The notes: a model not told the origin generated them from the sequence alone. A stretch of DNA of 64,000 bases from an uncultured Clostridia bacterium (GCA_934168355.1 CAKPNI010000002.1:977-64976), one strand, 5' to 3'. Numbered from the stretch's first letter, positions 1-64,000 are shown. A program made the numbers and translations.

Positions 1-1
1 A

Positions 2-847
2 ATTTTGTTGTTTACCAATTACATTAATGATGATAGAAGGTTTAATTTTGTAGCTATTGAAGAACCAGAAGCACATATGTGTATAAATAATCTAAATATA
101 GCAATAGACTTTATTAGTAAAAGTATAGAAAAATTAAACAACAATAACTTTAATCAGATACTAATTACAACACATAACTATGGTATAATTAATAAATTAA
201 AATTTAATAATGTTGTATTGTTAAAAGAATCAAAGGCTATAAATTTTAGTGAATATGAAAAGGCAAGCAAATATCTTGCTAAAAGACCTAATTTTGATAT
301 TTTAAAAATTTTGCTTGCTAAAAGAGTTATATTAGTTGAAGGGACTACAGAGGAAATGCTTATAAATACATATTTACAAAAAAATAAGGATAATTTAAAT
401 ATGGCGGAAGTAATTGTTACTGGAAAAGGCTATAAAACATTTTTAGATATTTGGAAATTAATCAACAAAGATACAGATAAAAAAATTGGGGTAGTTAGGG
501 ATTATGATAATGAATCGAAAGCAAAAAAGGAACACCATGAATATGATAATGGTATAAATATTTTTGTAAGAACAACAGAAGGCTATACTCTTGAGGATGA
601 CTTAGTAAAACAAGGCAGAAATAAAAGTAAACTAGAAAAAATTTTTAGAGAAGAAATAAAAAATGATGAAATAACACATTATTTAAAAACTAACAAAGCA
701 GAAGCAATGTATAAAATATGTGATGAAATATTAGAGGGTAGTGCTAATATTGAATTACCAAAACATATAAAGGAGATTATAGATAAGGTATGCGAAAAGG
801 CCAAGTGCAAATTGCAGGAGCAGGAGCAGGAAAAACATATGGATTAG
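2..847 (+). CDS. gajA: OLD-family ATP-dependent endonuclease, GajA-like (5' end outside window)
   Basis: The translation has the OLD ATPase signature AIEEPEAHM and a Toprim core (RVILVEGTTEEMLI ... VVRDYDNE). A UvrD-like helicase follows directly, which is the class-2 OLD / Gabija gene order. Confidence 0.7.
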   Translation: MLLFTNYINDDRRFNFVAIEEPEAHMCINNLNIAIDFISKSIEKLNNNNFNQILITTHNYGIINKLKFNNVVLLKESKAINFSEYEKASKYLAKRPNFDILKILLAKRVILVEGTTEEMLINTYLQKNKDNLNMAEVIVTGKGYKTFLDIWKLINKDTDKKIGVVRDYDNESKAKKEHHEYDNGINIFVRTTEGYTLEDDLVKQGRNKSKLEKIFREEIKNDEITHYLKTNKAEAMYKICDEILEGSANIELPKHIKEIIDKVCEKAKCKLQEQEQEKHMD

Positions 848-2137
848 CAGAATTGATATGTAATAGTGAAATAGAAAAACGGAAAAAACATATATGCTAT
901 AACATATACTAATTATGCTAAAAGAAATATAGAAGAGAAAGTATTGGAACAAAAAGGATATATTCCTAATAATATAAAAATATCTACAATACATACTTTT
1001 TTATTGAATGAAATTATTTATCCATATAGTAGTTATATATTGAATAAAAAAATAAATAAGGCATCTTCAGTTTCTTTGCCTAATGATATAAAAACAAGAA
1101 ACAGTAAAATGTCTCAACTAGAAAAGCAAGGGATAGTGCATAACGAAAAAGTTTTTAATATGGCAAAACAAATTCTTGTAGGGAATAAACAGCAAACAAA
1201 GAAAGAAAAAGATAGAAGAAGTTTAATAATTAATCACTTTATAGCTTCAATTGATTCTATTTATATTGATGAAGCACAAGATTTAGATAATGATATTATT
1301 GATATTATAAAATTAATAGCACTAAATAATGTATACATTTATATGGTTGGTGATCCCAAACAAGCTCTTAGAAATACAAAAGTTTTTTTGGATTTTGTAG
1401 ATGAGGTGAAAAATGAAAAAATAACAAATATGCAAATGCTTCCTAATAATAATACGACAAGAAGATTGCCAAAGGAAATTGTTAAAATTACAAATTTGTA
1501 TTGTATGGATGACCAACAACAAAATTCAATATCAGATATAAAAGGAAATATATCTTACATATATGTAGAAGATAATGATTTTGAAAAGATTTTTGATGAT
1601 ATAAAAAATAAAAAAGGACTTATTTATACCAGAAAAAAAGAGGGAGAATTTAATACTAAAAAAGAGAAAAATATTATGACATCAGAATTAAAAAGAATAT
1701 TGTTAGAGAAAAAAGAAGAAAAAGATGATGAAGATGCATTTTTATATGAAAAAGAAAAAGAGTTGGAAAATATATTGAATAATAATAAGAATTTAAAATC
1801 AAGCTTTTTAGATAAATATGAAATAAGATTACCTAGGGATGAATTTTATAATCTTTTAAATCAAAATGATACTATTACAAAGTATAAAGTAGAATCAATA
1901 GATAAGGTTAAAGGATTAGAAAATGAAAATTGTATGTTTATAGTAAATGATTCAATGTTAAAATATTTATTGAAGAAAAATATTGAAAGAAATAAGGAAT
2001 TAAATTATTTATATGTGGCTTTAACAAGAACAAAATGCAATCTTATTTTAGGAATTTACACGAAAGAAGACAAGCTAGTAATAGACAGCCAATTGCAAAA
2101 ATTAGGAATATATAAATATAAGAAAATTAATGAATAA
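790..2137 (+). CDS. gajB: UvrD/PcrA-like SF1 helicase, GajB-like; frame interrupted (+1) at CGG 880-882
   Basis: ATG 790 gives MRKGQVQIAGAGAGKTYGLAELI (Walker A) but this frame stops at 910-912. Motif Ia (ITYTNYAK), YIDEAQDLD and C-terminal YVALTRTKCNLIL lie in the +1 frame (ORF 944..2137). The frames join if C880 is skipped (..EIEK-G-KNIYAITYTNYAK). Confidence 0.65.
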
Positions 2138-2231
2138 GATTTATATTGTAAAAAATAAATTTGCTAAAATTTTACAAATTATGTTAAAATTGATAAATAA
2201 TACTGTAAACTAAAAAGGAAAATGCATAATT

Positions 2232-2294
2232 GACTCTGATAATAATGAATGATATTAATTGATATTTTTAATAAGATTCATTATTATCAGAGTC
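2232..2294. terminator. perfect 19-bp inverted repeat (25-nt spacer) between convergent helicase and XRE genes
   Basis: gactctgataataatgaat (2232-2250) is the exact reverse complement of 2276-2294. The right arm overlaps the last codons of the minus-strand XRE gene. This may be a bidirectional terminator. Confidence 0.4.
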
Positions 2295-2684
2295 TTTAGG
2301 TAATGTAGAAGATAATCTTTTAAAAAACTGTTTATTTGCTTTTATTAAATCTCTAAACAAATCCAATTGTTCTTGAGAAATTTCTTCGCCTTCTTCTATA
2401 ATTCCAAGTTTTATAAATTCTTTTTGCAAAAAAGTCACATCATTATTAATATATTCTTCAGGATTCTTTATGCTGCTTAATCCCCTTAAATAGTCAATAG
2501 TACAAGAAAAATAGTTTGCGATTGTTTCTTCAACAATAGAATCTAAATTGGTACTAAATCCAGTTTCATAGTTACTAATAGTTTGCTGAGAACAACCAAC
2601 TATTTTGGCAAGATCAGATTGCTTTAATCCTGCTGATAATCTCAAATCCTTTAATCTATTTTTTGTTTCTTTTTTACTTTTCAT
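2268..2684 (-). CDS. XRE-family helix-turn-helix transcriptional regulator
   Basis: LRLSAGLKQSDLAKIVGCSQQTISNYETG is a typical Cro/C1 HTH. The start was chosen at MKSKKETK, which has GGAGTG 8 nt upstream; the ORF track starts 9 nt earlier. Confidence 0.8.
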   Translation of the reverse strand: MKSKKETKNRLKDLRLSAGLKQSDLAKIVGCSQQTISNYETGFSTNLDSIVEETIANYFSCTIDYLRGLSSIKNPEEYINNDVTFLQKEFIKLGIIEEGEEISQEQLDLFRDLIKANKQFFKRLSSTLPKDSDNNESY

Positions 2685-2922
2685 ACTAATCACACTCCAA
2701 AGAAAAAATATTAAATTCTATGTCTATTATACAATTATGATTTGTATGATGTCAAGAGACTATGAAAGAAAAAATGAACATATTGATTAGTATATAATAG
2801 ATAATGGTATATTTTGTTGGTTTATATAAAACTATATAATTCAATAATTTCAAGTTATTATTGAATCATACAAATGTAAAATATATAAAAAATAGCTTTT
2901 TTAAAAAAATTTTGAAAAACTA

Positions 2923-2951
2923 TTGACATACCACTCACATTAGTATATAAT
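2923..2951 (+). promoter_or_regulatory. sigma-A-type promoter (TTGACA-17-TATAAT)
   Basis: Exact TTGACA at 2923-2928, a 17-nt spacer, and TATAAT at 2946-2951, upstream of the excisionase-type HTH gene. Confidence 0.55.
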
Positions 2952-3028
2952 TACAGCATACCAACAGAAATTGTATAAAATTATTATAATAGTTAAGAGT
3001 TTTTTATATTATGATTGGAGATGAGATA

Positions 3029-3340
3029 ATGTCAGATCAAATTTTAACAACAAAAGAGGCTTGTGCTTATTTAGGTGTAAGTTATTGGACTTTGTTACAT
3101 AAGTTAGTAAAAGAAATTCCACATATAAGAATAGGGAAAAGAGGAAATATTAGGTTTAGGAAAAGCACATTAGATAGGTATTTAGATAAACAAGAAGAGA
3201 AAAGTGAAGATAATATAGAGCAAGACCTAACTCCAAATAGAAGAGAAGAAAATATAGTAGAACTTAGAGAAAAATATAACAAGACAAATAAAGTAAAATC
3301 AATAGAAGAAATAATGCAAACTGTTAAATTTAAGAAATAA
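3029..3340 (+). CDS. excisionase-family (MerR-like) HTH DNA-binding protein
   Basis: LTTKEACAYLGVSYWTLLHKLVKEIPHIRIGKRGNIRFRKSTLDRYL matches the excisionase-family DNA-binding domain pattern. ATG 3029 follows GGAGA. Confidence 0.6.
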   Translation: MSDQILTTKEACAYLGVSYWTLLHKLVKEIPHIRIGKRGNIRFRKSTLDRYLDKQEEKSEDNIEQDLTPNRREENIVELREKYNKTNKVKSIEEIMQTVKFKK

Positions 3341-3477
3341 TCCAATGATATAAAAAGTAATTTATTTAAAAAAATACTACACAAATATGAAATAATGTGA
3401 TACAATAAAAGACGAAAATTATAAGATAAAGGATAGAAACCTTGAAAATACAATAAAAAAAAGAGGAGGAGAGAGAT

Positions 3478-4203
3478 ATGTCAGGACATAGCAAATGGAG
3501 CAACATACAAGCAAAAAAAGGAAAGGCAGATGCTGCAAGAGGAAAAGTCTTCACAAAACTAGGAAGAGAATTACTAGTAGCAGTAAAAGCAGGAGGACCA
3601 GACCCAGCAGGAAATTCAAAACTAAAAGACGTAATAGCAAAATGTAAAGCTGCAAACATGCCAAATGATACAATAAACAATGCAATAAAAAAAGCATCAG
3701 GAGAAGGAAGTACAGCAACATATGAAGAAATAACATATGAAGGATATGGACCAAGCGGAGTAGCATTAATTGTAGAAGCAAGTACAGACAACAGAAATAG
3801 AACAGCTGCAGATGTAAGACATGTATTTGATAAAGCAGGAGGAAATTTAGGAACAACAGGATGTGTGTCATATATGTTTAGTCAAAAAGGTGTAATTGTA
3901 ATAGAAAGAGAAACATGTAAATTATCAGAAGATGAATTAATGATGCAAGCACTAGAATTTGGAGCAGAAGACTTTGAAGCAAATGAAGATGTATATGAAA
4001 TAACAACGGCACCATCAGATTTTTCATCTGTAAGAGAACAATTAGAAGGGCTTGGAATAGAATTTTTAGAAGCATCAGTTCAAATGGTACCATCAACAAC
4101 AGTAGCACTAGATGAACATGGAGCAGAAAAAATGAATAGATTAATAGACAACCTAAATGACCTAGATGATGTAATGAATGTATATCATAATTGGGAAGAA
4201 TAA
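3478..4203 (+). CDS. yebC: YebC/PmpR-family transcriptional regulator
   Basis: [31 protein letters not shown] is the canonical YebC N-terminus. The ORF is full length (241 aa) with a strong RBS (GAGGAGGAG). Confidence 0.95.
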
Positions 4204-4224
4204 AAAGTTCTAAAATAAAAAATG

Positions 4225-4267
4225 AATGCATATAATATTTAATGAAATATTATATGCATTTTTTTTG
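4225..4267 (+). terminator. Rho-independent terminator after yebC
   Basis: Perfect 16-bp stem (4225-4240 / 4245-4260), 4-nt loop, then a T-run at 4261-4266. Confidence 0.8.
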
Positions 4268-4280
4268 AGGTATAAATAAA

Positions 4281-5199
4281 ATGATTGAAAATGTTTTAGA
4301 GTATTTCCCGAATTCTATGAAAGAAGCTATAGGAGATTATAAAAAGGAAGACATAGAAGAGATAAGACTAAGAGTTAATCAAAATTTAGCAATAAAAATT
4401 GGACAAATTTTAAAAGAAATTAAATATAAAATAACCCAAAACGAGTTAGAAGAAGTATATGAAAACATAAGTGAAAAATCAATTTATTCATATACAAAGC
4501 AAATATCAGAGGGATTTATAACTATAAAAGGTGGAAATAGAGTAGGGATAACAGGTTCGTGTGTAATAGAAGATGGTAAAGTAATAAATATGAACAATAT
4601 ATCGAGTATGAATTTTAGAATAGCAAGACAATTGAAAGATGTGTCAATACCACTATTAAAAGATGTGATTGATATAGAAAAAAATACTATTTACAATACA
4701 ATGATTGTGTCAGCCCCTGGTGGAGGAAAAACAACAATATTAAGAGATCTGGTAAGAAAACTTTCAAATCGGTATGCCAGAAATTGAATTTTCCCCCAAA
4801 ACCGTCGGTATTGTTGACGAAAGAAGTGAAATTGCTGCAGTGTATAAAGGAATTCCACAAAATGATATAGGAAAATTTACAGATGTTATTGACAATGTAC
4901 CAAAATCAATAGGTATAAATATGCTAATAAGGTCAATGTCTCCACAAATAATTGCATGTGACGAAATTGGAAGCAAAGAAGATGTAGATGCAATTGAAAA
5001 AATGTCATGTTGTGGTGTAAAAGGAATATTTACAGCACATGCAAGTTGTATAAGAGATATTTTATTAAATACAAATTTTAAAAGATTGATTGATTTAAAT
5101 TTAGTTAGAAAAATAGTAGTGTTAGATTGCAATGAAAAAGGAAAAATAAAAGAAGCAATAGATGTTCTAAATCTAAAAAATATGAATATAAATATATAG
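4281..5199 (+). CDS. spoIIIAA: stage III sporulation protein AA (ATPase); frame interrupted (+1) at CGG 4770-4772
   Basis: P-loop SAPGGGKTTILRDLVRKLSN lies in the first frame, which stops at 4785-4787. VGIVDERSEIAAV ... IACDEIG lies in the +1 frame (ORF 4774..5199). Skipping C4770 gives ..KLSN-G-MPEIEF... First gene of the spoIIIA operon. Confidence 0.85.
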
Positions 5200-5221
5200 A
5201 ATTTATACTACAGGAGGAATT

Positions 5222-5740
5222 ATGAGATTTATTAGATATATTTTTTTGATTTCGATACTTATGGGAAGTACAAGCATAGGTTTTTTATTATCCAAATGTT
5301 GTTCAGACAGGCTAAAAGAGTTAAAGAGTTTGGCTAATATGATTAATATTTTTCAAAATAAAATAAAATTTACACATAAGCCACTTGCGGAAATATTTAA
5401 GGAAGTAGCACTTATTAGAAAAGACACTCATTTTTCTGAAATATTTATGAAAACCTCTCAAAAATTAAAAAATAAACCGGCACAATTGGCCTGGAATGAA
5501 TCGATTTCGGAAGAAGAATTTTTTTTGAATTTAAAAAGTGAGGATTTAAATTTAATTAAGACTTTTGGAAATATGCTAGGAAAAACAGATGTAGAGGGAC
5601 AAATAAGTGAAATAAATCAATTTGCGTTTTTATTAAATGGACAAATAGAAAAGGCAAAAGATGAAGAGAGGAAAAATTCAAAAATGTATAAAAGTTTGGG
5701 AACAATAGTAGGTTTAGGCATTGTTATTTTGCTATTTTAA
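5222..5740 (+). CDS. spoIIIAB: stage III sporulation protein AB
   Basis: 172 aa with an N-terminal TM segment. Called from its position and size in the spoIIIA operon. Confidence 0.8.
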   Translation: MRFIRYIFLISILMGSTSIGFLLSKCCSDRLKELKSLANMINIFQNKIKFTHKPLAEIFKEVALIRKDTHFSEIFMKTSQKLKNKPAQLAWNESISEEEFFLNLKSEDLNLIKTFGNMLGKTDVEGQISEINQFAFLLNGQIEKAKDEERKNSKMYKSLGTIVGLGIVILLF

Positions 5741-5791
5741 AAGTGCTTAAAAATCTCTGACCCCAAAAGAGAAAAAGAAAGAGGAAAAAAT

Positions 5792-5986
5792 ATGAATGTA
5801 GATTTATTATTCAAAATAGCTGCTGTGGGAATATTAGTAGCAGTTTTACATCAAGTATTATGTAGAGCGGGAAGAGAAGAACAAGCTATGATGACAACTC
5901 TTGCAGGATTGGTAATAGTATTAACATTAGTTATAAAGGAAATAAGTTCACTATTTGATACGGTAAGAACACTATTTAATTTATAA
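5792..5986 (+). CDS. spoIIIAC: stage III sporulation protein AC
   Basis: 64-aa two-TM protein, FKIAAVGILVAVLHQVLCRAGREEQAMMTTLAG, typical of SpoIIIAC. Confidence 0.9.
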   Translation: MNVDLLFKIAAVGILVAVLHQVLCRAGREEQAMMTTLAGLVIVLTLVIKEISSLFDTVRTLFNL

Positions 5987-6014
5987 AAAAGGAAGATAAA
6001 ACAGGAGAGTAAAG

Positions 6015-6407
6015 ATGAATGAAATAATAAAAATTATAGGAATAGGTTTGATCGCTTTAATACTTATAATTATTATAAAGCAATACAGACCAGAGTTTGC
6101 TATATATATTTCATTAATAGCAGGAACATTAATTTTATATCTGGCACTAAATGAACTAAGCAAAGTGATTGAGCTATTAAAAAATATTAGTGACAAATCT
6201 GGTATAAATAGCCAATTTTTATCTATTTTAATAAAAATGACTGGAATAGCATTTTTGGCAGAATATGCAATAAGTATAAGCAAAGATGCAGGAGAAAATG
6301 CGATTGCAAGTAAGATAGAATTAGGAAGTAAAGCCATAATTATTTCGATGTCAGTACCTATTATTTATAATTTATTAGAAGTTATTTTAAAAATTCTACC
6401 AAATTAA
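6015..6407 (+). CDS. spoIIIAD: stage III sporulation protein AD
   Basis: 130-aa membrane protein containing GIAFLAEYAISISKDAGENAIASKIELGSK, typical of SpoIIIAD. Confidence 0.9.
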   Translation: MNEIIKIIGIGLIALILIIIIKQYRPEFAIYISLIAGTLILYLALNELSKVIELLKNISDKSGINSQFLSILIKMTGIAFLAEYAISISKDAGENAIASKIELGSKAIIISMSVPIIYNLLEVILKILPN

Positions 6408-6432
6408 ATAAAGATAATTAGGGAGTATGCAA

Positions 6433-7618
6433 ATGAAGAAAATAAAGTATTTTTGTATAATACTAATCATTATTTCGATGCCAAAAAATGTGTATGCAGC
6501 AAATATAACAAGTCAAAATGAAGAAAACACATCAATAAATACATCTAGTATAATAGAAAGCCAAGAAGCAAATTTTGGAATTAAAGATTTTTTAAATGAA
6601 ACAGAAAAATATATACCAGATTTTGCTCAAAATATAGATATATCAAATATATTTAATCAAGCATTACAAGGAAACATAGATAACAAGAATTTATTAAAAA
6701 TAACATTAAATTTGTTAGGCTCTGAGGTATTAGGAACTATAAAGGTGTTAATAAACATACTGCTTATTGTTTTAATACATAGTATTTTAAAATCAATTAC
6801 AGAGGGGTTGGAAAATAGTGAAGTTTCGAAAATAATATATTATGTTCAATATATTCTAATAGTAACAATTGTTATGTCAAATTTTTCAGATATATTAAAA
6901 AGCGTAAATACAACAATTGAAAACTTAATAGGATTTTCACAACTATTAATACCATTACTAATAACTCTAATGACTTATACAGGAAGTATAACTACAACAG
7001 CTGTTATTGAACCTATATTACTATTTTTGATAGAATTTATTTCAAATATAATAAAAACACTTATAATACCTGTAATTTCAATAATTGTAGTATTGATTAT
7101 AGTATCAAAAATAACAGATAAAATTCAAATAAGCAAATTAGGCAATTTTTTTAAATCAAGTATTGTATGGTTTTTAGGGATTATGCTAACTGTATTTGTA
7201 GGAGTAGTATCATTAGAGGGAAGCTTAACTTCCAGTGTAGATGGTGTAACAGCCAAAACAGCAAAAGCAGCAATTAGTTCTTTAATTCCAGTTGTACGGA
7301 AAGATATTGGGAGACAGTGTTGATGCAATATTAGGATGTGGAATTTTACTAAAAAATGCTGTTGGAATGGTAGGAGTTATTATAATTATTGGAATATGTA
7401 TTATGCCAATTATAAAACTTGCAACATTTAGCATAATGTATTCATTAACATCTAGCATAATAGAGCCTATAGCAGATGGAAAAATTGTAAAATTATTAGA
7501 CGAAATTAGCGGAATTTTCAAATTATTACTGGCTGTACTTTGCTCTGTATCTGTTTTATTAATAATTGGAATAACACTAGTTGTAAAAATTTCTAATAGT
7601 GGGATGATGTATAGATGA
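6433..7618 (+). CDS. spoIIIAE: stage III sporulation protein AE; frame interrupted (+1) at CGG 7297-7299
   Basis: Polytopic membrane protein split between ORF 6427..7323 and ORF 7292..7618. Skipping C7297 gives ..AISSLIPVV-G-KILGDSVDAILGCGILLKNAVG. Confidence 0.85.
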
Positions 7619-8169
7619 TAAGTTTTTTGAGTAACTGGATAGAACAAATAACAATTTCGATAATAACGGTGAGTATATTTGAATTAATACTTCCAAAAGG
7701 AAATTTAAAAAAGTATATTAAAGTAGTACTTGGAATATATATAATATTTTGTATTATTTCACCATTTGTAAATACATCTAAATTATATGATTTGGAAAAC
7801 TTTGATACAAATAAATTGGCAAAAGAAAAATCAAGCTCTGTAAATCAAGAAAGTATGGATAAAAGATTGCAAAATTTATACATAGATGAACTGAAAAAAG
7901 ATATTTCAAAAAAAGTGAATGAAAATGGATACAATGTTGAAAAGATAGACATTGATGCAAATTTGCAACAAGATAGTGAAAATCCAGGAATACATAATAT
8001 TGATTTAGTGATAACAAATAACAAAATAGAAAGTGTAAAAAAAGTAGAGATAGGAAACAAAAAAGAAGATGAAACAAAACAAAATAATGAAAATATAGAA
8101 AAAATAAAAGAAGAATTAGCAAAATATTATGAAGTCGATAAAAAAATTATAAATGTAAAATTAGAATAA
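7615..8169 (+). CDS. spoIIIAF: stage III sporulation protein AF
   Basis: 184 aa with two N-terminal TM segments. The start overlaps the spoIIIAE stop (ATGA), and the position in the operon fits. Confidence 0.75.
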   Translation: MISFLSNWIEQITISIITVSIFELILPKGNLKKYIKVVLGIYIIFCIISPFVNTSKLYDLENFDTNKLAKEKSSSVNQESMDKRLQNLYIDELKKDISKKVNENGYNVEKIDIDANLQQDSENPGIHNIDLVITNNKIESVKKVEIGNKKEDETKQNNENIEKIKEELAKYYEVDKKIINVKLE

Positions 8170-8185
8170 TTGGGAGGATAAAATT

Positions 8186-8791
8186 ATGGGAAATTTACTA
8201 AAGAGTTTAAAACCCAAGGAAGAAAACAACAATAGCAAAAAGAAAATTGAAAATATAGTATTTTTAATTATAATATTAGTAGTTACTCTTATTATAATAA
8301 ATACTATTTGGAGAGATGATGGCGGAAATAAAGAAACTAATCAAAATACAAATACTTCTTCTAAAGAGATTTTGGCAGATGAGAACCAAAATAATGAAAC
8401 AAAGACAGAGTTAGAAGGAAAACTGGAAAAAATTTTAGGTACAATAAAAAATGTTGGAAAAGTAAATGTTTTAATAAACTATGCTGAAAGCAGTAGTTTA
8501 GTTCCATTATATAATGAAAGTACAACAACAAGTAGTACAGAAGAGGGAGATTCATCAGGGGGAACTAGAAACGTGACAGAAACAGAAACGAAAAAAGATA
8601 TTGTATTTTCGGAATCATCAGGAAGCAAAGAGCCAATAACTCAAAAAAAGATTATGCCAACAATTCAAGGAGCTATTATCACAGCAGAAGGTGCAAAAGA
8701 TGTAAATGTAAAAACAGATATAATAAATGCTGTATGTGCTGTTACAGGACTAAGTATAGACAAAGTGCAAGTGTTTGAAATTAACACTTAA
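8186..8791 (+). CDS. spoIIIAG: stage III sporulation protein AG
   Basis: N-terminal TM segment. C-terminal KVNVLINYAESS ... IQGAIITAEGAKDVNVKTDIINAVCAVTGLSIDKVQVFE is typical of SpoIIIAG. Confidence 0.85.
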   Translation: MGNLLKSLKPKEENNNSKKKIENIVFLIIILVVTLIIINTIWRDDGGNKETNQNTNTSSKEILADENQNNETKTELEGKLEKILGTIKNVGKVNVLINYAESSSLVPLYNESTTTSSTEEGDSSGGTRNVTETETKKDIVFSESSGSKEPITQKKIMPTIQGAIITAEGAKDVNVKTDIINAVCAVTGLSIDKVQVFEINT

Positions 8792-8810
8792 TGATTTTAG
8801 GGAGGTATAT

Positions 8811-9416
8811 ATGAAAAAATTTAAGAAAAGTGAAATTGCAATTTATGCTATAGCATTAATGCTAGTTACTGCAGGATATTTTAATTATACAACATTCAAT
8901 AATCAAACTGCAGAAACATATTCAGAAGATGTTGAAAACCTAAGCGATGAATATGCAAATGTGGGCGATGCTGTTCTTGTTAGTAACAATGAAGTGAATA
9001 ATGATGAAAATGCAAACGAAACAAAAGAAAACAAAGCAGATAATCAAAATACATCACAAGAAGAGGAGCAAGATTACTATGCATCATCTAAACTTGAAAG
9101 AGAAAAAATGTATGCAGAAATGGTATCTAATTATCAAAAAATAATCGAAAACACAAATTCATCAGAAGCACAAAAAAGTATTGCAACACAGGAAATAACC
9201 AAAATAAACAATACAAAAAATGCGATTATGATATGTGAAAATTTAATACAAACTAAAGGCTTTGAAAATTGTGTAGTTTTGGTAAATGAAGATAGTGTAA
9301 ATGTGGTTGTAAAAATAGGTGACGGGCTAAATACAGAAGGAGTTGCTAAAATTCAAAATATTGTTTCTAGGGAACTTAATACACAGATTGATAATATACA
9401 TATTACAGAAAAATAG
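8811..9416 (+). CDS. spoIIIAH: stage III sporulation protein AH
   Basis: ATG 8811 follows GGGAGG. N-terminal TM segment, acidic linker, and a C-terminal region (ICENLIQTKGFENCVVLVNEDSVNVVVK) typical of SpoIIIAH. Confidence 0.8.
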   Translation: MKKFKKSEIAIYAIALMLVTAGYFNYTTFNNQTAETYSEDVENLSDEYANVGDAVLVSNNEVNNDENANETKENKADNQNTSQEEEQDYYASSKLEREKMYAEMVSNYQKIIENTNSSEAQKSIATQEITKINNTKNAIMICENLIQTKGFENCVVLVNEDSVNVVVKIGDGLNTEGVAKIQNIVSRELNTQIDNIHITEK

Positions 9417-9448
9417 GACAAAAGGACTAGGTCTTTTGTGTCCTTTTT
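9413..9448 (+). terminator. Rho-independent terminator after spoIIIAH
   Basis: aggacaaaag / cttttgtcct stem followed by TTTTT. Confidence 0.65.
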
Positions 9449-9485
9449 CGATTTCTTAAAAAAATTTTTTAAAATGAAAGAGAAA

Positions 9486-9528
9486 TATTACAAAAATATT
9501 ACAAAAAAATTAATTTTATATTACAAAA
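9486..9528 (+). promoter_or_regulatory. three phased direct repeats of TATTACAAAA upstream of the pilus locus
   Basis: Exact TATTACAAAA at 9486, 9497 and 9519, with offsets of 11 and 22 nt. The same motif in triplicate is found at 48209-48240. Confidence 0.45.
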
Positions 9529-9617
9529 TAAATAAAATATTGATTTAATAAGTCAAATGATGTAAAATAAAAAAAGAAAATAATGATTAATTTTATTTAA
9601 ATAGAGGAGGAATTAAA

Positions 9618-10763
9618 ATGGCAACAAATCCAATGCAAAGACAAGCAAGAAATTCATTTTTATTAGGAATGGTGGTTACATTACTTATTGCAGGAGTAAT
9701 AGTAGCTTTATTATTTATGCAAATAAAAAAATTAAACGAGAAAATACAAGCAGATAAAGCTGCAACAAGAAGTGTGTATGTATTAACACAAAATATAAAA
9801 TCTGGGCAAGTACTAACATCTGATTTATTTAGTTTAAAAACAGTAAGAACAGATGGAATTCCAGAAAATGCAACAAGTGACATTACAACAATGTTACAAA
9901 ATTACTCATTATGTGATAAATCTGGAAGAGACATATATACAGATGCTGATGGAAATTTATTTATGAATTCAGATAATGGAAGTAAAATAACAGTATATAA
10001 AGAAGATGCAACAGGAAGTTATTATACACAAGCACAAAATGGAACAAAAACATATATAGAAACAACACAAAAACCATTAGTTGCAAAAATAGATATGAAA
10101 GCAAATACAGTAATTGCAAGTTCTTTTATTACAAGAGCAGATGATATAGATACAGATGACGTAAGACAGCAAGAATATAATTCAATAGTATTACCAGTAG
10201 ACTTATTTACAGGTGACTATGTAGATATAAGATTATTACTACCAAGTGGTCAAGACTATATAGTAGTATCAAAAAAGATGGTAACAGTACCAAATGTAAA
10301 TGGAGAATACTTAGCAGATACAATTCAAATGAAGATGGCAGAAGAAGAAATACTTTCACTTTCAAATGCTATAGTTGAAGCATATAGAATTGAAGGAGCA
10401 AAATTATATGCTACAAAATACACAGAAGCAGGATTACAAGAAGCATCATCTCCAACATATGTTGTAAGTGATGAAGTAGCAAAATTAATTGAAGCAGATC
10501 CTAATATTGTAAGTAAAGCAATGGCAGAATTAAGTGCAAGATATAATGCAAACAATGGGGCTTTAAAAAGTATGAGAAGCCAAAATATAAATAGTGCTAT
10601 ATCAAATTATGGTAAAGATGAAAATGTTAATACAAAAATGGAAGAAAGTATAACATCAACAAAAGAATCAAGACAACAATATTTACAATCTTTAACAGGA
10701 ACAGCAGGAACAACAGGAACAACAGGAACAACATCTACACAATCTACTAGTACAAAAAATTAA
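9618..10763 (+). CDS. CpaB/RcpC-like (SAF-domain) pilus assembly protein
   Basis: N-terminal TM segment, then SVYVLTQNIKSGQVLTSDLFSLKTVRTDGIPENA, which resembles the CpaB SAF domain. First gene of a CpaF-containing locus. The C-terminus is a TGT-rich tandem repeat. Confidence 0.5.
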   Translation: MATNPMQRQARNSFLLGMVVTLLIAGVIVALLFMQIKKLNEKIQADKAATRSVYVLTQNIKSGQVLTSDLFSLKTVRTDGIPENATSDITTMLQNYSLCDKSGRDIYTDADGNLFMNSDNGSKITVYKEDATGSYYTQAQNGTKTYIETTQKPLVAKIDMKANTVIASSFITRADDIDTDDVRQQEYNSIVLPVDLFTGDYVDIRLLLPSGQDYIVVSKKMVTVPNVNGEYLADTIQMKMAEEEILSLSNAIVEAYRIEGAKLYATKYTEAGLQEASSPTYVVSDEVAKLIEADPNIVSKAMAELSARYNANNGALKSMRSQNINSAISNYGKDENVNTKMEESITSTKESRQQYLQSLTGTAGTTGTTGTTSTQSTSTKN

Positions 10764-10788
10764 TTAGATAAAAAGGAAAGGATTTAAT

Positions 10789-11502
10789 ATGAAAAAAATA
10801 GGTTTTATGGGGGCTTTTGACAAATCAAATTTTATAACATATGCAGCAAAGGTATTAAATTTATTAGATTATAAGGTTTTGGTGGTAGATACAACAAGTA
10901 TACAAAAAATGAAATACATAATACCTTCCATAAATCCTACAAAATCTTATATTACATCTTTTGAAAATATAGACTTTGCAATAGGATTTGAAAATTGGAC
11001 AGAAGTAGAACGCTACCTTGGAATTCAATATGACACTAATGATGACAACCAAATTGAAACGAAAAGAAAAGATTTGTATGATTTTGTTTTAATAGATATT
11101 GACTCCAAAAATATGTTAGAAAAATTTGATGTAGATAGTTTTGAAAAAAAATATTTTGTAACATCATTTGACACTTTTGCACTAAAAAAGGGAGTAAGCA
11201 TATTTCAAGACTTACAAAAAACAATAAATTTAACAAAAATAGAATTTACTTATGAAACATCAAAAGAAGATGAAGAATATTTAAATTACATTTCACTTGA
11301 ATATAATATAAATTGGAATGACTATATACTATATTTTCAAATAATGGGAGAAGATAATAAAGTATTTGAGGAAAATCAACGTTTAGAAAAAATCAAATTT
11401 AAAAAATTAAGCATTAATTATAAAGAATCCTTATCTTATGTTATTCAAGATATTTGTAAGACTGAAAACATAAACAGAATAAAGAAGGTAATGAAAGATT
11501 AG
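10789..11502 (+). CDS. ParA/MinD-fold-like (TadZ/CpaE-position) protein, no recognisable P-loop
   Basis: Called from its position between the CpaB-like and CpaF genes. KKIGFMGAFDKSNFITYAAKVLNLLDYKVLVVD resembles a ParA-like N-terminus but lacks GKT. Confidence 0.4.
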   Translation: MKKIGFMGAFDKSNFITYAAKVLNLLDYKVLVVDTTSIQKMKYIIPSINPTKSYITSFENIDFAIGFENWTEVERYLGIQYDTNDDNQIETKRKDLYDFVLIDIDSKNMLEKFDVDSFEKKYFVTSFDTFALKKGVSIFQDLQKTINLTKIEFTYETSKEDEEYLNYISLEYNINWNDYILYFQIMGEDNKVFEENQRLEKIKFKKLSINYKESLSYVIQDICKTENINRIKKVMKD

Positions 11503-11513
11503 AGGAGGAAAAC

Positions 11514-12357
11514 ATGGCAATTGTTACATTTTGGAATGGAACGGATGAGCAAGTACGGAATAACATCAAGTAGTATAGCTTTTGCAACACAAGTTGCAAT
11601 ACAACATAATGTAAAAGTTTTGCTTGTATCTACATCATTTAATGACACATTGATAAAAGAAAGCTTTTGGCAAGAAAGAAAAAAGAAAAGTTTTTCTCTT
11701 TTTGGTGGAAGCACTAGAAATAAAGGAGTAGAAACAAGCGGAATAGTAGGACTAGACAGAATGCTAAGAAGTAATAAAATAACTCCAGATATAATAACAG
11801 ATTATGCAAAAATTGTTTTAACAAATAGACTAGAAATCTTGTTAGGTGTAGAGGGAGATCTAGAACAGTATAACCAAATAAAAGAAAAATATGCCCAAAT
11901 TATAAGCTTAGCAGGAAAATATTATGATATGGTTGTTGTTGACTTAGGAAAAGATATAGGAAGACAATCTGAAATAGATGTGTTAAATGCATCAGACATA
12001 ATTGTACCAGTTGTTTCACAAAGAGCAAAGCAAATTGAAAAAATACAGAAAATGATAGATGAAGGAAATATTTTAAACGAGAAAAATTCTGTACTTGCAA
12101 TAGGTAGGTATATGGAAAATACAAAATACAATGCAAAAAATATAACTAGAAATTTATTAAGAAAGAGAGACTTAATAAATACAATACCATATAATAATTT
12201 GTTTTTTGAATCATCACAAGAAGGAACAGTTATAGACCTATTTTTAAACTTTATGAGAATAAAAGAAAAAGATGAAAACTATGGTTTTGTACAATCTTTA
12301 AATGAATTACATGAAACAATAAAGGGCAAATATGAGGTTTTACAGATGCTTAGATAA
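11514..12357 (+). CDS. ParA/MinD-fold-like (TadZ/CpaE-position) protein; frame interrupted (+1) at CGG 11556-11558
   Basis: ATG 11514 has an excellent RBS (AGAGGAGGAAAAC) and gives MAIVTFWNGTDEQV, then CGG, with a stop at 11571-11573. The +1 frame continues GITSSSIAFATQVAIQHNVKVLLVSTSFND... (ORF 11521..12357). Confidence 0.6.
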
Positions 12358-12446
12358 AAATATCTATGATTTAGGTAAATTACTTAAATTGGCGGTAGAA
12401 AGGAGGAAGTTTTATTAATTAAAAGATTAATAAAACGGGAAAAATA

Positions 12447-14424
12447 ATGACAATAATAAATCTTGTACTTATAGTATTAGTATTGGGTGTAGCAGGATTA
12501 ATGATATATTTTCATATTAATTCGCAAAAAAATGCAGAAGTTGTAACAAGAATGGATGTTGATGACCAAACTTATACGTTAAATAAAATGATTGAATTTA
12601 TTAAAAGAAGACTTGATGAAATAACAAAGATAAATTTGTATGATATAGGTCTATCAGAAGAAGAACTAAAAAGAAGAAAAAGCAAAAAATATGAACTAAA
12701 AAAAGCATTAAAAGGCTGTACATATGGAGATGTAAATGATAAAAAATATGTAAAAGAATTAATATTTGACTTGTTATCAAAAGAATATGGAGTAACAGAA
12801 ATGAATATATCAAAAGCTATTCCATTTGATATTCCATCTGTTCTTACACCACAAGACAAATTTGACATATTAATATACATTTATAAAAAAGAATTTGGAT
12901 ATGAAGCATTAAGTGAACTTATAAGAAAATATAAACTTGATGAATTTAAATATATTCAAGGAGAAACAAAGCCATGTTATGTTATAACAGAAGACGAAAT
13001 TAACGAAATATTTGAAAAAGAAAATATTACACTTTCATTCAATGATAAGCTAAATATTGTTGTTCAAAGAATATATCAACAATATAAAGGATATTCAAGC
13101 ATAGATGAAATAAGAGATATGAACATAGATGGTGTATCTGGTGGTGTATCTGGACTTCCAGAAAGTTTTATAAGCCAAGTTGCCCAAACAGATTCGGCGG
13201 ACTATTTAACACAAATACAAGAACACAAAGTTCAACGTGCGTGTGACAGTATTTGGATAATGTTTCATGGTAAATCAATACGTTTAGCATTTTTATCATT
13301 TGGAACAGAAGCAGAACTAAAAAGAGTATGTCAAAATATTTATAAATATAATAATCCAGGTCAGTTATCAGACACCAATGGTTATAAGATTAATGAAATG
13401 AAAGATGGTTCTCGTGTTGTTGTTGTAAGACCATCAATGTCAGAAACATGGGCATTCTTCGTAAGAAAATTTGACGTAAAGAGAGCAACCCTTGAACAAA
13501 TAGTTTTATATCCTGGAAAAGAAGACACAATAGACCTTTTAAAATTTTTGGTAAAAGGTGCCAGAATTATATCACTAACTGGTGAACAAGGATGCCGGAA
13601 AGACAACAATGCTTATGGCAATGATTGAAAACATATATGAAACAATGAACTTACGTATCACAGAAACAGCGTTCGAGTTACACTTAAGAAAAATTTATCC
13701 AACTCGTAACATTGTTTCAATGCGTGAGACAGACACAATAGCTGGTCAAGAGTGTTTGGACGTTCAAAAGAAAACAGATGGTTCTGTTAACATCATCGGT
13801 GAGGTTGCAACAGACCCCGTAGCATCTTGGATGATACAATCAGCCCAAGTTGCATCTAAATTCACATTATTTACTCACCACGCAAAAACATTCCCAGACT
13901 TAGTAACAGCACTTAGAAACTCAATGCTTAGAGCAGGAGTTTTCAAAAACGAAAAAACAGCAGAAGAGCAAGTTGTACAAGTACTAAACTTCGATATCCA
14001 CTTAGTAAAAGACTATAGAGGAAATCGTTACATAGAAAGAATTACAGAGTGCATACCAGTAGAAAATAAAAACGAATACACATTTGATCACAGAAAAGAA
14101 AAAACATTAGAAGGAAAATTCGATAAATTTTTCGACAATGCAACACACTATTTTATGAAAACAACAGACAAACAACTATATGTATATAGAAATATATTAG
14201 AGTATGTCGACGGAGAATACATAATAACAAACAAAATATCAGATAAAAACATAAGAGAAATGAGGCTTAATATGACAGATACAGATGCAGAAGATTTTGA
14301 CAGATTTGTTGCAAAACATTGGGGAGAAGAAAGCGTATATAAAATGGCAGAAGAAAGAAAAGAAAAATCTAAAATTGCAGCTGAAACAGCAAGAAGAGAA
14401 AGAAAAGCTAAATCAGTAGAATAA
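12447..14424 (+). CDS. CpaF/TadA-family (VirB11-like) secretion ATPase; frame interrupted (+1) at CGG 13596-13598
   Basis: Split between ORF 12447..13628 and ORF 13582..14424. Skipping C13596 restores the Walker A motif GEQGCGKTTMLMAMIE, followed by RITETAFELHL ... FTLFTHHAKT. Confidence 0.8.
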
Positions 14425-14440
14425 GGAGGTGTAGCTTGTA

Positions 14441-16507
14441 ATGTCGAATAATATGTTACTTTATGTAATATATGCTGTAGGTGGGATTTTCGTATTTATT
14501 GTTATAGCTTTTTTAATACTTAATAAAAGAATGGATAAATCTGACTATAGAAAAATAAAAAAGTTAAGACAAGGTACAGAGTCAAATAAATTTTCAACAG
14601 AAATAATGTATCAAAAGTTATATATAACATATTCTAAAATTCCATTTTTAAAGGGATATATATTAAAATTAAGGCGTAGGCTAGAAATTATAAATGTTGA
14701 TGATGAATATGCTACACGTAGGGATTCTGCAAAAATACTAACTAGAACATTGCTAGTTTTAGTACCTATAATGACTTTATCTATTATACTTGCCCGTACA
14801 AATTATTTATTATTAGCAATAGTTTTAATATTTGAAATTTTCATGATAGATAGTTTTATAGATGGAATGGTAGATAAAATAGATAATACATTATTAAAAG
14901 AGCAACTTGATTTCTTTGCTGAAATAAGACATGCATATCATGAGTTTAATATGGTTGAAGAAGCCATTTATCAAATATCTCAAGATGATGAAAAAAATAT
15001 TTCAAAACAGGGAGAAAAAATATATGAAGTTTTAATTTCAAATGACCCTGAAATGGAACTAGAAAAATATTATGATATTGCTCCAAACCCATATTTAAAA
15101 GAGTTTGCAGGTGTATCATACTTAACGAAAGAATTTGGAGATAGAAAAGTAGACAAATCATCATTATATTTAAAAAATGTAAATAATATAACAGAAGAAA
15201 TGCAGATTGAAATTTTAAAAAGAGACAAAATCGATTATGTATTCCAAAGTTTATCAATTATAGCAATTGTACCAGTACTAGGATTGGAACCCTTAAAGAA
15301 TTGGTCGATTGATAACTTTAGTTTCACACAAAGTTTTTATAGTGGAAAAGGTGGAATGCTTGTACAGATTTTAGTAATATTATTAACAATAATATGTTAT
15401 TTACTACTTAGAAAAATAAAAAACAATGGTTCAACAGATAAAAATACACAAAATACGCAAAATCCGTGGCAATCTAAAGTCTATAAAAATCCTATTGGTA
15501 AGAAAATAGTTGACTTATTTATACCAAAAAAAGGAACAAAAGACTTTATAAAAGTACAAAAGCTTTTAAAAGATTCAGCCTCAAAACTGAAAATGGAATG
15601 GCTATATGTAAATAGAATAGCAATTGCTATATTAACATTTTTAATATCAGTATTTTTATTTTATGAATTGCATGTAACTGCGATAAATTGGATATACACA
15701 GAGCCTACTACCGATTATGACATAATGGGTGGTGTAACAGGTAGAGAATTAGAAGAAGCTAAGGCAAAAACCGAAAGTGACAACAAATTTTTGAATATGT
15801 TTAAAGGAAATACTAAAGCTACAGTCCAAGATATTCAAAGGGCGATGACAAGGTCGGCAGATTATCAAGACAGTGAAGAAAAAGACATACAAAAAGCAGC
15901 AGAAAGAGTTTATGACAAATTACAGAAAATAAATAAAGAATATTTAGGATGGTTTGAAGTATTATTGGCAGTTATATTTATGCTTGTAGCATATATGGCA
16001 CCAATTTGGATAATGTATTTTCAATTAAAAATGAGACAGATGGAAATGGAAGATGAGGTAATGCAGTTCCAAACAATTATATTAATGTTAATGAGAATAG
16101 AACGTGTTAATGTTGAAATAATTTTGGAATGGCTAGAAAGATATGCAAACATCTTTAAAGAACCAATATCAAGATGTGTTAATAACTATGAAGCAGGGGC
16201 ATGGGAAGCTTTAGAAGTTTTAAAAAATGAAACAAATTATCAACAATTTATAAGAATTGTTGAAAGTTTACAGGCAGCTGTTGAAAAAATACCAATTAGA
16301 GATGCATTTGATGAATTAGACTCAGAAAGGGACTATTATCAAGCAAAAAGACGTGAATCAAATGACAGATTAATTTCAAAAAAAGCAAGAATAGGAAAAG
16401 TAATAGGATTTGCACCAATGGTTGTTATGTTTGTTGGTTACTTAATAGTACCACTTGTATTTATAGGATTAACAAGTATGTCAAGTTCGATGGCAAGTTT
16501 GGAATAA
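14441..16507 (+). CDS. large polytopic membrane protein, TadB/TadC (T2SS-F)-like platform candidate
   Basis: 688 aa with several TM blocks. It lies immediately downstream of the CpaF-type ATPase, and the C-terminal third resembles a T2SSF-type domain by eye. Confidence 0.45.
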   Translation: MSNNMLLYVIYAVGGIFVFIVIAFLILNKRMDKSDYRKIKKLRQGTESNKFSTEIMYQKLYITYSKIPFLKGYILKLRRRLEIINVDDEYATRRDSAKILTRTLLVLVPIMTLSIILARTNYLLLAIVLIFEIFMIDSFIDGMVDKIDNTLLKEQLDFFAEIRHAYHEFNMVEEAIYQISQDDEKNISKQGEKIYEVLISNDPEMELEKYYDIAPNPYLKEFAGVSYLTKEFGDRKVDKSSLYLKNVNNITEEMQIEILKRDKIDYVFQSLSIIAIVPVLGLEPLKNWSIDNFSFTQSFYSGKGGMLVQILVILLTIICYLLLRKIKNNGSTDKNTQNTQNPWQSKVYKNPIGKKIVDLFIPKKGTKDFIKVQKLLKDSASKLKMEWLYVNRIAIAILTFLISVFLFYELHVTAINWIYTEPTTDYDIMGGVTGRELEEAKAKTESDNKFLNMFKGNTKATVQDIQRAMTRSADYQDSEEKDIQKAAERVYDKLQKINKEYLGWFEVLLAVIFMLVAYMAPIWIMYFQLKMRQMEMEDEVMQFQTIILMLMRIERVNVEIILEWLERYANIFKEPISRCVNNYEAGAWEALEVLKNETNYQQFIRIVESLQAAVEKIPIRDAFDELDSERDYYQAKRRESNDRLISKKARIGKVIGFAPMVVMFVGYLIVPLVFIGLTSMSSSMASLE

Positions 16508-16525
16508 AGATAAGGAGATGATATT

Positions 16526-17290
16526 TTGGAAAATGCAACAAAGGCATTAATTATGGCAGGAGGAATGTTACTTGCAATACTTATTGTATCACTACTAATA
16601 TATGCATGGAGTTTATTTTCTGAATATCAATCTTCAAAAGACTCCTTGCTAGAAGTTGAAGATACTGCAAAATTTAATGAACAATTTGCAAACTACGATA
16701 GAGATGGTGTTCAAGGATATGAATTGCTTAGTTTGGTAAACAAAGTGATTGACTATAACTATAGAAAATCAAATGATACTCAAGCTAAAAATGATGATAA
16801 ATATAAATCTATAACAATATCAATAAATTTTTTAAATGATGGAAACAGAAAAAAGTTAACTGTAGATGGTGGAAATAACAAATTATTTACACAAAATACA
16901 TATAGTCAGTCAACTATTGGTACTACAACACAAAATCCATTTAACAATATAATACAAATGACATCAAATATAGAAAGTTTATATGGAAATTCAGATAATG
17001 CTTCAAAAATAGCTAAAGGATTTAATTCCATATTTTTAGGAAACTATGCGAATGATAATGATAAAATAAACGCTGTAAAAAAGTTTAATTCATTATCATC
17101 AAAAAAATACTCTTTAGATGTAAATGGATATAACAATATGTATTCGAATGAAAGAGAAAATGTATATATATATTACGAATTTATGCAATTTAAAAGATCA
17201 TTATTCAATTCAGTATCAAATCAAGTAGAATATGATGATAGCACAGGTAGAATTATAAAAATGGTTTTTAATTTTGATAAAATTTATTAG
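16526..17290 (+). CDS. pilin-like protein, MENAxKAL family (254 aa)
   Basis: N-terminus MENATKALIMAGGMLLAILIVSLLIYAW (short polar leader plus hydrophobic helix) and the motif AKFNEQFANY, shared with its paralogues. Confidence 0.55.
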   Translation: MENATKALIMAGGMLLAILIVSLLIYAWSLFSEYQSSKDSLLEVEDTAKFNEQFANYDRDGVQGYELLSLVNKVIDYNYRKSNDTQAKNDDKYKSITISINFLNDGNRKKLTVDGGNNKLFTQNTYSQSTIGTTTQNPFNNIIQMTSNIESLYGNSDNASKIAKGFNSIFLGNYANDNDKINAVKKFNSLSSKKYSLDVNGYNNMYSNERENVYIYYEFMQFKRSLFNSVSNQVEYDDSTGRIIKMVFNFDKIY

Positions 17291-17304
17291 TTTGGGAGAA
17301 AAGT

Positions 17305-17742
17305 ATGGAAAATGCATCAAAAGCATTATTAATTGCAGGTGGAGTTTTAATTGCAATTCTATTGTTAACATTATTTTCATATCTATTTAGACAAATGGCC
17401 TCAAGTACATCGAATATTTATGAAAATCTTGAAAAACATGAAATAACAGAATTTAATCAGCAGTTTTTGAATTATGAAGGAAGAGGTGTAGAAACTGGAA
17501 AATCTCCGCTTAAAGTTCAAGATGTTGCAAGTTTAATAAACTTAGCACAAGATAGTAAAAATAGTTTTAAATATGGTGTAAAAGTAGAGATAAGGCTTAA
17601 TGGTGTGGATATTGCATCAACACAGAATTCAAAAGACTGGTTAAAAAACAACATAAATACAGATGTGCAATATAAATGTGTATCAGTACATACAAATTTA
17701 GATACATTATTAGTAGATTATGTTGAAATTTCACAAATATAG
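17305..17742 (+). CDS. pilin-like protein, MENAxKAL family
   Basis: MENASKALLIAGGVLIAILLLTLFSY ... ITEFNQQFLNYEGRGV. Confidence 0.55.
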   Translation: MENASKALLIAGGVLIAILLLTLFSYLFRQMASSTSNIYENLEKHEITEFNQQFLNYEGRGVETGKSPLKVQDVASLINLAQDSKNSFKYGVKVEIRLNGVDIASTQNSKDWLKNNINTDVQYKCVSVHTNLDTLLVDYVEISQI

Positions 17743-17755
17743 AGGTATACTTACT

Positions 17756-18187
17756 ATGAAAAAAACAATTATTTTAATAATATGTGTAATAATTATTGTA
17801 CTTTCAATGTTTGGAATTAAATATCTTGATTATAAAGAACAAAAAAGTATAATAAAAAAAGAAAATCTTGAATATGAAGTTTATCTTAACAAAGAAGTCT
17901 CAGGTCGAGATTTGACAACTGCAATAAATAGAGCAGTAAATAATAATGAAAAAAATAATATTTCAAAAGACGAAAATGGATTATATATACAAAATGACAG
18001 TGATTCCATAAAAATAGAAATTGTAATTTTAGATACAGAAACAACCTATCAAATGGAAACATTGTATAATGGAGGAATGGTAAATTTTATTCAATATTAT
18101 GGAGACATTTTCTTTGAATGTAAAAAAATAGAATATAATTCTAAAGGACGAGTTAGTCACATGATATTTGAACAAAAGACAATTTAA
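17756..18187 (+). CDS. small membrane-anchored protein of the pilus locus
   Basis: MKKTIILIICVIIIVLSMFG N-terminal TM segment. No recognisable family. Confidence 0.45.
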   Translation: MKKTIILIICVIIIVLSMFGIKYLDYKEQKSIIKKENLEYEVYLNKEVSGRDLTTAINRAVNNNEKNNISKDENGLYIQNDSDSIKIEIVILDTETTYQMETLYNGGMVNFIQYYGDIFFECKKIEYNSKGRVSHMIFEQKTI

Positions 18188-18277
18188 GTTATTAATATTA
18201 GATAGATATAATTATTCCATAAGATTAAATCTGTCTACAATAAAATATTAAATATAAAAATAAAGGAGGAATTTATT

Positions 18278-18724
18278 ATGGAAAACGCTTCAAAGGCATT
18301 AATTATAGCAGGAGCTATATTATTATCAATTTTAATTATATCATTAGGAATTATGGTATTCCAAAACGCAAAATCTACAGTAGGTTCAGCAGATATGAGT
18401 GAAACAGAAATGCAAGCATTTAATGGTAAATTTTCATCATATTTAGGAACAAATGTTACTGCAAACCAAGTATACAGTTTATGTGAAACTGTTCAAACAA
18501 GTAACCAGGCAGAATCTACAAATGGAACAAAAAGATATGTTCAAGTTACTATAACAGCAAATCCAGCAAAAGGTGTTGCTGGAGCCACTTATGGAACAAC
18601 AGCAGCAAATGCTACTCCAGCAGCAACTAACATTACAAGATTATCAAGTAGCCAAACATATACTGTAACAGCATCTACATATGTTGGTTCAAGAATAAGT
18701 GTTATAACAGTAACTGCAAACTAG
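18278..18724 (+). CDS. pilin-like protein, MENAxKAL family (candidate major subunit)
   Basis: MENASKALIIAGAILLSILIISLGIMVF ... MQAFNGKFSSYLGTNVTANQV, with a strong RBS (AAGGAGGA). Confidence 0.6.
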   Translation: MENASKALIIAGAILLSILIISLGIMVFQNAKSTVGSADMSETEMQAFNGKFSSYLGTNVTANQVYSLCETVQTSNQAESTNGTKRYVQVTITANPAKGVAGATYGTTAANATPAATNITRLSSSQTYTVTASTYVGSRISVITVTAN

Positions 18725-18738
18725 TATGAGGTGATTTT

Positions 18739-19182
18739 ATGGAAAATGCTTCAAAAGCTTTAATAATGGCTGGTGCTGTTTTAATAGCCATATTAATAAT
18801 TTCTTTAAGTGTATTGGTATATAAGAATTTTTCAGGTTCAGTTAAAGATAGTGCTAATATGGACGAGCAAGAGGTTGCTAATTTCAACTCGAAAATAAGC
18901 CCTTATTTGGGAGATAATGTAAGTGGCTCACAAGTAAATGCATTAATACAGTTAGTAGTATCAATAAATAATTCTGCTATTAGTACAAATGAATTAGGAA
19001 AAAGTGTATCAATAACATATCCTTCAACAGGAGGAAATAATACATTATCAGCAAATTCAGGTGGATTACAAAATACAAATAGTGTTGCAACAAGAAGGGT
19101 TGAAACAGGCTCTGGCAAATATTACAAAGTTCAAGCAGGTTATGGAAGTAATGGCTTAATTAACCAAATTACAGTAAATTAA
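18739..19182 (+). CDS. pilin-like protein, MENAxKAL family
   Basis: MENASKALIMAGAVLIAILIISLSVLVY ... VANFNSKISPYLGDNVSGSQV. Confidence 0.6.
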   Translation: MENASKALIMAGAVLIAILIISLSVLVYKNFSGSVKDSANMDEQEVANFNSKISPYLGDNVSGSQVNALIQLVVSINNSAISTNELGKSVSITYPSTGGNNTLSANSGGLQNTNSVATRRVETGSGKYYKVQAGYGSNGLINQITVN

Positions 19183-19202
19183 AAGGAAAAGGAGGTATAC
19201 AA

Positions 19203-19793
19203 ATGGAAAATGCATCAGATGCGTTAATTATGGCAGGACAAATTTTAGTATTTATTCTTGCACTTACAGTTTGTATATCTTCTTTTACAACTGTAAGAGT
19301 AGAAGTAAATAGGATTGTTGGCGAAAATGAAGAAATAAGAATGGCTAAAGATGGAGATGAGTATATAAATTTTATAGAAAGCAAAAACAACTCATCAACA
19401 AGAGTAGTAGAATCAGAAACGGTTGTATCATCTATGTATAGAGCTATAAAAGAAAACTATGTAATATATATAAAATTTAAAGATATAAGTTCAATAAATT
19501 CTATAAAAAGCAACCAATATATAACTACAATGCAGGCAAAAGTTGATTCAAAAGTTATGGATTCTAACAATCAACCTATAATAAAAGCAAATGATACTTT
19601 AATAAAAATTACAATAGGTATAGATAGTAACCAAGAAGTTGATAAAATTTTAAAAGAGTCAGGAGGAGGAAATCTCTTTAATATAATGAGGACAAAGAGT
19701 TTTAATGAATATCTTGGAGAATATCAAAAAAATTCAACTGTAACAACAGAAAATAAAGAAGTTTATAGAATTATAACTTATGTTGAAATATAA
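19203..19793 (+). CDS. pilin-like protein, MENAxDAL variant
   Basis: MENASDALIMAGQILVFILALTVCISSF. Only the N-terminal module is shared with the paralogues. Confidence 0.5.
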   Translation: MENASDALIMAGQILVFILALTVCISSFTTVRVEVNRIVGENEEIRMAKDGDEYINFIESKNNSSTRVVESETVVSSMYRAIKENYVIYIKFKDISSINSIKSNQYITTMQAKVDSKVMDSNNQPIIKANDTLIKITIGIDSNQEVDKILKESGGGNLFNIMRTKSFNEYLGEYQKNSTVTTENKEVYRIITYVEI

Positions 19794-19876
19794 AATAACA
19801 TAAAAGTATTTACAAAATAAATAGAAAAATGGTATAATATAGTTGTTTATATTATATTTGAAAGGAAGGAAAGAAA

Positions 19877-20386
19877 ATGGGAGATTCAGCGGTAACAATA
19901 ATTGCAATATTTTTAGCAGCAATATTAATGTTTGTTTTTCCACTTATGACAATGGCTGATAAATCAGATGATGTTTCACAATTATCAGTGCAAAATGCAA
20001 CAACAGATTTCACAAATAAAATAAGAACAACTGGATATATTTCTCAAGAAGATTATGATAATTTTATATTAACACTTGCATCTACAGGAAATTCTTATGA
20101 GGCAGAAATAACAGTACAAAAATTAGACCAAAATCCAGCAAAGAAAAGTAGTGGAGATACTACAACAATTGGGCAAAATGTATATTATACAATGTATACA
20201 ACTCAGGTTTTAGATTCTTTACCACTTACATTGACAGAAGGAGATATTGTATCTGTTAATGTACAAAATACAAATACAACAATAGCAGGTCAATTAAGAA
20301 ATTTTATGTACAAAGTAACCGGAAACAGTACAGGTAATATCGTTGCACAAGAATCAGGAATAGTTACAAAAACAACATCAAACTAA
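19877..20386 (+). CDS. TadE-like / minor-pilin-like membrane-anchored protein
   Basis: MGDSAVTIIAIFLAAILMFVFPLMTMAD N-terminal helix, and its position in the pilus locus. Confidence 0.4.
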   Translation: MGDSAVTIIAIFLAAILMFVFPLMTMADKSDDVSQLSVQNATTDFTNKIRTTGYISQEDYDNFILTLASTGNSYEAEITVQKLDQNPAKKSSGDTTTIGQNVYYTMYTTQVLDSLPLTLTEGDIVSVNVQNTNTTIAGQLRNFMYKVTGNSTGNIVAQESGIVTKTTSN

Positions 20387-20398
20387 TTTAAATAAAAT

Positions 20399-20432
20399 AG
20401 CTTGTAGGTTATTTTATACAAGCTTTTTGTTT
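20399..20432 (+). terminator. Rho-independent terminator
   Basis: agcttgta / tacaagct stem followed by TTTTTG. Confidence 0.55.
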
Positions 20433-20534
20433 AGCTTAAGATGAAAAGGGGGAACAAACATGTAATTTTTGTTTTTATAAATAAAAAGTTAGATGTTTGT
20501 TCCCAATATTTTTAACAAGAGAAAGGACAAAAGT

Positions 20535-22403
20535 ATGAAACTCCAATCATTAGCAATTATATTTATTATAATAATAATGCCAATAACTATAGTTTTATCT
20601 GAATATATAAATAATAATATAGAAACATTAGAAAATGAAATGCTATATAATACAAGATTATTAAATTCAACATATGATGCAATAAAGGCATATCAATTAA
20701 ATACTGTAAATAATGCTTTTGGGGATATAACAAATAAAAAAGTACAAGATATAGAAGCAGCAGCTAAAACATTTTATAACTCACTATCATCAAATTTTAA
20801 TTATACAGGATATAGGTCAGAAGTAATGAAAGAATATGTACCAGCGATTGTATTTACAATGTATGATGGATATTATACTTATACTCCTTTTACAAATACA
20901 TTGACAGAAATAGAAGATGATGCTTATGATAAAACATATAGCAAGGATGGGCAAATACAAGAAGGATTAAAGCCGTATGTATATTATGCGTGTAGATACA
21001 ATTATACTCAAGGAGGAAAAAATTACGATTTTTCAATAATATATACCTTAGATAATTATATAACTATACAAGGAATAGTTAATAGTGAATATGTATATGA
21101 TACAGGCTATTTGTATTCAGTGGCAACTACAAGAGCAGATGCCAATAATGGAAAAGGAATATATAAAGAAACAGGCAATAATTCATATTGGTATTATGGA
21201 ATAAACTTTAAAGAAGACGATACAGAAGAGCTAAAAGAATATGTAGGAGATACAGAATATTCGTATGTTAAAATAAATGGTAAAAAATATTATTTAGATG
21301 AAGACCACTATCAAGATAGTAAAGTTGGTCAATATATATCATTAGGTAATGGAGTCAAAATAAAAGGAACCAGTGGTATTTTTTACATAGATTCTAATGG
21401 AACCAGAAATTATAATCAAGTTCGCCAGTATAAAGGAACGAATAGTGTAGACGATATAGAATTTTTAAAATATTGTAATGCAATAAAGAAAAATAAAAGT
21501 TCATATGAATATTACAAAAACGCATATGAATTTTCGAGCGCTGTGCTTGGCTCTAGTGCTAGAACAGATAAATCAGGAAATGTGCATAATAATGGTTATA
21601 ATTTAAGAAACTTAAAAACTAGTAATGCAACAATTTGGAATGAAAATACATCACTAACAAATACGACATCATTAAAGGAATATGGAGATAAAGAAATCTT
21701 TGGTGGAACCGAAAGTATAGAAGATTCAGCATCAAATTTTGAACAACATAGAAAAGCTATTATAAGACATGTAATAGAAACAAATTTATCTACAGCTATT
21801 GCATCATTTTCATCAAATGCCAATGCAAATTTCATAATGCCAAAAATATCAGATACAGATTGGGAAACGATAGAAAACGATGTTTGTGCTATATCATTTT
21901 TACAAGGAATGAGTATAGGAGCAAAAAAATATAATGGTTATTCAGTTGTGGCAAATACATTAACAAAGGAATATGTAGATGAAAATGATATATACATTTT
22001 AAAAACAGACAATACATATTGCAAAGTAAATGACCAAACAATCGCAGAAGATGGAAGTGCTCTTCAAGCAAAATCAACTCTGGGATATTATCCGGGAGCA
22101 TGGAAATTGAATTTTGAACAAAGACAAATTATTGTAAAAAATAATAGTGGAGTAGAAGAAACAGCATATTTTTATCCTTTGAAATATTATGGTAGTTATA
22201 CAAGTATAATGGGAAGTTATGGTATAAACTCTATTCAAGATACAAATATGTATAAATACATAGGAGATAAAAATAATACATTGAAAAAAGCATATTTGGT
22301 GGCACTTGGTAGAGAAAGATGGGGCTCATATAATGTAAATAATATAAATTATGAGTTATATGGAAATTCAAATGGAAATGATTACTTCTTAAATGATTAT
22401 TAA
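20535..22403 (+). CDS. large Tyr/Asn-rich membrane-anchored protein (pilus-associated, unknown family)
   Basis: ATG 20535. MKLQSLAIIFIIIIMPITIVLSEY TM anchor, followed by about 600 aa extracellular with no recognised domain. Confidence 0.5.
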   Translation: MKLQSLAIIFIIIIMPITIVLSEYINNNIETLENEMLYNTRLLNSTYDAIKAYQLNTVNNAFGDITNKKVQDIEAAAKTFYNSLSSNFNYTGYRSEVMKEYVPAIVFTMYDGYYTYTPFTNTLTEIEDDAYDKTYSKDGQIQEGLKPYVYYACRYNYTQGGKNYDFSIIYTLDNYITIQGIVNSEYVYDTGYLYSVATTRADANNGKGIYKETGNNSYWYYGINFKEDDTEELKEYVGDTEYSYVKINGKKYYLDEDHYQDSKVGQYISLGNGVKIKGTSGIFYIDSNGTRNYNQVRQYKGTNSVDDIEFLKYCNAIKKNKSSYEYYKNAYEFSSAVLGSSARTDKSGNVHNNGYNLRNLKTSNATIWNENTSLTNTTSLKEYGDKEIFGGTESIEDSASNFEQHRKAIIRHVIETNLSTAIASFSSNANANFIMPKISDTDWETIENDVCAISFLQGMSIGAKKYNGYSVVANTLTKEYVDENDIYILKTDNTYCKVNDQTIAEDGSALQAKSTLGYYPGAWKLNFEQRQIIVKNNSGVEETAYFYPLKYYGSYTSIMGSYGINSIQDTNMYKYIGDKNNTLKKAYLVALGRERWGSYNVNNINYELYGNSNGNDYFLNDY

Positions 22404-22497
22404 AAACATAGTCTATATAGGCTATGTTTTTTTATAAAAATCCATTGAAATTTTTTATTATTTATAATAAAATAATGACAAAAGAAAGGGGGAGCAA

Positions 22498-24516
22498 ATG
22501 AACAAAACAAAAAAAGTATTAATAACATTAATATTCCTAATAATTTTCATAATATTAGGAAGCAATAAGAGCAATGCCGGAAGTTTATATTTAAACAATC
22601 TAGATTTCAATGCACAAATTAATCAAGATGGAAGTATGAATGTAACTGAAACGTGGGATATATCAGTAAGTGAAACAAACACACTTTTTAAAACATTCAA
22701 AACAGACAAAAGCAAATATTCATCAATAACAAATGTGCAAGTATCAGAAATCACAGGAGGTACAGAAAAAAAATTTTCAAAAGTAAATTCACTAATGTAT
22801 CATGTAACAAAAGACTGTTACTATGGGCTAACAAATTCTGATGGAAATTTTGAAATTGCGTGGGGAGTTGGATTAGATGATAGTAGAGCAACAAAAAAAT
22901 ACAAAATATCATATAAAGTAAATGATGCAGTTGCAAAATATCAAGATTCAGCAGAACTATATTGGCAATTTGTAGGAAGTGATTTTGAAATTGACTGTGA
23001 AAAAATTACAGGAACAATTTTATTACCTCAAAATGCTACCACAAAAGAAGATATAAAAGTATGGGGACATACAGAAAGATTAAATGGCGAAATTTATGCT
23101 ACAGATTTAAATAAAATTGAATTTGAAGTAAATGATTTTATATCTGGAAGGTATATCGAAGTAAGAACATTATTTCCTACATCAATGATATATTCATCTA
23201 ATAGAACATATTCAAAAAATCGAATAGATGATGTTATATCAGAGGAAACTGTTTGGGCAAATGAAGCAAATGCAAGAAGACAAAAAGCAGAAGGAATAAA
23301 AAAAGTAGCAACGACAATATTTATGATTTCGATTGTAATTGTAGACTTTTTTCTTTTGAAAAAAACTATGGAAGTAAGAAAGGAAGCAGCTTCAAAAGAA
23401 AAAATAAAACCTACCCAAGAGCTAGAATATTTTAGAGAACTACCAAGAGAAAATGCCACACCAGCACAATCTATATATGTTTATAATGAAAAATTAGATT
23501 CAGTTTCAACAAAACAAATGGGAAATATATTTTCTGCAACATTATTAGATTTATGTTTGAAAAAATACATAGAATTTGTGGAAAATCCAAATGATAAGAA
23601 AAACATAATTATTAAAATATTAATAAGGACAGCAGATGCAAGTTTAGAAGAAACAGAAAAAACAATACATACATATATACTTAGAGCATCAAAAGGAAGT
23701 GAAGAAGTAACAATTAAGGAAATGGAAAAATACATGAAAGAACATGCATCAGGCTTAATGAAATTAAAAAGCAGTATTGAAAATTCATGTGTAAAAGAAC
23801 TTGAAAATAAGGAATTATATGATGGAGAGGCAGCAAAAGAAAAGGATGATTATAATGCAAGTTCAATTTTTGATTTTGTAATGGTTTTAGTAATATGTTT
23901 TATATTGGTAGGAGTATCTCCATTTTTATTAGCATATATAAATTTAAAAATATTGCTAATAGGAATAGCAAGTCTATTAATATTATTTGCTTTTAGAGGA
24001 TTTACGTGGAAAAATTATGCTAAAAAAATAAATGTATATACACAAAAAGGAATAGACGAAAAACAGATGTGGAGAGGACTAAAAAAATATATGGAAGATT
24101 TCTCTATGTTAGATAAAAGAGAAATTCCAGAAATTGCAATATGGGAACATTTTTTAGTATATGCAACAGCATTTGGAATAGCTGATAAAGTAATAAAACA
24201 ATTAAAAGCAGTTTATAGAGAACTTGGAAGAAGTTTGGATTTTGATGATTCATCTTATGGATATATGTATTTTATGACAAACAACAATTTCTCATCAAGT
24301 TTCACAAACTCAATAAGTTCAGCATTTACATCAGCATATGCATCAAATTACTCATCTTCATACTCTTCAGGCTCAGGAGGAGGCGGCGGCTTCTCTGGTG
24401 GCGGAGGAGGAGGCCGGTGGCCGGAGGTGGCGGCGGCGGTCGATAATTTTTCTGATTTGGGACGGTTCTTTTTTGCGAAAGAACCGTTTCCTTTTGCAAA
24501 AAAAGAAAAGAGGTAA
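22498..24516 (+). CDS. DUF2207-like membrane protein with C-terminal Gly run (3' end uncertain: 24446 if CGG 24415 and 24422 are +1 sites)
   Basis: Signal/TM segment, an extracellular domain, TM segments, then a SSSYSSGSGGGGGFSGGGGGG tail, an architecture typical of DUF2207. The standard frame reads on through an intergenic repeat element. Confidence 0.6.
   Translation: MNKTKKVLITLIFLIIFIILGSNKSNAGSLYLNNLDFNAQINQDGSMNVTETWDISVSETNTLFKTFKTDKSKYSSITNVQVSEITGGTEKKFSKVNSLMYHVTKDCYYGLTNSDGNFEIAWGVGLDDSRATKKYKISYKVNDAVAKYQDSAELYWQFVGSDFEIDCEKITGTILLPQNATTKEDIKVWGHTERLNGEIYATDLNKIEFEVNDFISGRYIEVRTLFPTSMIYSSNRTYSKNRIDDVISEETVWANEANARRQKAEGIKKVATTIFMISIVIVDFFLLKKTMEVRKEAASKEKIKPTQELEYFRELPRENATPAQSIYVYNEKLDSVSTKQMGNIFSATLLDLCLKKYIEFVENPNDKKNIIIKILIRTADASLEETEKTIHTYILRASKGSEEVTIKEMEKYMKEHASGLMKLKSSIENSCVKELENKELYDGEAAKEKDDYNASSIFDFVMVLVICFILVGVSPFLLAYINLKILLIGIASLLILFAFRGFTWKNYAKKINVYTQKGIDEKQMWRGLKKYMEDFSMLDKREIPEIAIWEHFLVYATAFGIADKVIKQLKAVYRELGRSLDFDDSSYGYMYFMTNNNFSSSFTNSISSAFTSAYASNYSSSYSSGSGGGGGFSGGGGGGRWPEVAAAVDNFSDLGRFFFAKEPFPFAKKEKR
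24449..24505. repeat. intergenic palindromic element copy R1 (right arm decayed)
   Basis: tttctgatttgggacggttcttttttgcgaaagaaccgtttcc, between DUF2207 and MYG1. Confidence 0.8.
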
Positions 24517-24519
24517 AAA

Positions 24520-25440
24520 ATGAATATAAAAATAACAAAAAATATAAAAGAAGCAAATTGTGTAACACATGCGGGAACATTTCATGCTGACGAAATATTT
24601 GCAACATTAATATTATCAAAAATAATGCCAGAGATCACTTTAATTAGATTGCCAGAATTTAGAGAGCAAGAAAAATCAGAGGCAAATCCAAATGTAATGG
24701 TATATGACATAGGGGGCAAAGAATATGACCATCATCAACTAGGTGGAAATGGAGCAAGAGAAAATGGTGTAAAATATGCTGCATGTGGTTTGATTTGGAA
24801 AGCTTTTGGAAGAAAACTTTTGAAAAAATATGATGTAAAAGAAATAGATTATACTTTTGATTATATTGATAGAAATTTAATTCAATTTATAGATGCAAAT
24901 GATAATGGTCAACTTCCAAAATTACAAACAGACTATAGAAATGTACATTTATCACATGTAGTTTCGTTATTTAACCCGAAATGGGATGAAGAAGTAGATA
25001 GTGATGAAAACTTTATGAAAGCTTTAAGTGTATGCGAAATTATATTTAATGAATTTTTACATGATGCATTTTCTAAAATGAAGGCAAAGGATTTAGTGGA
25101 TAAAGCCATAGAAAATTCCGAAAATGGAATAATGGTGTTAGATACTTTTGCACCTTGGAAAGAGTTTTTGTTAAATTCTAAAAATGAAAAAGCAAAAAAT
25201 ATTAATTTTGCCGTATTTCCATCTTCCAGAGGAGGATATAATGTATATGCTGTTCCACTTGAGTTTGGAAGCTTTGAAAATAGAAAAAGTTTGCCTGTTA
25301 AATGGAGAGGATTGAGAGATAAAGATTTGCAAGAAGTAACAGGTGTTGAAACTGCTAGATTTTGCCATAATGCAGGATTTATTTGTAGTGCAGATAGTAA
25401 AGATGGAGCTTTGGAGTTGGCAAATATTGCAAATGAATAA
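24520..25440 (+). CDS. MYG1/UPF0160-family metal-dependent hydrolase
   Basis: THAGTFHADEIFATLIL ... YDHHQ motifs. Confidence 0.8.
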   Translation: MNIKITKNIKEANCVTHAGTFHADEIFATLILSKIMPEITLIRLPEFREQEKSEANPNVMVYDIGGKEYDHHQLGGNGARENGVKYAACGLIWKAFGRKLLKKYDVKEIDYTFDYIDRNLIQFIDANDNGQLPKLQTDYRNVHLSHVVSLFNPKWDEEVDSDENFMKALSVCEIIFNEFLHDAFSKMKAKDLVDKAIENSENGIMVLDTFAPWKEFLLNSKNEKAKNINFAVFPSSRGGYNVYAVPLEFGSFENRKSLPVKWRGLRDKDLQEVTGVETARFCHNAGFICSADSKDGALELANIANE

Positions 25441-25441
25441 T

Positions 25442-25494
25442 TTTCTAATTTGGGACGGTTCCTTTTTGAAAAAGGAACCGTCCCAAATTAGAAA
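25442..25494. repeat. intergenic palindromic element copy R2 (perfect 26-bp stem)
   Basis: tttctaatttgggacggttccttttt g aaaaaggaaccgtcccaaattagaaa. Confidence 0.9.
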
Positions 25495-25500
25495 TAATGA

Positions 25501-25529
25501 TTGACATAAAAAGTAAATGGTGATAAACT
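25501..25529 (+). promoter_or_regulatory. sigma-A-type promoter (TTGACA-17-TAAACT)
   Basis: TTGACA at 25501-25506, a 17-nt spacer, and TAAACT at 25524-25529. Confidence 0.45.
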
Positions 25530-25583
25530 AATGATATTGTAACCGCAAAAATAACACTACTTTGTAAGTAGGGAGGGCTAATT

Positions 25584-26756
25584 ATGGCAAAACGGAAAAT
25601 GAAAAAAGCTTACTGCATTGAGGAAGAAAAGAAAGAAAATGCAAAAGTAAAAAAAGGAGGCAAACCACAAACTAAAACTTTGACAGACCAAAATGGATCA
25701 ATCCTTTTTGGTGGTACAATAAATCCAGAGCTTAGAGCTGCAATTGCGAGAGAAGAAAAGAAGATAAGACCAAATATTCAGGATGTTGAAAAAATGGTTT
25801 TAAAGTCTATAGTAGGCCAGGATAGACAGGTAAGAGAAATTATTACAACAATATACAAATCTATTGAATTTAATAATCTAAAATCAAATATTTTAATTAT
25901 TGGAGGAAGTGGAACAGGAAAAACAGAAACTGTAAAACAGATTGTTAAAATATTGGGAATACCATATACAATTGAAGATGCTACTAAATATACCAAAGAG
26001 GGATATTATGGTATGGATACTACTGATATGGTTTTCAATTTGGTTTACAATGCAAATTACAATATTCAAAAAGCTCAAAAAGGAATTATTGTAATAGACG
26101 AAATTGACAAGAAAACTGGATATATGCAAAACGATATATCTGGAGTGGAGGTTTTAAAAAGTTTGTTAAAGATAATTGAAGGAACTAAAATAAAGATGGA
26201 AGTACCAAAGAAAGGCTCTTATTTTGGTTCAGTAGTGGACTTTGATACTAAAAACATAACATTTATTTTGATGGGGGCTTTTTCAGGAATTAAAGAGATC
26301 CGCGATAATAGATTAAATCTTAAAACAATAGGATTTCATATGGGAGAAGATGACGAAAAAGAGATGGATTTTCAAGATGGCTACACAAAACAGGATTTGG
26401 TTGAGTATGGAATGCCGGAAGAATTTGTTGGTAGAATTGATAATATAACTGTGATGAACGAATTAACAGAAGAAAATTTATCTCAGATTTTAAGAAAATC
26501 AAAATTATCTGTTTTTAAAGAATATCAAAAAGAATTGACTAAAAGAGGAGTAACGTTAAAATTTGATACGAAACTTTTTGATGCTATTGCAAAAAAATCT
26601 ATGTCTTTAAATACAGGAGCAAGGGAATTAACCAATACAGTTAATTATATTTTTTTTAAAATTATATTTGATGTTTTGGCTAATCCAGGAAAATATCATC
26701 AATGTGTATTGGATTTAGACATTGTAAATGATAATAGAAAATATAAATTGTCATAA
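25584..26756 (+). CDS. ClpX-like AAA+ unfoldase paralogue lacking the N-terminal zinc-binding domain
   Basis: ILIIGGSGTGKTETV (Walker A), IIVIDEIDK (Walker B), an IGF tripeptide (KTIGFHMG), and YGMPEEFVGRID and TGARELT sensor motifs all align with ClpX. There is no C4 zinc ribbon and no adjacent clpP. Codon 4 is an in-frame CGG. Confidence 0.75.
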   Translation: MAKRKMKKAYCIEEEKKENAKVKKGGKPQTKTLTDQNGSILFGGTINPELRAAIAREEKKIRPNIQDVEKMVLKSIVGQDRQVREIITTIYKSIEFNNLKSNILIIGGSGTGKTETVKQIVKILGIPYTIEDATKYTKEGYYGMDTTDMVFNLVYNANYNIQKAQKGIIVIDEIDKKTGYMQNDISGVEVLKSLLKIIEGTKIKMEVPKKGSYFGSVVDFDTKNITFILMGAFSGIKEIRDNRLNLKTIGFHMGEDDEKEMDFQDGYTKQDLVEYGMPEEFVGRIDNITVMNELTEENLSQILRKSKLSVFKEYQKELTKRGVTLKFDTKLFDAIAKKSMSLNTGARELTNTVNYIFFKIIFDVLANPGKYHQCVLDLDIVNDNRKYKLS

Positions 26757-26837
26757 TGGTTGGAAGCAAAAGAGTTCTCAAACTGTTTCTTAGTTTGAGA
26801 GCTTTTTTGAAGTATAAAATAATTATTAAATAGTTGT

Positions 26838-26866
26838 TTGACACTATTTACATAATATGGTAAAAT
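26838..26866 (+). promoter_or_regulatory. sigma-A-type promoter with extended -10 (TTGACA-17-TAAAAT)
   Basis: TTGACA at 26838-26843 and TGGTAAAAT ending at 26866. Confidence 0.5.
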
Positions 26867-26936
26867 ACGGGTATGGCAAAATTCATAAGTGTAGAGATAA
26901 ATATTGCCGAAAAAACAAAACAAAGGAGAAACAATT

Positions 26937-28529
26937 ATGATGTTATTTGGAAGTGCAGCAAGGAAAGTAGAAAAAGGACAAAGCTATGAAGCAATGGTAG
27001 CTGAAGCCATTAACAAAGTCAAAGAGACCAAAAAAGGAATTGGTATCGAAAAAGCTATTGGTTTTCGCAAAACTAATGCCATTATGGAGCGGATTATTGA
27101 TATTGAAGGTATAGATGAATATACTGCTAGAAAATTAGGCTTAATGTATAACAATTTAGCACCTGATGATCTTTATCAACCAATTTCCGCTAAAATGATG
27201 TTACAGTTTATGGAGAATGTTGTAAAAAATCAAAATCCAGAAGCATATGAAAAAATTTGGCGGTACTATGATTACAACAATCCGTTGCCAGATAAGTTAC
27301 TGAAAAAAATGGCTATATTTGTTGAAAATGTATGGAACAGATATAGAAAAGTAGAATACTGTTATCTGTATTCTAAAGGTTTCCATGATTTCGTAGACAA
27401 ATATGCTTCAAAGGTAGATGCAAATGGATTGAATAACATTGAAAAAATCAAGTGGTTAAGGTTATGGGTATTTGTGATCAAAGACCAAGGTTTTTTCTGG
27501 AAAGATATCAACCCAAATGGTACTATCACGGTAAGTGAACAGGTAGAATTTAATAGAAAAGTTTATTTGTTCCCAGACACAATGTTATATTTGGAGCCAT
27601 ATGTGAGTAGGCTTGAAGGAAAAGACCTTAATGTAGAAATGTTAAAGCGTTTTATTGGAATGTATCCGGAAAATGTGCAAAAACAAATTTACAGTTGGGG
27701 CGAAATGGATGATAGTGATACTATAAATATGCTTCGAGCCGGAGAAGTAAGAATGGGAATAAAAAGAACACTGTTCCCTATTACTTGGATGAGTCCTATG
27801 AACTTATTTTGCTTAAATAGCGGGATGAAGTATAACAAACCAGAATATATAAAAAGTGCAGTTGAAGTTTACAAAAAAGGAAATATGGAAGCCTTAAGTA
27901 GAATTGATCAAAAAGGAACAGATCCATTTGACCTTTTCAAAATTAAAAACTTCAAAAGCTATGAAATATATTCTGTGAAGGAAGAAAATGTACAAAAAAT
28001 ATTTGTAGTAAACTCTTCAAAAGAGCTTGAAATGTTTGTAGAACTGTACAAATGGCTTCTTGAACATCAAGATTTTAGATTTGGCTCAGAAAACAAAAAC
28101 ATCGTAGAATATGGAATGGCCCATCTTCTTGAAGATGAAACAAAAATCAAGGGCAAATGGCTCTTAGAAATGGGGTTTGTAGATTCAGAAGAAGATATAA
28201 ACTGGGAAAATTTCAATAAAATTCTTGAAGGAAAAGAAACCGAAATGTCTAAATATCTTAATGGTGAGATATCGCCAGAAGACATCTATGAAATCATTGG
28301 ATTTACAAGTGATATGCAAGCAAAGGCTTGTTGTAACAAAAAGACAAAACTTATCCCTACAGAAGCAAGTAAAATGTCTGCTGCACTCAAACGTATCAAA
28401 ATGTTTGGAGAGGCAGTAGCAAGTAAATCAGATAAAATATATTTGGAGATTTTTAAATATATGATGTCTGAAAAGCCAGGAGAATTACCTAAAACAATGG
28501 TAAATCTGTATGGCAAGGTTTTTAAATAA
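26937..28529 (+). CDS. hypothetical protein (530 aa), no recognised domain
   Basis: Long ORF with an RBS (AAAGGAGAAACAATT-ATG). It has its own promoter and a strong terminator. It is visibly GC-richer, with CGN Arg codons including two in-frame CGG. Confidence 0.6.
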   Translation: MMLFGSAARKVEKGQSYEAMVAEAINKVKETKKGIGIEKAIGFRKTNAIMERIIDIEGIDEYTARKLGLMYNNLAPDDLYQPISAKMMLQFMENVVKNQNPEAYEKIWRYYDYNNPLPDKLLKKMAIFVENVWNRYRKVEYCYLYSKGFHDFVDKYASKVDANGLNNIEKIKWLRLWVFVIKDQGFFWKDINPNGTITVSEQVEFNRKVYLFPDTMLYLEPYVSRLEGKDLNVEMLKRFIGMYPENVQKQIYSWGEMDDSDTINMLRAGEVRMGIKRTLFPITWMSPMNLFCLNSGMKYNKPEYIKSAVEVYKKGNMEALSRIDQKGTDPFDLFKIKNFKSYEIYSVKEENVQKIFVVNSSKELEMFVELYKWLLEHQDFRFGSENKNIVEYGMAHLLEDETKIKGKWLLEMGFVDSEEDINWENFNKILEGKETEMSKYLNGEISPEDIYEIIGFTSDMQAKACCNKKTKLIPTEASKMSAALKRIKMFGEAVASKSDKIYLEIFKYMMSEKPGELPKTMVNLYGKVFK

Positions 28530-28544
28530 TATCTCTACACACAC

Positions 28545-28578
28545 CCCGCTACAGTTTTTATAGTAGCGGGTTTTTTTT
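28545..28578 (+). terminator. Rho-independent terminator
   Basis: cccgctac / gtagcggg stem followed by T8. Confidence 0.8.
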
Positions 28579-28645
28579 CGTAAAAAGAAACGGTTCACAT
28601 GGAAAATTTCGCAAAAGGAAACGGTCCCAATGCGAAAAAAATCTC
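28579..28645. repeat. intergenic element copy R3 (two direct half-units)
   Basis: aaaagaaacggttcacatgg ... aaaggaaacggtcccaatgcgaaaaaa. Confidence 0.7.
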
Positions 28646-28674
28646 TTGACTTCCTAAAAACATATATATATAAT
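28646..28674 (+). promoter_or_regulatory. sigma-A-type promoter (TTGACT-17-TATAAT)
   Basis: TTGACT at 28646-28651 and TATAAT at 28669-28674. Confidence 0.5.
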
Positions 28675-28703
28675 AAGGTTAAAATTTAAACAAAAGGAAG
28701 GTA

Positions 28704-29597
28704 ATGAAAATGAATAATGAAATGTATGAAATCATTAAAAACAGAAAAGGATTTATAGCAGCATTAGACCAAAGTGGAGGAAGTAGTAGTAAAACCTTAA
28801 AAGCATATGGAATACCAGAAACAGAATATAGCACAGAAGAAGAAATGTTTGACTTAATACATGAAATGAGAAAAAGAGTATTTACAAGTAAATCATTTAC
28901 AAGTGAACATATAATAGGAGCAATACTATTTGAAAAAACAATGTTATCAAAAGTAAATGGAGAATACACAGCAGACTATTTATGGAACGAAAAAAATATA
29001 GTATCATTTTTAAAAGTTGACAAAGGTTTACAAGAAGAAAAAAATGGTGTAAAACTAATGAAAGACATACCAGAACTTTCAAAAGAATTAGAAGAAGCAA
29101 ATGAAAAGCATGTATTTGGAACAAAAATGAGGTCTGTAATATATGAACCAAATAGAGAGGGAATAAAGGAAATAGTAAAACAACAATTTGATTTTGCAAA
29201 AATAATATGTGATGCTGGGCTAGTTCCAATTATCGAGCCAGAAGTAGATATACATTCTGAGCAAAAAGAAATGTGTGAAGTTATTTTAAAAGAAGAAATA
29301 AAAAATAGACTTGAAAGTTGGAATAAAGAAGACAAAATCATGTTTAAATTTACAATTCCAACAGTTCCAAACTATTACCTAGATTTATATGATTATGAAT
29401 GTGTAGTAAGAATTGTTGCATTATCTGGTGGATATAGTATCGATGAAGCTGTAAAATATCTTTCGGAAAATAATAGAATGATAGCAAGTTTCTCGAGAGC
29501 TTTATTGCAAGATTTAAATGCACATCAAAGTCAAGAAGAATTTGATGGTAAATTAAATGATGCTATTGTTAAAATTTATAATGCTTCAATAAGCTAA
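28704..29597 (+). CDS. class I fructose-bisphosphate aldolase
   Basis: KGFIAALDQSGGSSSKTLKAYGI is the N-terminal signature of the Gram-positive class I aldolase. The start may be ATG 28710. Confidence 0.8.
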   Translation: MKMNNEMYEIIKNRKGFIAALDQSGGSSSKTLKAYGIPETEYSTEEEMFDLIHEMRKRVFTSKSFTSEHIIGAILFEKTMLSKVNGEYTADYLWNEKNIVSFLKVDKGLQEEKNGVKLMKDIPELSKELEEANEKHVFGTKMRSVIYEPNREGIKEIVKQQFDFAKIICDAGLVPIIEPEVDIHSEQKEMCEVILKEEIKNRLESWNKEDKIMFKFTIPTVPNYYLDLYDYECVVRIVALSGGYSIDEAVKYLSENNRMIASFSRALLQDLNAHQSQEEFDGKLNDAIVKIYNASIS

Positions 29598-29610
29598 AAT
29601 ACAATATACA

Positions 29611-29645
29611 AGATGGCTATGTTTTTATAGCCATCTATTTTTTGG
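29611..29645 (+). terminator. Rho-independent terminator
   Basis: agatggctat / atagccatct stem followed by a T-run. Confidence 0.75.
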
Positions 29646-29736
29646 ATAAAAAATTAATTTGAAACGATTAAATTCAAAATAAAATTGCCGAAGAGTAATT
29701 TGAAATGGAAAAAAATGTAAAAATATATTAAAAGTA

Positions 29737-29765
29737 TTGAAATACCACAATAAAAATGGTATAAT
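29737..29765 (+). promoter_or_regulatory. sigma-A-type promoter with extended -10 (TTGAAA-17-TATAAT)
   Basis: TTGAAA at 29737-29742 and TGGTATAAT ending at 29765. Confidence 0.5.
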
Positions 29766-29885
29766 GTAAAACGTCTAATAACATTGAAATAGTCTGTCTT
29801 TTTAGACTAGTTCACATAAAAGAAATGTATTATAGTTTCATATAGGTAAGGGGGATTTTTTTAGATTAAGAAAGGAAAAAGGAGT

Positions 29886-31025
29886 ATGGACAATTTTACA
29901 TATAGCACAGTTGTTTTTATAACATGCTTTATAATGATAATATTAGTGACTATTGTAAAGTCAAATGAAAATTTTAGCCGGGAGACAAGAAAAGGCTTAA
30001 CAATAGCTTTTATTTTTGTAATCATTGGAGCAACAAGCGAATGGACTTGTGAAATGATTACAAATGGTTACCTTTATAAATTTAATGACATCTGGTTTAT
30101 TAAATTTGTAGAAGCAGCCTTAAGGCTCATTAAGTTTTTACTTATGCCACTAATGCCGGTTGTAGCATCAAAGGCTATTTTTGAAACTGGTGAAAAAAGC
30201 AAATTCGGTAAAATGATATGGGTTGTTTTAAAAGCCTACATTTTATTAGGAGATGGATTATTAGTGGTTGGGTTCATTCAGTTTTTACCTAGCACACCAA
30301 CTCAATTTTACAGGAACATGATGTATAACATATATGTTACAACATTCATCATATCAACTGTATATTTATTTTCTAGTGCGTTTCATTTTAATAAGAGCTT
30401 TCAAAATCGGTATCAGTTGGAACTGGTAGAAATTATGTTACTAGCAACAGTTGGTGTTACCATCCAATTAGCCAATTTGAAAATAAAAACGTGTTGGCTT
30501 ACAATTTCAGTTGCTTCAACATTCATATACATCTATTATAATGAACTTGTTCAATGTTTAGATGGAATGACAGGATTGCTAAATCAGAAAAGTTTTAGCA
30601 ATTATTTGGAGGCAAGGGAAAACGAGGAAAAGAAATGTTTTATAATTATTATGGATGTAAATGATTTCAAATACGTCAATGATAATTATGGACATGAATT
30701 TGGTGACAAAATTCTTATTGAGGTAAGTAAAATAATTAAAGAAACTTACAAAGAATATGGAAAATGTTACCGTATGGGAGGAGATGAGTTTGCAGTTATA
30801 ATGCAAACTGGTTTAAACCAAATAGATACCATAAAGGAGAAATTTATTTCAAGTTTAGAAGTAGCTAGGCTTGAAATACCAGAACTTCCTCATGTATCGT
30901 GGGGATATTCTGAATATAACCCGGAAAACAGAAAATTTCATTCGCTTAAAGATGCAAAACAGGAAGCGGATGATAGGATGTATAAAAATAAGAAAGAGTT
31001 CAAACAAAAATACCCCAAAACTTAA
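29886..31025 (+). CDS. membrane-bound GGDEF-domain diguanylate cyclase
   Basis: Multi-TM N-terminal half, then a C-terminal DVNDFKYVNDNYGHEFGDKIL ... YRMGGDEFAVIM. Contains two in-frame CGG codons. Confidence 0.85.
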   Translation: MDNFTYSTVVFITCFIMIILVTIVKSNENFSRETRKGLTIAFIFVIIGATSEWTCEMITNGYLYKFNDIWFIKFVEAALRLIKFLLMPLMPVVASKAIFETGEKSKFGKMIWVVLKAYILLGDGLLVVGFIQFLPSTPTQFYRNMMYNIYVTTFIISTVYLFSSAFHFNKSFQNRYQLELVEIMLLATVGVTIQLANLKIKTCWLTISVASTFIYIYYNELVQCLDGMTGLLNQKSFSNYLEARENEEKKCFIIIMDVNDFKYVNDNYGHEFGDKILIEVSKIIKETYKEYGKCYRMGGDEFAVIMQTGLNQIDTIKEKFISSLEVARLEIPELPHVSWGYSEYNPENRKFHSLKDAKQEADDRMYKNKKEFKQKYPKT

Positions 31026-31040
31026 ATAAGTGTGAACAGC

Positions 31041-31072
31041 AAAAAGCACAGGAATAACACCTGTGCTTTTTG
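31041..31072 (+). terminator. Rho-independent terminator
   Basis: gcacagg / cctgtgc stem followed by TTTTT. Confidence 0.65.
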
Positions 31073-31112
31073 TGTACACTATATTGCCAAGAAGCAAAAA
31101 ATAATATATAAT

Positions 31113-31173
31113 GACACAAAAAGAACCGGTCCAAATGAGTCATGGCACAAAAAGAACCGGTCCCGATGTGCCA
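31113..31173. repeat. intergenic element copy R4 (two direct half-units)
   Basis: cacaaaaagaaccggtccaaatg and cacaaaaagaaccggtcccgatg. Confidence 0.8.
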
Positions 31174-31187
31174 GAAAGGAAAATCAA

Positions 31188-32096
31188 ATGAAAACAGAGA
31201 AAGTAAAAATCAAATCAAATGTAGACAATCTAGAAATCGAATGTCTGCTAATAATACCAGACACAGAAATAAAAGGAATTGTGCAACTAGCACATGGAAT
31301 GAATGAATACAAAGAAAGATATATCGATTTTATGGGATTTTTAGCTCAAAACGGATATGCTTGTATAATAAATGACCATCGCGGGCATGGAAAAAGCATA
31401 AAAAATAAAGAAGACATAGGATATTTTTACGATAGCAAAGCAGAAGCGGTAATTGAAGATTTATATCAAATTACTGAATATATGAAAGAAAGATTTCTGA
31501 ACAAAAAAATTATATTATTTGGGCACAGTATGGGTTCAATGATAGTTAGAAAATATATAGCTAAATATGATGATAAAATTGATGGTTTAATAGTGTGTGG
31601 TTCACCAAGTGAGAACAAAAATGCTAAATTTGGATTAATGTTAATAAAAATAGCTGAAATTTTCAAAGGTGAAAAATATCGTAGTAAGCTACTTAAAAAA
31701 TTAATGTTTGGAGGTTTCAATAAGAAAAATGAAACAATAAATAGTTGGATTTGCACAAATGAAGATATTGTAGAAAAATATAATAAAGACAATCTTTGTA
31801 GGTATGACTACACATTAAATGGATTGGAAAATATTGTAAGATTAATGATAGATATTTATAACCCAAAAATATATAAAAAAAATAATTTAAATCTTCCAAT
31901 TTATTTTATAGCAGGAAGTGAAGACCCTGTTATAACATCAATAGAAAAATGGAATAAAGCACAGGAATTTCTTATGAAACAGGGCTATACAAACATCAGT
32001 GGAACCTTATTTGAAAATATGAGACATGAAATTTTAAATGAAACACAAAATAAAATGGTATATGATGATATTTTAATATGGATAGAAAAAATATAG
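31188..32096 (+). CDS. alpha/beta hydrolase (lysophospholipase/monoacylglycerol-lipase-like)
   Basis: HGMNEY ... DHRGHGKS ... LFGHSMGS nucleophile elbow. ATG 31188 follows AAAGGAAAA. The upstream ORF extension covers a terminator and a repeat element. Confidence 0.8.
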   Translation: MKTEKVKIKSNVDNLEIECLLIIPDTEIKGIVQLAHGMNEYKERYIDFMGFLAQNGYACIINDHRGHGKSIKNKEDIGYFYDSKAEAVIEDLYQITEYMKERFLNKKIILFGHSMGSMIVRKYIAKYDDKIDGLIVCGSPSENKNAKFGLMLIKIAEIFKGEKYRSKLLKKLMFGGFNKKNETINSWICTNEDIVEKYNKDNLCRYDYTLNGLENIVRLMIDIYNPKIYKKNNLNLPIYFIAGSEDPVITSIEKWNKAQEFLMKQGYTNISGTLFENMRHEILNETQNKMVYDDILIWIEKI

Positions 32097-32167
32097 AAAA
32101 AAACTGTACAAAAAAGAAAATATGAGATATAATCAAAACACAAAGTAAAAGAGAGGATGAAGTAAAA

Positions 32168-32869
32168 ATGAAAAAGAAAATTTTAATTATCGCAGGAATT
32201 ATATTAGTTTTAATAGTCGCAATAATTGCATACACAGTAGTAACAGATATGAAACAAGAAGAAAAGCTAACAGAAGAATTTAAATATATAGATGGATTAG
32301 TAGAAAAAGAAGAAACAGAAACAGACGAAATAAAAGAAGCATTAGAAAGAACAGTAACTACAAGGGGAGATTATTTAAAAACAGAAAAAGCATATAAACA
32401 ATATCTAAAAGATGCATACAAAAATATGGAAACAATGACAAATATCCTAGAAGATGAAAGAATAGAAAATAGTTTAACTCCTGAAAACTACAAAGAAGAT
32501 GGACCTGAATTTGAAAAAACAAAAAAATACCTAGCAGAAACAAAGCAAAGCCTAGAAGATGGAAAAAATAAATTCTATGAATTATTAACAGAAGATGGAG
32601 CAATGAAATATATAAAAGACCAAAATGTAGATTCTTATTATGAAGAAATATATAATAAAGAAATACAAGGATATATCAACTTAGAAGAAAAAGAAGGAGA
32701 TACACTAAAAGATTCAATTGATGATGTAATAGATGTACTTACAATATCAGAAAAAGTAATTAACTTCTTAAGCGAAAACAAAGACTCATGGGAAATTGAA
32801 GATGATAGCATAGTATTTGATACAGAAAAACTATCAGACGAATATGATAATCTAATATCAGAAATATAA
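32168..32869 (+). CDS. membrane-anchored acidic hypothetical protein
   Basis: MKKKILIIAGIILVLIVAIIAY anchor followed by a Glu/Lys-rich region. No family recognised. Confidence 0.5.
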   Translation: MKKKILIIAGIILVLIVAIIAYTVVTDMKQEEKLTEEFKYIDGLVEKEETETDEIKEALERTVTTRGDYLKTEKAYKQYLKDAYKNMETMTNILEDERIENSLTPENYKEDGPEFEKTKKYLAETKQSLEDGKNKFYELLTEDGAMKYIKDQNVDSYYEEIYNKEIQGYINLEEKEGDTLKDSIDDVIDVLTISEKVINFLSENKDSWEIEDDSIVFDTEKLSDEYDNLISEI

Positions 32870-32953
32870 AAAAGGGTTTGTTTGCAAAATAAATTTGCAA
32901 GCAAAGTCTTTTTTATATGTTAAGTAAATATACTAATTAAAGAAAGGAAAAAA

Positions 32954-33520
32954 ATGGGAGTAGTAGAATTATTATTATTAAGTGTAGGCCTTGCAATGGA
33001 TGCATTTGCAGTATCAATATGCAAAGGAATATCAATGAAAAAAATGAATTGGAAAAAAGCCATAATAATAGGTTTATATTTTGGAGGGTTTCAAGCCTTA
33101 ATGCCAACATTAGGATTTTTCCTTGGAGCAGTATTTCAAAACTTAATAACAAGTATAGACCACTGGATTGCGTTTATATTACTTGGAATTATTGGTGGAG
33201 AAATGATAAAAGAATCGTTTGATGATGACAGTGAAAACAAAAATGATGATGTAAGTTTTAAAACAATGATAGTTCTAGCAATTGCAACAAGTATAGATGC
33301 ATTAGCAATAGGAATAACCTTTGCATTTCTAAAAGTAAATTTAGTATTAGCAGTAAGTTTAATTGGAATTATAACTTTTATTTTATCTGTTGCAGGAACT
33401 AAAATAGGAAATAGATTTGGAGATAAATATGAAAATAAAGCAGAATTAGTTGGAGGAATAATTTTAGTATTACTGGGAATTAAAATATTATTGGAGCATT
33501 TGGGAGTAATAGCATTTTAG
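32954..33520 (+). CDS. mntP: manganese efflux pump MntP
   Basis: [19 protein letters not shown] and a second half with [15 protein letters not shown] (duplicated DUF204 motifs). Confidence 0.85.
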
Positions 33521-33588
33521 AAATTTAATATGTAACTTAGAAAAACTTCTTTTCATACAATATAAAAAAGTATGAAAGGAAGTTTTTT

Positions 33589-34269
33589 ATGGATTACGAA
33601 TTAATGATGAATTCAAACATCAAAATAGGGCAAAAAGCGCCAGATTTTACTGCAGTAACTACATATGGGGATAGAAGTTTAAAAGATTATAAGGGAAAAT
33701 GGCTAGTATTTTTCAGTCATCCAGGCGATTTTACACCTGTATGTACGACCGAGATGATAGCTTTTTCTAAGTCATATCAATATTTTCAAAAAATGAATAC
33801 AGAATTATTAGGATTAAGTATAGATAGTAATAGTTCACATTTAGCTTGGATGAATGATATATTTAAAAGAACAGGAATTGTAATTCCATTTCCGATAGTT
33901 GCAGACAGAAGTGGAGAGATTGCAAGAATGTTTGGAATGATATCAAAAGATGTGAGTAATACTCAAACTGTAAGAGATGTTATAATAATAGATCCGAATG
34001 GAATTGTAAGAATAATTTTAACATATCCACTAAATGTAGGAAGAAATATTGCAGAGATAATAAGAGCTGTTCAAGCGCTACAAATGGCAGATTGTGAAAA
34101 TGCGTCTACTCCTGTAAATTGGATACCAGGAAATCCGGTAATTGTTCCTGCACCTAAGACGTATCCAGAATTGGTAGAACGACAAAAGTTTATTGAGGAA
34201 AATAATAATGGTGTTAGTTGGTATTTGAGTTTTAAAGAACCAGATGGAAAGTGTTTGAAAGATGAATAA
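33589..34269 (+). CDS. peroxiredoxin (Prx6-like, AhpC/TSA family)
   Basis: WLVFFSHPGDFTPVCTTE active-site motif. Confidence 0.85.
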   Translation: MDYELMMNSNIKIGQKAPDFTAVTTYGDRSLKDYKGKWLVFFSHPGDFTPVCTTEMIAFSKSYQYFQKMNTELLGLSIDSNSSHLAWMNDIFKRTGIVIPFPIVADRSGEIARMFGMISKDVSNTQTVRDVIIIDPNGIVRIILTYPLNVGRNIAEIIRAVQALQMADCENASTPVNWIPGNPVIVPAPKTYPELVERQKFIEENNNGVSWYLSFKEPDGKCLKDE

Positions 34270-34320
34270 TTTCTGATTGGGGGCGGTTTTTTGCGAAAAG
34301 AACCGTCCCCAATCAGAAAT
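34269..34320. repeat. intergenic palindromic element copy R5
   Basis: atttctgattgggggcggttttttgcgaaaagaaccgtccccaatcagaaat. Confidence 0.85.
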
Positions 34321-34396
34321 TTATACTGACCTCTCAGTCCAATTACCAATAAAGAAAAAGTATGTTATAAATATATCGGACAAAGGAGGAAGGCAA

Positions 34397-36130
34397 ATGT
34401 CAGAAAGAATATATGAATATCAAGAAATAAAAGACTTAAAAGACATGCTACAAAAATCTGGTGAAAAATACGGAGAAAAAATAGCATACAAAATAAAAAT
34501 AGATAAAAACAAATACAAAACATATACACATAAAGAAATAAGACAAAAGATAAACTATTTAGGAACAAGGCTTATAAACTTAGGATTAAAAGACAAAAGA
34601 ATAGCAGTAATTGGAGAAAACAGATATGAGTGGGAAATAGCATATCTATCCATAGTATGTGGAACAGGTATAGTTGTGCCATTAGATAAATCTTTACCAG
34701 AAAATGAACTAGAAAAAGTGATAGAACGTTCTGGAGTTGAAGCTATTTTCTATTCGGAAAAATACGAGGAAAGTTTAAGGACAATAGTAAGAAGAGGAAT
34801 TGGAAAACTAAAAACCTTAATATCAATGGACTTAAAACATCATACAGAGGGGATATATTCACAAAAAGAATTAATAAATGAAGGTAAAGTGTTAGTAGAA
34901 AATGGAGATAATAGCTTCATAAACGCAAAAATTGACAATGAAAAAATGTCAATAATGTTATTTACATCTGGAACAACATCAGATTCAAAAATAGTTGTAC
35001 TATCACATAAAAATTTGGTATCAAACCTAATGGATATAGCATCAGTTATAGATATAAATTCAGATGATGTATTTTTATCATTTTTACCACTTCATCACGT
35101 TTTTGAATGTACAGTTGGATTTTTATTTTCATTATATGTGGGAGCTCAAACTGTATTTTGTGATGGAATAAGATATATTGTGGACAATTTGAAAGAATAC
35201 AAAGTAAGTGTAATGGCATCAGTTCCTGCAATTTATGAAAGGATTTTTAAAATTATTAGAAGAGAAATAGCAGAAAGTCAGAATCTAGAAGAAATACTTG
35301 CAAATGAAGAAAAATATAAAAATTCATCAATGGAAGAAAAGAAAAAAGTATTTAAAAACATACATGACATGCTAGGTGGGAACATAAAACTTCTAATTAG
35401 TGGGGCGGCAAGTTTGGACAAAGAAATAGAAGACAAATACAGAAAATTGGGACTTAACCTAGTTCAAGGTTATGGGCTTACAGAAACCTCTCCTGTTATA
35501 GGAATAGGAACAAAAAAATATCATAAAACAGGTTCAATTGGAAAAACAGTTCCATCAGTAGAAGCAAGGCTAGTAGATTGTAATAAAGAAGGAATTGGAG
35601 AATTAATTGTAAAAGGTCCAAACATAATGCTAGAATACTATCAAAATGAAAAGGCAACAAAAGATGCAATTGTAGACGGATGGTTTTACACAGGGGATTT
35701 AGCGAAAATAGATGATGAGGGATATATTTTTATTTGTGGAAGAAAGAAAAATGTGATTGTATTGAAAAATGGTAAAAACATTTATCCTGAAGAAATGGAA
35801 AATCTTTTAAATAAAATTGAAGGTGTTGAAGAATCTTTCATATATGGAAAACAGCTGTCAGGAGATAAAGAAAATATAAAAATATATGCAAAGATAGTTT
35901 ATGATGAGAATGTTGTGAAAAATGCATATAAGGTTGAAACAGAAAAAGAAATTCATGATGAAATTGCTAAGAAAATCAGAGAAATCAACAGTCTTATGCC
36001 TAAGTATAAAGCAATAAGAGGTTTTAGTTTAACACAGGAACCACTTATAAAAACTACTACAAACAAGCTTAAAAGACAGCAAAATTTAGAGAAGATTTTA
36101 GAGGAAGAAAAAATTAATGGTAGATGTTAA
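34397..36130 (+). CDS. AMP-dependent long-chain-fatty-acid--CoA ligase
   Basis: MLFTSGTTSDSK, GYGLTETS and YTGDLAKIDDEGYIFICGRKKNVIVLKNGKNIYPEE motifs. ATG 34397 follows AAAGGAGGAAGG. Confidence 0.85.
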   Translation: MSERIYEYQEIKDLKDMLQKSGEKYGEKIAYKIKIDKNKYKTYTHKEIRQKINYLGTRLINLGLKDKRIAVIGENRYEWEIAYLSIVCGTGIVVPLDKSLPENELEKVIERSGVEAIFYSEKYEESLRTIVRRGIGKLKTLISMDLKHHTEGIYSQKELINEGKVLVENGDNSFINAKIDNEKMSIMLFTSGTTSDSKIVVLSHKNLVSNLMDIASVIDINSDDVFLSFLPLHHVFECTVGFLFSLYVGAQTVFCDGIRYIVDNLKEYKVSVMASVPAIYERIFKIIRREIAESQNLEEILANEEKYKNSSMEEKKKVFKNIHDMLGGNIKLLISGAASLDKEIEDKYRKLGLNLVQGYGLTETSPVIGIGTKKYHKTGSIGKTVPSVEARLVDCNKEGIGELIVKGPNIMLEYYQNEKATKDAIVDGWFYTGDLAKIDDEGYIFICGRKKNVIVLKNGKNIYPEEMENLLNKIEGVEESFIYGKQLSGDKENIKIYAKIVYDENVVKNAYKVETEKEIHDEIAKKIREINSLMPKYKAIRGFSLTQEPLIKTTTNKLKRQQNLEKILEEEKINGRC

Positions 36131-36677
36131 TTTGAGAGAAGGAATGATTGAATGTGGAAGTTTCAAGGTTTTTCACTATAAGAAAATAGATTCTACTCAA
36201 AAGGAAATATGGAGAAGAGTGAAAAGTGGAACTATAGAAGATAGAACCATGATTATAGCAGATATTCAAACTGCAGGAATAGGAACTCATGGTAGAGTTT
36301 GGCATACAGACGAAGAAAATAATATTGCATTTTCGGTTTATTTTGATTTTATCGGTAAAAATCGCAGGATAGATGAATTCGAGGGATTAACTGTTGAAAT
36401 AGCTAAAAAGATTGTTGATGTTTTTGAGAATTTGTATGGGATTAGGTTGGATATTAAGTTTCCAAATGATATTTATTGCAATGGAAAAAAATTAGGCGGA
36501 ATTTTGACTGAAACTAAGGTTCAAGATGGTTTGGTTAGATGTGTTGTTATTGGGATTGGAATTAATACTAATCAGGTTCAGTTTACAGATGAGATTGATG
36601 GGATTGCGACTTCGATTAGACGAGAATTTGGGATTGAGGTTGATAATGAGAAAGTAATTTTTAGTATTTATCATTAA
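36117..36677 (+). CDS. birA: biotin--protein ligase catalytic domain (short BirA-like, 186 aa)
   Basis: IIADIQTAGIGTHGRVWHT ... KFPNDIYCNGKKLGGILTE matches the BPL catalytic core. It has no N-terminal HTH and apparently no C-terminal domain, and it ends directly at a repeat element. Confidence 0.65.
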   Translation: MVDVNLREGMIECGSFKVFHYKKIDSTQKEIWRRVKSGTIEDRTMIIADIQTAGIGTHGRVWHTDEENNIAFSVYFDFIGKNRRIDEFEGLTVEIAKKIVDVFENLYGIRLDIKFPNDIYCNGKKLGGILTETKVQDGLVRCVVIGIGINTNQVQFTDEIDGIATSIRREFGIEVDNEKVIFSIYH

Positions 36678-36763
36678 GATCGTTTCTTTTTCCATTGGGA
36701 CCGTTTCCTTTTGCGAAAAGATCGTTTCTTTTTCCACTGGGACCGTTTCCTTTCGCGAAAAAA
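36678..36763. repeat. intergenic element copy R6 (two tandem ~42-nt units, inverted orientation)
   Basis: gatcgtttctttttccattgggaccgtttccttttgcgaaaa repeated with 3 differences, between birA-like and fabD. Confidence 0.85.
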
Positions 36764-36795
36764 GATGTTGATACAAAAATAGGAGGAAAATTTTA

Positions 36796-37653
36796 ATGAA
36801 AACAGGTTTTTTATTTCCCGGCCAAGGTTCACAATTTGTTGGAATGGGAAAAGAATTATATGAAAGTGATGAAGATGCAAGGAAAATATATGATAAGGTA
36901 AAAGAAATAACAAAAATTGATATAGCAAAAATATCTTTTGAGGGACCAGAAGAAGTTTTAAATCAAACAAAATATACTCAGCTTGCAATTCTTACAAATA
37001 GTTTAGCTAAGCTTAAAGTACTAGAAAAGCAAGGAGTAAAAGCTGAAGTTTCAGCTGGTTTAAGCTTAGGAGAATATACAGCACTTATATATAGCAAGGC
37101 AATTTCATTTGAGGACGGAGTAAAAATTGTTCAAAAACGAGGAGAACTAATGCAAGATTTAGCACCTAAAGGAAATTGGCAAATGGCTGCAATTTTGGGA
37201 GCTTCAGATGAAATGGTAGAAAATTTGTGCAAAAATGTAAGCAAAGGTTTTGCAGTTCCAGTTAATTATAATTGCCCCGGGCAAGTTGTTGTTACAGGTG
37301 ATGAAGATGGAATTGCTATGCTTCAGGATTTGGCAAAAGAAGCAGGTGTTAGAAAGGTTAGAGTTTTAAAAACATCAGGACCTTTTCATACGGAGATGTT
37401 AAAGGAAAGTTCGGAAGCTTTGAGAAAAGAATTAGATAAAATTGAGATACATGAGTTTGAAAGTAAGGTTGTTAAAAATCTTGATGGAGAGGTTTATTCA
37501 AATGGTGATAATGTAAGAGATATTTTGGCTAAACATATTGTTAGTCCGGTTAGGTTTTCGAAGTGTTTGATGACCATGAAAGAGCTTGGTGTCGACAATT
37601 TTGTTGAGGTCGGACCGGGGAAAGTTTTAAGTGGATTTGTGAAGAGGATGTGA
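36796..37653 (+). CDS. fabD: malonyl CoA-ACP transacylase
   Basis: FLFPGQGSQFVGMG and GLSLGEYTAL motifs. Confidence 0.95.
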   Translation: MKTGFLFPGQGSQFVGMGKELYESDEDARKIYDKVKEITKIDIAKISFEGPEEVLNQTKYTQLAILTNSLAKLKVLEKQGVKAEVSAGLSLGEYTALIYSKAISFEDGVKIVQKRGELMQDLAPKGNWQMAAILGASDEMVENLCKNVSKGFAVPVNYNCPGQVVVTGDEDGIAMLQDLAKEAGVRKVRVLKTSGPFHTEMLKESSEALRKELDKIEIHEFESKVVKNLDGEVYSNGDNVRDILAKHIVSPVRFSKCLMTMKELGVDNFVEVGPGKVLSGFVKRM

Positions 37654-37706
37654 TTTTGAAATGGGGACGGTTCCTTTTTCAAAAAAGAACCGTCCCCATT
37701 TCAAAA
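37654..37706. repeat. intergenic palindromic element copy R7
   Basis: ttttgaaatggggacggttcctttttcaaaaaagaaccgtccccatttcaaaa, between fabD and fabG. Confidence 0.9.
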
Positions 37707-37721
37707 AAGGAGGAGAAGATT

Positions 37722-38453
37722 ATGTCAGTAGCATTAATAACAGGAGCGACAAGAGGAATAGGAAAGGCGATTGCAATAAAATTAAGCAAAGAAGGTTATG
37801 ATATTGCAATTAATTATAGAAAAGAAAATGAAGAATTAAATAATTTGAAAAAAGAGATTGAAGAAAATAATGTGAAATGTGAACTAGTCCAAGGGGATGT
37901 TTCAAATTTTGAAGATACTGAAAAGTTTGTAAAGGAAACAGTTGAAAAACTAGGTTCAATTGATGTACTTGTAAATAATGCAGGTATCACAAAAGATATG
38001 TTACTTATGAGAATGAAACATGAAGATTTTAAACAAGTTATAGATACTAATTTGATAGGTACTTTTAATGTTACCAAAAATGTAATAGGTTATATGATGA
38101 AAGCAAGAAAAGGTAATATTGTAAATATTTCTTCTGTTGTCGGAATTTCAGGAAATGCTGGCCAAACAAATTATTCTGCTTCAAAAGCTGGAATTATTGG
38201 TTTTACTAAAAGCTTAGCAAAAGAGGTAGCTTCTAGGAATATTAGAGTAAATGCTGTTGCACCGGGGTTTATTGAAACTAGTATGACCGATATTTTGAAA
38301 GAGGAGATTAAAGAGGAGATAAGTAAGAATATTCCTTTAAAGAGGATGGGAACAGCTGAAGATGTTGCAAATGCTGTTAAGTTTTTAGTATCTGAAGAGA
38401 GTTCTTATATAACTGGGCAAGTTATTCAGGTTGATGGTGGAATGCTTATGTAA
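37722..38453 (+). CDS. fabG: 3-oxoacyl-ACP reductase
   Basis: ITGATRGIGKAIA, NNAGIT and YSASKAG motifs. ATG 37722 follows AAGGAGGAG. Confidence 0.95.
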   Translation: MSVALITGATRGIGKAIAIKLSKEGYDIAINYRKENEELNNLKKEIEENNVKCELVQGDVSNFEDTEKFVKETVEKLGSIDVLVNNAGITKDMLLMRMKHEDFKQVIDTNLIGTFNVTKNVIGYMMKARKGNIVNISSVVGISGNAGQTNYSASKAGIIGFTKSLAKEVASRNIRVNAVAPGFIETSMTDILKEEIKEEISKNIPLKRMGTAEDVANAVKFLVSEESSYITGQVIQVDGGMLM

Positions 38454-38518
38454 CCAAAAAGTCAATATTCGTAGAAAACGAATACTGACTTGATGGTTTG
38501 AAATGATGAATTGATGAT

Positions 38519-38824
38519 TTAATGATTTTTTTTGGTTCTGTATATGTAAATTGTTGAAGAACCAATCATTTCTTTCCTCCAAAATGTGTATGACCAACCA
38601 AGTGATTTGAGAATACTTGCTGCTGAGGTTTCAAACATTATTGGAGAAAAAGTGGGATTATATTTTATCCCAATATAATCGGGAACACTGGTCATTGGGA
38701 AAAGATAAAAATTAATTTGGTTTAATATATCAATCCGTAAACGGTAATCTCTTAGACCAGTACTATCTTTTAAAGTGTCATCCCGTAATTTGTAAATGTT
38801 TTGAATCATCTCTTCATAGTTCAT
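38519..38824 (-). CDS. hypothetical protein (101 aa), antisense to the fab cluster
   Basis: Good RBS (AAGGAGGTATGCATA-ATG) and no recognised family. It occupies the fabG-fabF gap where acpP often lies. Contains two in-frame CGG codons. Confidence 0.5.
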   Translation of the reverse strand: MNYEEMIQNIYKLRDDTLKDSTGLRDYRLRIDILNQINFYLFPMTSVPDYIGIKYNPTFSPIMFETSAASILKSLGWSYTFWRKEMIGSSTIYIYRTKKNH

Positions 38825-38956
38825 TATGCATACCTCCTTGAGTATATATTATGTAAATATAATATCACAAAATGATTGAAATTTCAATACTTGAAGAGGA
38901 AAAAAATGGAAAATGGTGTATTTTTTTAGAATTTAGTAAATGAAAGGAATTTTCAA

Positions 38957-40198
38957 ATGGAAAAAAGAGTTGTAATTACAGGAATAGGTGCAATAACACC
39001 AATAGGAAATAATACAAAAGAATTATGGAAAGGAATTCTACAAAAAAAATGTGGAATAGAACCAATAAAAAGTTTTGATGCGACAGGATATAAAACATCA
39101 CTTGCAGCAGAAATAAAAAATTATAATCCACTTGATTACTTTGATGCAAAACAAGCAAAAAGATTGGACAAATGCTCACAATATGCGATAATAGCAGCAA
39201 GAGAAGCTTTCAAAGATAGTCAAATAAATAAGGAAAACACAGATTTTGAAAAAATAGGTGTATTTGTGGGTTCAGGAATTGGAGGGCTAAAAACAATTCA
39301 AGACCAATGTGAGATAAATTGCACAAAAGGGCATAATAGGATATCTCCAATGTTTATACCAATGTCAATATGTAACATGCCAGCAGGAAATATTGCAATA
39401 GACCTAGGCTTAAAAGGAGAATCAATTTCGACTGTTTCAGCATGTAGTTCATCAACTCATGCAATAGGAGAAGCTTATAGAACAATAAAATATGGAGCAG
39501 AAGATGTAATTTTAGCAGGTGGAACTGAAAGTTCAATTTGTGAAGTTGGAATTGCAGGATTTGAGAATATGAAAGCATTATCATATGCTACAGACCCAAA
39601 TAGAGCAAGCATCCCATTTGACAAAGAAAGAAGTGGATTTGTAATGGGAGAAGGAGCTGGAGTTCTTGTATTAGAAGAATTAGAACATGCCATCAAAAGA
39701 GGAGCAAAAATATATGCCGAAGTAATTGGATATGGAGCAACTTCAGATGCATATCACATAACATCACCTGCACCAAATGGAGAAGGTGGAGCAAGAGCAA
39801 TGAAAAGAGCAATAGAAGATGCAAAAATCAATCCAGAAGATATAGATTATATAAATGCTCATGGTACATCAACACATTTAAATGATAGCTTGGAGACAAT
39901 GGCAATAAAAACAGCATTAGGTGAAGTTGCAAGCAAAAAAGTTATGGTAAGTTCAACAAAATCAAACATGGGACATATGCTAGGTGCTGCAGGAGGAGTT
40001 GAAGCGATAGTTTGCTCGCAAGCAATAAATAGCGGAATTGTACCTCCAACTATAAATTATCAAGTTAAAGACGAAGAATGTGATTTAGACATTGTGCCAA
40101 ATGAGATTAGAGAGGCAAATTTGAAGGTAGTAATGTCAAATTCGCTTGGATTTGGTGGACATAATGCAAGTATAATTTTGAGAAAGTATGAAAAATAA
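38957..40198 (+). CDS. fabF: 3-oxoacyl-ACP synthase II
   Basis: VSACSSSTHAIG, NAHGTSTHLND and GHMLGAAG motifs. Confidence 0.95.
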   Translation: MEKRVVITGIGAITPIGNNTKELWKGILQKKCGIEPIKSFDATGYKTSLAAEIKNYNPLDYFDAKQAKRLDKCSQYAIIAAREAFKDSQINKENTDFEKIGVFVGSGIGGLKTIQDQCEINCTKGHNRISPMFIPMSICNMPAGNIAIDLGLKGESISTVSACSSSTHAIGEAYRTIKYGAEDVILAGGTESSICEVGIAGFENMKALSYATDPNRASIPFDKERSGFVMGEGAGVLVLEELEHAIKRGAKIYAEVIGYGATSDAYHITSPAPNGEGGARAMKRAIEDAKINPEDIDYINAHGTSTHLNDSLETMAIKTALGEVASKKVMVSSTKSNMGHMLGAAGGVEAIVCSQAINSGIVPPTINYQVKDEECDLDIVPNEIREANLKVVMSNSLGFGGHNASIILRKYEK

Positions 40199-40210
40199 GG
40201 AGCAAATATT

Positions 40211-40657
40211 ATGGAATACGAAAAAATAATACAGTTAATAAACGATTTTGGAAATTCTAAATTAAATAATCTTAAATTAGATTTTCCAGATGGCACTAAG
40301 ATTGACATGAGTAAAAATGAGGAAAAGGTTAAGATTATTGAAACAAGTACCGATTTGAATAAAGAACTTCAAAATGAGGTTGAAGTTACGGAGAATGCAA
40401 AGGAAAAAAATAATTTAAATAGTGGAAATATTATTACATCACCTATGGTTGGAACATTTTATTTAAAGCCATCACCAAATGCTGAACCTTATGTTAAAGT
40501 TGGGCAAAGAGTAAAAAAAGGAGATGTGCTTTGTATAATTGAGGCTATGAAACTTATGAATGAAATTGAGTCTGAATATGATGGTGTTGTAGAGGAAATT
40601 TTGGTTAAGGATAGCGAAAGTGTGGAATATGGGAAGCCGTTGTTTAGAATTTCGTGA
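40211..40657 (+). CDS. accB: biotin carboxyl carrier protein of acetyl-CoA carboxylase
   Basis: [13 protein letters not shown] biotinylation motif. Confidence 0.95.
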
Positions 40658-40748
40658 AAAGAAACGGTCCCAGTGGAAAAAGAAACGGTCATTTCGCGAA
40701 AAGAAACGGTCCCAATGAAAAAAGAAACGGTCCTTTTGCGAAAAAAGA
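40656..40748. repeat. intergenic element copy R8 (four direct half-units)
   Basis: gaaaagaaacggtc occurs four times at ~21-23-nt spacing, between accB and fabZ. Confidence 0.85.
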
Positions 40749-40761
40749 GAGGAAGATAAAA

Positions 40762-41184
40762 ATGTTAAATAAAGAAGAAATAAAAAAAATAATCCCACAA
40801 AGAGAACCATTCTTAATGGTAGATGAAGTGGAAGAATATAAACCCGGAGAAAGTGCAATAGCTTATAAATATGTAGATGAAACAGAATGGTATTTTAAAG
40901 GACATTTTCCAGATAATCCAATAATGCCAGGGGTTTTAATTGTAGAAAGTTTAGCTCAAACTGGTGCGGTTGCAATTTTGAGTTTGAAGGAAAATAAAGG
41001 AAAAAACGCTTTATTTGGCGGGATTGATAAAATGAAATTTAAGAAAACCGTTGTACCCGGAGATAAATTGAAGTTGGAAGTTAAGATTATTAAGAAAAAG
41101 GGTCCAATAGGGGTTGGAGAAGCATTGGCTACTTGTGAGGGAAAAGTTGTTGCCAGAGGGGAGCTTACTTTTGCGGTAGTGTAA
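40762..41184 (+). CDS. fabZ: 3-hydroxyacyl-ACP dehydratase
   Basis: IPQREPFLMVD and GHFPDNPIMPGVLIVESLAQ motifs. ATG 40762 follows GAGAGGAAG. The upstream ORF extension is a translated repeat element. Confidence 0.95.
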   Translation: MLNKEEIKKIIPQREPFLMVDEVEEYKPGESAIAYKYVDETEWYFKGHFPDNPIMPGVLIVESLAQTGAVAILSLKENKGKNALFGGIDKMKFKKTVVPGDKLKLEVKIIKKKGPIGVGEALATCEGKVVARGELTFAVV

Positions 41185-41197
41185 AAAATATAAGAAA

Positions 41198-41226
41198 ACC
41201 CCTCACAAATAAGTTGTGAGGGGGGA
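41198..41226. terminator. bidirectional terminator hairpin between fabZ and the antisense ORF
   Basis: cccctcacaa / ttgtgagggg stem. Confidence 0.6.
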
Positions 41227-41231
41227 TGAAA

Positions 41232-41450
41232 TTATTCCCAATCGTTGACAGAAAAGAATTGCATGGCATCAGGTCCTATTTTTAGTGCAAGTTTAATTGC
41301 ATCAAATTCTGAGATCTGACGTTCTTTAACAGTAACAACAAGCCAGCCGATGAATTCATCTGGAACTTCACATCTTTGAAGAACCTGGCCTATTTCCTCT
41401 GTTAAATTTTGCAATTTTTCCTTCCGTGTTAAATCGGTAACTTCAATCAT
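41232..41450 (-). CDS. hypothetical protein (72 aa), antisense to the fab/acc cluster
   Basis: Good RBS (AAGGAGGAATCATT-ATG) and no recognised family. Contains one in-frame CGG. Confidence 0.5.
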   Translation of the reverse strand: MIEVTDLTRKEKLQNLTEEIGQVLQRCEVPDEFIGWLVVTVKERQISEFDAIKLALKIGPDAMQFFSVNDWE

Positions 41451-41545
41451 AATGATTCCTCCTTAGAATTTATAATGTTCTAAGTATAACATATATTGAA
41501 TAATATGTAAAGTTTTTATGAAATTTTTTAGAAAAAGGTGAATAT

Positions 41546-42886
41546 ATGAATAAAATATTGATAGCCAACAGAGGCGAGATAGCAGTAAGAATAATAAGAG
41601 CGTGTAAAGAAATGAATATAAAAACAGTAGCTGTATATTCAGAAGCAGACAAAGATAGTCTACATACTCGTTTAGCTGATGAAGCAATATGTATTGGACC
41701 TGCAAATTCTGATAAAAGCTATTTAAACTATAAAAATATAATAGAAGCAGCATATTTAACAGGAGCAGACAGTATACATCCTGGTTTTGGTTTTCTCTCT
41801 GAAAATAGTCAATTTGCGAAGATATGTGAAGAGTCTAATATAAAGTTTATAGGACCATCATATGAAGTAATAAAACTTATGGGCAATAAATCAAATGCCA
41901 AAGAAATGATGGAAAAAGCAGGAGTGCCTGTGGTTCCCGGTTCTAAAGGGAGTATAAAAAGCATAAATGATGCAAAAAAAACAGCCAAAGAAATAGGATA
42001 TCCGATAATGCTTAAAGCTGCAGCAGGTGGCGGAGGAAAAGGAATTCGTATTGTAAATGATGAAAGTGAATTGGAAAATAGTTACAATATCGTAAAACAA
42101 GAAGCTATGATTTCTTTTAAAGATGATGAAATTTATATGGAAAAATTTGTGCAAAATCCAAGACATGTGGAAATTCAAATTTTGGCAGATGAACATGGAA
42201 ATGTTATACATTTAGGTGAAAGAGATTGCACTGTACAAAGAAGAAATCAAAAGGTAATAGAAGAAACAGGTTCTACTGCAATTGATGATAAATTAAGAGA
42301 AAAAATGGGAGAATCAGCAATAAAAGCAGCTAAAAAAGTTGGATATACAAGTTGTGGTACAGTTGAATTTTTAGTGGATAAAAATAAAAATTTCTACTTT
42401 ATGGAGATGAATACAAGAATTCAAGTTGAGCATGGAATTACTGAGGAAAGAACAGGAATTGATATTGTAAAAGAACAAATTCGAATTGCGGCAGGTGAAA
42501 AGCTTAAAATAAAGCAAAAAGATGTTAAGTTTAGAGGTCATGTAATAGAATGCAGAATAAATGCAGAAAATCCTGAAAAGAATTTCAGACCAAGTCCGGG
42601 AAAGATTACGGGATTAATTTTACCGGGTGGAAATGGAATTAGAGTTGATACATTTGTATATGAGGGCTACACAATTCCACCTAATTATGATTCTATGATT
42701 GCAAAGATAATAGCTCATGGTAAGAATAGAAATGAGGCTATAAGTAAAATGAAAAGAGCATTGGAAGAAACTGTAATTGAAGGTGTAGATACTAATATTG
42801 ATTTTTTGTTTAGGATTATTAGAAATTCTAATTTCCTTAGGGGGAAATATGATACATCTTTTATTGAGAAAGAAATTTTGAGGTAG
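41546..42886 (+). CDS. accC: acetyl-CoA carboxylase biotin carboxylase subunit
   Basis: ILIANRGEIAVRIIRACKEMNI, GGGGKGIR and EMNTRIQVEH motifs. Confidence 0.95.
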   Translation: MNKILIANRGEIAVRIIRACKEMNIKTVAVYSEADKDSLHTRLADEAICIGPANSDKSYLNYKNIIEAAYLTGADSIHPGFGFLSENSQFAKICEESNIKFIGPSYEVIKLMGNKSNAKEMMEKAGVPVVPGSKGSIKSINDAKKTAKEIGYPIMLKAAAGGGGKGIRIVNDESELENSYNIVKQEAMISFKDDEIYMEKFVQNPRHVEIQILADEHGNVIHLGERDCTVQRRNQKVIEETGSTAIDDKLREKMGESAIKAAKKVGYTSCGTVEFLVDKNKNFYFMEMNTRIQVEHGITEERTGIDIVKEQIRIAAGEKLKIKQKDVKFRGHVIECRINAENPEKNFRPSPGKITGLILPGGNGIRVDTFVYEGYTIPPNYDSMIAKIIAHGKNRNEAISKMKRALEETVIEGVDTNIDFLFRIIRNSNFLRGKYDTSFIEKEILR

Positions 42887-42900
42887 AAATTTGCCCAGTT

Positions 42901-42960
42901 GTTCATTTTGAACCGGTTCTTTTGTGAACATGTTCGAAAAAGAACCGGTCCAAAATGAAC
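42901..42960. repeat. intergenic palindromic element copy R9 (GAACATGTTC-centre subfamily)
   Basis: gttcattttgaaccggttcttttgtgaacatgttcgaaaaagaaccggtccaaaatgaac, between accC and accD. Confidence 0.9.
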
Positions 42961-42980
42961 AAAAACAGAAAGGAGAAAAA

Positions 42981-43815
42981 ATGCTAGTAGATAAAATCAA
43001 AAAAAGAGAACCAACTGCAAAAAGAAACATAAATAAGGTAGATATTCAAGTAGGAAAATGGGTAAAATGCACAAAATGTAAAGAAATCCTATATAAAGAA
43101 GATGTAAGAAACAATTTAAACATATGCCCTGTATGTGGAGCATATTTTAGAATGCACATAAATAGAAGACTAGAAAACATAATAGATAAAGGGACATATA
43201 AAAGGTTTGAATTAAACATAGATAATGTAAATCCATTAGGATTAGAAGATTATCAATCAAAACTTGAAAGGCTAAGACAAAAGACAGACTTAGAAGAAGC
43301 CGTAAGTTGTGGTACACGGAAAGATCGATGGAAAAAATGTTGTTATATGTATAATGGATAGTGGATTTTTAATGGGAAGTATGGGAACAGTTGTTGGTGA
43401 AAAAATAACTTATGCTATTGAAAAAGCAATTGAACTTAAATATCCACTTATAATATTTACAGTGTCTGGTGGAGCAAGAATGCAAGAGGGGATAATGTCT
43501 CTTATGCAAATGGCCAAAACGACTGCTGCAATATCTAGGTTAAATGAAGCAGGAGGACTTTATATTTCTGTTTTAACAGACCCAACTTATGGCGGTGTTA
43601 CAGCTTCTTTTGCTAGCATTGCTGATATTGTTCTAAGTGAACCGGGGGCAATGATTGGTTTTGCTGGTCAAAGAGTTATTGAGCAGACTATTGGAGAGAG
43701 CCTACCTGAGGGGTTTCAGACTGCAGAGTTTTTGTTGGAACATGGTTTTGTGGATAAGATTGTGGAGAGAAGAGAATTGAAACATGTTTTGGAAAAACTA
43801 ATTGAGCTAAATTAG
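42981..43815 (+). CDS. accD: acetyl-CoA carboxylase carboxyltransferase beta; frame interrupted (+1) at CGG 43317-43319
   Basis: Zn ribbon [10 protein letters not shown]...[10 protein letters not shown] lies in the first frame. [19 protein letters not shown] ... SGGARMQEG lies in the +1 frame (ORF 43309..43815). Skipping C43317 gives ..[19 protein letters not shown]. Confidence 0.9.
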
Positions 43816-43821
43816 TGATTT

Positions 43822-43897
43822 TTTTCGCATTAGGACCGTTTCTTTTCGCGAAAAGAAACGGTCCCAATGGAAAAAGAAACGGTCCCAATACGAAAAA
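43822..43897. repeat. intergenic element copy R10 (palindrome plus extra half-unit)
   Basis: cgcattaggaccgtttcttttcgcgaaaagaaacggtcccaatgg followed by aaaaagaaacggtcccaatacg, between accD and accA. Confidence 0.85.
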
Positions 43898-43910
43898 AGG
43901 AGTGAAAAAA

Positions 43911-44705
43911 ATGCAAACAGCATGGCAAAAAGTACAAATAGCAAGAGCAAGTGATAGGAAAACATCATTAGATTATATAGAAAAAATATTTGATGAATTT
44001 ATAGAGCTACATGGAGACAGAAACTACAGAGATGATAAAGCAATGGTATGTGGTTTAGCAAGAATAGGAACACAAAATTATACTGTAATTGCAGAGCAAA
44101 AAGGTAGAAACACAAAGGAAAATATAGAAAGAAATTTTGGAATGCCAAATCCAGAAAGTTATAGAAAAGCAATAAGATTTATGAGCCAAGCTGAAAAATT
44201 TCATAGGCCTGTTATTACTTTTATAGATACAAAAGGTGCATATCCGGGAATTGGTGCAGAAGAAAGAGGACAAGGAGAGGCTATTGCAAGCTCTATGCTT
44301 AAAATGGCAGGATTAAAAGTTCCTATTATTTCAATTGTTATTGGTGAGGGTTCTAGTGGAGGAGCTTTAGCAATTGGGGTGGCAAATAAGGTGTTTATGT
44401 TGGAAAATGCGATTTATTCAATTTTGTCTCCTGAAGGGTATGCAAGTATTTTGTGGAAAGATGCATCAAGAGCAGAAGAAGCGGCAGAAAAGATGAAACT
44501 TACAGCAAAAGACTTGTATGATTTGAATGTTATTGATAAAATTATTGAAGAACCTGAAGATGATTTTGATAAAGTAACTGAAAATTTGAAGCAAGAAATT
44601 GTAAAAAACATAAAAGCTTTAAATAAAATGTCAGAAAAGGAAATTGCCTACGACAGATACAAAAAATTTAGAAACATGGGGGAATATTATGATACTAGAA
44701 AATAA
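43911..44705 (+). CDS. accA: acetyl-CoA carboxylase carboxyltransferase alpha
   Basis: FIDTKGAYPGIGAEERGQGEAIA motif. ATG 43911 follows AAAGGAGTG. Confidence 0.95.
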   Translation: MQTAWQKVQIARASDRKTSLDYIEKIFDEFIELHGDRNYRDDKAMVCGLARIGTQNYTVIAEQKGRNTKENIERNFGMPNPESYRKAIRFMSQAEKFHRPVITFIDTKGAYPGIGAEERGQGEAIASSMLKMAGLKVPIISIVIGEGSSGGALAIGVANKVFMLENAIYSILSPEGYASILWKDASRAEEAAEKMKLTAKDLYDLNVIDKIIEEPEDDFDKVTENLKQEIVKNIKALNKMSEKEIAYDRYKKFRNMGEYYDTRK

Positions 44706-45462
44706 AAAAATATTAATAATGGGAATAAGAAACAAATGGAGCATAGCCTATGGAATAGCAAAATCTGCATATGAAAATGGTGCTAAACTTATTTTTACAT
44801 ATACGGATGAAGAAAATAAAGGCAAAACGGAAGCTCTAATATCTGAATTTGAGGGAAGCAAAGCTTATGTTTTAAAAGATGCATCTGTTGATGAGCTTGT
44901 ACAAGAGACCTTTACTAAAATAAAAGCTGAAAATGGAAAAGTAGATGGAATTGTGCATTGTATAGCACATGCATTTACAGAAGATTTACATAATGATTTT
45001 ATTGAAACAAGTAAAGCAGGATATGCCCATGCAGTAGATGTTAGCAGTTATTCATTTGTTTTGGCAGCACGAGTTGCTAAAGAATTAGATATGTTAAATG
45101 AAAATGCAAGTTTAGTTGCACTTACTTATTATGGCTCTACTAAAGTATTAGAGGGTTATAATGTAATGGGAGTTGCAAAAGCAGCATTAGAAGCTAGTAT
45201 TAGATATTTGGCTGATAATTTAGGCAAAGATGGAATTAGGGTAAATGGAGTTTCGGCTGGGCCTATTAAGACTTTATCTGCCAAAGGTATTAAAGATTTT
45301 GGAAGTATTTTGAAAATTGTTGAAGAAAAAGCACCATTACATAAAAATGTAAATACTGTCCAAGTAGGAAATGTGGTTTCTTTTTTACTAAGTCAAATGA
45401 GTGATTGTGTTACAGGACAAATTTTGTTCGCTGATAATGGTTATAATATAATGGGAAATTAG
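44689..45462 (+). CDS. fabI: enoyl-ACP reductase FabI
   Basis: KKILIMGIRNKWSIAYGIAKS ... NGVSAGPIKTLSA. The start overlaps the accA 3' end. Confidence 0.9.
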   Translation: MILENKKILIMGIRNKWSIAYGIAKSAYENGAKLIFTYTDEENKGKTEALISEFEGSKAYVLKDASVDELVQETFTKIKAENGKVDGIVHCIAHAFTEDLHNDFIETSKAGYAHAVDVSSYSFVLAARVAKELDMLNENASLVALTYYGSTKVLEGYNVMGVAKAALEASIRYLADNLGKDGIRVNGVSAGPIKTLSAKGIKDFGSILKIVEEKAPLHKNVNTVQVGNVVSFLLSQMSDCVTGQILFADNGYNIMGN

Positions 45463-45501
45463 GAATTTATAGCAAAATTATACAAAAAATAAAAAAAACT
45501 C

Positions 45502-45530
45502 TTGTCAAACTAAATGAAATAGTATAGAAT
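45502..45530 (+). promoter_or_regulatory. candidate promoter (TTGTCA-17-TAGAAT)
   Basis: TTGTCA at 45502-45507, a 17-nt spacer, and TAGAAT at 45525-45530. Confidence 0.4.
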
Positions 45531-45566
45531 ACTGTCATAAAGTAAAACAAAAAAAGAGGTATAAAA

Positions 45567-45656
<90 letters not shown>

Positions 45657-45670
45657 AATAAATAGAAGAA

Positions 45671-45720
45671 GCAAGCAAAATAAACCTATAAAGCAATAGG
45701 TTAGTTTTGCTTGCTTTTGG
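45671..45720 (+). terminator. strong hairpin plus T-run upstream of the pilin-RCC1 gene (terminator/attenuator)
   Basis: gcaagcaaaa..aacctat / ataggtt..ttttgcttgc (10+7 bp with a 2-nt internal mismatch), loop aaagca, followed by TTTT. Confidence 0.65.
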
Positions 45721-45767
45721 CGTTTGTAATTTGCATTAATACCGAAAAAAGAAAAGGAGGAAAAGAA

Positions 45768-47631
45768 ATGAATTTACAACAAAAATTCAAAAGAAACAAA
45801 GGAATAACGTTAATAGCGTTAGTAGTAACAATTATTGTGTTATTAATTTTAGCACGGAATAAGTATTAATATGCTAACAGGGCAAAACGGAATACTAAAC
45901 AGGGCGTCAGAGGCAAAAGACAAAACAGTAATATCACAAGAGGAGGAAAGTGTAAAACTTTCGATATCAGATGCATTAACACAAGGCTTAGGAACAATTG
46001 TGACAGAAGATTTACAAACAGCTTTAACAAATAATGGCTTAAAAGGAACATTAACAGGGAATGGACCTTGGACTTATACCGGAGAATATAAAAAATACAA
46101 AATTGAAAAAAATGGAAGTATGACTAGTAGTGATAATACCAGTGGATCAAGTGGCGAAATAGTTGAGATGGTAGGAAGTTATGGAATAACAGAGAGCAAA
46201 AAGTTAATTAAAATGAATATAACTCAAGATAGGAATGTTTGGAAAGAAGCAACGATTGGAGAAGAAGTAAGTGAAGTAGGAACGGTAAAGGAAGCTTATT
46301 CTGGACCATGTGGAAAGCATTTTATTATTAATGATGAAGGAGATGTATATTCTTGGGGATATAATTATTCTGGACAATTGGGAATAGGAAATGACATCAT
46401 AGATCAATCTTCACCTATAAAGATGAATGGAATAAGTAATGTTGAAGAAATCTATACATTCGGAGAGAATTATTCATATGCAAGGACAAAGGAAGGATAT
46501 ATTTATGCATGGGGAAATAATTATTCTGGTCAATTAGGAATTGGTAATACTCAACATCAAAATACTCCAGTAAAGATAAATGAATTATCAAATATAGTGA
46601 AAATGCAATATAATGGAAGTACTAATTCTATGAATTTATATGCAATAACAAAAGACGGAGAAATATATGCTTGGGGGGAAAATTCGGATGGTATTTTAGG
46701 TATAGGAAATACAGAAGCACAAAACAAACCTGTTAAATTAAATGGAATAAATAATGTAGAAAAAATATATTTTGGTGATAGATGTGCATATGCTAAAACA
46801 AAAAGTGGAGAGGTATATGCATGGGGAGAAAATGGTAACGGACAATTGGGAGTTGGAAATACAGAGCAACAAAATATTCCGGTAAAAATAGAAGATCTAC
46901 CAAGTGTTGACGAGATATATTTAAACGATGATATTACAGGAGGATATTTTAAAACAAAAACAGGAGAGATATATTTATGTGGAGATGTCTATGGATGGTC
47001 GGAAAAAGAAAATAAGGAAGACTATTATAAGCCATCTAAATTCGAGAAGGTAAATGGTGTTGAAAAAATACAAATGAATGGATGCGATGAAACATATGTT
47101 TTAACAAAGGATAGAAGTGTGTATAAAATGTATTATTATGAAGATGAAAATGGCGAAAATGGAAGAGATACTATTGAAAAAATGGATATTTTAAATAATA
47201 CTGAAAAAATATATACTTTAAATGGTAGTATGTTTGCTAAGAAAACAAACGGAGAAATATATGCTTGGGGACGTAATGAAGATGGTTTATTAGGAATCGG
47301 TAGTGAATCTGAATGGCAAGAGGAACCTATAAAGATGAATAATTTATCCAATGTTGAAGAATTGTATATTTTTGAAGGAAATTATGCATATGCAAAGACA
47401 TCGACGGGAAAAGTTTATTCATGGGGACGCGATTATGGAGGACGTTTAGGCTTCGGAGACAATATTGATACCATAAACGTAGCAACTTGTTGGGATGACA
47501 TACAAGAATTGAAGGAGAAAAATGTCAAGGTGAAATCTTTGCAAATGAATAATGATTTTCCATATGATAATATAAATATACTTACAGAAGATGGTAGAAT
47601 TTTTGTATATAGATGGAGTAGCGCTGCATAA
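45768..47631 (+). CDS. prepilin-type N-terminal domain protein fused to RCC1-repeat beta-propeller; frame interrupted (+1) at CGG 45855-45857
   Basis: MNLQQKFKRNKGITLIALVVTIIVLLILA, then CGG, with a stop at 45867-45869. The +1 frame gives GISINMLTGQNGILNRASEAKDKT..., collinear with the paralogue at 48454. At least six repeats of the type YAWGxNxxGQLGIGNT (RCC1). Confidence 0.75.
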
Positions 47632-47720
47632 TCTGTGAGAAAAAAATTAATAATTTTACGAGTTTAAAAAGAGAAAAAACACTTTTATTAAATACATTAA
47701 TAGAAGTGTTTTTATATATA

Positions 47721-48048
47721 TTAAGATTTCAAAACATTTGAAATACTTTCGCAAAGATGAATATATAATTCATGATTTTTTTTGGGAAGAGATTTTAATA
47801 TTTCAGAAAATACAGCATTTGAATTATTTTCGCTAATACCAAATACTAGATAATCTAGACTTATATTTAAAGCATTAGAAATTTTTGCAATAGTAGCTAA
47901 ACTAGGTGTAGTTCCACCACGCTCTATTTCACATACATATGATGGTGTGATATCTATTATTTCTGAAAGTTTTTCTTGTGTAAGTCCGAAATTCTTTTCT
48001 TTTGGTTTTAATTCTTTTTCCGATTTCTTTGTAATTTAAATTCTTCAT
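47721..48048 (-). CDS. XRE-family HTH regulator; frame interrupted (+1) at CGG 47988-47986
   Basis: Minus strand: RBS GAGGAGATAAT-ATG, then MKNLNYKEIGKRIKTKRKEF and CGG. The 0 frame stops 19 codons later. The +1 frame reads GLTQEKLSEIIDITPSYVCEIERGGTTPSLATIAKISNALNISLDYLVFG (a canonical XRE HTH) through to the stop at 47723-47721. Confidence 0.7.
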
Positions 48049-48208
48049 ATTATCTCCTCAAGTTTTTGTTGTTATTTTATAATGAATAGTTAATAAATAA
48101 CATAAACTATAAGTGAAAAACTATAACTAATAATGATGAAAAATTTGAGTTAAAAAAATTATAACTTATAAAGTGTAAGAAAATAAATGATTTGAGGCAA
48201 AAGACTAG

Positions 48209-48240
48209 TATTACAAAATTGTTACAAAAATATTACATTT
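48209..48240 (+). promoter_or_regulatory. three phased repeats of TATTACAAAA-like motif between the XRE gene and the pilin-like gene
   Basis: TATTACAAAA at 48209, TGTTACAAAA at 48220 and TATTACATTT at 48231, with 11-nt spacing. The same motif occurs at 9486-9528. Confidence 0.45.
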
Positions 48241-48453
48241 ATATTAACTTTTACTAAAAATGTTGAATATTAACTGACAGTGTGATAGCATGAAAACATA
48301 TAAAATGAATAGCCAAAAATTTATGTGCATTGAAAATTGAGTAAAGTTGATAATTGTTAAGTATAAAAAAGCTAGAAGTGGCAAAGATAGATATGTATAT
48401 AAAAAATGGCTTTAATTTATATAAAACAAAAAATAAAAATAGGAGGAAGAAAA

Positions 48454-49659
48454 ATGTTAAAGGAAACATTAAAAAGAAACAAAGGTATAACCTTAATTGC
48501 GCTCGTTGTAACAATAATAGTACTTTTAATATTAGCGGGAATAAGTATAGCAATGTTAACAGGACAAAATGGAATACTAAATAGGGCAAGTGAAGCACAA
48601 GAAAAAACAGGAACAGCACAAACAGAGGAATTAGTAAAATTATCAGTAACAGATGCAATCACACAAGGATTAGGAGAATTGACAGATGTAAATTTAAAAA
48701 CAGCATTAAATAACAACATAGGAGAAGGAAAATATGAAATTTCTGGGGATGCAACATCAGGATGGACAGTAACAGTTGATGGAAAAGAATTTAAGATAGA
48801 CTCTACAGGAAAAATAGGAAAAGAGCCAGAACCAATACCAACCCCAACACCAGAACCAGGACCAGAATTTTCTGAATGTACATGGACAGAAATAAATGCA
48901 TTAGCAAAAGAAATAGCAAAAGATAATACAATAACAAATCAAACAGCAAATGTAACGAAAACCATAAATGGAAAAGAATATGCAGCAAAAGTAGGAGATG
49001 AAAAAACAATAACAATAGCAAGCAAAGATTATAAAGTAAGAATATTAGGATTTAATCACGATACATTAGAAAGTGGAGCTACAGCATACAATGACTCAAC
49101 AATAACAAAAGCAGGAATAAGTTTTGAATTTAAAACATTATTGCCTGTAGCAAAAATGAACACAACAGATACAAATAAAGATGGATGGGGAGCATCATTA
49201 ATGAGAACAAACTTAAATAGTACAAGTGCAGTGGATGGAATGGTAAATTTATCAGATATAGAAAGTGTAATAGGAAGTAATATAATAAAAAGTGTAACAA
49301 AGAGTTATATAAAAACAAATAATGACGCAAATTCAGTAACACAGTGCAATGATAAATTATGGTTGTTGGCATGTTCAGAAGTTGCAAATAGTGGTTACAC
49401 AGATGGAGCTTATGCGTATGCAATAACAAGTGAGGGAAGCCAATATAAATATTATGCAGATAGCAATATTGTATGGAATAGTAGTAATACTAATTCTATA
49501 AAATGTGATGTAGGAAGTACATCAGGATCTTGGTGGTGGCTTCGTTCTCCTTATTACAACAACAGCTACTATTTCTGCGGTGTCCACAGCAGCGGGAGTC
49601 TTAACAACAAGTACAACGCGAGCAACGCTAACGGCGTAGCCCCGGGCTTTGCAATCTAG
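48454..49659 (+). CDS. prepilin-type N-terminal domain protein with Pro/Thr/Glu linker and C-terminal WWLRSP-type (DUF6273-like) domain
   Basis: MLKETLKRNKGITLIALVVTIIVLLILAGISIAMLTGQNGILNRASEAQEKT. The linker is EPEPIPTPTPEPGPE. The C-terminus contains SGSWWWLRSPYYNNSYYFCGVHSSG. ATG 48454 follows AGGAGGAAG. Confidence 0.7.
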   Translation: MLKETLKRNKGITLIALVVTIIVLLILAGISIAMLTGQNGILNRASEAQEKTGTAQTEELVKLSVTDAITQGLGELTDVNLKTALNNNIGEGKYEISGDATSGWTVTVDGKEFKIDSTGKIGKEPEPIPTPTPEPGPEFSECTWTEINALAKEIAKDNTITNQTANVTKTINGKEYAAKVGDEKTITIASKDYKVRILGFNHDTLESGATAYNDSTITKAGISFEFKTLLPVAKMNTTDTNKDGWGASLMRTNLNSTSAVDGMVNLSDIESVIGSNIIKSVTKSYIKTNNDANSVTQCNDKLWLLACSEVANSGYTDGAYAYAITSEGSQYKYYADSNIVWNSSNTNSIKCDVGSTSGSWWWLRSPYYNNSYYFCGVHSSGSLNNKYNASNANGVAPGFAI

Positions 49660-49989
49660 CACCAAGTCAACATAATATAAAAAGGGATAAAATACTATAA
49701 ACACTTTGATGAATAGAGGATACAAAAACTAACATAAAGCCACAAAAGGGTGGTGGGTGGACACACCAATGTCCCCAAAAACAAACGACCAAAAAGGCAC
49801 CAAGCCAAATTGGTCGCTAATTTTTTGCCCAACAAGTAAAAATATTATAACAACTTAAAAAGCTTCATAACTTTACATTCAACCATAAAAAACAATTATT
49901 CTTTACATTTTAAATTGCAAAAACTATTGCTATTTTTACAATTTTAATATAGAATGTAAGCAAAATAAAATAAATATAGGTGATATATT

Positions 49990-52434
49990 ATGAGAAGAAA
50001 AACGCGAGCAAAAGTAAAAAAAGGCATAATAATTTCAGGAGTAATTATAGGCATAATTTTAATAATAATAGGAATAATTCTTGTAATAAAATTACACGAA
50101 AAACCAGAAATATCCTATGATGATGGATTAACAGGCAAAAATTATTTTACACAAATAACTATAGATTTAGGAACAAAAGAAGTAAAAAGAGATAATAATG
50201 AAACTACTCTTCAAGAAGAATTCAAAGTTACAGATGACGAAACAAATTTAGCATTTAGCTCTATGGACGAAATGAAAAAAATGCTATCAAATTCGGTATT
50301 TGACATATCAGAAAATGGACAAACATTAACAATAAAAAATCCATATCAAACAAAAAGCATTATAGTAAAAGCAACAGACATAAAAGAAAAAGTAGAAGGA
50401 GAAGAAACAGTTCAAATTGCAGATAATTTGTATGTATTAAGCTTCTATTCAGAAAAATTAACAAAAGCGATGTACAACTATTATAAAGATAAAGATTACA
50501 TAGAAAAAGTGTATTATGATGAAGTAACAATAAATGAGCAAATAAACGATATATCGCAAACCATGTATGGAGATACAGAAATAGACTTAGCTGGACATCA
50601 TTCTTTAGGTATGACAACTATGGGATTGGACAATTATGGAAAAATAATAAATGATAATGGAAATCCATCAAATATAGTCATTGGAACTATCGGGTATGGA
50701 ATAAATTATCAAAATGAATTTTTTAAAGATAGAATAAGTGAAAATTATTACAATTTTGTACTAAACAACAAAGACATATCAGAAACAAACCAGCAAGGAA
50801 GCAGAATTGCGGAAGTTTTGATAGATTCTACGACTAGTAATGTAAAAATAATGCCATTAGTTACAGTAACAAAAGAAGGGTATATGAGTACGTCAAGTAT
50901 TTTAAAAGCAATTGTATATTCTGTAAAAAATTCAGATGTAATTTGCTATGAATTAGTAAATACACAAAGTGAGCCGATAGATATTGCTTTAGAAAATTGC
51001 TTTAAAGAAAACATCCCAGTATGTAGTGTTTCATCAAACAATCAATATATAACAAAAGAAAGTGCACAAAACGACGAACAAAATGAAAATGCTAAAGAAA
51101 AAGGAGATTATCCAGCGAATCATGGAATGACAATTGCTGTGTCATCATTAGATAGAAACCTGGAATTAGCAGATTACTCAGGAAGCGGAGAATACATAGA
51201 CTTTTCGGCACCTAGTACAGATGTTGAAGAAATATTTAGTAATAGTTCCAATATTTCAAGATGGTCAGGAAGTCAATACTCCAATGCTCAAATTGTTGCA
51301 GCAATAGCATTAATAAAAACATATAACAAAGAAGCAACAATTTTGGATGTATATAACTTTTTAAGAAACTTTTCACAGGATTTAGGAAAAGAAGGAAAAG
51401 ATGACCTTTATGGATATGGATGCCCAAATTTTAAAGAATTAACAATTACAGATATTGATAAAGACAAACCAACAATAAAAGAAGTTATATATGATAATGA
51501 AAATTGGGAAGTTGTAAAACAATTAAAAATTGTTGCAAATGATAATATAAGAATAACAAATTGGGCAATTACAAAAAATGAAAATGGACCAGGTGACGGA
51601 GAGTGGAATGATATGCAAGCAGTAACCCCAACATTAGATGTAACAGCCACGATTACAGAGAATGGAAAATATTATATTTGGGTTCAAGATGCAGCCGGAA
51701 ATACTGAAAGCAAAGAAATATCAATAGATAAGGTTGACAATACACCACCACAAATAGCGTATAATATCAATAAAGATACCTTAAGTGCAGGATATGTAAC
51801 GATAACTGTAACAGCTGAAGACAATCAGTCCGGATTATATGACAGTCCATTTAGTTGGGATAAAATAACATGGTCTCAAGAAAATAGTACAAGAACGATT
51901 AAGGAAAATGGAAGATATAAGGTTTATGCTGAAGACAATTTAGGAAATGTTGGAGAACTGGAAATATTAGTTGATTGCTTCCCACAAGCTGGAACATATG
52001 AATTACAAGATGGAAATATAATTACATCTATGAATGTATCGGCAGATTGGGTAGGTAATACAAATAATAATGTGGAAATTCAATTAAATAAAGATATAAA
52101 TATTATAGGTTGGCAAATAACAACTTCAGAAAATGTACCAACAGAGTTTATTGCAGTAGACACAGGTAATAACATATCAAATGAAAATAATGAGCAAAAC
52201 AATACAAGCAATACATTATTTAATTTACCAAATAATGTTGTTATAAACAGTAATATAACTTCATCACAAACAAATACGACGTCGCAAGTAACTCAAGAAA
52301 CACAACAACCAAGAACCGAGCCAATTGTAATCCATACTTCATTAGATATAGATAAAGTGTACTATTTATGGATAAAAGATAGCTATGGAAATACGTCATA
52401 TCAGACTTTTTCAATACATAAAGCGGTAATATAG
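49990..52434 (+). CDS. membrane-anchored surface protein with degenerate subtilase (S8)-like domain and Ig-like repeats
   Basis: N-terminal TM segment. SAPSTDV ... SGSQYSNAQIVAAIALIKTY ... DLYGYGCPNF aligns by eye to the S8 Ser region, but with the GTS motif altered. C-terminal repeats of the type ENGKYYIWVQDAAGNT / ENGRYKVYAEDNLGNV. Confidence 0.5.
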   Translation: MRRKTRAKVKKGIIISGVIIGIILIIIGIILVIKLHEKPEISYDDGLTGKNYFTQITIDLGTKEVKRDNNETTLQEEFKVTDDETNLAFSSMDEMKKMLSNSVFDISENGQTLTIKNPYQTKSIIVKATDIKEKVEGEETVQIADNLYVLSFYSEKLTKAMYNYYKDKDYIEKVYYDEVTINEQINDISQTMYGDTEIDLAGHHSLGMTTMGLDNYGKIINDNGNPSNIVIGTIGYGINYQNEFFKDRISENYYNFVLNNKDISETNQQGSRIAEVLIDSTTSNVKIMPLVTVTKEGYMSTSSILKAIVYSVKNSDVICYELVNTQSEPIDIALENCFKENIPVCSVSSNNQYITKESAQNDEQNENAKEKGDYPANHGMTIAVSSLDRNLELADYSGSGEYIDFSAPSTDVEEIFSNSSNISRWSGSQYSNAQIVAAIALIKTYNKEATILDVYNFLRNFSQDLGKEGKDDLYGYGCPNFKELTITDIDKDKPTIKEVIYDNENWEVVKQLKIVANDNIRITNWAITKNENGPGDGEWNDMQAVTPTLDVTATITENGKYYIWVQDAAGNTESKEISIDKVDNTPPQIAYNINKDTLSAGYVTITVTAEDNQSGLYDSPFSWDKITWSQENSTRTIKENGRYKVYAEDNLGNVGELEILVDCFPQAGTYELQDGNIITSMNVSADWVGNTNNNVEIQLNKDINIIGWQITTSENVPTEFIAVDTGNNISNENNEQNNTSNTLFNLPNNVVINSNITSSQTNTTSQVTQETQQPRTEPIVIHTSLDIDKVYYLWIKDSYGNTSYQTFSIHKAVI

Positions 52435-52447
52435 GGAGGAAATCAAA

Positions 52448-53449
52448 ATGTCATTTATAGATGAAATAAAAGCAAGAGCGAAAAAAGAAATAAAAACAAT
52501 AATTTTACCAGAAGCGGAAGATAAAAGAGTTTTAGAAGCAGCAAGTAAAGTAACAAAAGAGGGATTTGCTAAGGTTATACTTTTAGGAGATGCTACAAAA
52601 ATAAAAGAAGATTGTAAATCAAATGAAATAGATTTAGATGGAGTGGATATTATAAATCCACTTACATCTGAAAAAAAGGAAGAATACAAACAAAAATTAT
52701 ATGAACTTAGAAAAAATAAGGGAATGACACTTGAGCAAGCTGAAGATTTATTAAAAGAGCCAATATATTTTGGCATGATGATGTTAAAAGACGAAAATTC
52801 CAATGCAGATGGATTAGTCTCAGGTGCAGCGCATTCCACAGCAAATACCTTAAGACCTGCACTTCAAATATTAAAAACAAAACCGGGAACAAAGCTTGTG
52901 TCAGCATTTTTCATAATGTGTGTTCCAAACTGTGAATATGGAGAAAATGGAACATTTATATTTGGAGATAGTGGATTAAACCAAAATCCAACAGCAGATG
53001 AGTTATCAGAAATTGCAATATCATCATCAAAAAGTTTTGAGCAGTTGGTTCAAAAAGAAGCAAAAGTAGCAATGCTTTCATATTCTACAAAAGGAAGTGC
53101 CAAATCTGAATTGACAGAAAAAGTAATAGAGGCAACTAAATTGGTGAAAGAAAAAAAGTCTACTTTAATGGTAGATGGAGAATTACAAGTTGATAGCGCA
53201 ATTGTACCAGAAATAGCAGCTTCTAAAGCTCCTGATAGTCCATTAAAAGGAAAAGCAAATGTACTTATCTTTCCAGATTTGGATGCAGGAAATATTGGTT
53301 ATAAGTTAGTTCAAAGATTGGCTAAGGCTGAAGCTTATGGACCACTTTGCCAAGGTATTGCAAAACCTGTTAATGATTTGTCTCGCGGATGCTCAGCTGA
53401 TGATATTGTTGGAGTTGTCGCAATAACTGCTGTTCAGGCGCAGGAGTGA
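52448..53449 (+). CDS. pta: phosphate acetyltransferase
   Basis: IILPEAEDKRVLEAA ... DGLVSGAAHSTANTLRPALQI ... FPDLDAGNIGYKLVQRLA. Confidence 0.95.
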   Translation: MSFIDEIKARAKKEIKTIILPEAEDKRVLEAASKVTKEGFAKVILLGDATKIKEDCKSNEIDLDGVDIINPLTSEKKEEYKQKLYELRKNKGMTLEQAEDLLKEPIYFGMMMLKDENSNADGLVSGAAHSTANTLRPALQILKTKPGTKLVSAFFIMCVPNCEYGENGTFIFGDSGLNQNPTADELSEIAISSSKSFEQLVQKEAKVAMLSYSTKGSAKSELTEKVIEATKLVKEKKSTLMVDGELQVDSAIVPEIAASKAPDSPLKGKANVLIFPDLDAGNIGYKLVQRLAKAEAYGPLCQGIAKPVNDLSRGCSADDIVGVVAITAVQAQE

Positions 53450-53454
53450 CTCAC

Positions 53455-53485
53455 TGGCACAAAAAGAACCGGTCCCGATGGGTCA
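53455..53485. repeat. intergenic element copy R11 (single half-unit)
   Basis: tggcacaaaaagaaccggtcccgatgggtca, nearly identical to the second unit of R4, between pta and ackA. Confidence 0.75.
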
Positions 53486-53501
53486 AGAAAAGAGGTGTAA
53501 T

Positions 53502-54743
53502 ATGAAAATACTAGTTATAAATGCAGGAAGTTCGTCACTAAAGTATCAGGTAATAGATATGGAAACAGACGAAATGCTAGTAAAAGGAAATTTTGAAAGA
53601 ATAGGCCAAGCAGGCTCATTCTTAACACATAAGGTAAATGGGGTAAAACGTAGATTTGAGCATGAAGTAAAAAATCATGAAGAAGCTATACAATTTATAA
53701 TATCAAGAATATTAAATAGACACTATGGAGTTATGAAAAGTCTTGATGAATTAGCAGGAATAGGACACAGAGTAGTACATGGAGGAGAAAAATTTAAGAC
53801 TCCTGTTATAATTACAGATGAAGTTATAGAAGAAATAGAAAAATGTTCAGATTTAGCCCCACTTCATAATCCAAATGCAATAGCAGGAATAAAGGCATGC
53901 CAAAAAGTAGTACCAAATATGAAAATGGTTGCAGTATTTGATACAGCATTTCATCAAACAATACCAAAGGAAAAATATATTTATCCAATTCCATATGAAT
54001 ACTACGAAAAATATGGTATAAGAAAATATGGATTTCATGGAATTTCACATGAATATGTTGCAAATAGAGTTGCAAAGCTTATGAACAAAGACATAAAAGA
54101 CTTAAAAATAATAAGTTGTCATTTGGGGCAAGGTGCAAGTTTATGTGCTATAAAGAACGGAAAGTCACAAGAAACAACAATGGGATTAACACCACTTGGC
54201 GGAATACCAATGGGTTCGAGAAGTGGAGATTTAGACCCATCAGTTATAACATATTTAATAAAAAAATCAGAAAAACCAACAGTTGGAGTAAGAGAACTTG
54301 CAAAAACTGACCATAAAGAATTAACTGCTGAAGAAGTAGAAGAAATGCTTAATAAAAAATCAGGAGTTTATGGAATATCAAGAATATCTTTAGATTTTAG
54401 AGATGTAGAATTAGATAGTTTATCAGGAGGACATCATGCAAAACTTGCATTAGATGTGTTTGATTATAGAGTGGCTCAGGAAATTGCAAAATGTGCAGTT
54501 GCAATTGGCGGAGTAGATGTAATAACATTTGAAGCAGGTGTTGGGGAAAAAGGCCCACTTGATAGAAAACATATCTGTGAGTACCTAGGAATTTTAGGAG
54601 TAGAATTAGATAGAGAGGCAAACGAAGAAACAAAAGGCGAAGAAAGAGAAATATCTACACCATCTTCTAAGGTTAAGGTTTGGGTTGTTCCTACAAATGA
54701 AGAATTGATGATTGCAAGAGAAACTTATGAATTGGTAAAATAA
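53502..54743 (+). CDS. ackA: acetate kinase (copy 1)
   Basis: MKILVINAGSSSLKYQ, FDTAFHQT, RKYGFHGISH and VPTNEELMIARET motifs. Confidence 0.95.
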   Translation: MKILVINAGSSSLKYQVIDMETDEMLVKGNFERIGQAGSFLTHKVNGVKRRFEHEVKNHEEAIQFIISRILNRHYGVMKSLDELAGIGHRVVHGGEKFKTPVIITDEVIEEIEKCSDLAPLHNPNAIAGIKACQKVVPNMKMVAVFDTAFHQTIPKEKYIYPIPYEYYEKYGIRKYGFHGISHEYVANRVAKLMNKDIKDLKIISCHLGQGASLCAIKNGKSQETTMGLTPLGGIPMGSRSGDLDPSVITYLIKKSEKPTVGVRELAKTDHKELTAEEVEEMLNKKSGVYGISRISLDFRDVELDSLSGGHHAKLALDVFDYRVAQEIAKCAVAIGGVDVITFEAGVGEKGPLDRKHICEYLGILGVELDREANEETKGEEREISTPSSKVKVWVVPTNEELMIARETYELVK

Positions 54744-54745
54744 AA

Positions 54746-54809
54746 TTGTTCGTTTGGAACTGGTTCTTTTAAGAACATGTTCTTAAAAGAACCGGTCCCA
54801 AATGAACAA
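54746..54809. repeat. intergenic palindromic element copy R12 (GAACATGTTC-centre subfamily)
   Basis: ttgttcgtttggaactggttcttttaagaacatgttcttaaaagaaccggtcccaaatgaacaa, between the two ackA genes. Confidence 0.85.
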
Positions 54810-54831
54810 AAAAAGAAAGGAAGATTTAAAA

Positions 54832-56022
54832 ATGAAAATATTAGTATTAAACTGTGGTAGTTCATCACTAAAGTATCAATTAATTAACATGGAAACAGAT
54901 GAGGTATTAGCATCTGGAAAATATGAAAGAATAGGAGAAAAAGAAGCATTTATAACACACAAAGCATGTGGCAAAAAAGTAAGAATAGACCATGTTGCAA
55001 TGGACCATACAGAAGCAATAGATTTTACATTAAAACAATTAACAAATCCAGAATACAAAGTAATAGATAGCTTAGACGAAGTAAGTGCTATTGGGCACAG
55101 ACTAGTTCATGGGGGAGAAAAAATTGCAGAATCAGTTGTAATTGATGAAAATGTTATAGAGGTATTAAAAGAATGTACAGATTTAGCACCACTACACAAC
55201 CCAGCAGGAATAATGGGAATAGAAGCTTGCCAAAAAGTAATGCCGGGAAAACCAATGGTAGGAGTATTTGATACTGCATTCCATCAAACAATGCCAAAAG
55301 AACATTATATTTATCCAATACCATATGAATTTTACAAAAAATATGGAATAAGAAAATATGGATTCCACGGAACATCACATATGTACGTTTCAAATAGATT
55401 AGCTGAAATTGAACATAAAGACATAAAAGACCTAAAAATAGTAACATGCCATCTAGGTCAAGGTTCAAGTATATGTGCAGTTGATGGTGGAAAATCAATA
55501 GATACATCAATGGGATTAACACCACTTGGAGGAATTCCAATGGTTACAAGAAGTGGAGATTTAGACCCATCTGTTGTTACATTTTTAATGAAAAAAGAAA
55601 ACTTATCAGCTGATGAAGTTGAAAATGTTTTAAATAAACAATCAGGAGTTCAAGGAATTTCGGGATTAGCACCAGACTTTAGAGAAATAGAAGCAGCATC
55701 ATATGGCGAAAGCGAAAGAGCTAAAATTGCAATTGATAGCTTTACATATGCTATTGCTGGTTATATTGCAAAATATGCTGTTGCAATGAGAGGAATTGAC
55801 TATATAGTATTTACTGGTGGTGTTGGTGAAAACCAAATTAATATCCGTAAATGGATTTGCGAACAACTTGAATTTATGGGTGTTTTAATCGATACAGATG
55901 CTAATAATGTTAGGTCTGAAGAAAAATTGGTTTCTAAACCAGAGTCTAAAGTTAAAGTTTTCGTTATTCCTACAAATGAGGAATTGATGATTGCTAAGGA
56001 AACTGAGAGACTCGTTAAATAA
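54832..56022 (+). CDS. ackA: acetate kinase (copy 2, tandem paralogue)
   Basis: MKILVLNCGSSSLKYQ, FDTAFHQT, RKYGFHGTSH and IPTNEELMIAKET motifs. Confidence 0.95.
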   Translation: MKILVLNCGSSSLKYQLINMETDEVLASGKYERIGEKEAFITHKACGKKVRIDHVAMDHTEAIDFTLKQLTNPEYKVIDSLDEVSAIGHRLVHGGEKIAESVVIDENVIEVLKECTDLAPLHNPAGIMGIEACQKVMPGKPMVGVFDTAFHQTMPKEHYIYPIPYEFYKKYGIRKYGFHGTSHMYVSNRLAEIEHKDIKDLKIVTCHLGQGSSICAVDGGKSIDTSMGLTPLGGIPMVTRSGDLDPSVVTFLMKKENLSADEVENVLNKQSGVQGISGLAPDFREIEAASYGESERAKIAIDSFTYAIAGYIAKYAVAMRGIDYIVFTGGVGENQINIRKWICEQLEFMGVLIDTDANNVRSEEKLVSKPESKVKVFVIPTNEELMIAKETERLVK

Positions 56023-56045
56023 AACATATAATAAAGAGGAGAAAA

Positions 56046-56792
56046 ATGAATTTGCTAGATAATGTGGATAAAAAGCTAAAAGAATATGTTGAAAATGAGG
56101 TTTTTCCTCTTTATGAAATGAATGGAGAAGCACATGGAGTAAAACATATAGAAGCAGTAATTGAAAGAAGTTTTGAGATAATTGAAGAATTTGAAGAAAT
56201 AAATGATTCAAAACAAAAGATTAATTATAATATGTCATATGTAATTGCAGCTTACCATGATATTGGAGAACATGTAGATAGAAAAAAACATCATATTATA
56301 TCAGGAAAAATAATGTTTGAAGATAAAAAATTGGATGAATTTTTTAGCCTAGAAGAAAAAACAATAATGAAAGAAGCAATTGAAGACCATAGAGCATCAA
56401 ACAAACACTTACCTCGTTCAATATATGGACGCATAGTATTGACAGCAGATAGAAATAATAATTTAATTGATTTCTTCAAAAGAAGAGTGCAATATTGTCT
56501 AGAACATAATCCGGAATTTTCCTTGGAAGAAGTCCAAGAAGAGATATGGAAATCTTCTAAGGAAAAATTTGGAAGAGAAGGCTATGCCAAAAATAAACCG
56601 GGATATATGTCAAGCAAAAAATTAGCAAAATATTTCCAAAGCTTAGAAAGAGTATTAGCTGATAAGGATGTTTTCTTTGAAAATGTAAAAAAAGTGTATA
56701 AGCAGTGGGAAAACAGATATAAAGAAGATGAAAAAGACGATGAAATATTAAAAGAAATTGAAATAGATAAAAATATATTAAGACAAAATTAA
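56046..56792 (+). CDS. HD-domain phosphohydrolase
   Basis: HGVKHIEAV ... AAYHDIGEHVDRKKHH (H..HD motif). Confidence 0.7.
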   Translation: MNLLDNVDKKLKEYVENEVFPLYEMNGEAHGVKHIEAVIERSFEIIEEFEEINDSKQKINYNMSYVIAAYHDIGEHVDRKKHHIISGKIMFEDKKLDEFFSLEEKTIMKEAIEDHRASNKHLPRSIYGRIVLTADRNNNLIDFFKRRVQYCLEHNPEFSLEEVQEEIWKSSKEKFGREGYAKNKPGYMSSKKLAKYFQSLERVLADKDVFFENVKKVYKQWENRYKEDEKDDEILKEIEIDKNILRQN

Positions 56793-56804
56793 GGAGAAAA
56801 GCTT

Positions 56805-57749
56805 ATGAACAATATATTAGGCAACGCAAAAGTTGCGTATAATCAAAGCGTTAATATAAAATATGATGGCTTAAGACTCTTAAAAGAAATAAATAATAAT
56901 ATATCTAAAAACAAAAATATAATTATAAAAGCAAATGAAAAAGATATTATAGAAAAAAACGGATTTAAGATTAATTTTGATATTATATCTTCTATAGTAA
57001 ACGAAAGCAAAGATGAAAAGTTATATAAAAGTAGAATATTAAATCGAAAAGAAAACCAAATAACAGAATATGATAGCCTAGGTATAATTGATGTTTTTTT
57101 TGATGGAAACACTTATATATTAATTGAAATGGCAATAAAAGCTATTATATCACATAATGCAATAATTTTAATTTCGCAACTAGAATATATGAAAAATACC
57201 AATATGACAATTTGTGGTATAATAGCAGGAGTTTTGAAAAATCAAAATATAAATGAAAATATTATCCAATTGAAATATGATTTTGATTTAACAAAATATT
57301 GTTCGAATGATTTAATAAAAAAAGCATTTGTTATAGGAAATACAGATTTACATAAAACTCTAAAAAGAATATCAAAAATAGATACAAGATATATTGGGTA
57401 TAATGACTGTGATGTTTATATAGAAGATGCAAATAATATTGCAAATTTAGAAAAGATGGTAAATGATAATAAAAACATATTATTTAAAATATATGTGAAT
57501 AAATCTATAGAAATGGCGAACAAGGATGATATTATTTATGTAAACAATATAGATGAAGCAACAGAAAAAATAAAATATGATAGTTGCAATTATTGTTGCA
57601 TAATTTTTAGTAAAAATAAAGAAAATTGTATTAAATTTGCCGAAACAAACAAAGCAAAATATATAGTTATAAATAATACAATGGATTTTAGTAGAACTAA
57701 CAATGTTGAAATCAAAGAATTTTATTGCAAAAAATACATAAAAAAATAA
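56805..57749 (+). CDS. degenerate glutamate-5-semialdehyde dehydrogenase (ProA)-like protein
   Basis: By-eye similarity to ProA blocks (IIKANEKDI; LGIIDVFFDGNTYILIEMAIKAIISHNAIIL; NDCDVYIED; VNNIDEATEKIKYDS). It is about 100 aa shorter, and I cannot find the catalytic Cys block. Confidence 0.35.
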   Translation: MNNILGNAKVAYNQSVNIKYDGLRLLKEINNNISKNKNIIIKANEKDIIEKNGFKINFDIISSIVNESKDEKLYKSRILNRKENQITEYDSLGIIDVFFDGNTYILIEMAIKAIISHNAIILISQLEYMKNTNMTICGIIAGVLKNQNINENIIQLKYDFDLTKYCSNDLIKKAFVIGNTDLHKTLKRISKIDTRYIGYNDCDVYIEDANNIANLEKMVNDNKNILFKIYVNKSIEMANKDDIIYVNNIDEATEKIKYDSCNYCCIIFSKNKENCIKFAETNKAKYIVINNTMDFSRTNNVEIKEFYCKKYIKK

Positions 57750-57771
57750 AAAAGAAAGAAGGAACTAAAAA

Positions 57772-58728
57772 ATGAATTCATATAAGGAAATCAAAGAAGT
57801 TTTAAACAATATACCAAATGATAGAGCGATAATAATTGCAGGACACGAAAATGCGGATATGGATTCAATTGGTTCATCACTTGCATTAGCATATTTTTTA
57901 AATAAAATAGGAAAAAATGATATATCTGTGTTAATAGATAAAAAAGATAAGTATAAAATACAATGGTTTAATAATAACAAATTTATTGTACAAGATATTT
58001 CAAGAAAAGATTACGTTTTTATAATGGTTGACTTAAATAGAAAACAACGATTAGGAATTTATGAAAATTATTTTGACAATGCTAGATTAACAATAAATAT
58101 AGATCATCATGAAAATAACAAAAAAGAGTCAAATTATATTATATCAGATGAAAATATAAGCTCAACAGCAGAAATGATTTTTAACCTAATTAATGAATTT
58201 GATACGAAAATTGATGAAAATATTGCATCATTATTATATGCAGGAATTCTTACAGATACAGCAGGTTTCTCGCATAGGCTAACACCAAAGACATTTGAGA
58301 CTATGTCAAAACTTTTAGAATGTGGAATTAATTATAAATATATTACAAAAAAAGTATTTCTTGAACGTACCATGAAAGAAGCAAAAGCATTATCAAAAAT
58401 GTTAAGTGAAATCAATTATGATGTGTTCCATTATATAATTATAAATAAAAATGATGAAATTTTTAGTAGTCTAGAATATTCAATGCTGTTTAAAAAGATG
58501 GTTCCTATCTTAAAAAATATAGAAGATATAAAGGTTTTGGGAATATTTTTAATAGATAATGATAAAGTATTTGGAGAATTTAAGGCCAATATAGATATTG
58601 ATATGTCAAAATTAGCAGAAAGATTTGGTGGAGGTGGACATAAAGACTCTGCCGGATTTGAGAGTGAGCTTGATATTGCGGAAATACTTAAAATTTCAAA
58701 AGAATATATTGAAGAAAGTAGCAAATGA
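57772..58728 (+). CDS. DHH/DHHA1 phosphoesterase (NrnA-like)
   Basis: IIIAGHENADMDSIGS, NIDHHENN and GGGHKDSAGF motifs. Confidence 0.85.
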   Translation: MNSYKEIKEVLNNIPNDRAIIIAGHENADMDSIGSSLALAYFLNKIGKNDISVLIDKKDKYKIQWFNNNKFIVQDISRKDYVFIMVDLNRKQRLGIYENYFDNARLTINIDHHENNKKESNYIISDENISSTAEMIFNLINEFDTKIDENIASLLYAGILTDTAGFSHRLTPKTFETMSKLLECGINYKYITKKVFLERTMKEAKALSKMLSEINYDVFHYIIINKNDEIFSSLEYSMLFKKMVPILKNIEDIKVLGIFLIDNDKVFGEFKANIDIDMSKLAERFGGGGHKDSAGFESELDIAEILKISKEYIEESSK

Positions 58729-58733
58729 GCTAC

Positions 58734-58791
58734 TTTTTTTGTATTGGGGACGGTTCTTTTCGCGAAAAGAACCGTCCCCAATACAAAAAAA
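58734..58791. repeat. intergenic palindromic element copy R13 (perfect 29-bp stem)
   Basis: tttttttgtattggggacggttcttttcg cgaaaagaaccgtccccaatacaaaaaaa. Confidence 0.9.
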
Positions 58792-58805
58792 CTTTACATA
58801 ATCTA

Positions 58806-58834
58806 TTGAAAAATCCTCCAAAATGTGTTAAAAT
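58806..58834 (+). promoter_or_regulatory. sigma-A-type promoter with extended -10 (TTGAAA-17-TAAAAT)
   Basis: TTGAAA at 58806-58811 and TGTTAAAAT ending at 58834. Confidence 0.5.
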
Positions 58835-58880
58835 ATTGAAATAGTATAACAAACGGAAAAATAAGAAAAAGGAGGATAAC

Positions 58881-61385
58881 ATGAATTTACCAAATTTATT
58901 CACCAAATTTTATTTAGACAAAGAAAAGGATATAGTAGTAAAATTATTTAAATCAGAAGAACCAGATGAATTAATTTATGTTCTAGAAACACCAAATCAC
59001 CATACAGGAAATTTAATAACAAATTTAGCAAAGGTTGCAAATGTAGAAACAATAAAAGATGAAAATGACATGAAAGTAATTACAGGAATTTTGCAAGCTT
59101 GTATTAATGATGACGGAGAAGAAGTTTATATATTTAGACTTGGTGGAATAAAAATCGCCAATATTTATCCAGATGGAAGAATAGAAAGAAAGGCAAAAAT
59201 TCCAGCAATAATAAAATTATTAATGGCACAAACAAAAGACTATAAATTGCCAGTAGAAAAAACAATAGTAAAATCATATATTCTAAAAAAATCAAAATTT
59301 AGAACAGATTTACATACACATTTAAACCAAATATTACAACCAGATTTACTAATTGCACTTGGAATAAAACATCAAATTGGATATTCGCTATATTACATAA
59401 AAAAATTAGGAATAAAAGTTACAGCAAAACAAGAAAAAGAATTATTAAAAAAGAGAAAAGAAATTGAAAAAAAATACAAACATTCAGAATTAGAGGGAAA
59501 AAAATTAGAAAGAAAAATAAATGATGAAACATTAATAAATATGGCAGACCTAATTTTAAATAACCTAGAAAATGCTGAAGAAAATATAGTAAAAATAAGA
59601 AATAGTTTAGTACTCCTAAAAGATGGTCAGGCAGTATTTACAAACCTTGAAAAAACAATACTTTATAGATATGCCATCATAAGAGGAAAGCAAGTACCTG
59701 ATGAAGAAAAAGTGGAGCTAAGCCTAGATAAAATAGAGAAAATAGAAGATAATGACATAAGGCAAACTCTAAAGAAAATGAAAGAAGATATGGAAAGCGA
59801 AAATAGTCCATATAAAAATAATACATTATATCAAGATAAATTATTATGGATAGCAAGAGAATACCAAAAACAAGGAATAAAATATGTAGAAATTGCAAAT
59901 TCCACACTTGCCAAAAAAGGGTCTGCTGGAATACAAAATTTAGTAGAAATGCATGAAATAATGCCTAAAATAGAAAGTGAAACTGGTGTAAGCATAAGAT
60001 ATCTAGCAGCAGCTAGTAGAACATTATTTACTCCAGAGCAAGTAAAAGAATGTCCAGCTGTAATAAAAGCAGTAAGTAGAAGTCCTTATGTTGTTGGAAT
60101 GGATTTAATTGGAGAAGAAATAAACAATGTAACAGATTTTTCAGACTTAATTGGAGAAATTATAAAATATGCAATATATGAAGATGATGGATATACAATA
60201 AGATTACATGCAGGAGAAACTGATGCATTTAAAGACAATATTGAAAAAGCATTGGACTGTATAAAAATATGTTTACCTAATGGAGAAAAAGCTCCACAAA
60301 TAAGATTAGGTCATGGTTTATATGTACCAGACTTAGATACAAGAGAGGGCAAACGTATAATAAATAAAATGAAAGACTTAGATGTAATACTAGAATTCCA
60401 ATTATCATCAAATGTAAGATTAAATAACTTAACAAATTTAAATAATCATCCTATGAAAAAATACTTAGCAGCTGGGGTAAAATGTGTTCAAGGTACTGAT
60501 GGATGCGGATTTTACGGAATCGATACAATTGATGAACAAATTGCATTAAGAAATTTATTAGATATAAAAGACACAGATTTTGCTAAAATGAGAAAAGTTG
60601 AAGACGAAATTTTAGCAAAAAGAAAAGTTTATTTTGAAGAAAAATCAAATAAATTTGAACAATTTTTGGATGGTAGAACAATTGAAGAAGCTTTAAAAGA
60701 AGAACAAGAAAAATTGTTAAAAGAAATTGATTTAAATGAAATTAACACAAAAACAAGTAACAGATTAAATTCGTATAACGTATTTAAAGAAAAAATTGTA
60801 AATTTACCACAAGATAAAACTCCAATTATAATTGCAGGTGGAAGTTTTAATTCTAAAGGTAGAGTTACAATGCCAAATGAGGCTATTAAAAAATCTTTAA
60901 AAGAATTACTTGAGAAAGTTGATAATAAAAATACATATATTTTGATTGGGCATAAGATGCAAGGATATGAAAGAGCAGTTTTAGATATATCAAAAGAATT
61001 AAATAAGAAATTTGATGTAACAGCTGTTGTTCCAAAGTATGTTTCAGAAGATATTAAGGAAAACTTAGATAGCTCGCAGGATTTGAGCGGAATTTATGTT
61101 TCACCTGACCCATCAGAACTTGGAATTTATAAGAGCTTTAATTATGAGATTTTCGAAAGAAGAAATTCGGTAGTTGTTGCCTTTGATGGAAATTCACCTG
61201 TTTCTAATTTGATACAGGAAGCTAAAAATGGTAAAGGAAAAGCTAAGATTTATGTTAATTCTGATGTGGATGTGCTTAAGGAAAAAGCAAAATCATTGGA
61301 TGGATATGTAAGATTATTTAATACAAGTGAGAATTTAGCTAAAGAGATATTAGAGGATAATCCTGATATAAAACAAAAAATATAG
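58881..61385 (+). CDS. 834-aa fusion: unknown N-terminal region + adenosine/AMP-deaminase-like metallohydrolase + C-terminal SLOG/LOG-like Rossmann domain
   Basis: Deaminase-fold motifs appear in order: TDLHTHLNQ, IRLHAGETD, RLGHGLY, QLSSNVRLN, VQGTDGCG. The C-terminal ~200 aa contain PIIIAGGSFNSKG ... VVAFDGNSPVSNLIQEA, which resembles the LOG/SLOG GGGxG ... PGGxGTxxE pattern (tentative). Confidence 0.6.
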   Translation: MNLPNLFTKFYLDKEKDIVVKLFKSEEPDELIYVLETPNHHTGNLITNLAKVANVETIKDENDMKVITGILQACINDDGEEVYIFRLGGIKIANIYPDGRIERKAKIPAIIKLLMAQTKDYKLPVEKTIVKSYILKKSKFRTDLHTHLNQILQPDLLIALGIKHQIGYSLYYIKKLGIKVTAKQEKELLKKRKEIEKKYKHSELEGKKLERKINDETLINMADLILNNLENAEENIVKIRNSLVLLKDGQAVFTNLEKTILYRYAIIRGKQVPDEEKVELSLDKIEKIEDNDIRQTLKKMKEDMESENSPYKNNTLYQDKLLWIAREYQKQGIKYVEIANSTLAKKGSAGIQNLVEMHEIMPKIESETGVSIRYLAAASRTLFTPEQVKECPAVIKAVSRSPYVVGMDLIGEEINNVTDFSDLIGEIIKYAIYEDDGYTIRLHAGETDAFKDNIEKALDCIKICLPNGEKAPQIRLGHGLYVPDLDTREGKRIINKMKDLDVILEFQLSSNVRLNNLTNLNNHPMKKYLAAGVKCVQGTDGCGFYGIDTIDEQIALRNLLDIKDTDFAKMRKVEDEILAKRKVYFEEKSNKFEQFLDGRTIEEALKEEQEKLLKEIDLNEINTKTSNRLNSYNVFKEKIVNLPQDKTPIIIAGGSFNSKGRVTMPNEAIKKSLKELLEKVDNKNTYILIGHKMQGYERAVLDISKELNKKFDVTAVVPKYVSEDIKENLDSSQDLSGIYVSPDPSELGIYKSFNYEIFERRNSVVVAFDGNSPVSNLIQEAKNGKGKAKIYVNSDVDVLKEKAKSLDGYVRLFNTSENLAKEILEDNPDIKQKI

Positions 61386-61387
61386 TA

Positions 61388-61423
61388 AAAAGAATTTCCT
61401 AAAAGTTTAGGAAATTCTTTTTA
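61388..61423 (+). terminator. Rho-independent terminator
   Basis: agaatttcctaa / ttaggaaattct stem, 4-nt loop, then TTTT. Confidence 0.75.
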
Positions 61424-61567
61424 CGCAAATTTACATAAAAATGTTGAAATAATTTGATATTTAGTATAAAATAAATATACTTAATTTCATTATACTAAGC
61501 AAAATATTTTGTTTAGTTTTATTATAGAGTAACTTATTAACTAATCGTATTAATGATGGAGGTAAAT

Positions 61568-62980
61568 ATGAAAAAATACGACGTAATTATTGTAGGTGCA
61601 GGTCCTGCAGGAGTGTTTTGTGCATTAGAACTTACAAAGGAAAAACGGAATTTTAAAGTTCTAATTATCGATGAGGGAGCAGCAATTGAGCAAAGACGGT
61701 GTAAAACTGAATTTGTAGGAAAATGTACTAGATGTAAAGTGTGTAGCATTACACATGGCTTTGCAGGTGCAGGTGCGTTTTCGGATTGCAAACTTTCATT
61801 ATATAATCCGACAGATGCGACATTTGTTGGGGGAGAACTTGAAAGCTATATGTCAACCAAAGAATTAAAAGCACTTTTAGATGAGGTGGTTGACACATAT
61901 AAAAAATATGGCATTCCTGAAAAGGTAATAGGAGGAAGGGAACATTCTGTTGCTAATGAGCTTTTAAAGAAAGCAAATAGAAACGGATTAGAGATGACAA
62001 TTGTTCCTTTTATGCATGCAGGGACTACAAATGGTAGAAGAGCATATTATCTTCTACAAACAGAGCTACAGTCAGATGATAGGATTGACATGTTGTTTAA
62101 TACACATGTTGACGATGTCATTGTAGAAAATGGGACTGTTAAAGGTATTGTGTATACAAAAAACAAACAAACACACAAAATCTATGCACCCAATGTAGTA
62201 TTGGCGACTGGAAGAGCAGGGGCTTCTTGGAACAAAGAGATTTGCTCTAAACATGGTATACCAACAAGAGAAGGAAAAATCAAAATTGGTGTACGTTATG
62301 AACTTCCAGATGAAGTTATGGGTTCTGCAAATGAGCTGTATGAGCCAAAGTTTAAAGCACCTGAAACCGAAGAAACAGATGCAGCAATAACATTTTGTCA
62401 TAATCCGTATTGTGGCAGTGTGGTAGCAGAGTCTTATGATGGTAAGATAACTTTAGTCAATGGACATGCCGATAATATGCCAACCGGAAGAACAAACATG
62501 GCATTACTCTTCAAAATGGACTTCGGAGAAAATGCAATTGAAGTAGTCAAGAATATGGCGAGAACTCTGAATGTTCTGTCTAATGGTCAGGTGGCAGTTC
62601 AACGGACAGGAGACTTCTTTTCAAATGTAGCTACAACCCATGATGGCTTGAAAAATAATTCAGTTGAACCCACTTTAGAATCTGCGGTTCCGCTTAACTT
62701 TCAAGAGGTCATGCCGGCAAGACTTGTAAATAATATAAAAAGCTTTATTAATAAGATTGATAAAGTTATTCCGGGTTTTGCGGGGGATGATAACTTGATA
62801 TATGGGTTAGAAGTAAAATTTTCCAATTTAATTATTTCAGTAGACAAAAATTTTATGACTCAAATTGCAGGTTTATATGCAATTGGGGATGGAGCTGGAA
62901 TTTCAAATGGATTAATTCAGGCCTCTGCCTCAGGAAAATATATTGGAAAAATCCTGATGGATAAAAACAAAAATTCTTAA
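61568..62980 (+). CDS. FAD-dependent oxidoreductase (COG2509-like)
   Basis: YDVIIVGAGPAGVFCALEL dinucleotide-binding motif and C-terminal GLYAIGDGAG. It is visibly GC-richer and has three in-frame CGG codons. Confidence 0.75.
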   Translation: MKKYDVIIVGAGPAGVFCALELTKEKRNFKVLIIDEGAAIEQRRCKTEFVGKCTRCKVCSITHGFAGAGAFSDCKLSLYNPTDATFVGGELESYMSTKELKALLDEVVDTYKKYGIPEKVIGGREHSVANELLKKANRNGLEMTIVPFMHAGTTNGRRAYYLLQTELQSDDRIDMLFNTHVDDVIVENGTVKGIVYTKNKQTHKIYAPNVVLATGRAGASWNKEICSKHGIPTREGKIKIGVRYELPDEVMGSANELYEPKFKAPETEETDAAITFCHNPYCGSVVAESYDGKITLVNGHADNMPTGRTNMALLFKMDFGENAIEVVKNMARTLNVLSNGQVAVQRTGDFFSNVATTHDGLKNNSVEPTLESAVPLNFQEVMPARLVNNIKSFINKIDKVIPGFAGDDNLIYGLEVKFSNLIISVDKNFMTQIAGLYAIGDGAGISNGLIQASASGKYIGKILMDKNKNS

Positions 62981-62988
62981 AAATGAAT

Positions 62989-63014
62989 AAAGCGGTGCAA
63001 AATGCACTGCTTTA
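62989..63014. terminator. bidirectional terminator hairpin between convergent genes
   Basis: aaagcggtgca / tgcactgcttt stem with one mismatch. Confidence 0.55.
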
Positions 63015-63016
63015 TT

Positions 63017-64000
63017 CTATATTGTATCTATACCATTATTATTAATAGAAAATATATTGAAATTCAAATTATTTTTTATACAGATTTTTTTTATTAATTC
63101 AATATCGGAACTAATAATATAGATAAATTTAGCATTAGTAGAAAGACCTGCCATAACATTTGGAAGATTTTCAAAAGCTAATAAAACTTGGCTTACAGGT
63201 AAATCATTAATAAAATAATAATCTAAAATATTTTTAGTATTATCAACATGTTGAAGATGATGATTATATCTAAAAAGGGATGAAAAATTATTTTTATTTA
63301 AATCAGGTATAATTTCATTTAAAATTTTATATGATCTTTCATAGATATTAGTATCATATTTCTTTAACAATTCAACAATACTTTCTTCAGTTTTTATGTT
63401 ACTTATATGATTTACTTTACTAGTTTTTATCAAAAAAACCTTATAAATATCGGGAAAATCAAATTTTTTTATCAACTTTCCATTATCAGAAACTATACAT
63501 AGTCCGCCCAAAGAACATACATTATGAGCAATACCAGTACATATATCTCTAACCAGGAAGCCATCATGTTCTTCGACAAAGTTATTATCTAATATTTCAA
63601 TCAGATCTTCTTTTGTTAAAAAATCTCCAAAAATATGATTAATTCCATAAAGCACAGCATTTGATAACATAGAGTTAGAAGCTAAACCACAATGTTCGCT
63701 CATATTTTCATCAAATTGAACTTCAACTTTGAAATGAGCTGAGGTATTAAAAAGGCGACGCATAATGATTAAGCAATGTTCAATTACAGCTTTTTTGTGA
63801 TGAAATATAAAGTCTTTATTTTCATTTGGTAAATATTCAATTGTTATAATATTTTTTAAATCTAAGGCTAAGCCAATCCCACCGACCACCTAATTGTTCA
63901 AGAATCATTTTATTAGGGTTCATGGTAGTTAAATGTAATCTTGCAGGTGCAAGTACAGAAACTTTTTTATTTTTTATAGAAACATTTGAGTAAGTATTTT
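63017..64000 (-). CDS. GHMP-kinase-fold, COG1907 (beta-RFAP-synthase)-like protein; 5' end outside window; frame interrupted (+1) at CGG 63884-63882
   Basis: Upstream minus-strand frame: ..KKVSVLAPARLHLTTMNPNKMILEQLGG, then CGG. The +1 frame continues GGIGLALDLKNIITIEY... (ORF 63017..63889). APxRLH and GGxGxAL are family hallmarks. Confidence 0.6.

What the first reader, a model, noticed from the sequence alone, without database searches (positions are those of the whole stretch)
24449..58791. Family of palindromic intergenic elements (core GGGACGGTTC ... GAACCGTCCC) at 13 loci, mostly just upstream of the next RBS
Thirteen loci carry a related element (R1-R13 in the features). All lie between same-strand genes, and none lies in a credible coding region. 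Nine end within about 35 nt of the next start codon. These include spacers inside operons: birA-fabD, fabD-fabG, accB-fabZ, accC-accD, accD-accA, pta-ackA and ackA-ackA. The forms range from single half-units (R11), to direct arrays of half-units (R3, R4, R8), to tandem ~42-nt units (R6), to long perfect hairpins (R2 with 26 bp, R13 with 29 bp). There are three core variants: GAACCGTCCC, GAAACGGTCCC and GAACCGGTCC. The hairpins have a T-run on the 5' side and an A-run on the 3' side of the coding strand. That is the opposite polarity to an intrinsic terminator, so they are unlikely to be simple terminators of these operons. Candidate roles are REP/MITE-like mobile palindromes, mRNA processing or stability hairpins that set differential expression within operons, or protein- or RNA-binding sites. 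When translated, they create the spurious KRNGP-type N-terminal extensions seen in the ORF track.
Basis: seen in the sequence. Interest (0 to 1): 0.7.

Follow-up and report, generated by a model that had tools for sequence, protein, structure and literature searches.

The report
REP-like repeats with RAYT transposase partner
The 13 GC-rich palindromic spacers are a real family of REP/REPIN-type selfish repeats, and the same core sequence flanks a REP-associated tyrosine transposase (RAYT) gene in many other bacteria; this is a known kind of element, seen here in an uncultured low-GC gut Clostridia lineage.

Summary
About 31 copies of a ~21-nt unit sit at 13 intergenic loci. The unit core is GGGACGGTTC, GGGACCGTTTC or GGGACCGGTTC. 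There are 8 exact core matches against 0.27 expected by chance.

Eight loci form very stable hairpins (dG -19 to -40 kcal/mol). Five loci are direct arrays of units with no significant structure. The unit, not the hairpin, is therefore the common denominator.

The elements are absent from the same fab/acc spacers in relatives at about 83% amino-acid identity. They are present at orthologous spacers in sister species UMGS1925. Their architecture differs between strains that are 97-98% identical: unit number, loop inversion and core variant all change.

The decisive result comes from other genomes with the same core. There the units flank, in "> gene <" orientation, a Y1/HUH transposase. This protein matches NCBIfam "REP-associated tyrosine transposase", and its best solved relative is E. 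coli TnpA-REP (4ER8). The arrangement holds in 25 of 70 genome loci and 26 of 58 metagenome loci, and is never reversed.

The family is therefore a REP/REPIN (TIRtron-like) system carrying the published GGGGWSAS-type tag. No RAYT lies in this window, and the RAYT of this species was not identified. Effects on mRNA were not tested. Verdict: new member of a known kind, moderate interest.

The parts
24449..24503 (.). R1: two '>' units (GGGACGGTTC, then a degenerate GAACCGTTTCC unit). Forms a 14-bp hairpin. Lies in the 3' tail of the DUF2207 ORF.
   Evidence: (dG -19.3, z -3.1)
25441..25495 (.). R2: perfect 25-bp hairpin, core variant A. Starts directly after the MYG1 stop codon and lies upstream of a promoter-like site at 25501.
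   Evidence: (dG -38.4, z -10.2)
28570..28640 (+). R3: two direct '<' units, core variant B (one degenerate). Sits between a terminator and a promoter-like site at 28646. No significant structure.
   Evidence: (z -0.85)
31112..31173 (+). R4: two direct 31-nt '<' units, core variant C. The core lies in the loop of small flanking stems. Immediately downstream of a promoter-like site at 31084-31112.
   Evidence: (D10)
34270..34319 (.). R5: 25-bp hairpin, core variant A, with a degenerate left arm. Starts directly after the ahpC stop codon.
   Evidence: dG -39.2, z -10.1
36673..36762 (-). R6: four direct '>' 21-nt units (two of core variant B, two degenerate). Overlaps the birA stop codon. Nine other strains have an R7-type hairpin at this site instead.
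   Evidence: D8; z -0.13
37654..37707 (.). R7: hairpin, core variant A, in the fabD-fabG spacer. Identical in all 11 strains compared.
   Evidence: (dG -33.8, z -7.0)
40650..40747 (+). R8: four direct '<' 21-nt units, core variant B, in the accB-fabZ spacer. Other strains have 1, 3 or 4 units here. It is the inverted copy of R6, 3.9 kb away.
   Evidence: I1; z +1.1
42899..42962 (.). R9: hairpin, core variant C (degenerate), in the accC-accD spacer. The loop is inverted in strains L200, L205 and L206. One arm position shows a compensatory change.
   Evidence: dG -34.4, z -7.7
43820..43897 (.). R10: hairpin of core variant B plus one extra '<' unit, in the accD-accA spacer. Other strains carry a variant A hairpin here.
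   Evidence: dG -30, z -4.3
53455..53485 (+). R11: single '<' unit, core variant C, in the pta-ackA spacer.
   Evidence: (D10)
54746..54809 (.). R12: hairpin, core variant C, in the ackA-ackA spacer.
   Evidence: D20, I19; dG -39, z -10.2
58733..58791 (.). R13: perfect 27-bp hairpin, core variant A. Starts 4 nt after the stop codon of the DHH-family gene.
   Evidence: dG -40.4, z -11.6

Best explanation
The 13 loci are copies of a REP/REPIN-type family of non-autonomous repeats. The building block is a ~21-nt unit with the core G-GGGAC(C)GG/GT-TTC. Units occur singly, in head-to-tail arrays, or as inverted doublets that form long hairpins (the REPIN-like form).

By inference from related genomes, the units are the recognition sites of a REP-associated tyrosine transposase (RAYT, also called TIRYT). 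This is a single-copy Y1/HUH enzyme encoded elsewhere in the genome, with its own gene flanked by the same units in inverted orientation. By analogy with E. coli TnpA-REP (established knowledge, cited from memory), the enzyme would bind and cut the units in single-stranded DNA and disperse them in trans.

Copies survive only where they do no harm. In this gene-dense genome that means between a stop codon and the next Shine-Dalgarno sequence. After insertion they are remodelled quickly by slippage, template switching or recombination between arms, and replacement by other copies.

Shown here: the family is real, it is lineage-specific, it is hypervariable between strains, and its core is linked to RAYT genes in other genomes. 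Inferred: a RAYT exists in this genome, the mobilisation chemistry, and any effect of the transcribed hairpins on mRNA.
For: **Family is real.** Core counts far exceed chance, and a unit profile finds about 31 units only at the 13 loci.

**Not a conserved regulatory site.**
- Most fab/acc spacers are 10-35 nt in most relatives at ~83% amino-acid identity.
- Some relatives hold different repeats of their own in the same spacers.

**Persistent but fast-changing.**
- Sister species UMGS1925 (88-96% amino-acid identity) has family members at the same spacers, in different forms.
- Strains with only 2-3% divergence in flanking genes differ in unit number (1, 3 or 4), core variant, array versus hairpin, and loop orientation.

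**Structure is not obligatory.** Five of 13 loci have no significant fold.

**Link to a RAYT.**
- ORFs flanked on both sides by the core are Y1_Tnp (PF01797) proteins.
- They match NCBIfam NF047646 'REP-associated tyrosine transposase'.
- A profile of 26 homologues hits E. coli TnpA-REP, 4ER8, at E = 2e-7. The HUH histidines and the RYIxxNP tyrosine are invariant.
- 25 of 70 genome loci and 26 of 58 metagenome loci of this RAYT clade have the core '>' upstream and '<' downstream. None has the reverse arrangement.
- UBA3678 (29% GC, carrying a closely related form of the variant-A repeat) has 4 direct units, then the RAYT gene, then 6 inverted units.
- Variants A and C flank RAYTs in low-GC gut Clostridia from the same cohorts as the window strain.

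**Control.** A control palindrome gave 113 stretches, of which 109 held only the seeded palindrome, with 5 extra arms in 844 kb. The real core gave 180 extra arms in 843 kb and showed flank preferences (G at -1, T at +1).

**Published precedent.**
- Di Nocera et al. 2013 describe RAYT-like genes flanked by repeated inverted repeats sharing a GGGGWSAS motif, named TIRtrons/TIRYTs (PMC3733652).
- Bertels et al. 2017 report Group 1 RAYTs in Clostridia (PMC5581495).
Against: - No Y1 transposase is encoded in the 64-kb window.
- The RAYT of this species was not found. Five look-ups of homologues returned other low-GC gut Clostridia whose repeats differ in outer stem and loop.
- Core variant B (GGGACCGTTTC) was not seen next to any RAYT in 163 loci.
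- No filled-versus-empty site pair and no target-site duplication was found, so transposition itself is not demonstrated.
- The strain differences could arise from slippage, template switching and gene conversion alone.
- Occupancy of the same spacers in all strains and in the sister species is also what selection for a function would give.
Confidence: 0.8

Rival explanations
1. The elements are primarily evolved cis-acting RNA elements. On this view they are intercistronic hairpins that set mRNA processing, 3'-end protection or differential expression within the fab/acc and pta-ack operons, and their repetitiveness is secondary.
For: - Eight loci fold at -19 to -40 kcal/mol with z-scores down to -11.6.
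- R6-R12 lie inside operons with no strong promoter or terminator in the spacers.
- They start at the upstream stop codon and leave the Shine-Dalgarno sequence free.
- The same spacers are occupied in all strains and in the sister species.
- One arm position in R9 shows a compensatory change.
Against: - Five of 13 loci, including operon-internal R6, R8 and R11, have no structure.
- One and the same spacer holds a hairpin in some strains and a direct array in others.
- Most relatives at ~83% amino-acid identity run the same operons with 10-35 nt spacers.
- No Rfam family matches.
- The same core flanks RAYT genes in unrelated phyla.
- A secondary effect on mRNA remains possible and untested.
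Confidence: 0.12
2. The units are binding sites for a host DNA-binding protein, such as a global regulator or a nucleoid protein. The 21-nt spacing would place successive sites on one face of the DNA helix.
For: - There is a conserved 12-nt core with a 21-nt period in direct arrays.
- Some copies lie next to promoter-like sites: R2, R3, R4 and R13.
Against: - Position relative to promoters is inconsistent: upstream, downstream or deep inside operons.
- Copy number at one site varies between near-identical strains.
- The spacers are empty in most relatives.
- The only protein-coding gene specifically linked to the core is a RAYT.
Confidence: 0.04
3. They are MITEs derived from a DDE-type insertion sequence or transposon, with terminal inverted repeats cut and pasted by a DDE transposase.
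For: They have a palindromic form, and multi-site ends of the [>>> ... <<<] type resemble Tn7/Mu-type transposon ends.
Against: - No target-site duplication is visible at copies with identical sequence in three spacers.
- The outer ends vary while the inner core is constant.
- Single half-units and head-to-tail arrays are common.
- No DDE transposase is associated with the units. The associated enzyme is a Y1/HUH protein.
Confidence: 0.03
4. They are ordinary intrinsic terminators or chance hairpins.
For: - A control palindrome of the same composition also occurs about 113 times in the genome collection, so single hits elsewhere are often chance hairpins.
- R5 weakly fits a terminator pattern.
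Against: - No locus except R5 has a T-run after the stem.
- The sequence family recurs 13 times in 34 kb, with counts far above shuffles.
- Control hits were single-copy in 109 of 113 stretches, whereas the real core is multi-copy.
Confidence: 0.01

Closest known systems
TIRtrons / TIRYT-associated repeats with the GGGGWSAS motif (Di Nocera, De Gregorio and Rocco 2013, PMC3733652)
   Same: - A RAYT-like Y1 transposase gene is flanked by inverted repeats.
- Those repeats are also members of moderately abundant families dispersed in the genome, organised as singles, dimers or clusters.
- The repeat begins with a GGGG(A/T)(C/G) head. Here the head is GGGGACGG, which fits 7 of the 8 GGGGWSAS positions. 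Relatives in this clade carry GGGGACAG or GGGGTCAG.
   Different: - In the text searched, the paper mentions neither Firmicutes nor Clostridia.
- The specific core GGGGACGGTTCT, its 21-nt head-to-tail arrays, and its high density inside operons of a 28% GC genome were not found described in the papers searched.
REP / REPIN-RAYT systems of Proteobacteria (E. coli REP/BIME with TnpA-REP; Pseudomonas REPINs)
   Same: - Short extragenic palindromic units at high copy number.
- Inverted doublets that form hairpins.
- Clusters of units.
- Location after stop codons between same-direction genes.
- A RAYT gene flanked by inverted units that sits at one conserved site in four related species. Copy number per genome was not measured.
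- The RAYT here is homologous to TnpA-REP (4ER8, E = 2e-7) and matches NF047646.
   Different: - There is no GTAG tag.
- The protein has an extra ~100-residue C-terminal region with weak HTH matches.
- Units often stand in direct rather than alternating orientation.
- The core is shared across several phyla, whereas REP sequences are usually lineage-specific.
Group 1 RAYTs (Bertels, Gallie and Rainey 2017, PMC5581495)
   Same: This RAYT group is reported across 21 bacterial classes, including Clostridia, and is associated with only moderately abundant flanking 16-mers.
   Different: Group membership of the proteins found here was not tested. In the passages read, that paper gives no repeat sequence for the Clostridia members.
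IS200/IS605 insertion sequences
   Same: They use a Y1/HUH transposase of Pfam family PF01797, and recognition is based on single-stranded DNA hairpins.
   Different: - The gene here is not multi-copy.
- It scores best with the RAYT model and only E = 1e-4 with the IS200 model.
- What has multiplied is the short flanking unit, not the gene.

Membership tests
REP/REPIN-RAYT (including TIRtron/TIRYT) | Short (20-40 nt) repeated units, largely extragenic, at high density | tested here: met
   About 31 units lie at 13 spacers within 34 kb. Counts are far above shuffles. Many copies occur in sister genomes.
REP/REPIN-RAYT (including TIRtron/TIRYT) | Units paired in inverted orientation that can form a hairpin (REPIN-like doublets), plus clusters of units | tested here: met
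   Eight of 13 loci are inverted doublets with dG from -19 to -40 kcal/mol. Five are direct arrays or single units.
REP/REPIN-RAYT (including TIRtron/TIRYT) | A Y1/HUH tyrosine transposase gene flanked by the same units in inverted orientation | tested here: inconclusive
   Met in other genomes with the identical core: 25 of 70 genome loci and 26 of 58 metagenome loci, with none reversed. This includes low-GC Clostridia. Not found in this window, and not identified for this species.
REP/REPIN-RAYT (including TIRtron/TIRYT) | The transposase is a RAYT rather than an IS200 transposase: RAYT model hit, HUH motif plus catalytic Tyr, and a conserved single genomic site | tested here: met
   - NF047646 is the top hit for 4 of 4 proteins, and one scores above the curated cut-off.
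- The best solved relative is 4ER8, TnpA-REP.
- H60, H62 and Y119 are invariant.
- The gene sits at the same syntenic site in four species.
- Copy number per genome was not tested.
REP/REPIN-RAYT (including TIRtron/TIRYT) | Conserved tag at the foot of the repeat (GTAG in classical REPs; GGGGWSAS in TIRtrons) | tested here: inconclusive
   There is no GTAG tag. The head GGGGACGG fits 7 of 8 GGGGWSAS positions. Clade relatives carry GGGGACAG or GGGGTCAG (PMC3733652).
REP/REPIN-RAYT (including TIRtron/TIRYT) | Mobilisation of the units by the RAYT (binding and cleavage of single-stranded DNA) | not testable with these tools
   Needs biochemistry or population sequencing. No filled-versus-empty site pair was found among 11 strains.
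MITE (DDE-transposon derived) | Terminal inverted repeats bounded by a target-site duplication | tested here: not met
   No duplication appears at three identical copies in different spacers. The outer ends vary between lineages.
Intrinsic terminator | GC-rich stem followed by a U-run on the transcribed strand | tested here: not met
   Only R5 is flagged, and only weakly. The other loci are followed by A-rich sequence.
Any curated RNA family (Rfam 15) | Match at or above the family gathering score | tested here: not met
   There were no hits at gathering thresholds. Below threshold there were only generic miRNA-hairpin matches.

The most novel reading that the evidence does not exclude
One RAYT clade may use an almost invariant 12-nt recognition core (GGGGACGGTTCT and close variants). 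The core appears in multi-copy form in genomes from 24 to 73% GC labelled Bacillota, Bacteroidota, Actinomycetota, Omnitrophota and Planctomycetota; RAYT homologues flanked by it were found mainly in Bacillota and Bacteroidota, plus one Atribacterota contig. In small low-GC gut Clostridia these repeats may have become fixed, fast-evolving components of operon spacers that tune expression of essential genes (fab/acc, pta-ack). If so, the enzyme-repeat pair would be maintained by the host rather than being purely selfish.
Probability: 0.2. Interest if true: 0.55.

Novelty: new member of a known kind. Interest (0 to 1): 0.38.

Why it matters
The work gives a name and a probable enzyme partner to a repeat family that fills operon spacers in a poorly known group of uncultured gut Clostridia.

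- **Annotation.** The repeats create spurious N- and C-terminal ORF extensions. Examples are the DUF2207 tail and the birA end that varies between strains.
- **Assembly and strain typing.** The spacers are hypervariable between near-identical strains, so they matter for both.
- **Biology of REP systems.** REP-RAYT systems have been studied mostly in Proteobacteria. A clade with one conserved core across several phyla, with cultured hosts available (Oribacterium sp. NK2B42, Lachnospiraceae bacterium AC2029, Micropruina glycogenica), gives a tractable system. Only the Oribacterium strain was shown here to carry the RAYT gene as well. It can be used to ask how a RAYT reads its repeat, and whether such repeats affect operon expression.

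Tried and rejected
- **Rfam.** Searches at gathering and permissive thresholds gave nothing real.
- **Literature search by exact sequence.** It returned only unrelated primers. Two keyword searches were uninformative.
- **Mimicry of, or antisense to, conserved rRNA.** No match of the core within 1 mismatch to the E. coli rrn operon in either sense.
- **Phage origin.** Only 1 hit in the viral contigs.
- **Raw hit count as evidence of cross-phylum spread.** Rejected after the control palindrome gave a similar number of stretches, 113. Only multi-copy lineages and the RAYT link are used as evidence.
- **All-against-all clustering of neighbouring ORFs.** It recovered only ubiquitous families: response regulators, histidine kinases and ABC ATPases. 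The RAYT appeared only after selecting ORFs flanked on both sides by units.
- **Known operators.** Comparison from memory with Rex, LexA/Cheo, BirA, CtsR, cre, parS/NBS and Mu or Tn7 end sites gave no convincing match, so these ideas were dropped.
- **Conservation of R7.** It is identical in all strains, but this was rejected as evidence of selection, because local flank divergence is only ~2%.
- **Strain comparison for R1-R5.** Only near-identical strains were found.
- **Search for this species' own RAYT.** Five look-ups (P0044, P0086, P0080, P0023, P0118) and one metagenome scan returned other low-GC gut Clostridia whose repeats differ in outer stem and loop.

Full report
**1. Observation**

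The window has about 28% GC, and almost all genes are on the + strand.
- The exact core GAACCGTCCC occurs 8 times against 0.27 expected. GGACSG occurs 24 times against 3.4 expected. No shuffle reached either count.
- Reading the 13 loci and the repeat finder show a ~21-nt unit with three core variants:
  - A: GGGACGGTTC
  - B: GGGACCGTTTC
  - C: GGGACCGGTTC
- A profile built from the units recovers about 31 units. All lie in the 13 loci, and nothing credible lies elsewhere in the 64 kb.
- Pfam confirms the gene labels: BPL/birA, fabD, fabG, fabF, accB, fabZ, accC, accD, accA, pta and two ackA. No transposase is encoded in the window.

**2. Anatomy**

- Eight loci (R1, R2, R5, R7, R9, R10, R12, R13) are inverted doublets. 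They fold at -19 to -40 kcal/mol with z-scores from -3 to -11.6.
- Five loci (R3, R4, R6, R8, R11) are single units or head-to-tail arrays. They fold no better than shuffled sequence.
- The shared feature is therefore the unit, not a structure.
- Ten of 13 elements begin between -8 and +12 nt from the upstream stop codon. Nine end 13-33 nt before the next ATG, which leaves the Shine-Dalgarno sequence free.
- R1 supplies the last ~22 codons of the DUF2207 ORF.
- Only R5 weakly resembles a terminator. Strong promoter-like sites lie after R2 and R3 and just before R4. None lies in the fab/acc spacers.

**3. Relatives and strains**

- The organism is an uncultured gut Clostridia lineage. The best AccC relatives in the species collection reach 83% identity.
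- The fab/acc loci of those relatives carry essentially no copies of the core. In most relatives most of those spacers are 10-35 nt.
- A few relatives have different repeats of their own in the same spacers.
- UMGS1925 is a sister species at 88-96% amino-acid identity, and it is syntenic. Its accC-accD and accD-accA spacers also hold family members, but in other forms.
- Ten further contigs of the species were recovered through the exact AccB sequence. Local coding divergence from the window is 2-3%. Every one of the six element-bearing spacers between ahpC and accA (seven including R5) is occupied in every strain, but the architecture differs:
  - accB-fabZ holds 1, 3 or 4 units.
  - birA-fabD holds a four-unit array in the window and L203, and an R7-type hairpin in the other nine strains.
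  - accD-accA switches between variant B and variant A.
  - The 22-nt loop of R9 is inverted in three strains, and one arm position changed on both sides.
- No empty site and no target-site duplication was seen.

**4. The core in other genomes, with a control**

It gave 1 stretch in viral contigs.
- A control palindrome with two adjacent bases swapped gave 113 stretches. The raw number is therefore not special, and isolated hits in odd phyla are best read as chance hairpins.
- The contrast lies in copy number. 109 of 113 control stretches held only the seeded palindrome, with 5 extra arms in 844 kb. The real core is multi-copy in 46 of 119 stretches, with 180 extra arms in 843 kb.
- The real core also shows G at position -1 (110 of 144) and T at position +1 (106 of 144). 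The control shows no such preference.
- Multi-copy lineages include:
  - low-GC Clostridia (UMGS1576, UMGS1925, UBA3678)
  - Oribacterium
  - several Lachnospiraceae
  - Bacteroidales and Prevotellaceae
  - Omnitrophota
  - Micropruina and Propionicimonas at 70% GC
- Loops and outer stems are lineage-specific, and only G-GGGACGGTTC-T/C is shared.

**5. The partner enzyme**

- Clustering all neighbouring ORFs gave only ubiquitous families.
- Selecting ORFs flanked on both sides by units gave two Y1_Tnp (PF01797) proteins, from Oribacterium NK2B42 and Lachnospiraceae RUG12082. They are 38% identical to each other.
- All four proteins tested have NCBIfam NF047646, 'REP-associated tyrosine transposase', as their top hit. 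One scores above the curated cut-off. The IS200 model scores only weakly.
- A profile of 26 homologues hits E. coli TnpA-REP (4ER8) at E = 2e-7. The HUH histidines and the RYIxxNP tyrosine are invariant.
- Eighty genome loci and 80 metagenome loci encoding relatives were fetched. Among loci with enough flank, 25 of 70 and 26 of 58 have the core family '>' upstream and '<' downstream of the gene. None has the reverse arrangement.
- Most of the remaining loci that could be examined are flanked by inverted repeats beginning GGGGAC or GGGGTC.
- UBA3678 (29% GC, carrying a closely related form of the variant-A repeat) shows four direct units, then the RAYT gene, then six inverted units.
- Low-GC gut Clostridia from the same cohorts as the window strain carry RAYTs flanked by variant C (L409, L418) or variant A (L412, L415, L498). 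In four species the gene sits at one syntenic site, between a hydrogenase-type operon and yunB-sipL-spoVG.

**6. Interpretation**

This is the signature of a REP/REPIN-RAYT system. The mechanism is taken by analogy from E. coli TnpA-REP: binding and cutting of REP hairpins in single-stranded DNA, as described in the RAYT literature (Ton-Hoang 2012 and Messing 2012, cited from my own knowledge; the Messing paper, PMC3479197, is listed). It is an inference here, not a result.

The pattern of occupation fits insertion wherever it is tolerated in a gene-dense genome, followed by rapid remodelling. That pattern is: elements start at the stop codon, leave the Shine-Dalgarno sequence free, are absent in most more distant relatives, and vary between strains.

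Because most copies are transcribed within operons, the 25-27-bp perfect hairpins could well affect mRNA decay or processing. Nothing here tests that, and the array alleles at the same sites argue that such an effect is not the reason the family exists.

**7. Comparison with the literature**

- Di Nocera et al. 2013 (PMC3733652) describe RAYT-like genes ('TIRYTs') flanked by inverted repeats that share a GGGGWSAS motif. Those repeats form moderately abundant families of singles, dimers and clusters.
- Bertels et al. 2017 (PMC5581495) report Group 1 RAYTs in Clostridia, with modestly abundant flanking 16-mers.
- The present family, with head GGGGACGG, fits this known kind.
- New at the level of detail:
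  - the specific core and its spread over very different GC contents
  - the 21-nt direct arrays
  - the density inside essential operons of an uncultured low-GC gut lineage
  - the strain-level hypervariability

**8. Limits**

- The RAYT of this species was not identified.
- Variant B was never seen next to a RAYT.
- Transposition itself is not shown.
- Genome-wide copy number for this species is unknown.
- RNA effects are untested.

**Verdict:** It is a new member of a known kind and of moderate interest.

Noticed in passing
window 42981-43815: accD is split into two overlapping ORFs in different frames (42981-43361 and 43309-43815, 53-nt overlap). All other strains also have it called as two genes. 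In relatives the two parts are in frame. This could be a fixed frameshift, a programmed frameshift or a split gene.
   Followed up: partly
window 41185-41545: A 345-nt insertion lies between fabZ and accC. It carries a minus-strand 72-aa ORF and a minus-strand terminator (41223-41199). It is present in the window and four strains. Six strains lack it and have a 16-nt spacer instead.
   Followed up: partly
window 38454-38956: The 503-nt fabG-fabF spacer holds a minus-strand ORF (38519-38824, about 100 aa, no Pfam hit recorded) with a terminator-like hairpin at 38491-38459 (-). This looks like a small antisense gene inside the fab operon.
   Followed up: no
window 22498-24516 (tail 24449-24516): The DUF2207 ORF reads through element R1, so its last ~22 codons are repeat-derived. 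The birA ORF end likewise differs between strains (186 versus 225 aa) because of the element.
   Followed up: partly
window about 45610-45645: A (CA)n dinucleotide microsatellite of roughly 17 repeats lies in the spacer upstream of the RCC1-repeat gene.
   Followed up: no
window 16526-19793: Five consecutive paralogous small genes share a conserved N-terminus (MENASKALI.AG...) followed by a hydrophobic stretch. This may be a pilin- or pseudopilin-like family.
   Followed up: no
window 36673-36762 and 40650-40747: Arrays R6 and R8 are 86% complementary over 94 nt. They bracket fabD-fabG-fabF-accB as a 3.9-kb inverted-repeat pair, the same [>>>> ... <<<<] layout that surrounds RAYT genes elsewhere. 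No inversion of the segment was seen in the 10 strains compared.
   Followed up: partly
L005, L015, L019, L020 (relatives' fab/acc loci): Related low-GC gut Clostridia carry their own, different interspersed repeats in the same operon spacers. L005 has GAGACAAGAGGGACAGGTCT..., which also contains a GGGAC head.
   Followed up: partly
L409, L412, L415, L500: RAYT homologues of four low-GC Clostridia species lie at one conserved syntenic site, between a NuoF-like/[FeFe]-hydrogenase operon and yunB-sipL-spoVG. This suggests long vertical inheritance.
   Followed up: partly
window 53502-56022: Two tandem ackA paralogues (about 75-80% nucleotide identity over long stretches) are separated by element R12.
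   Followed up: no
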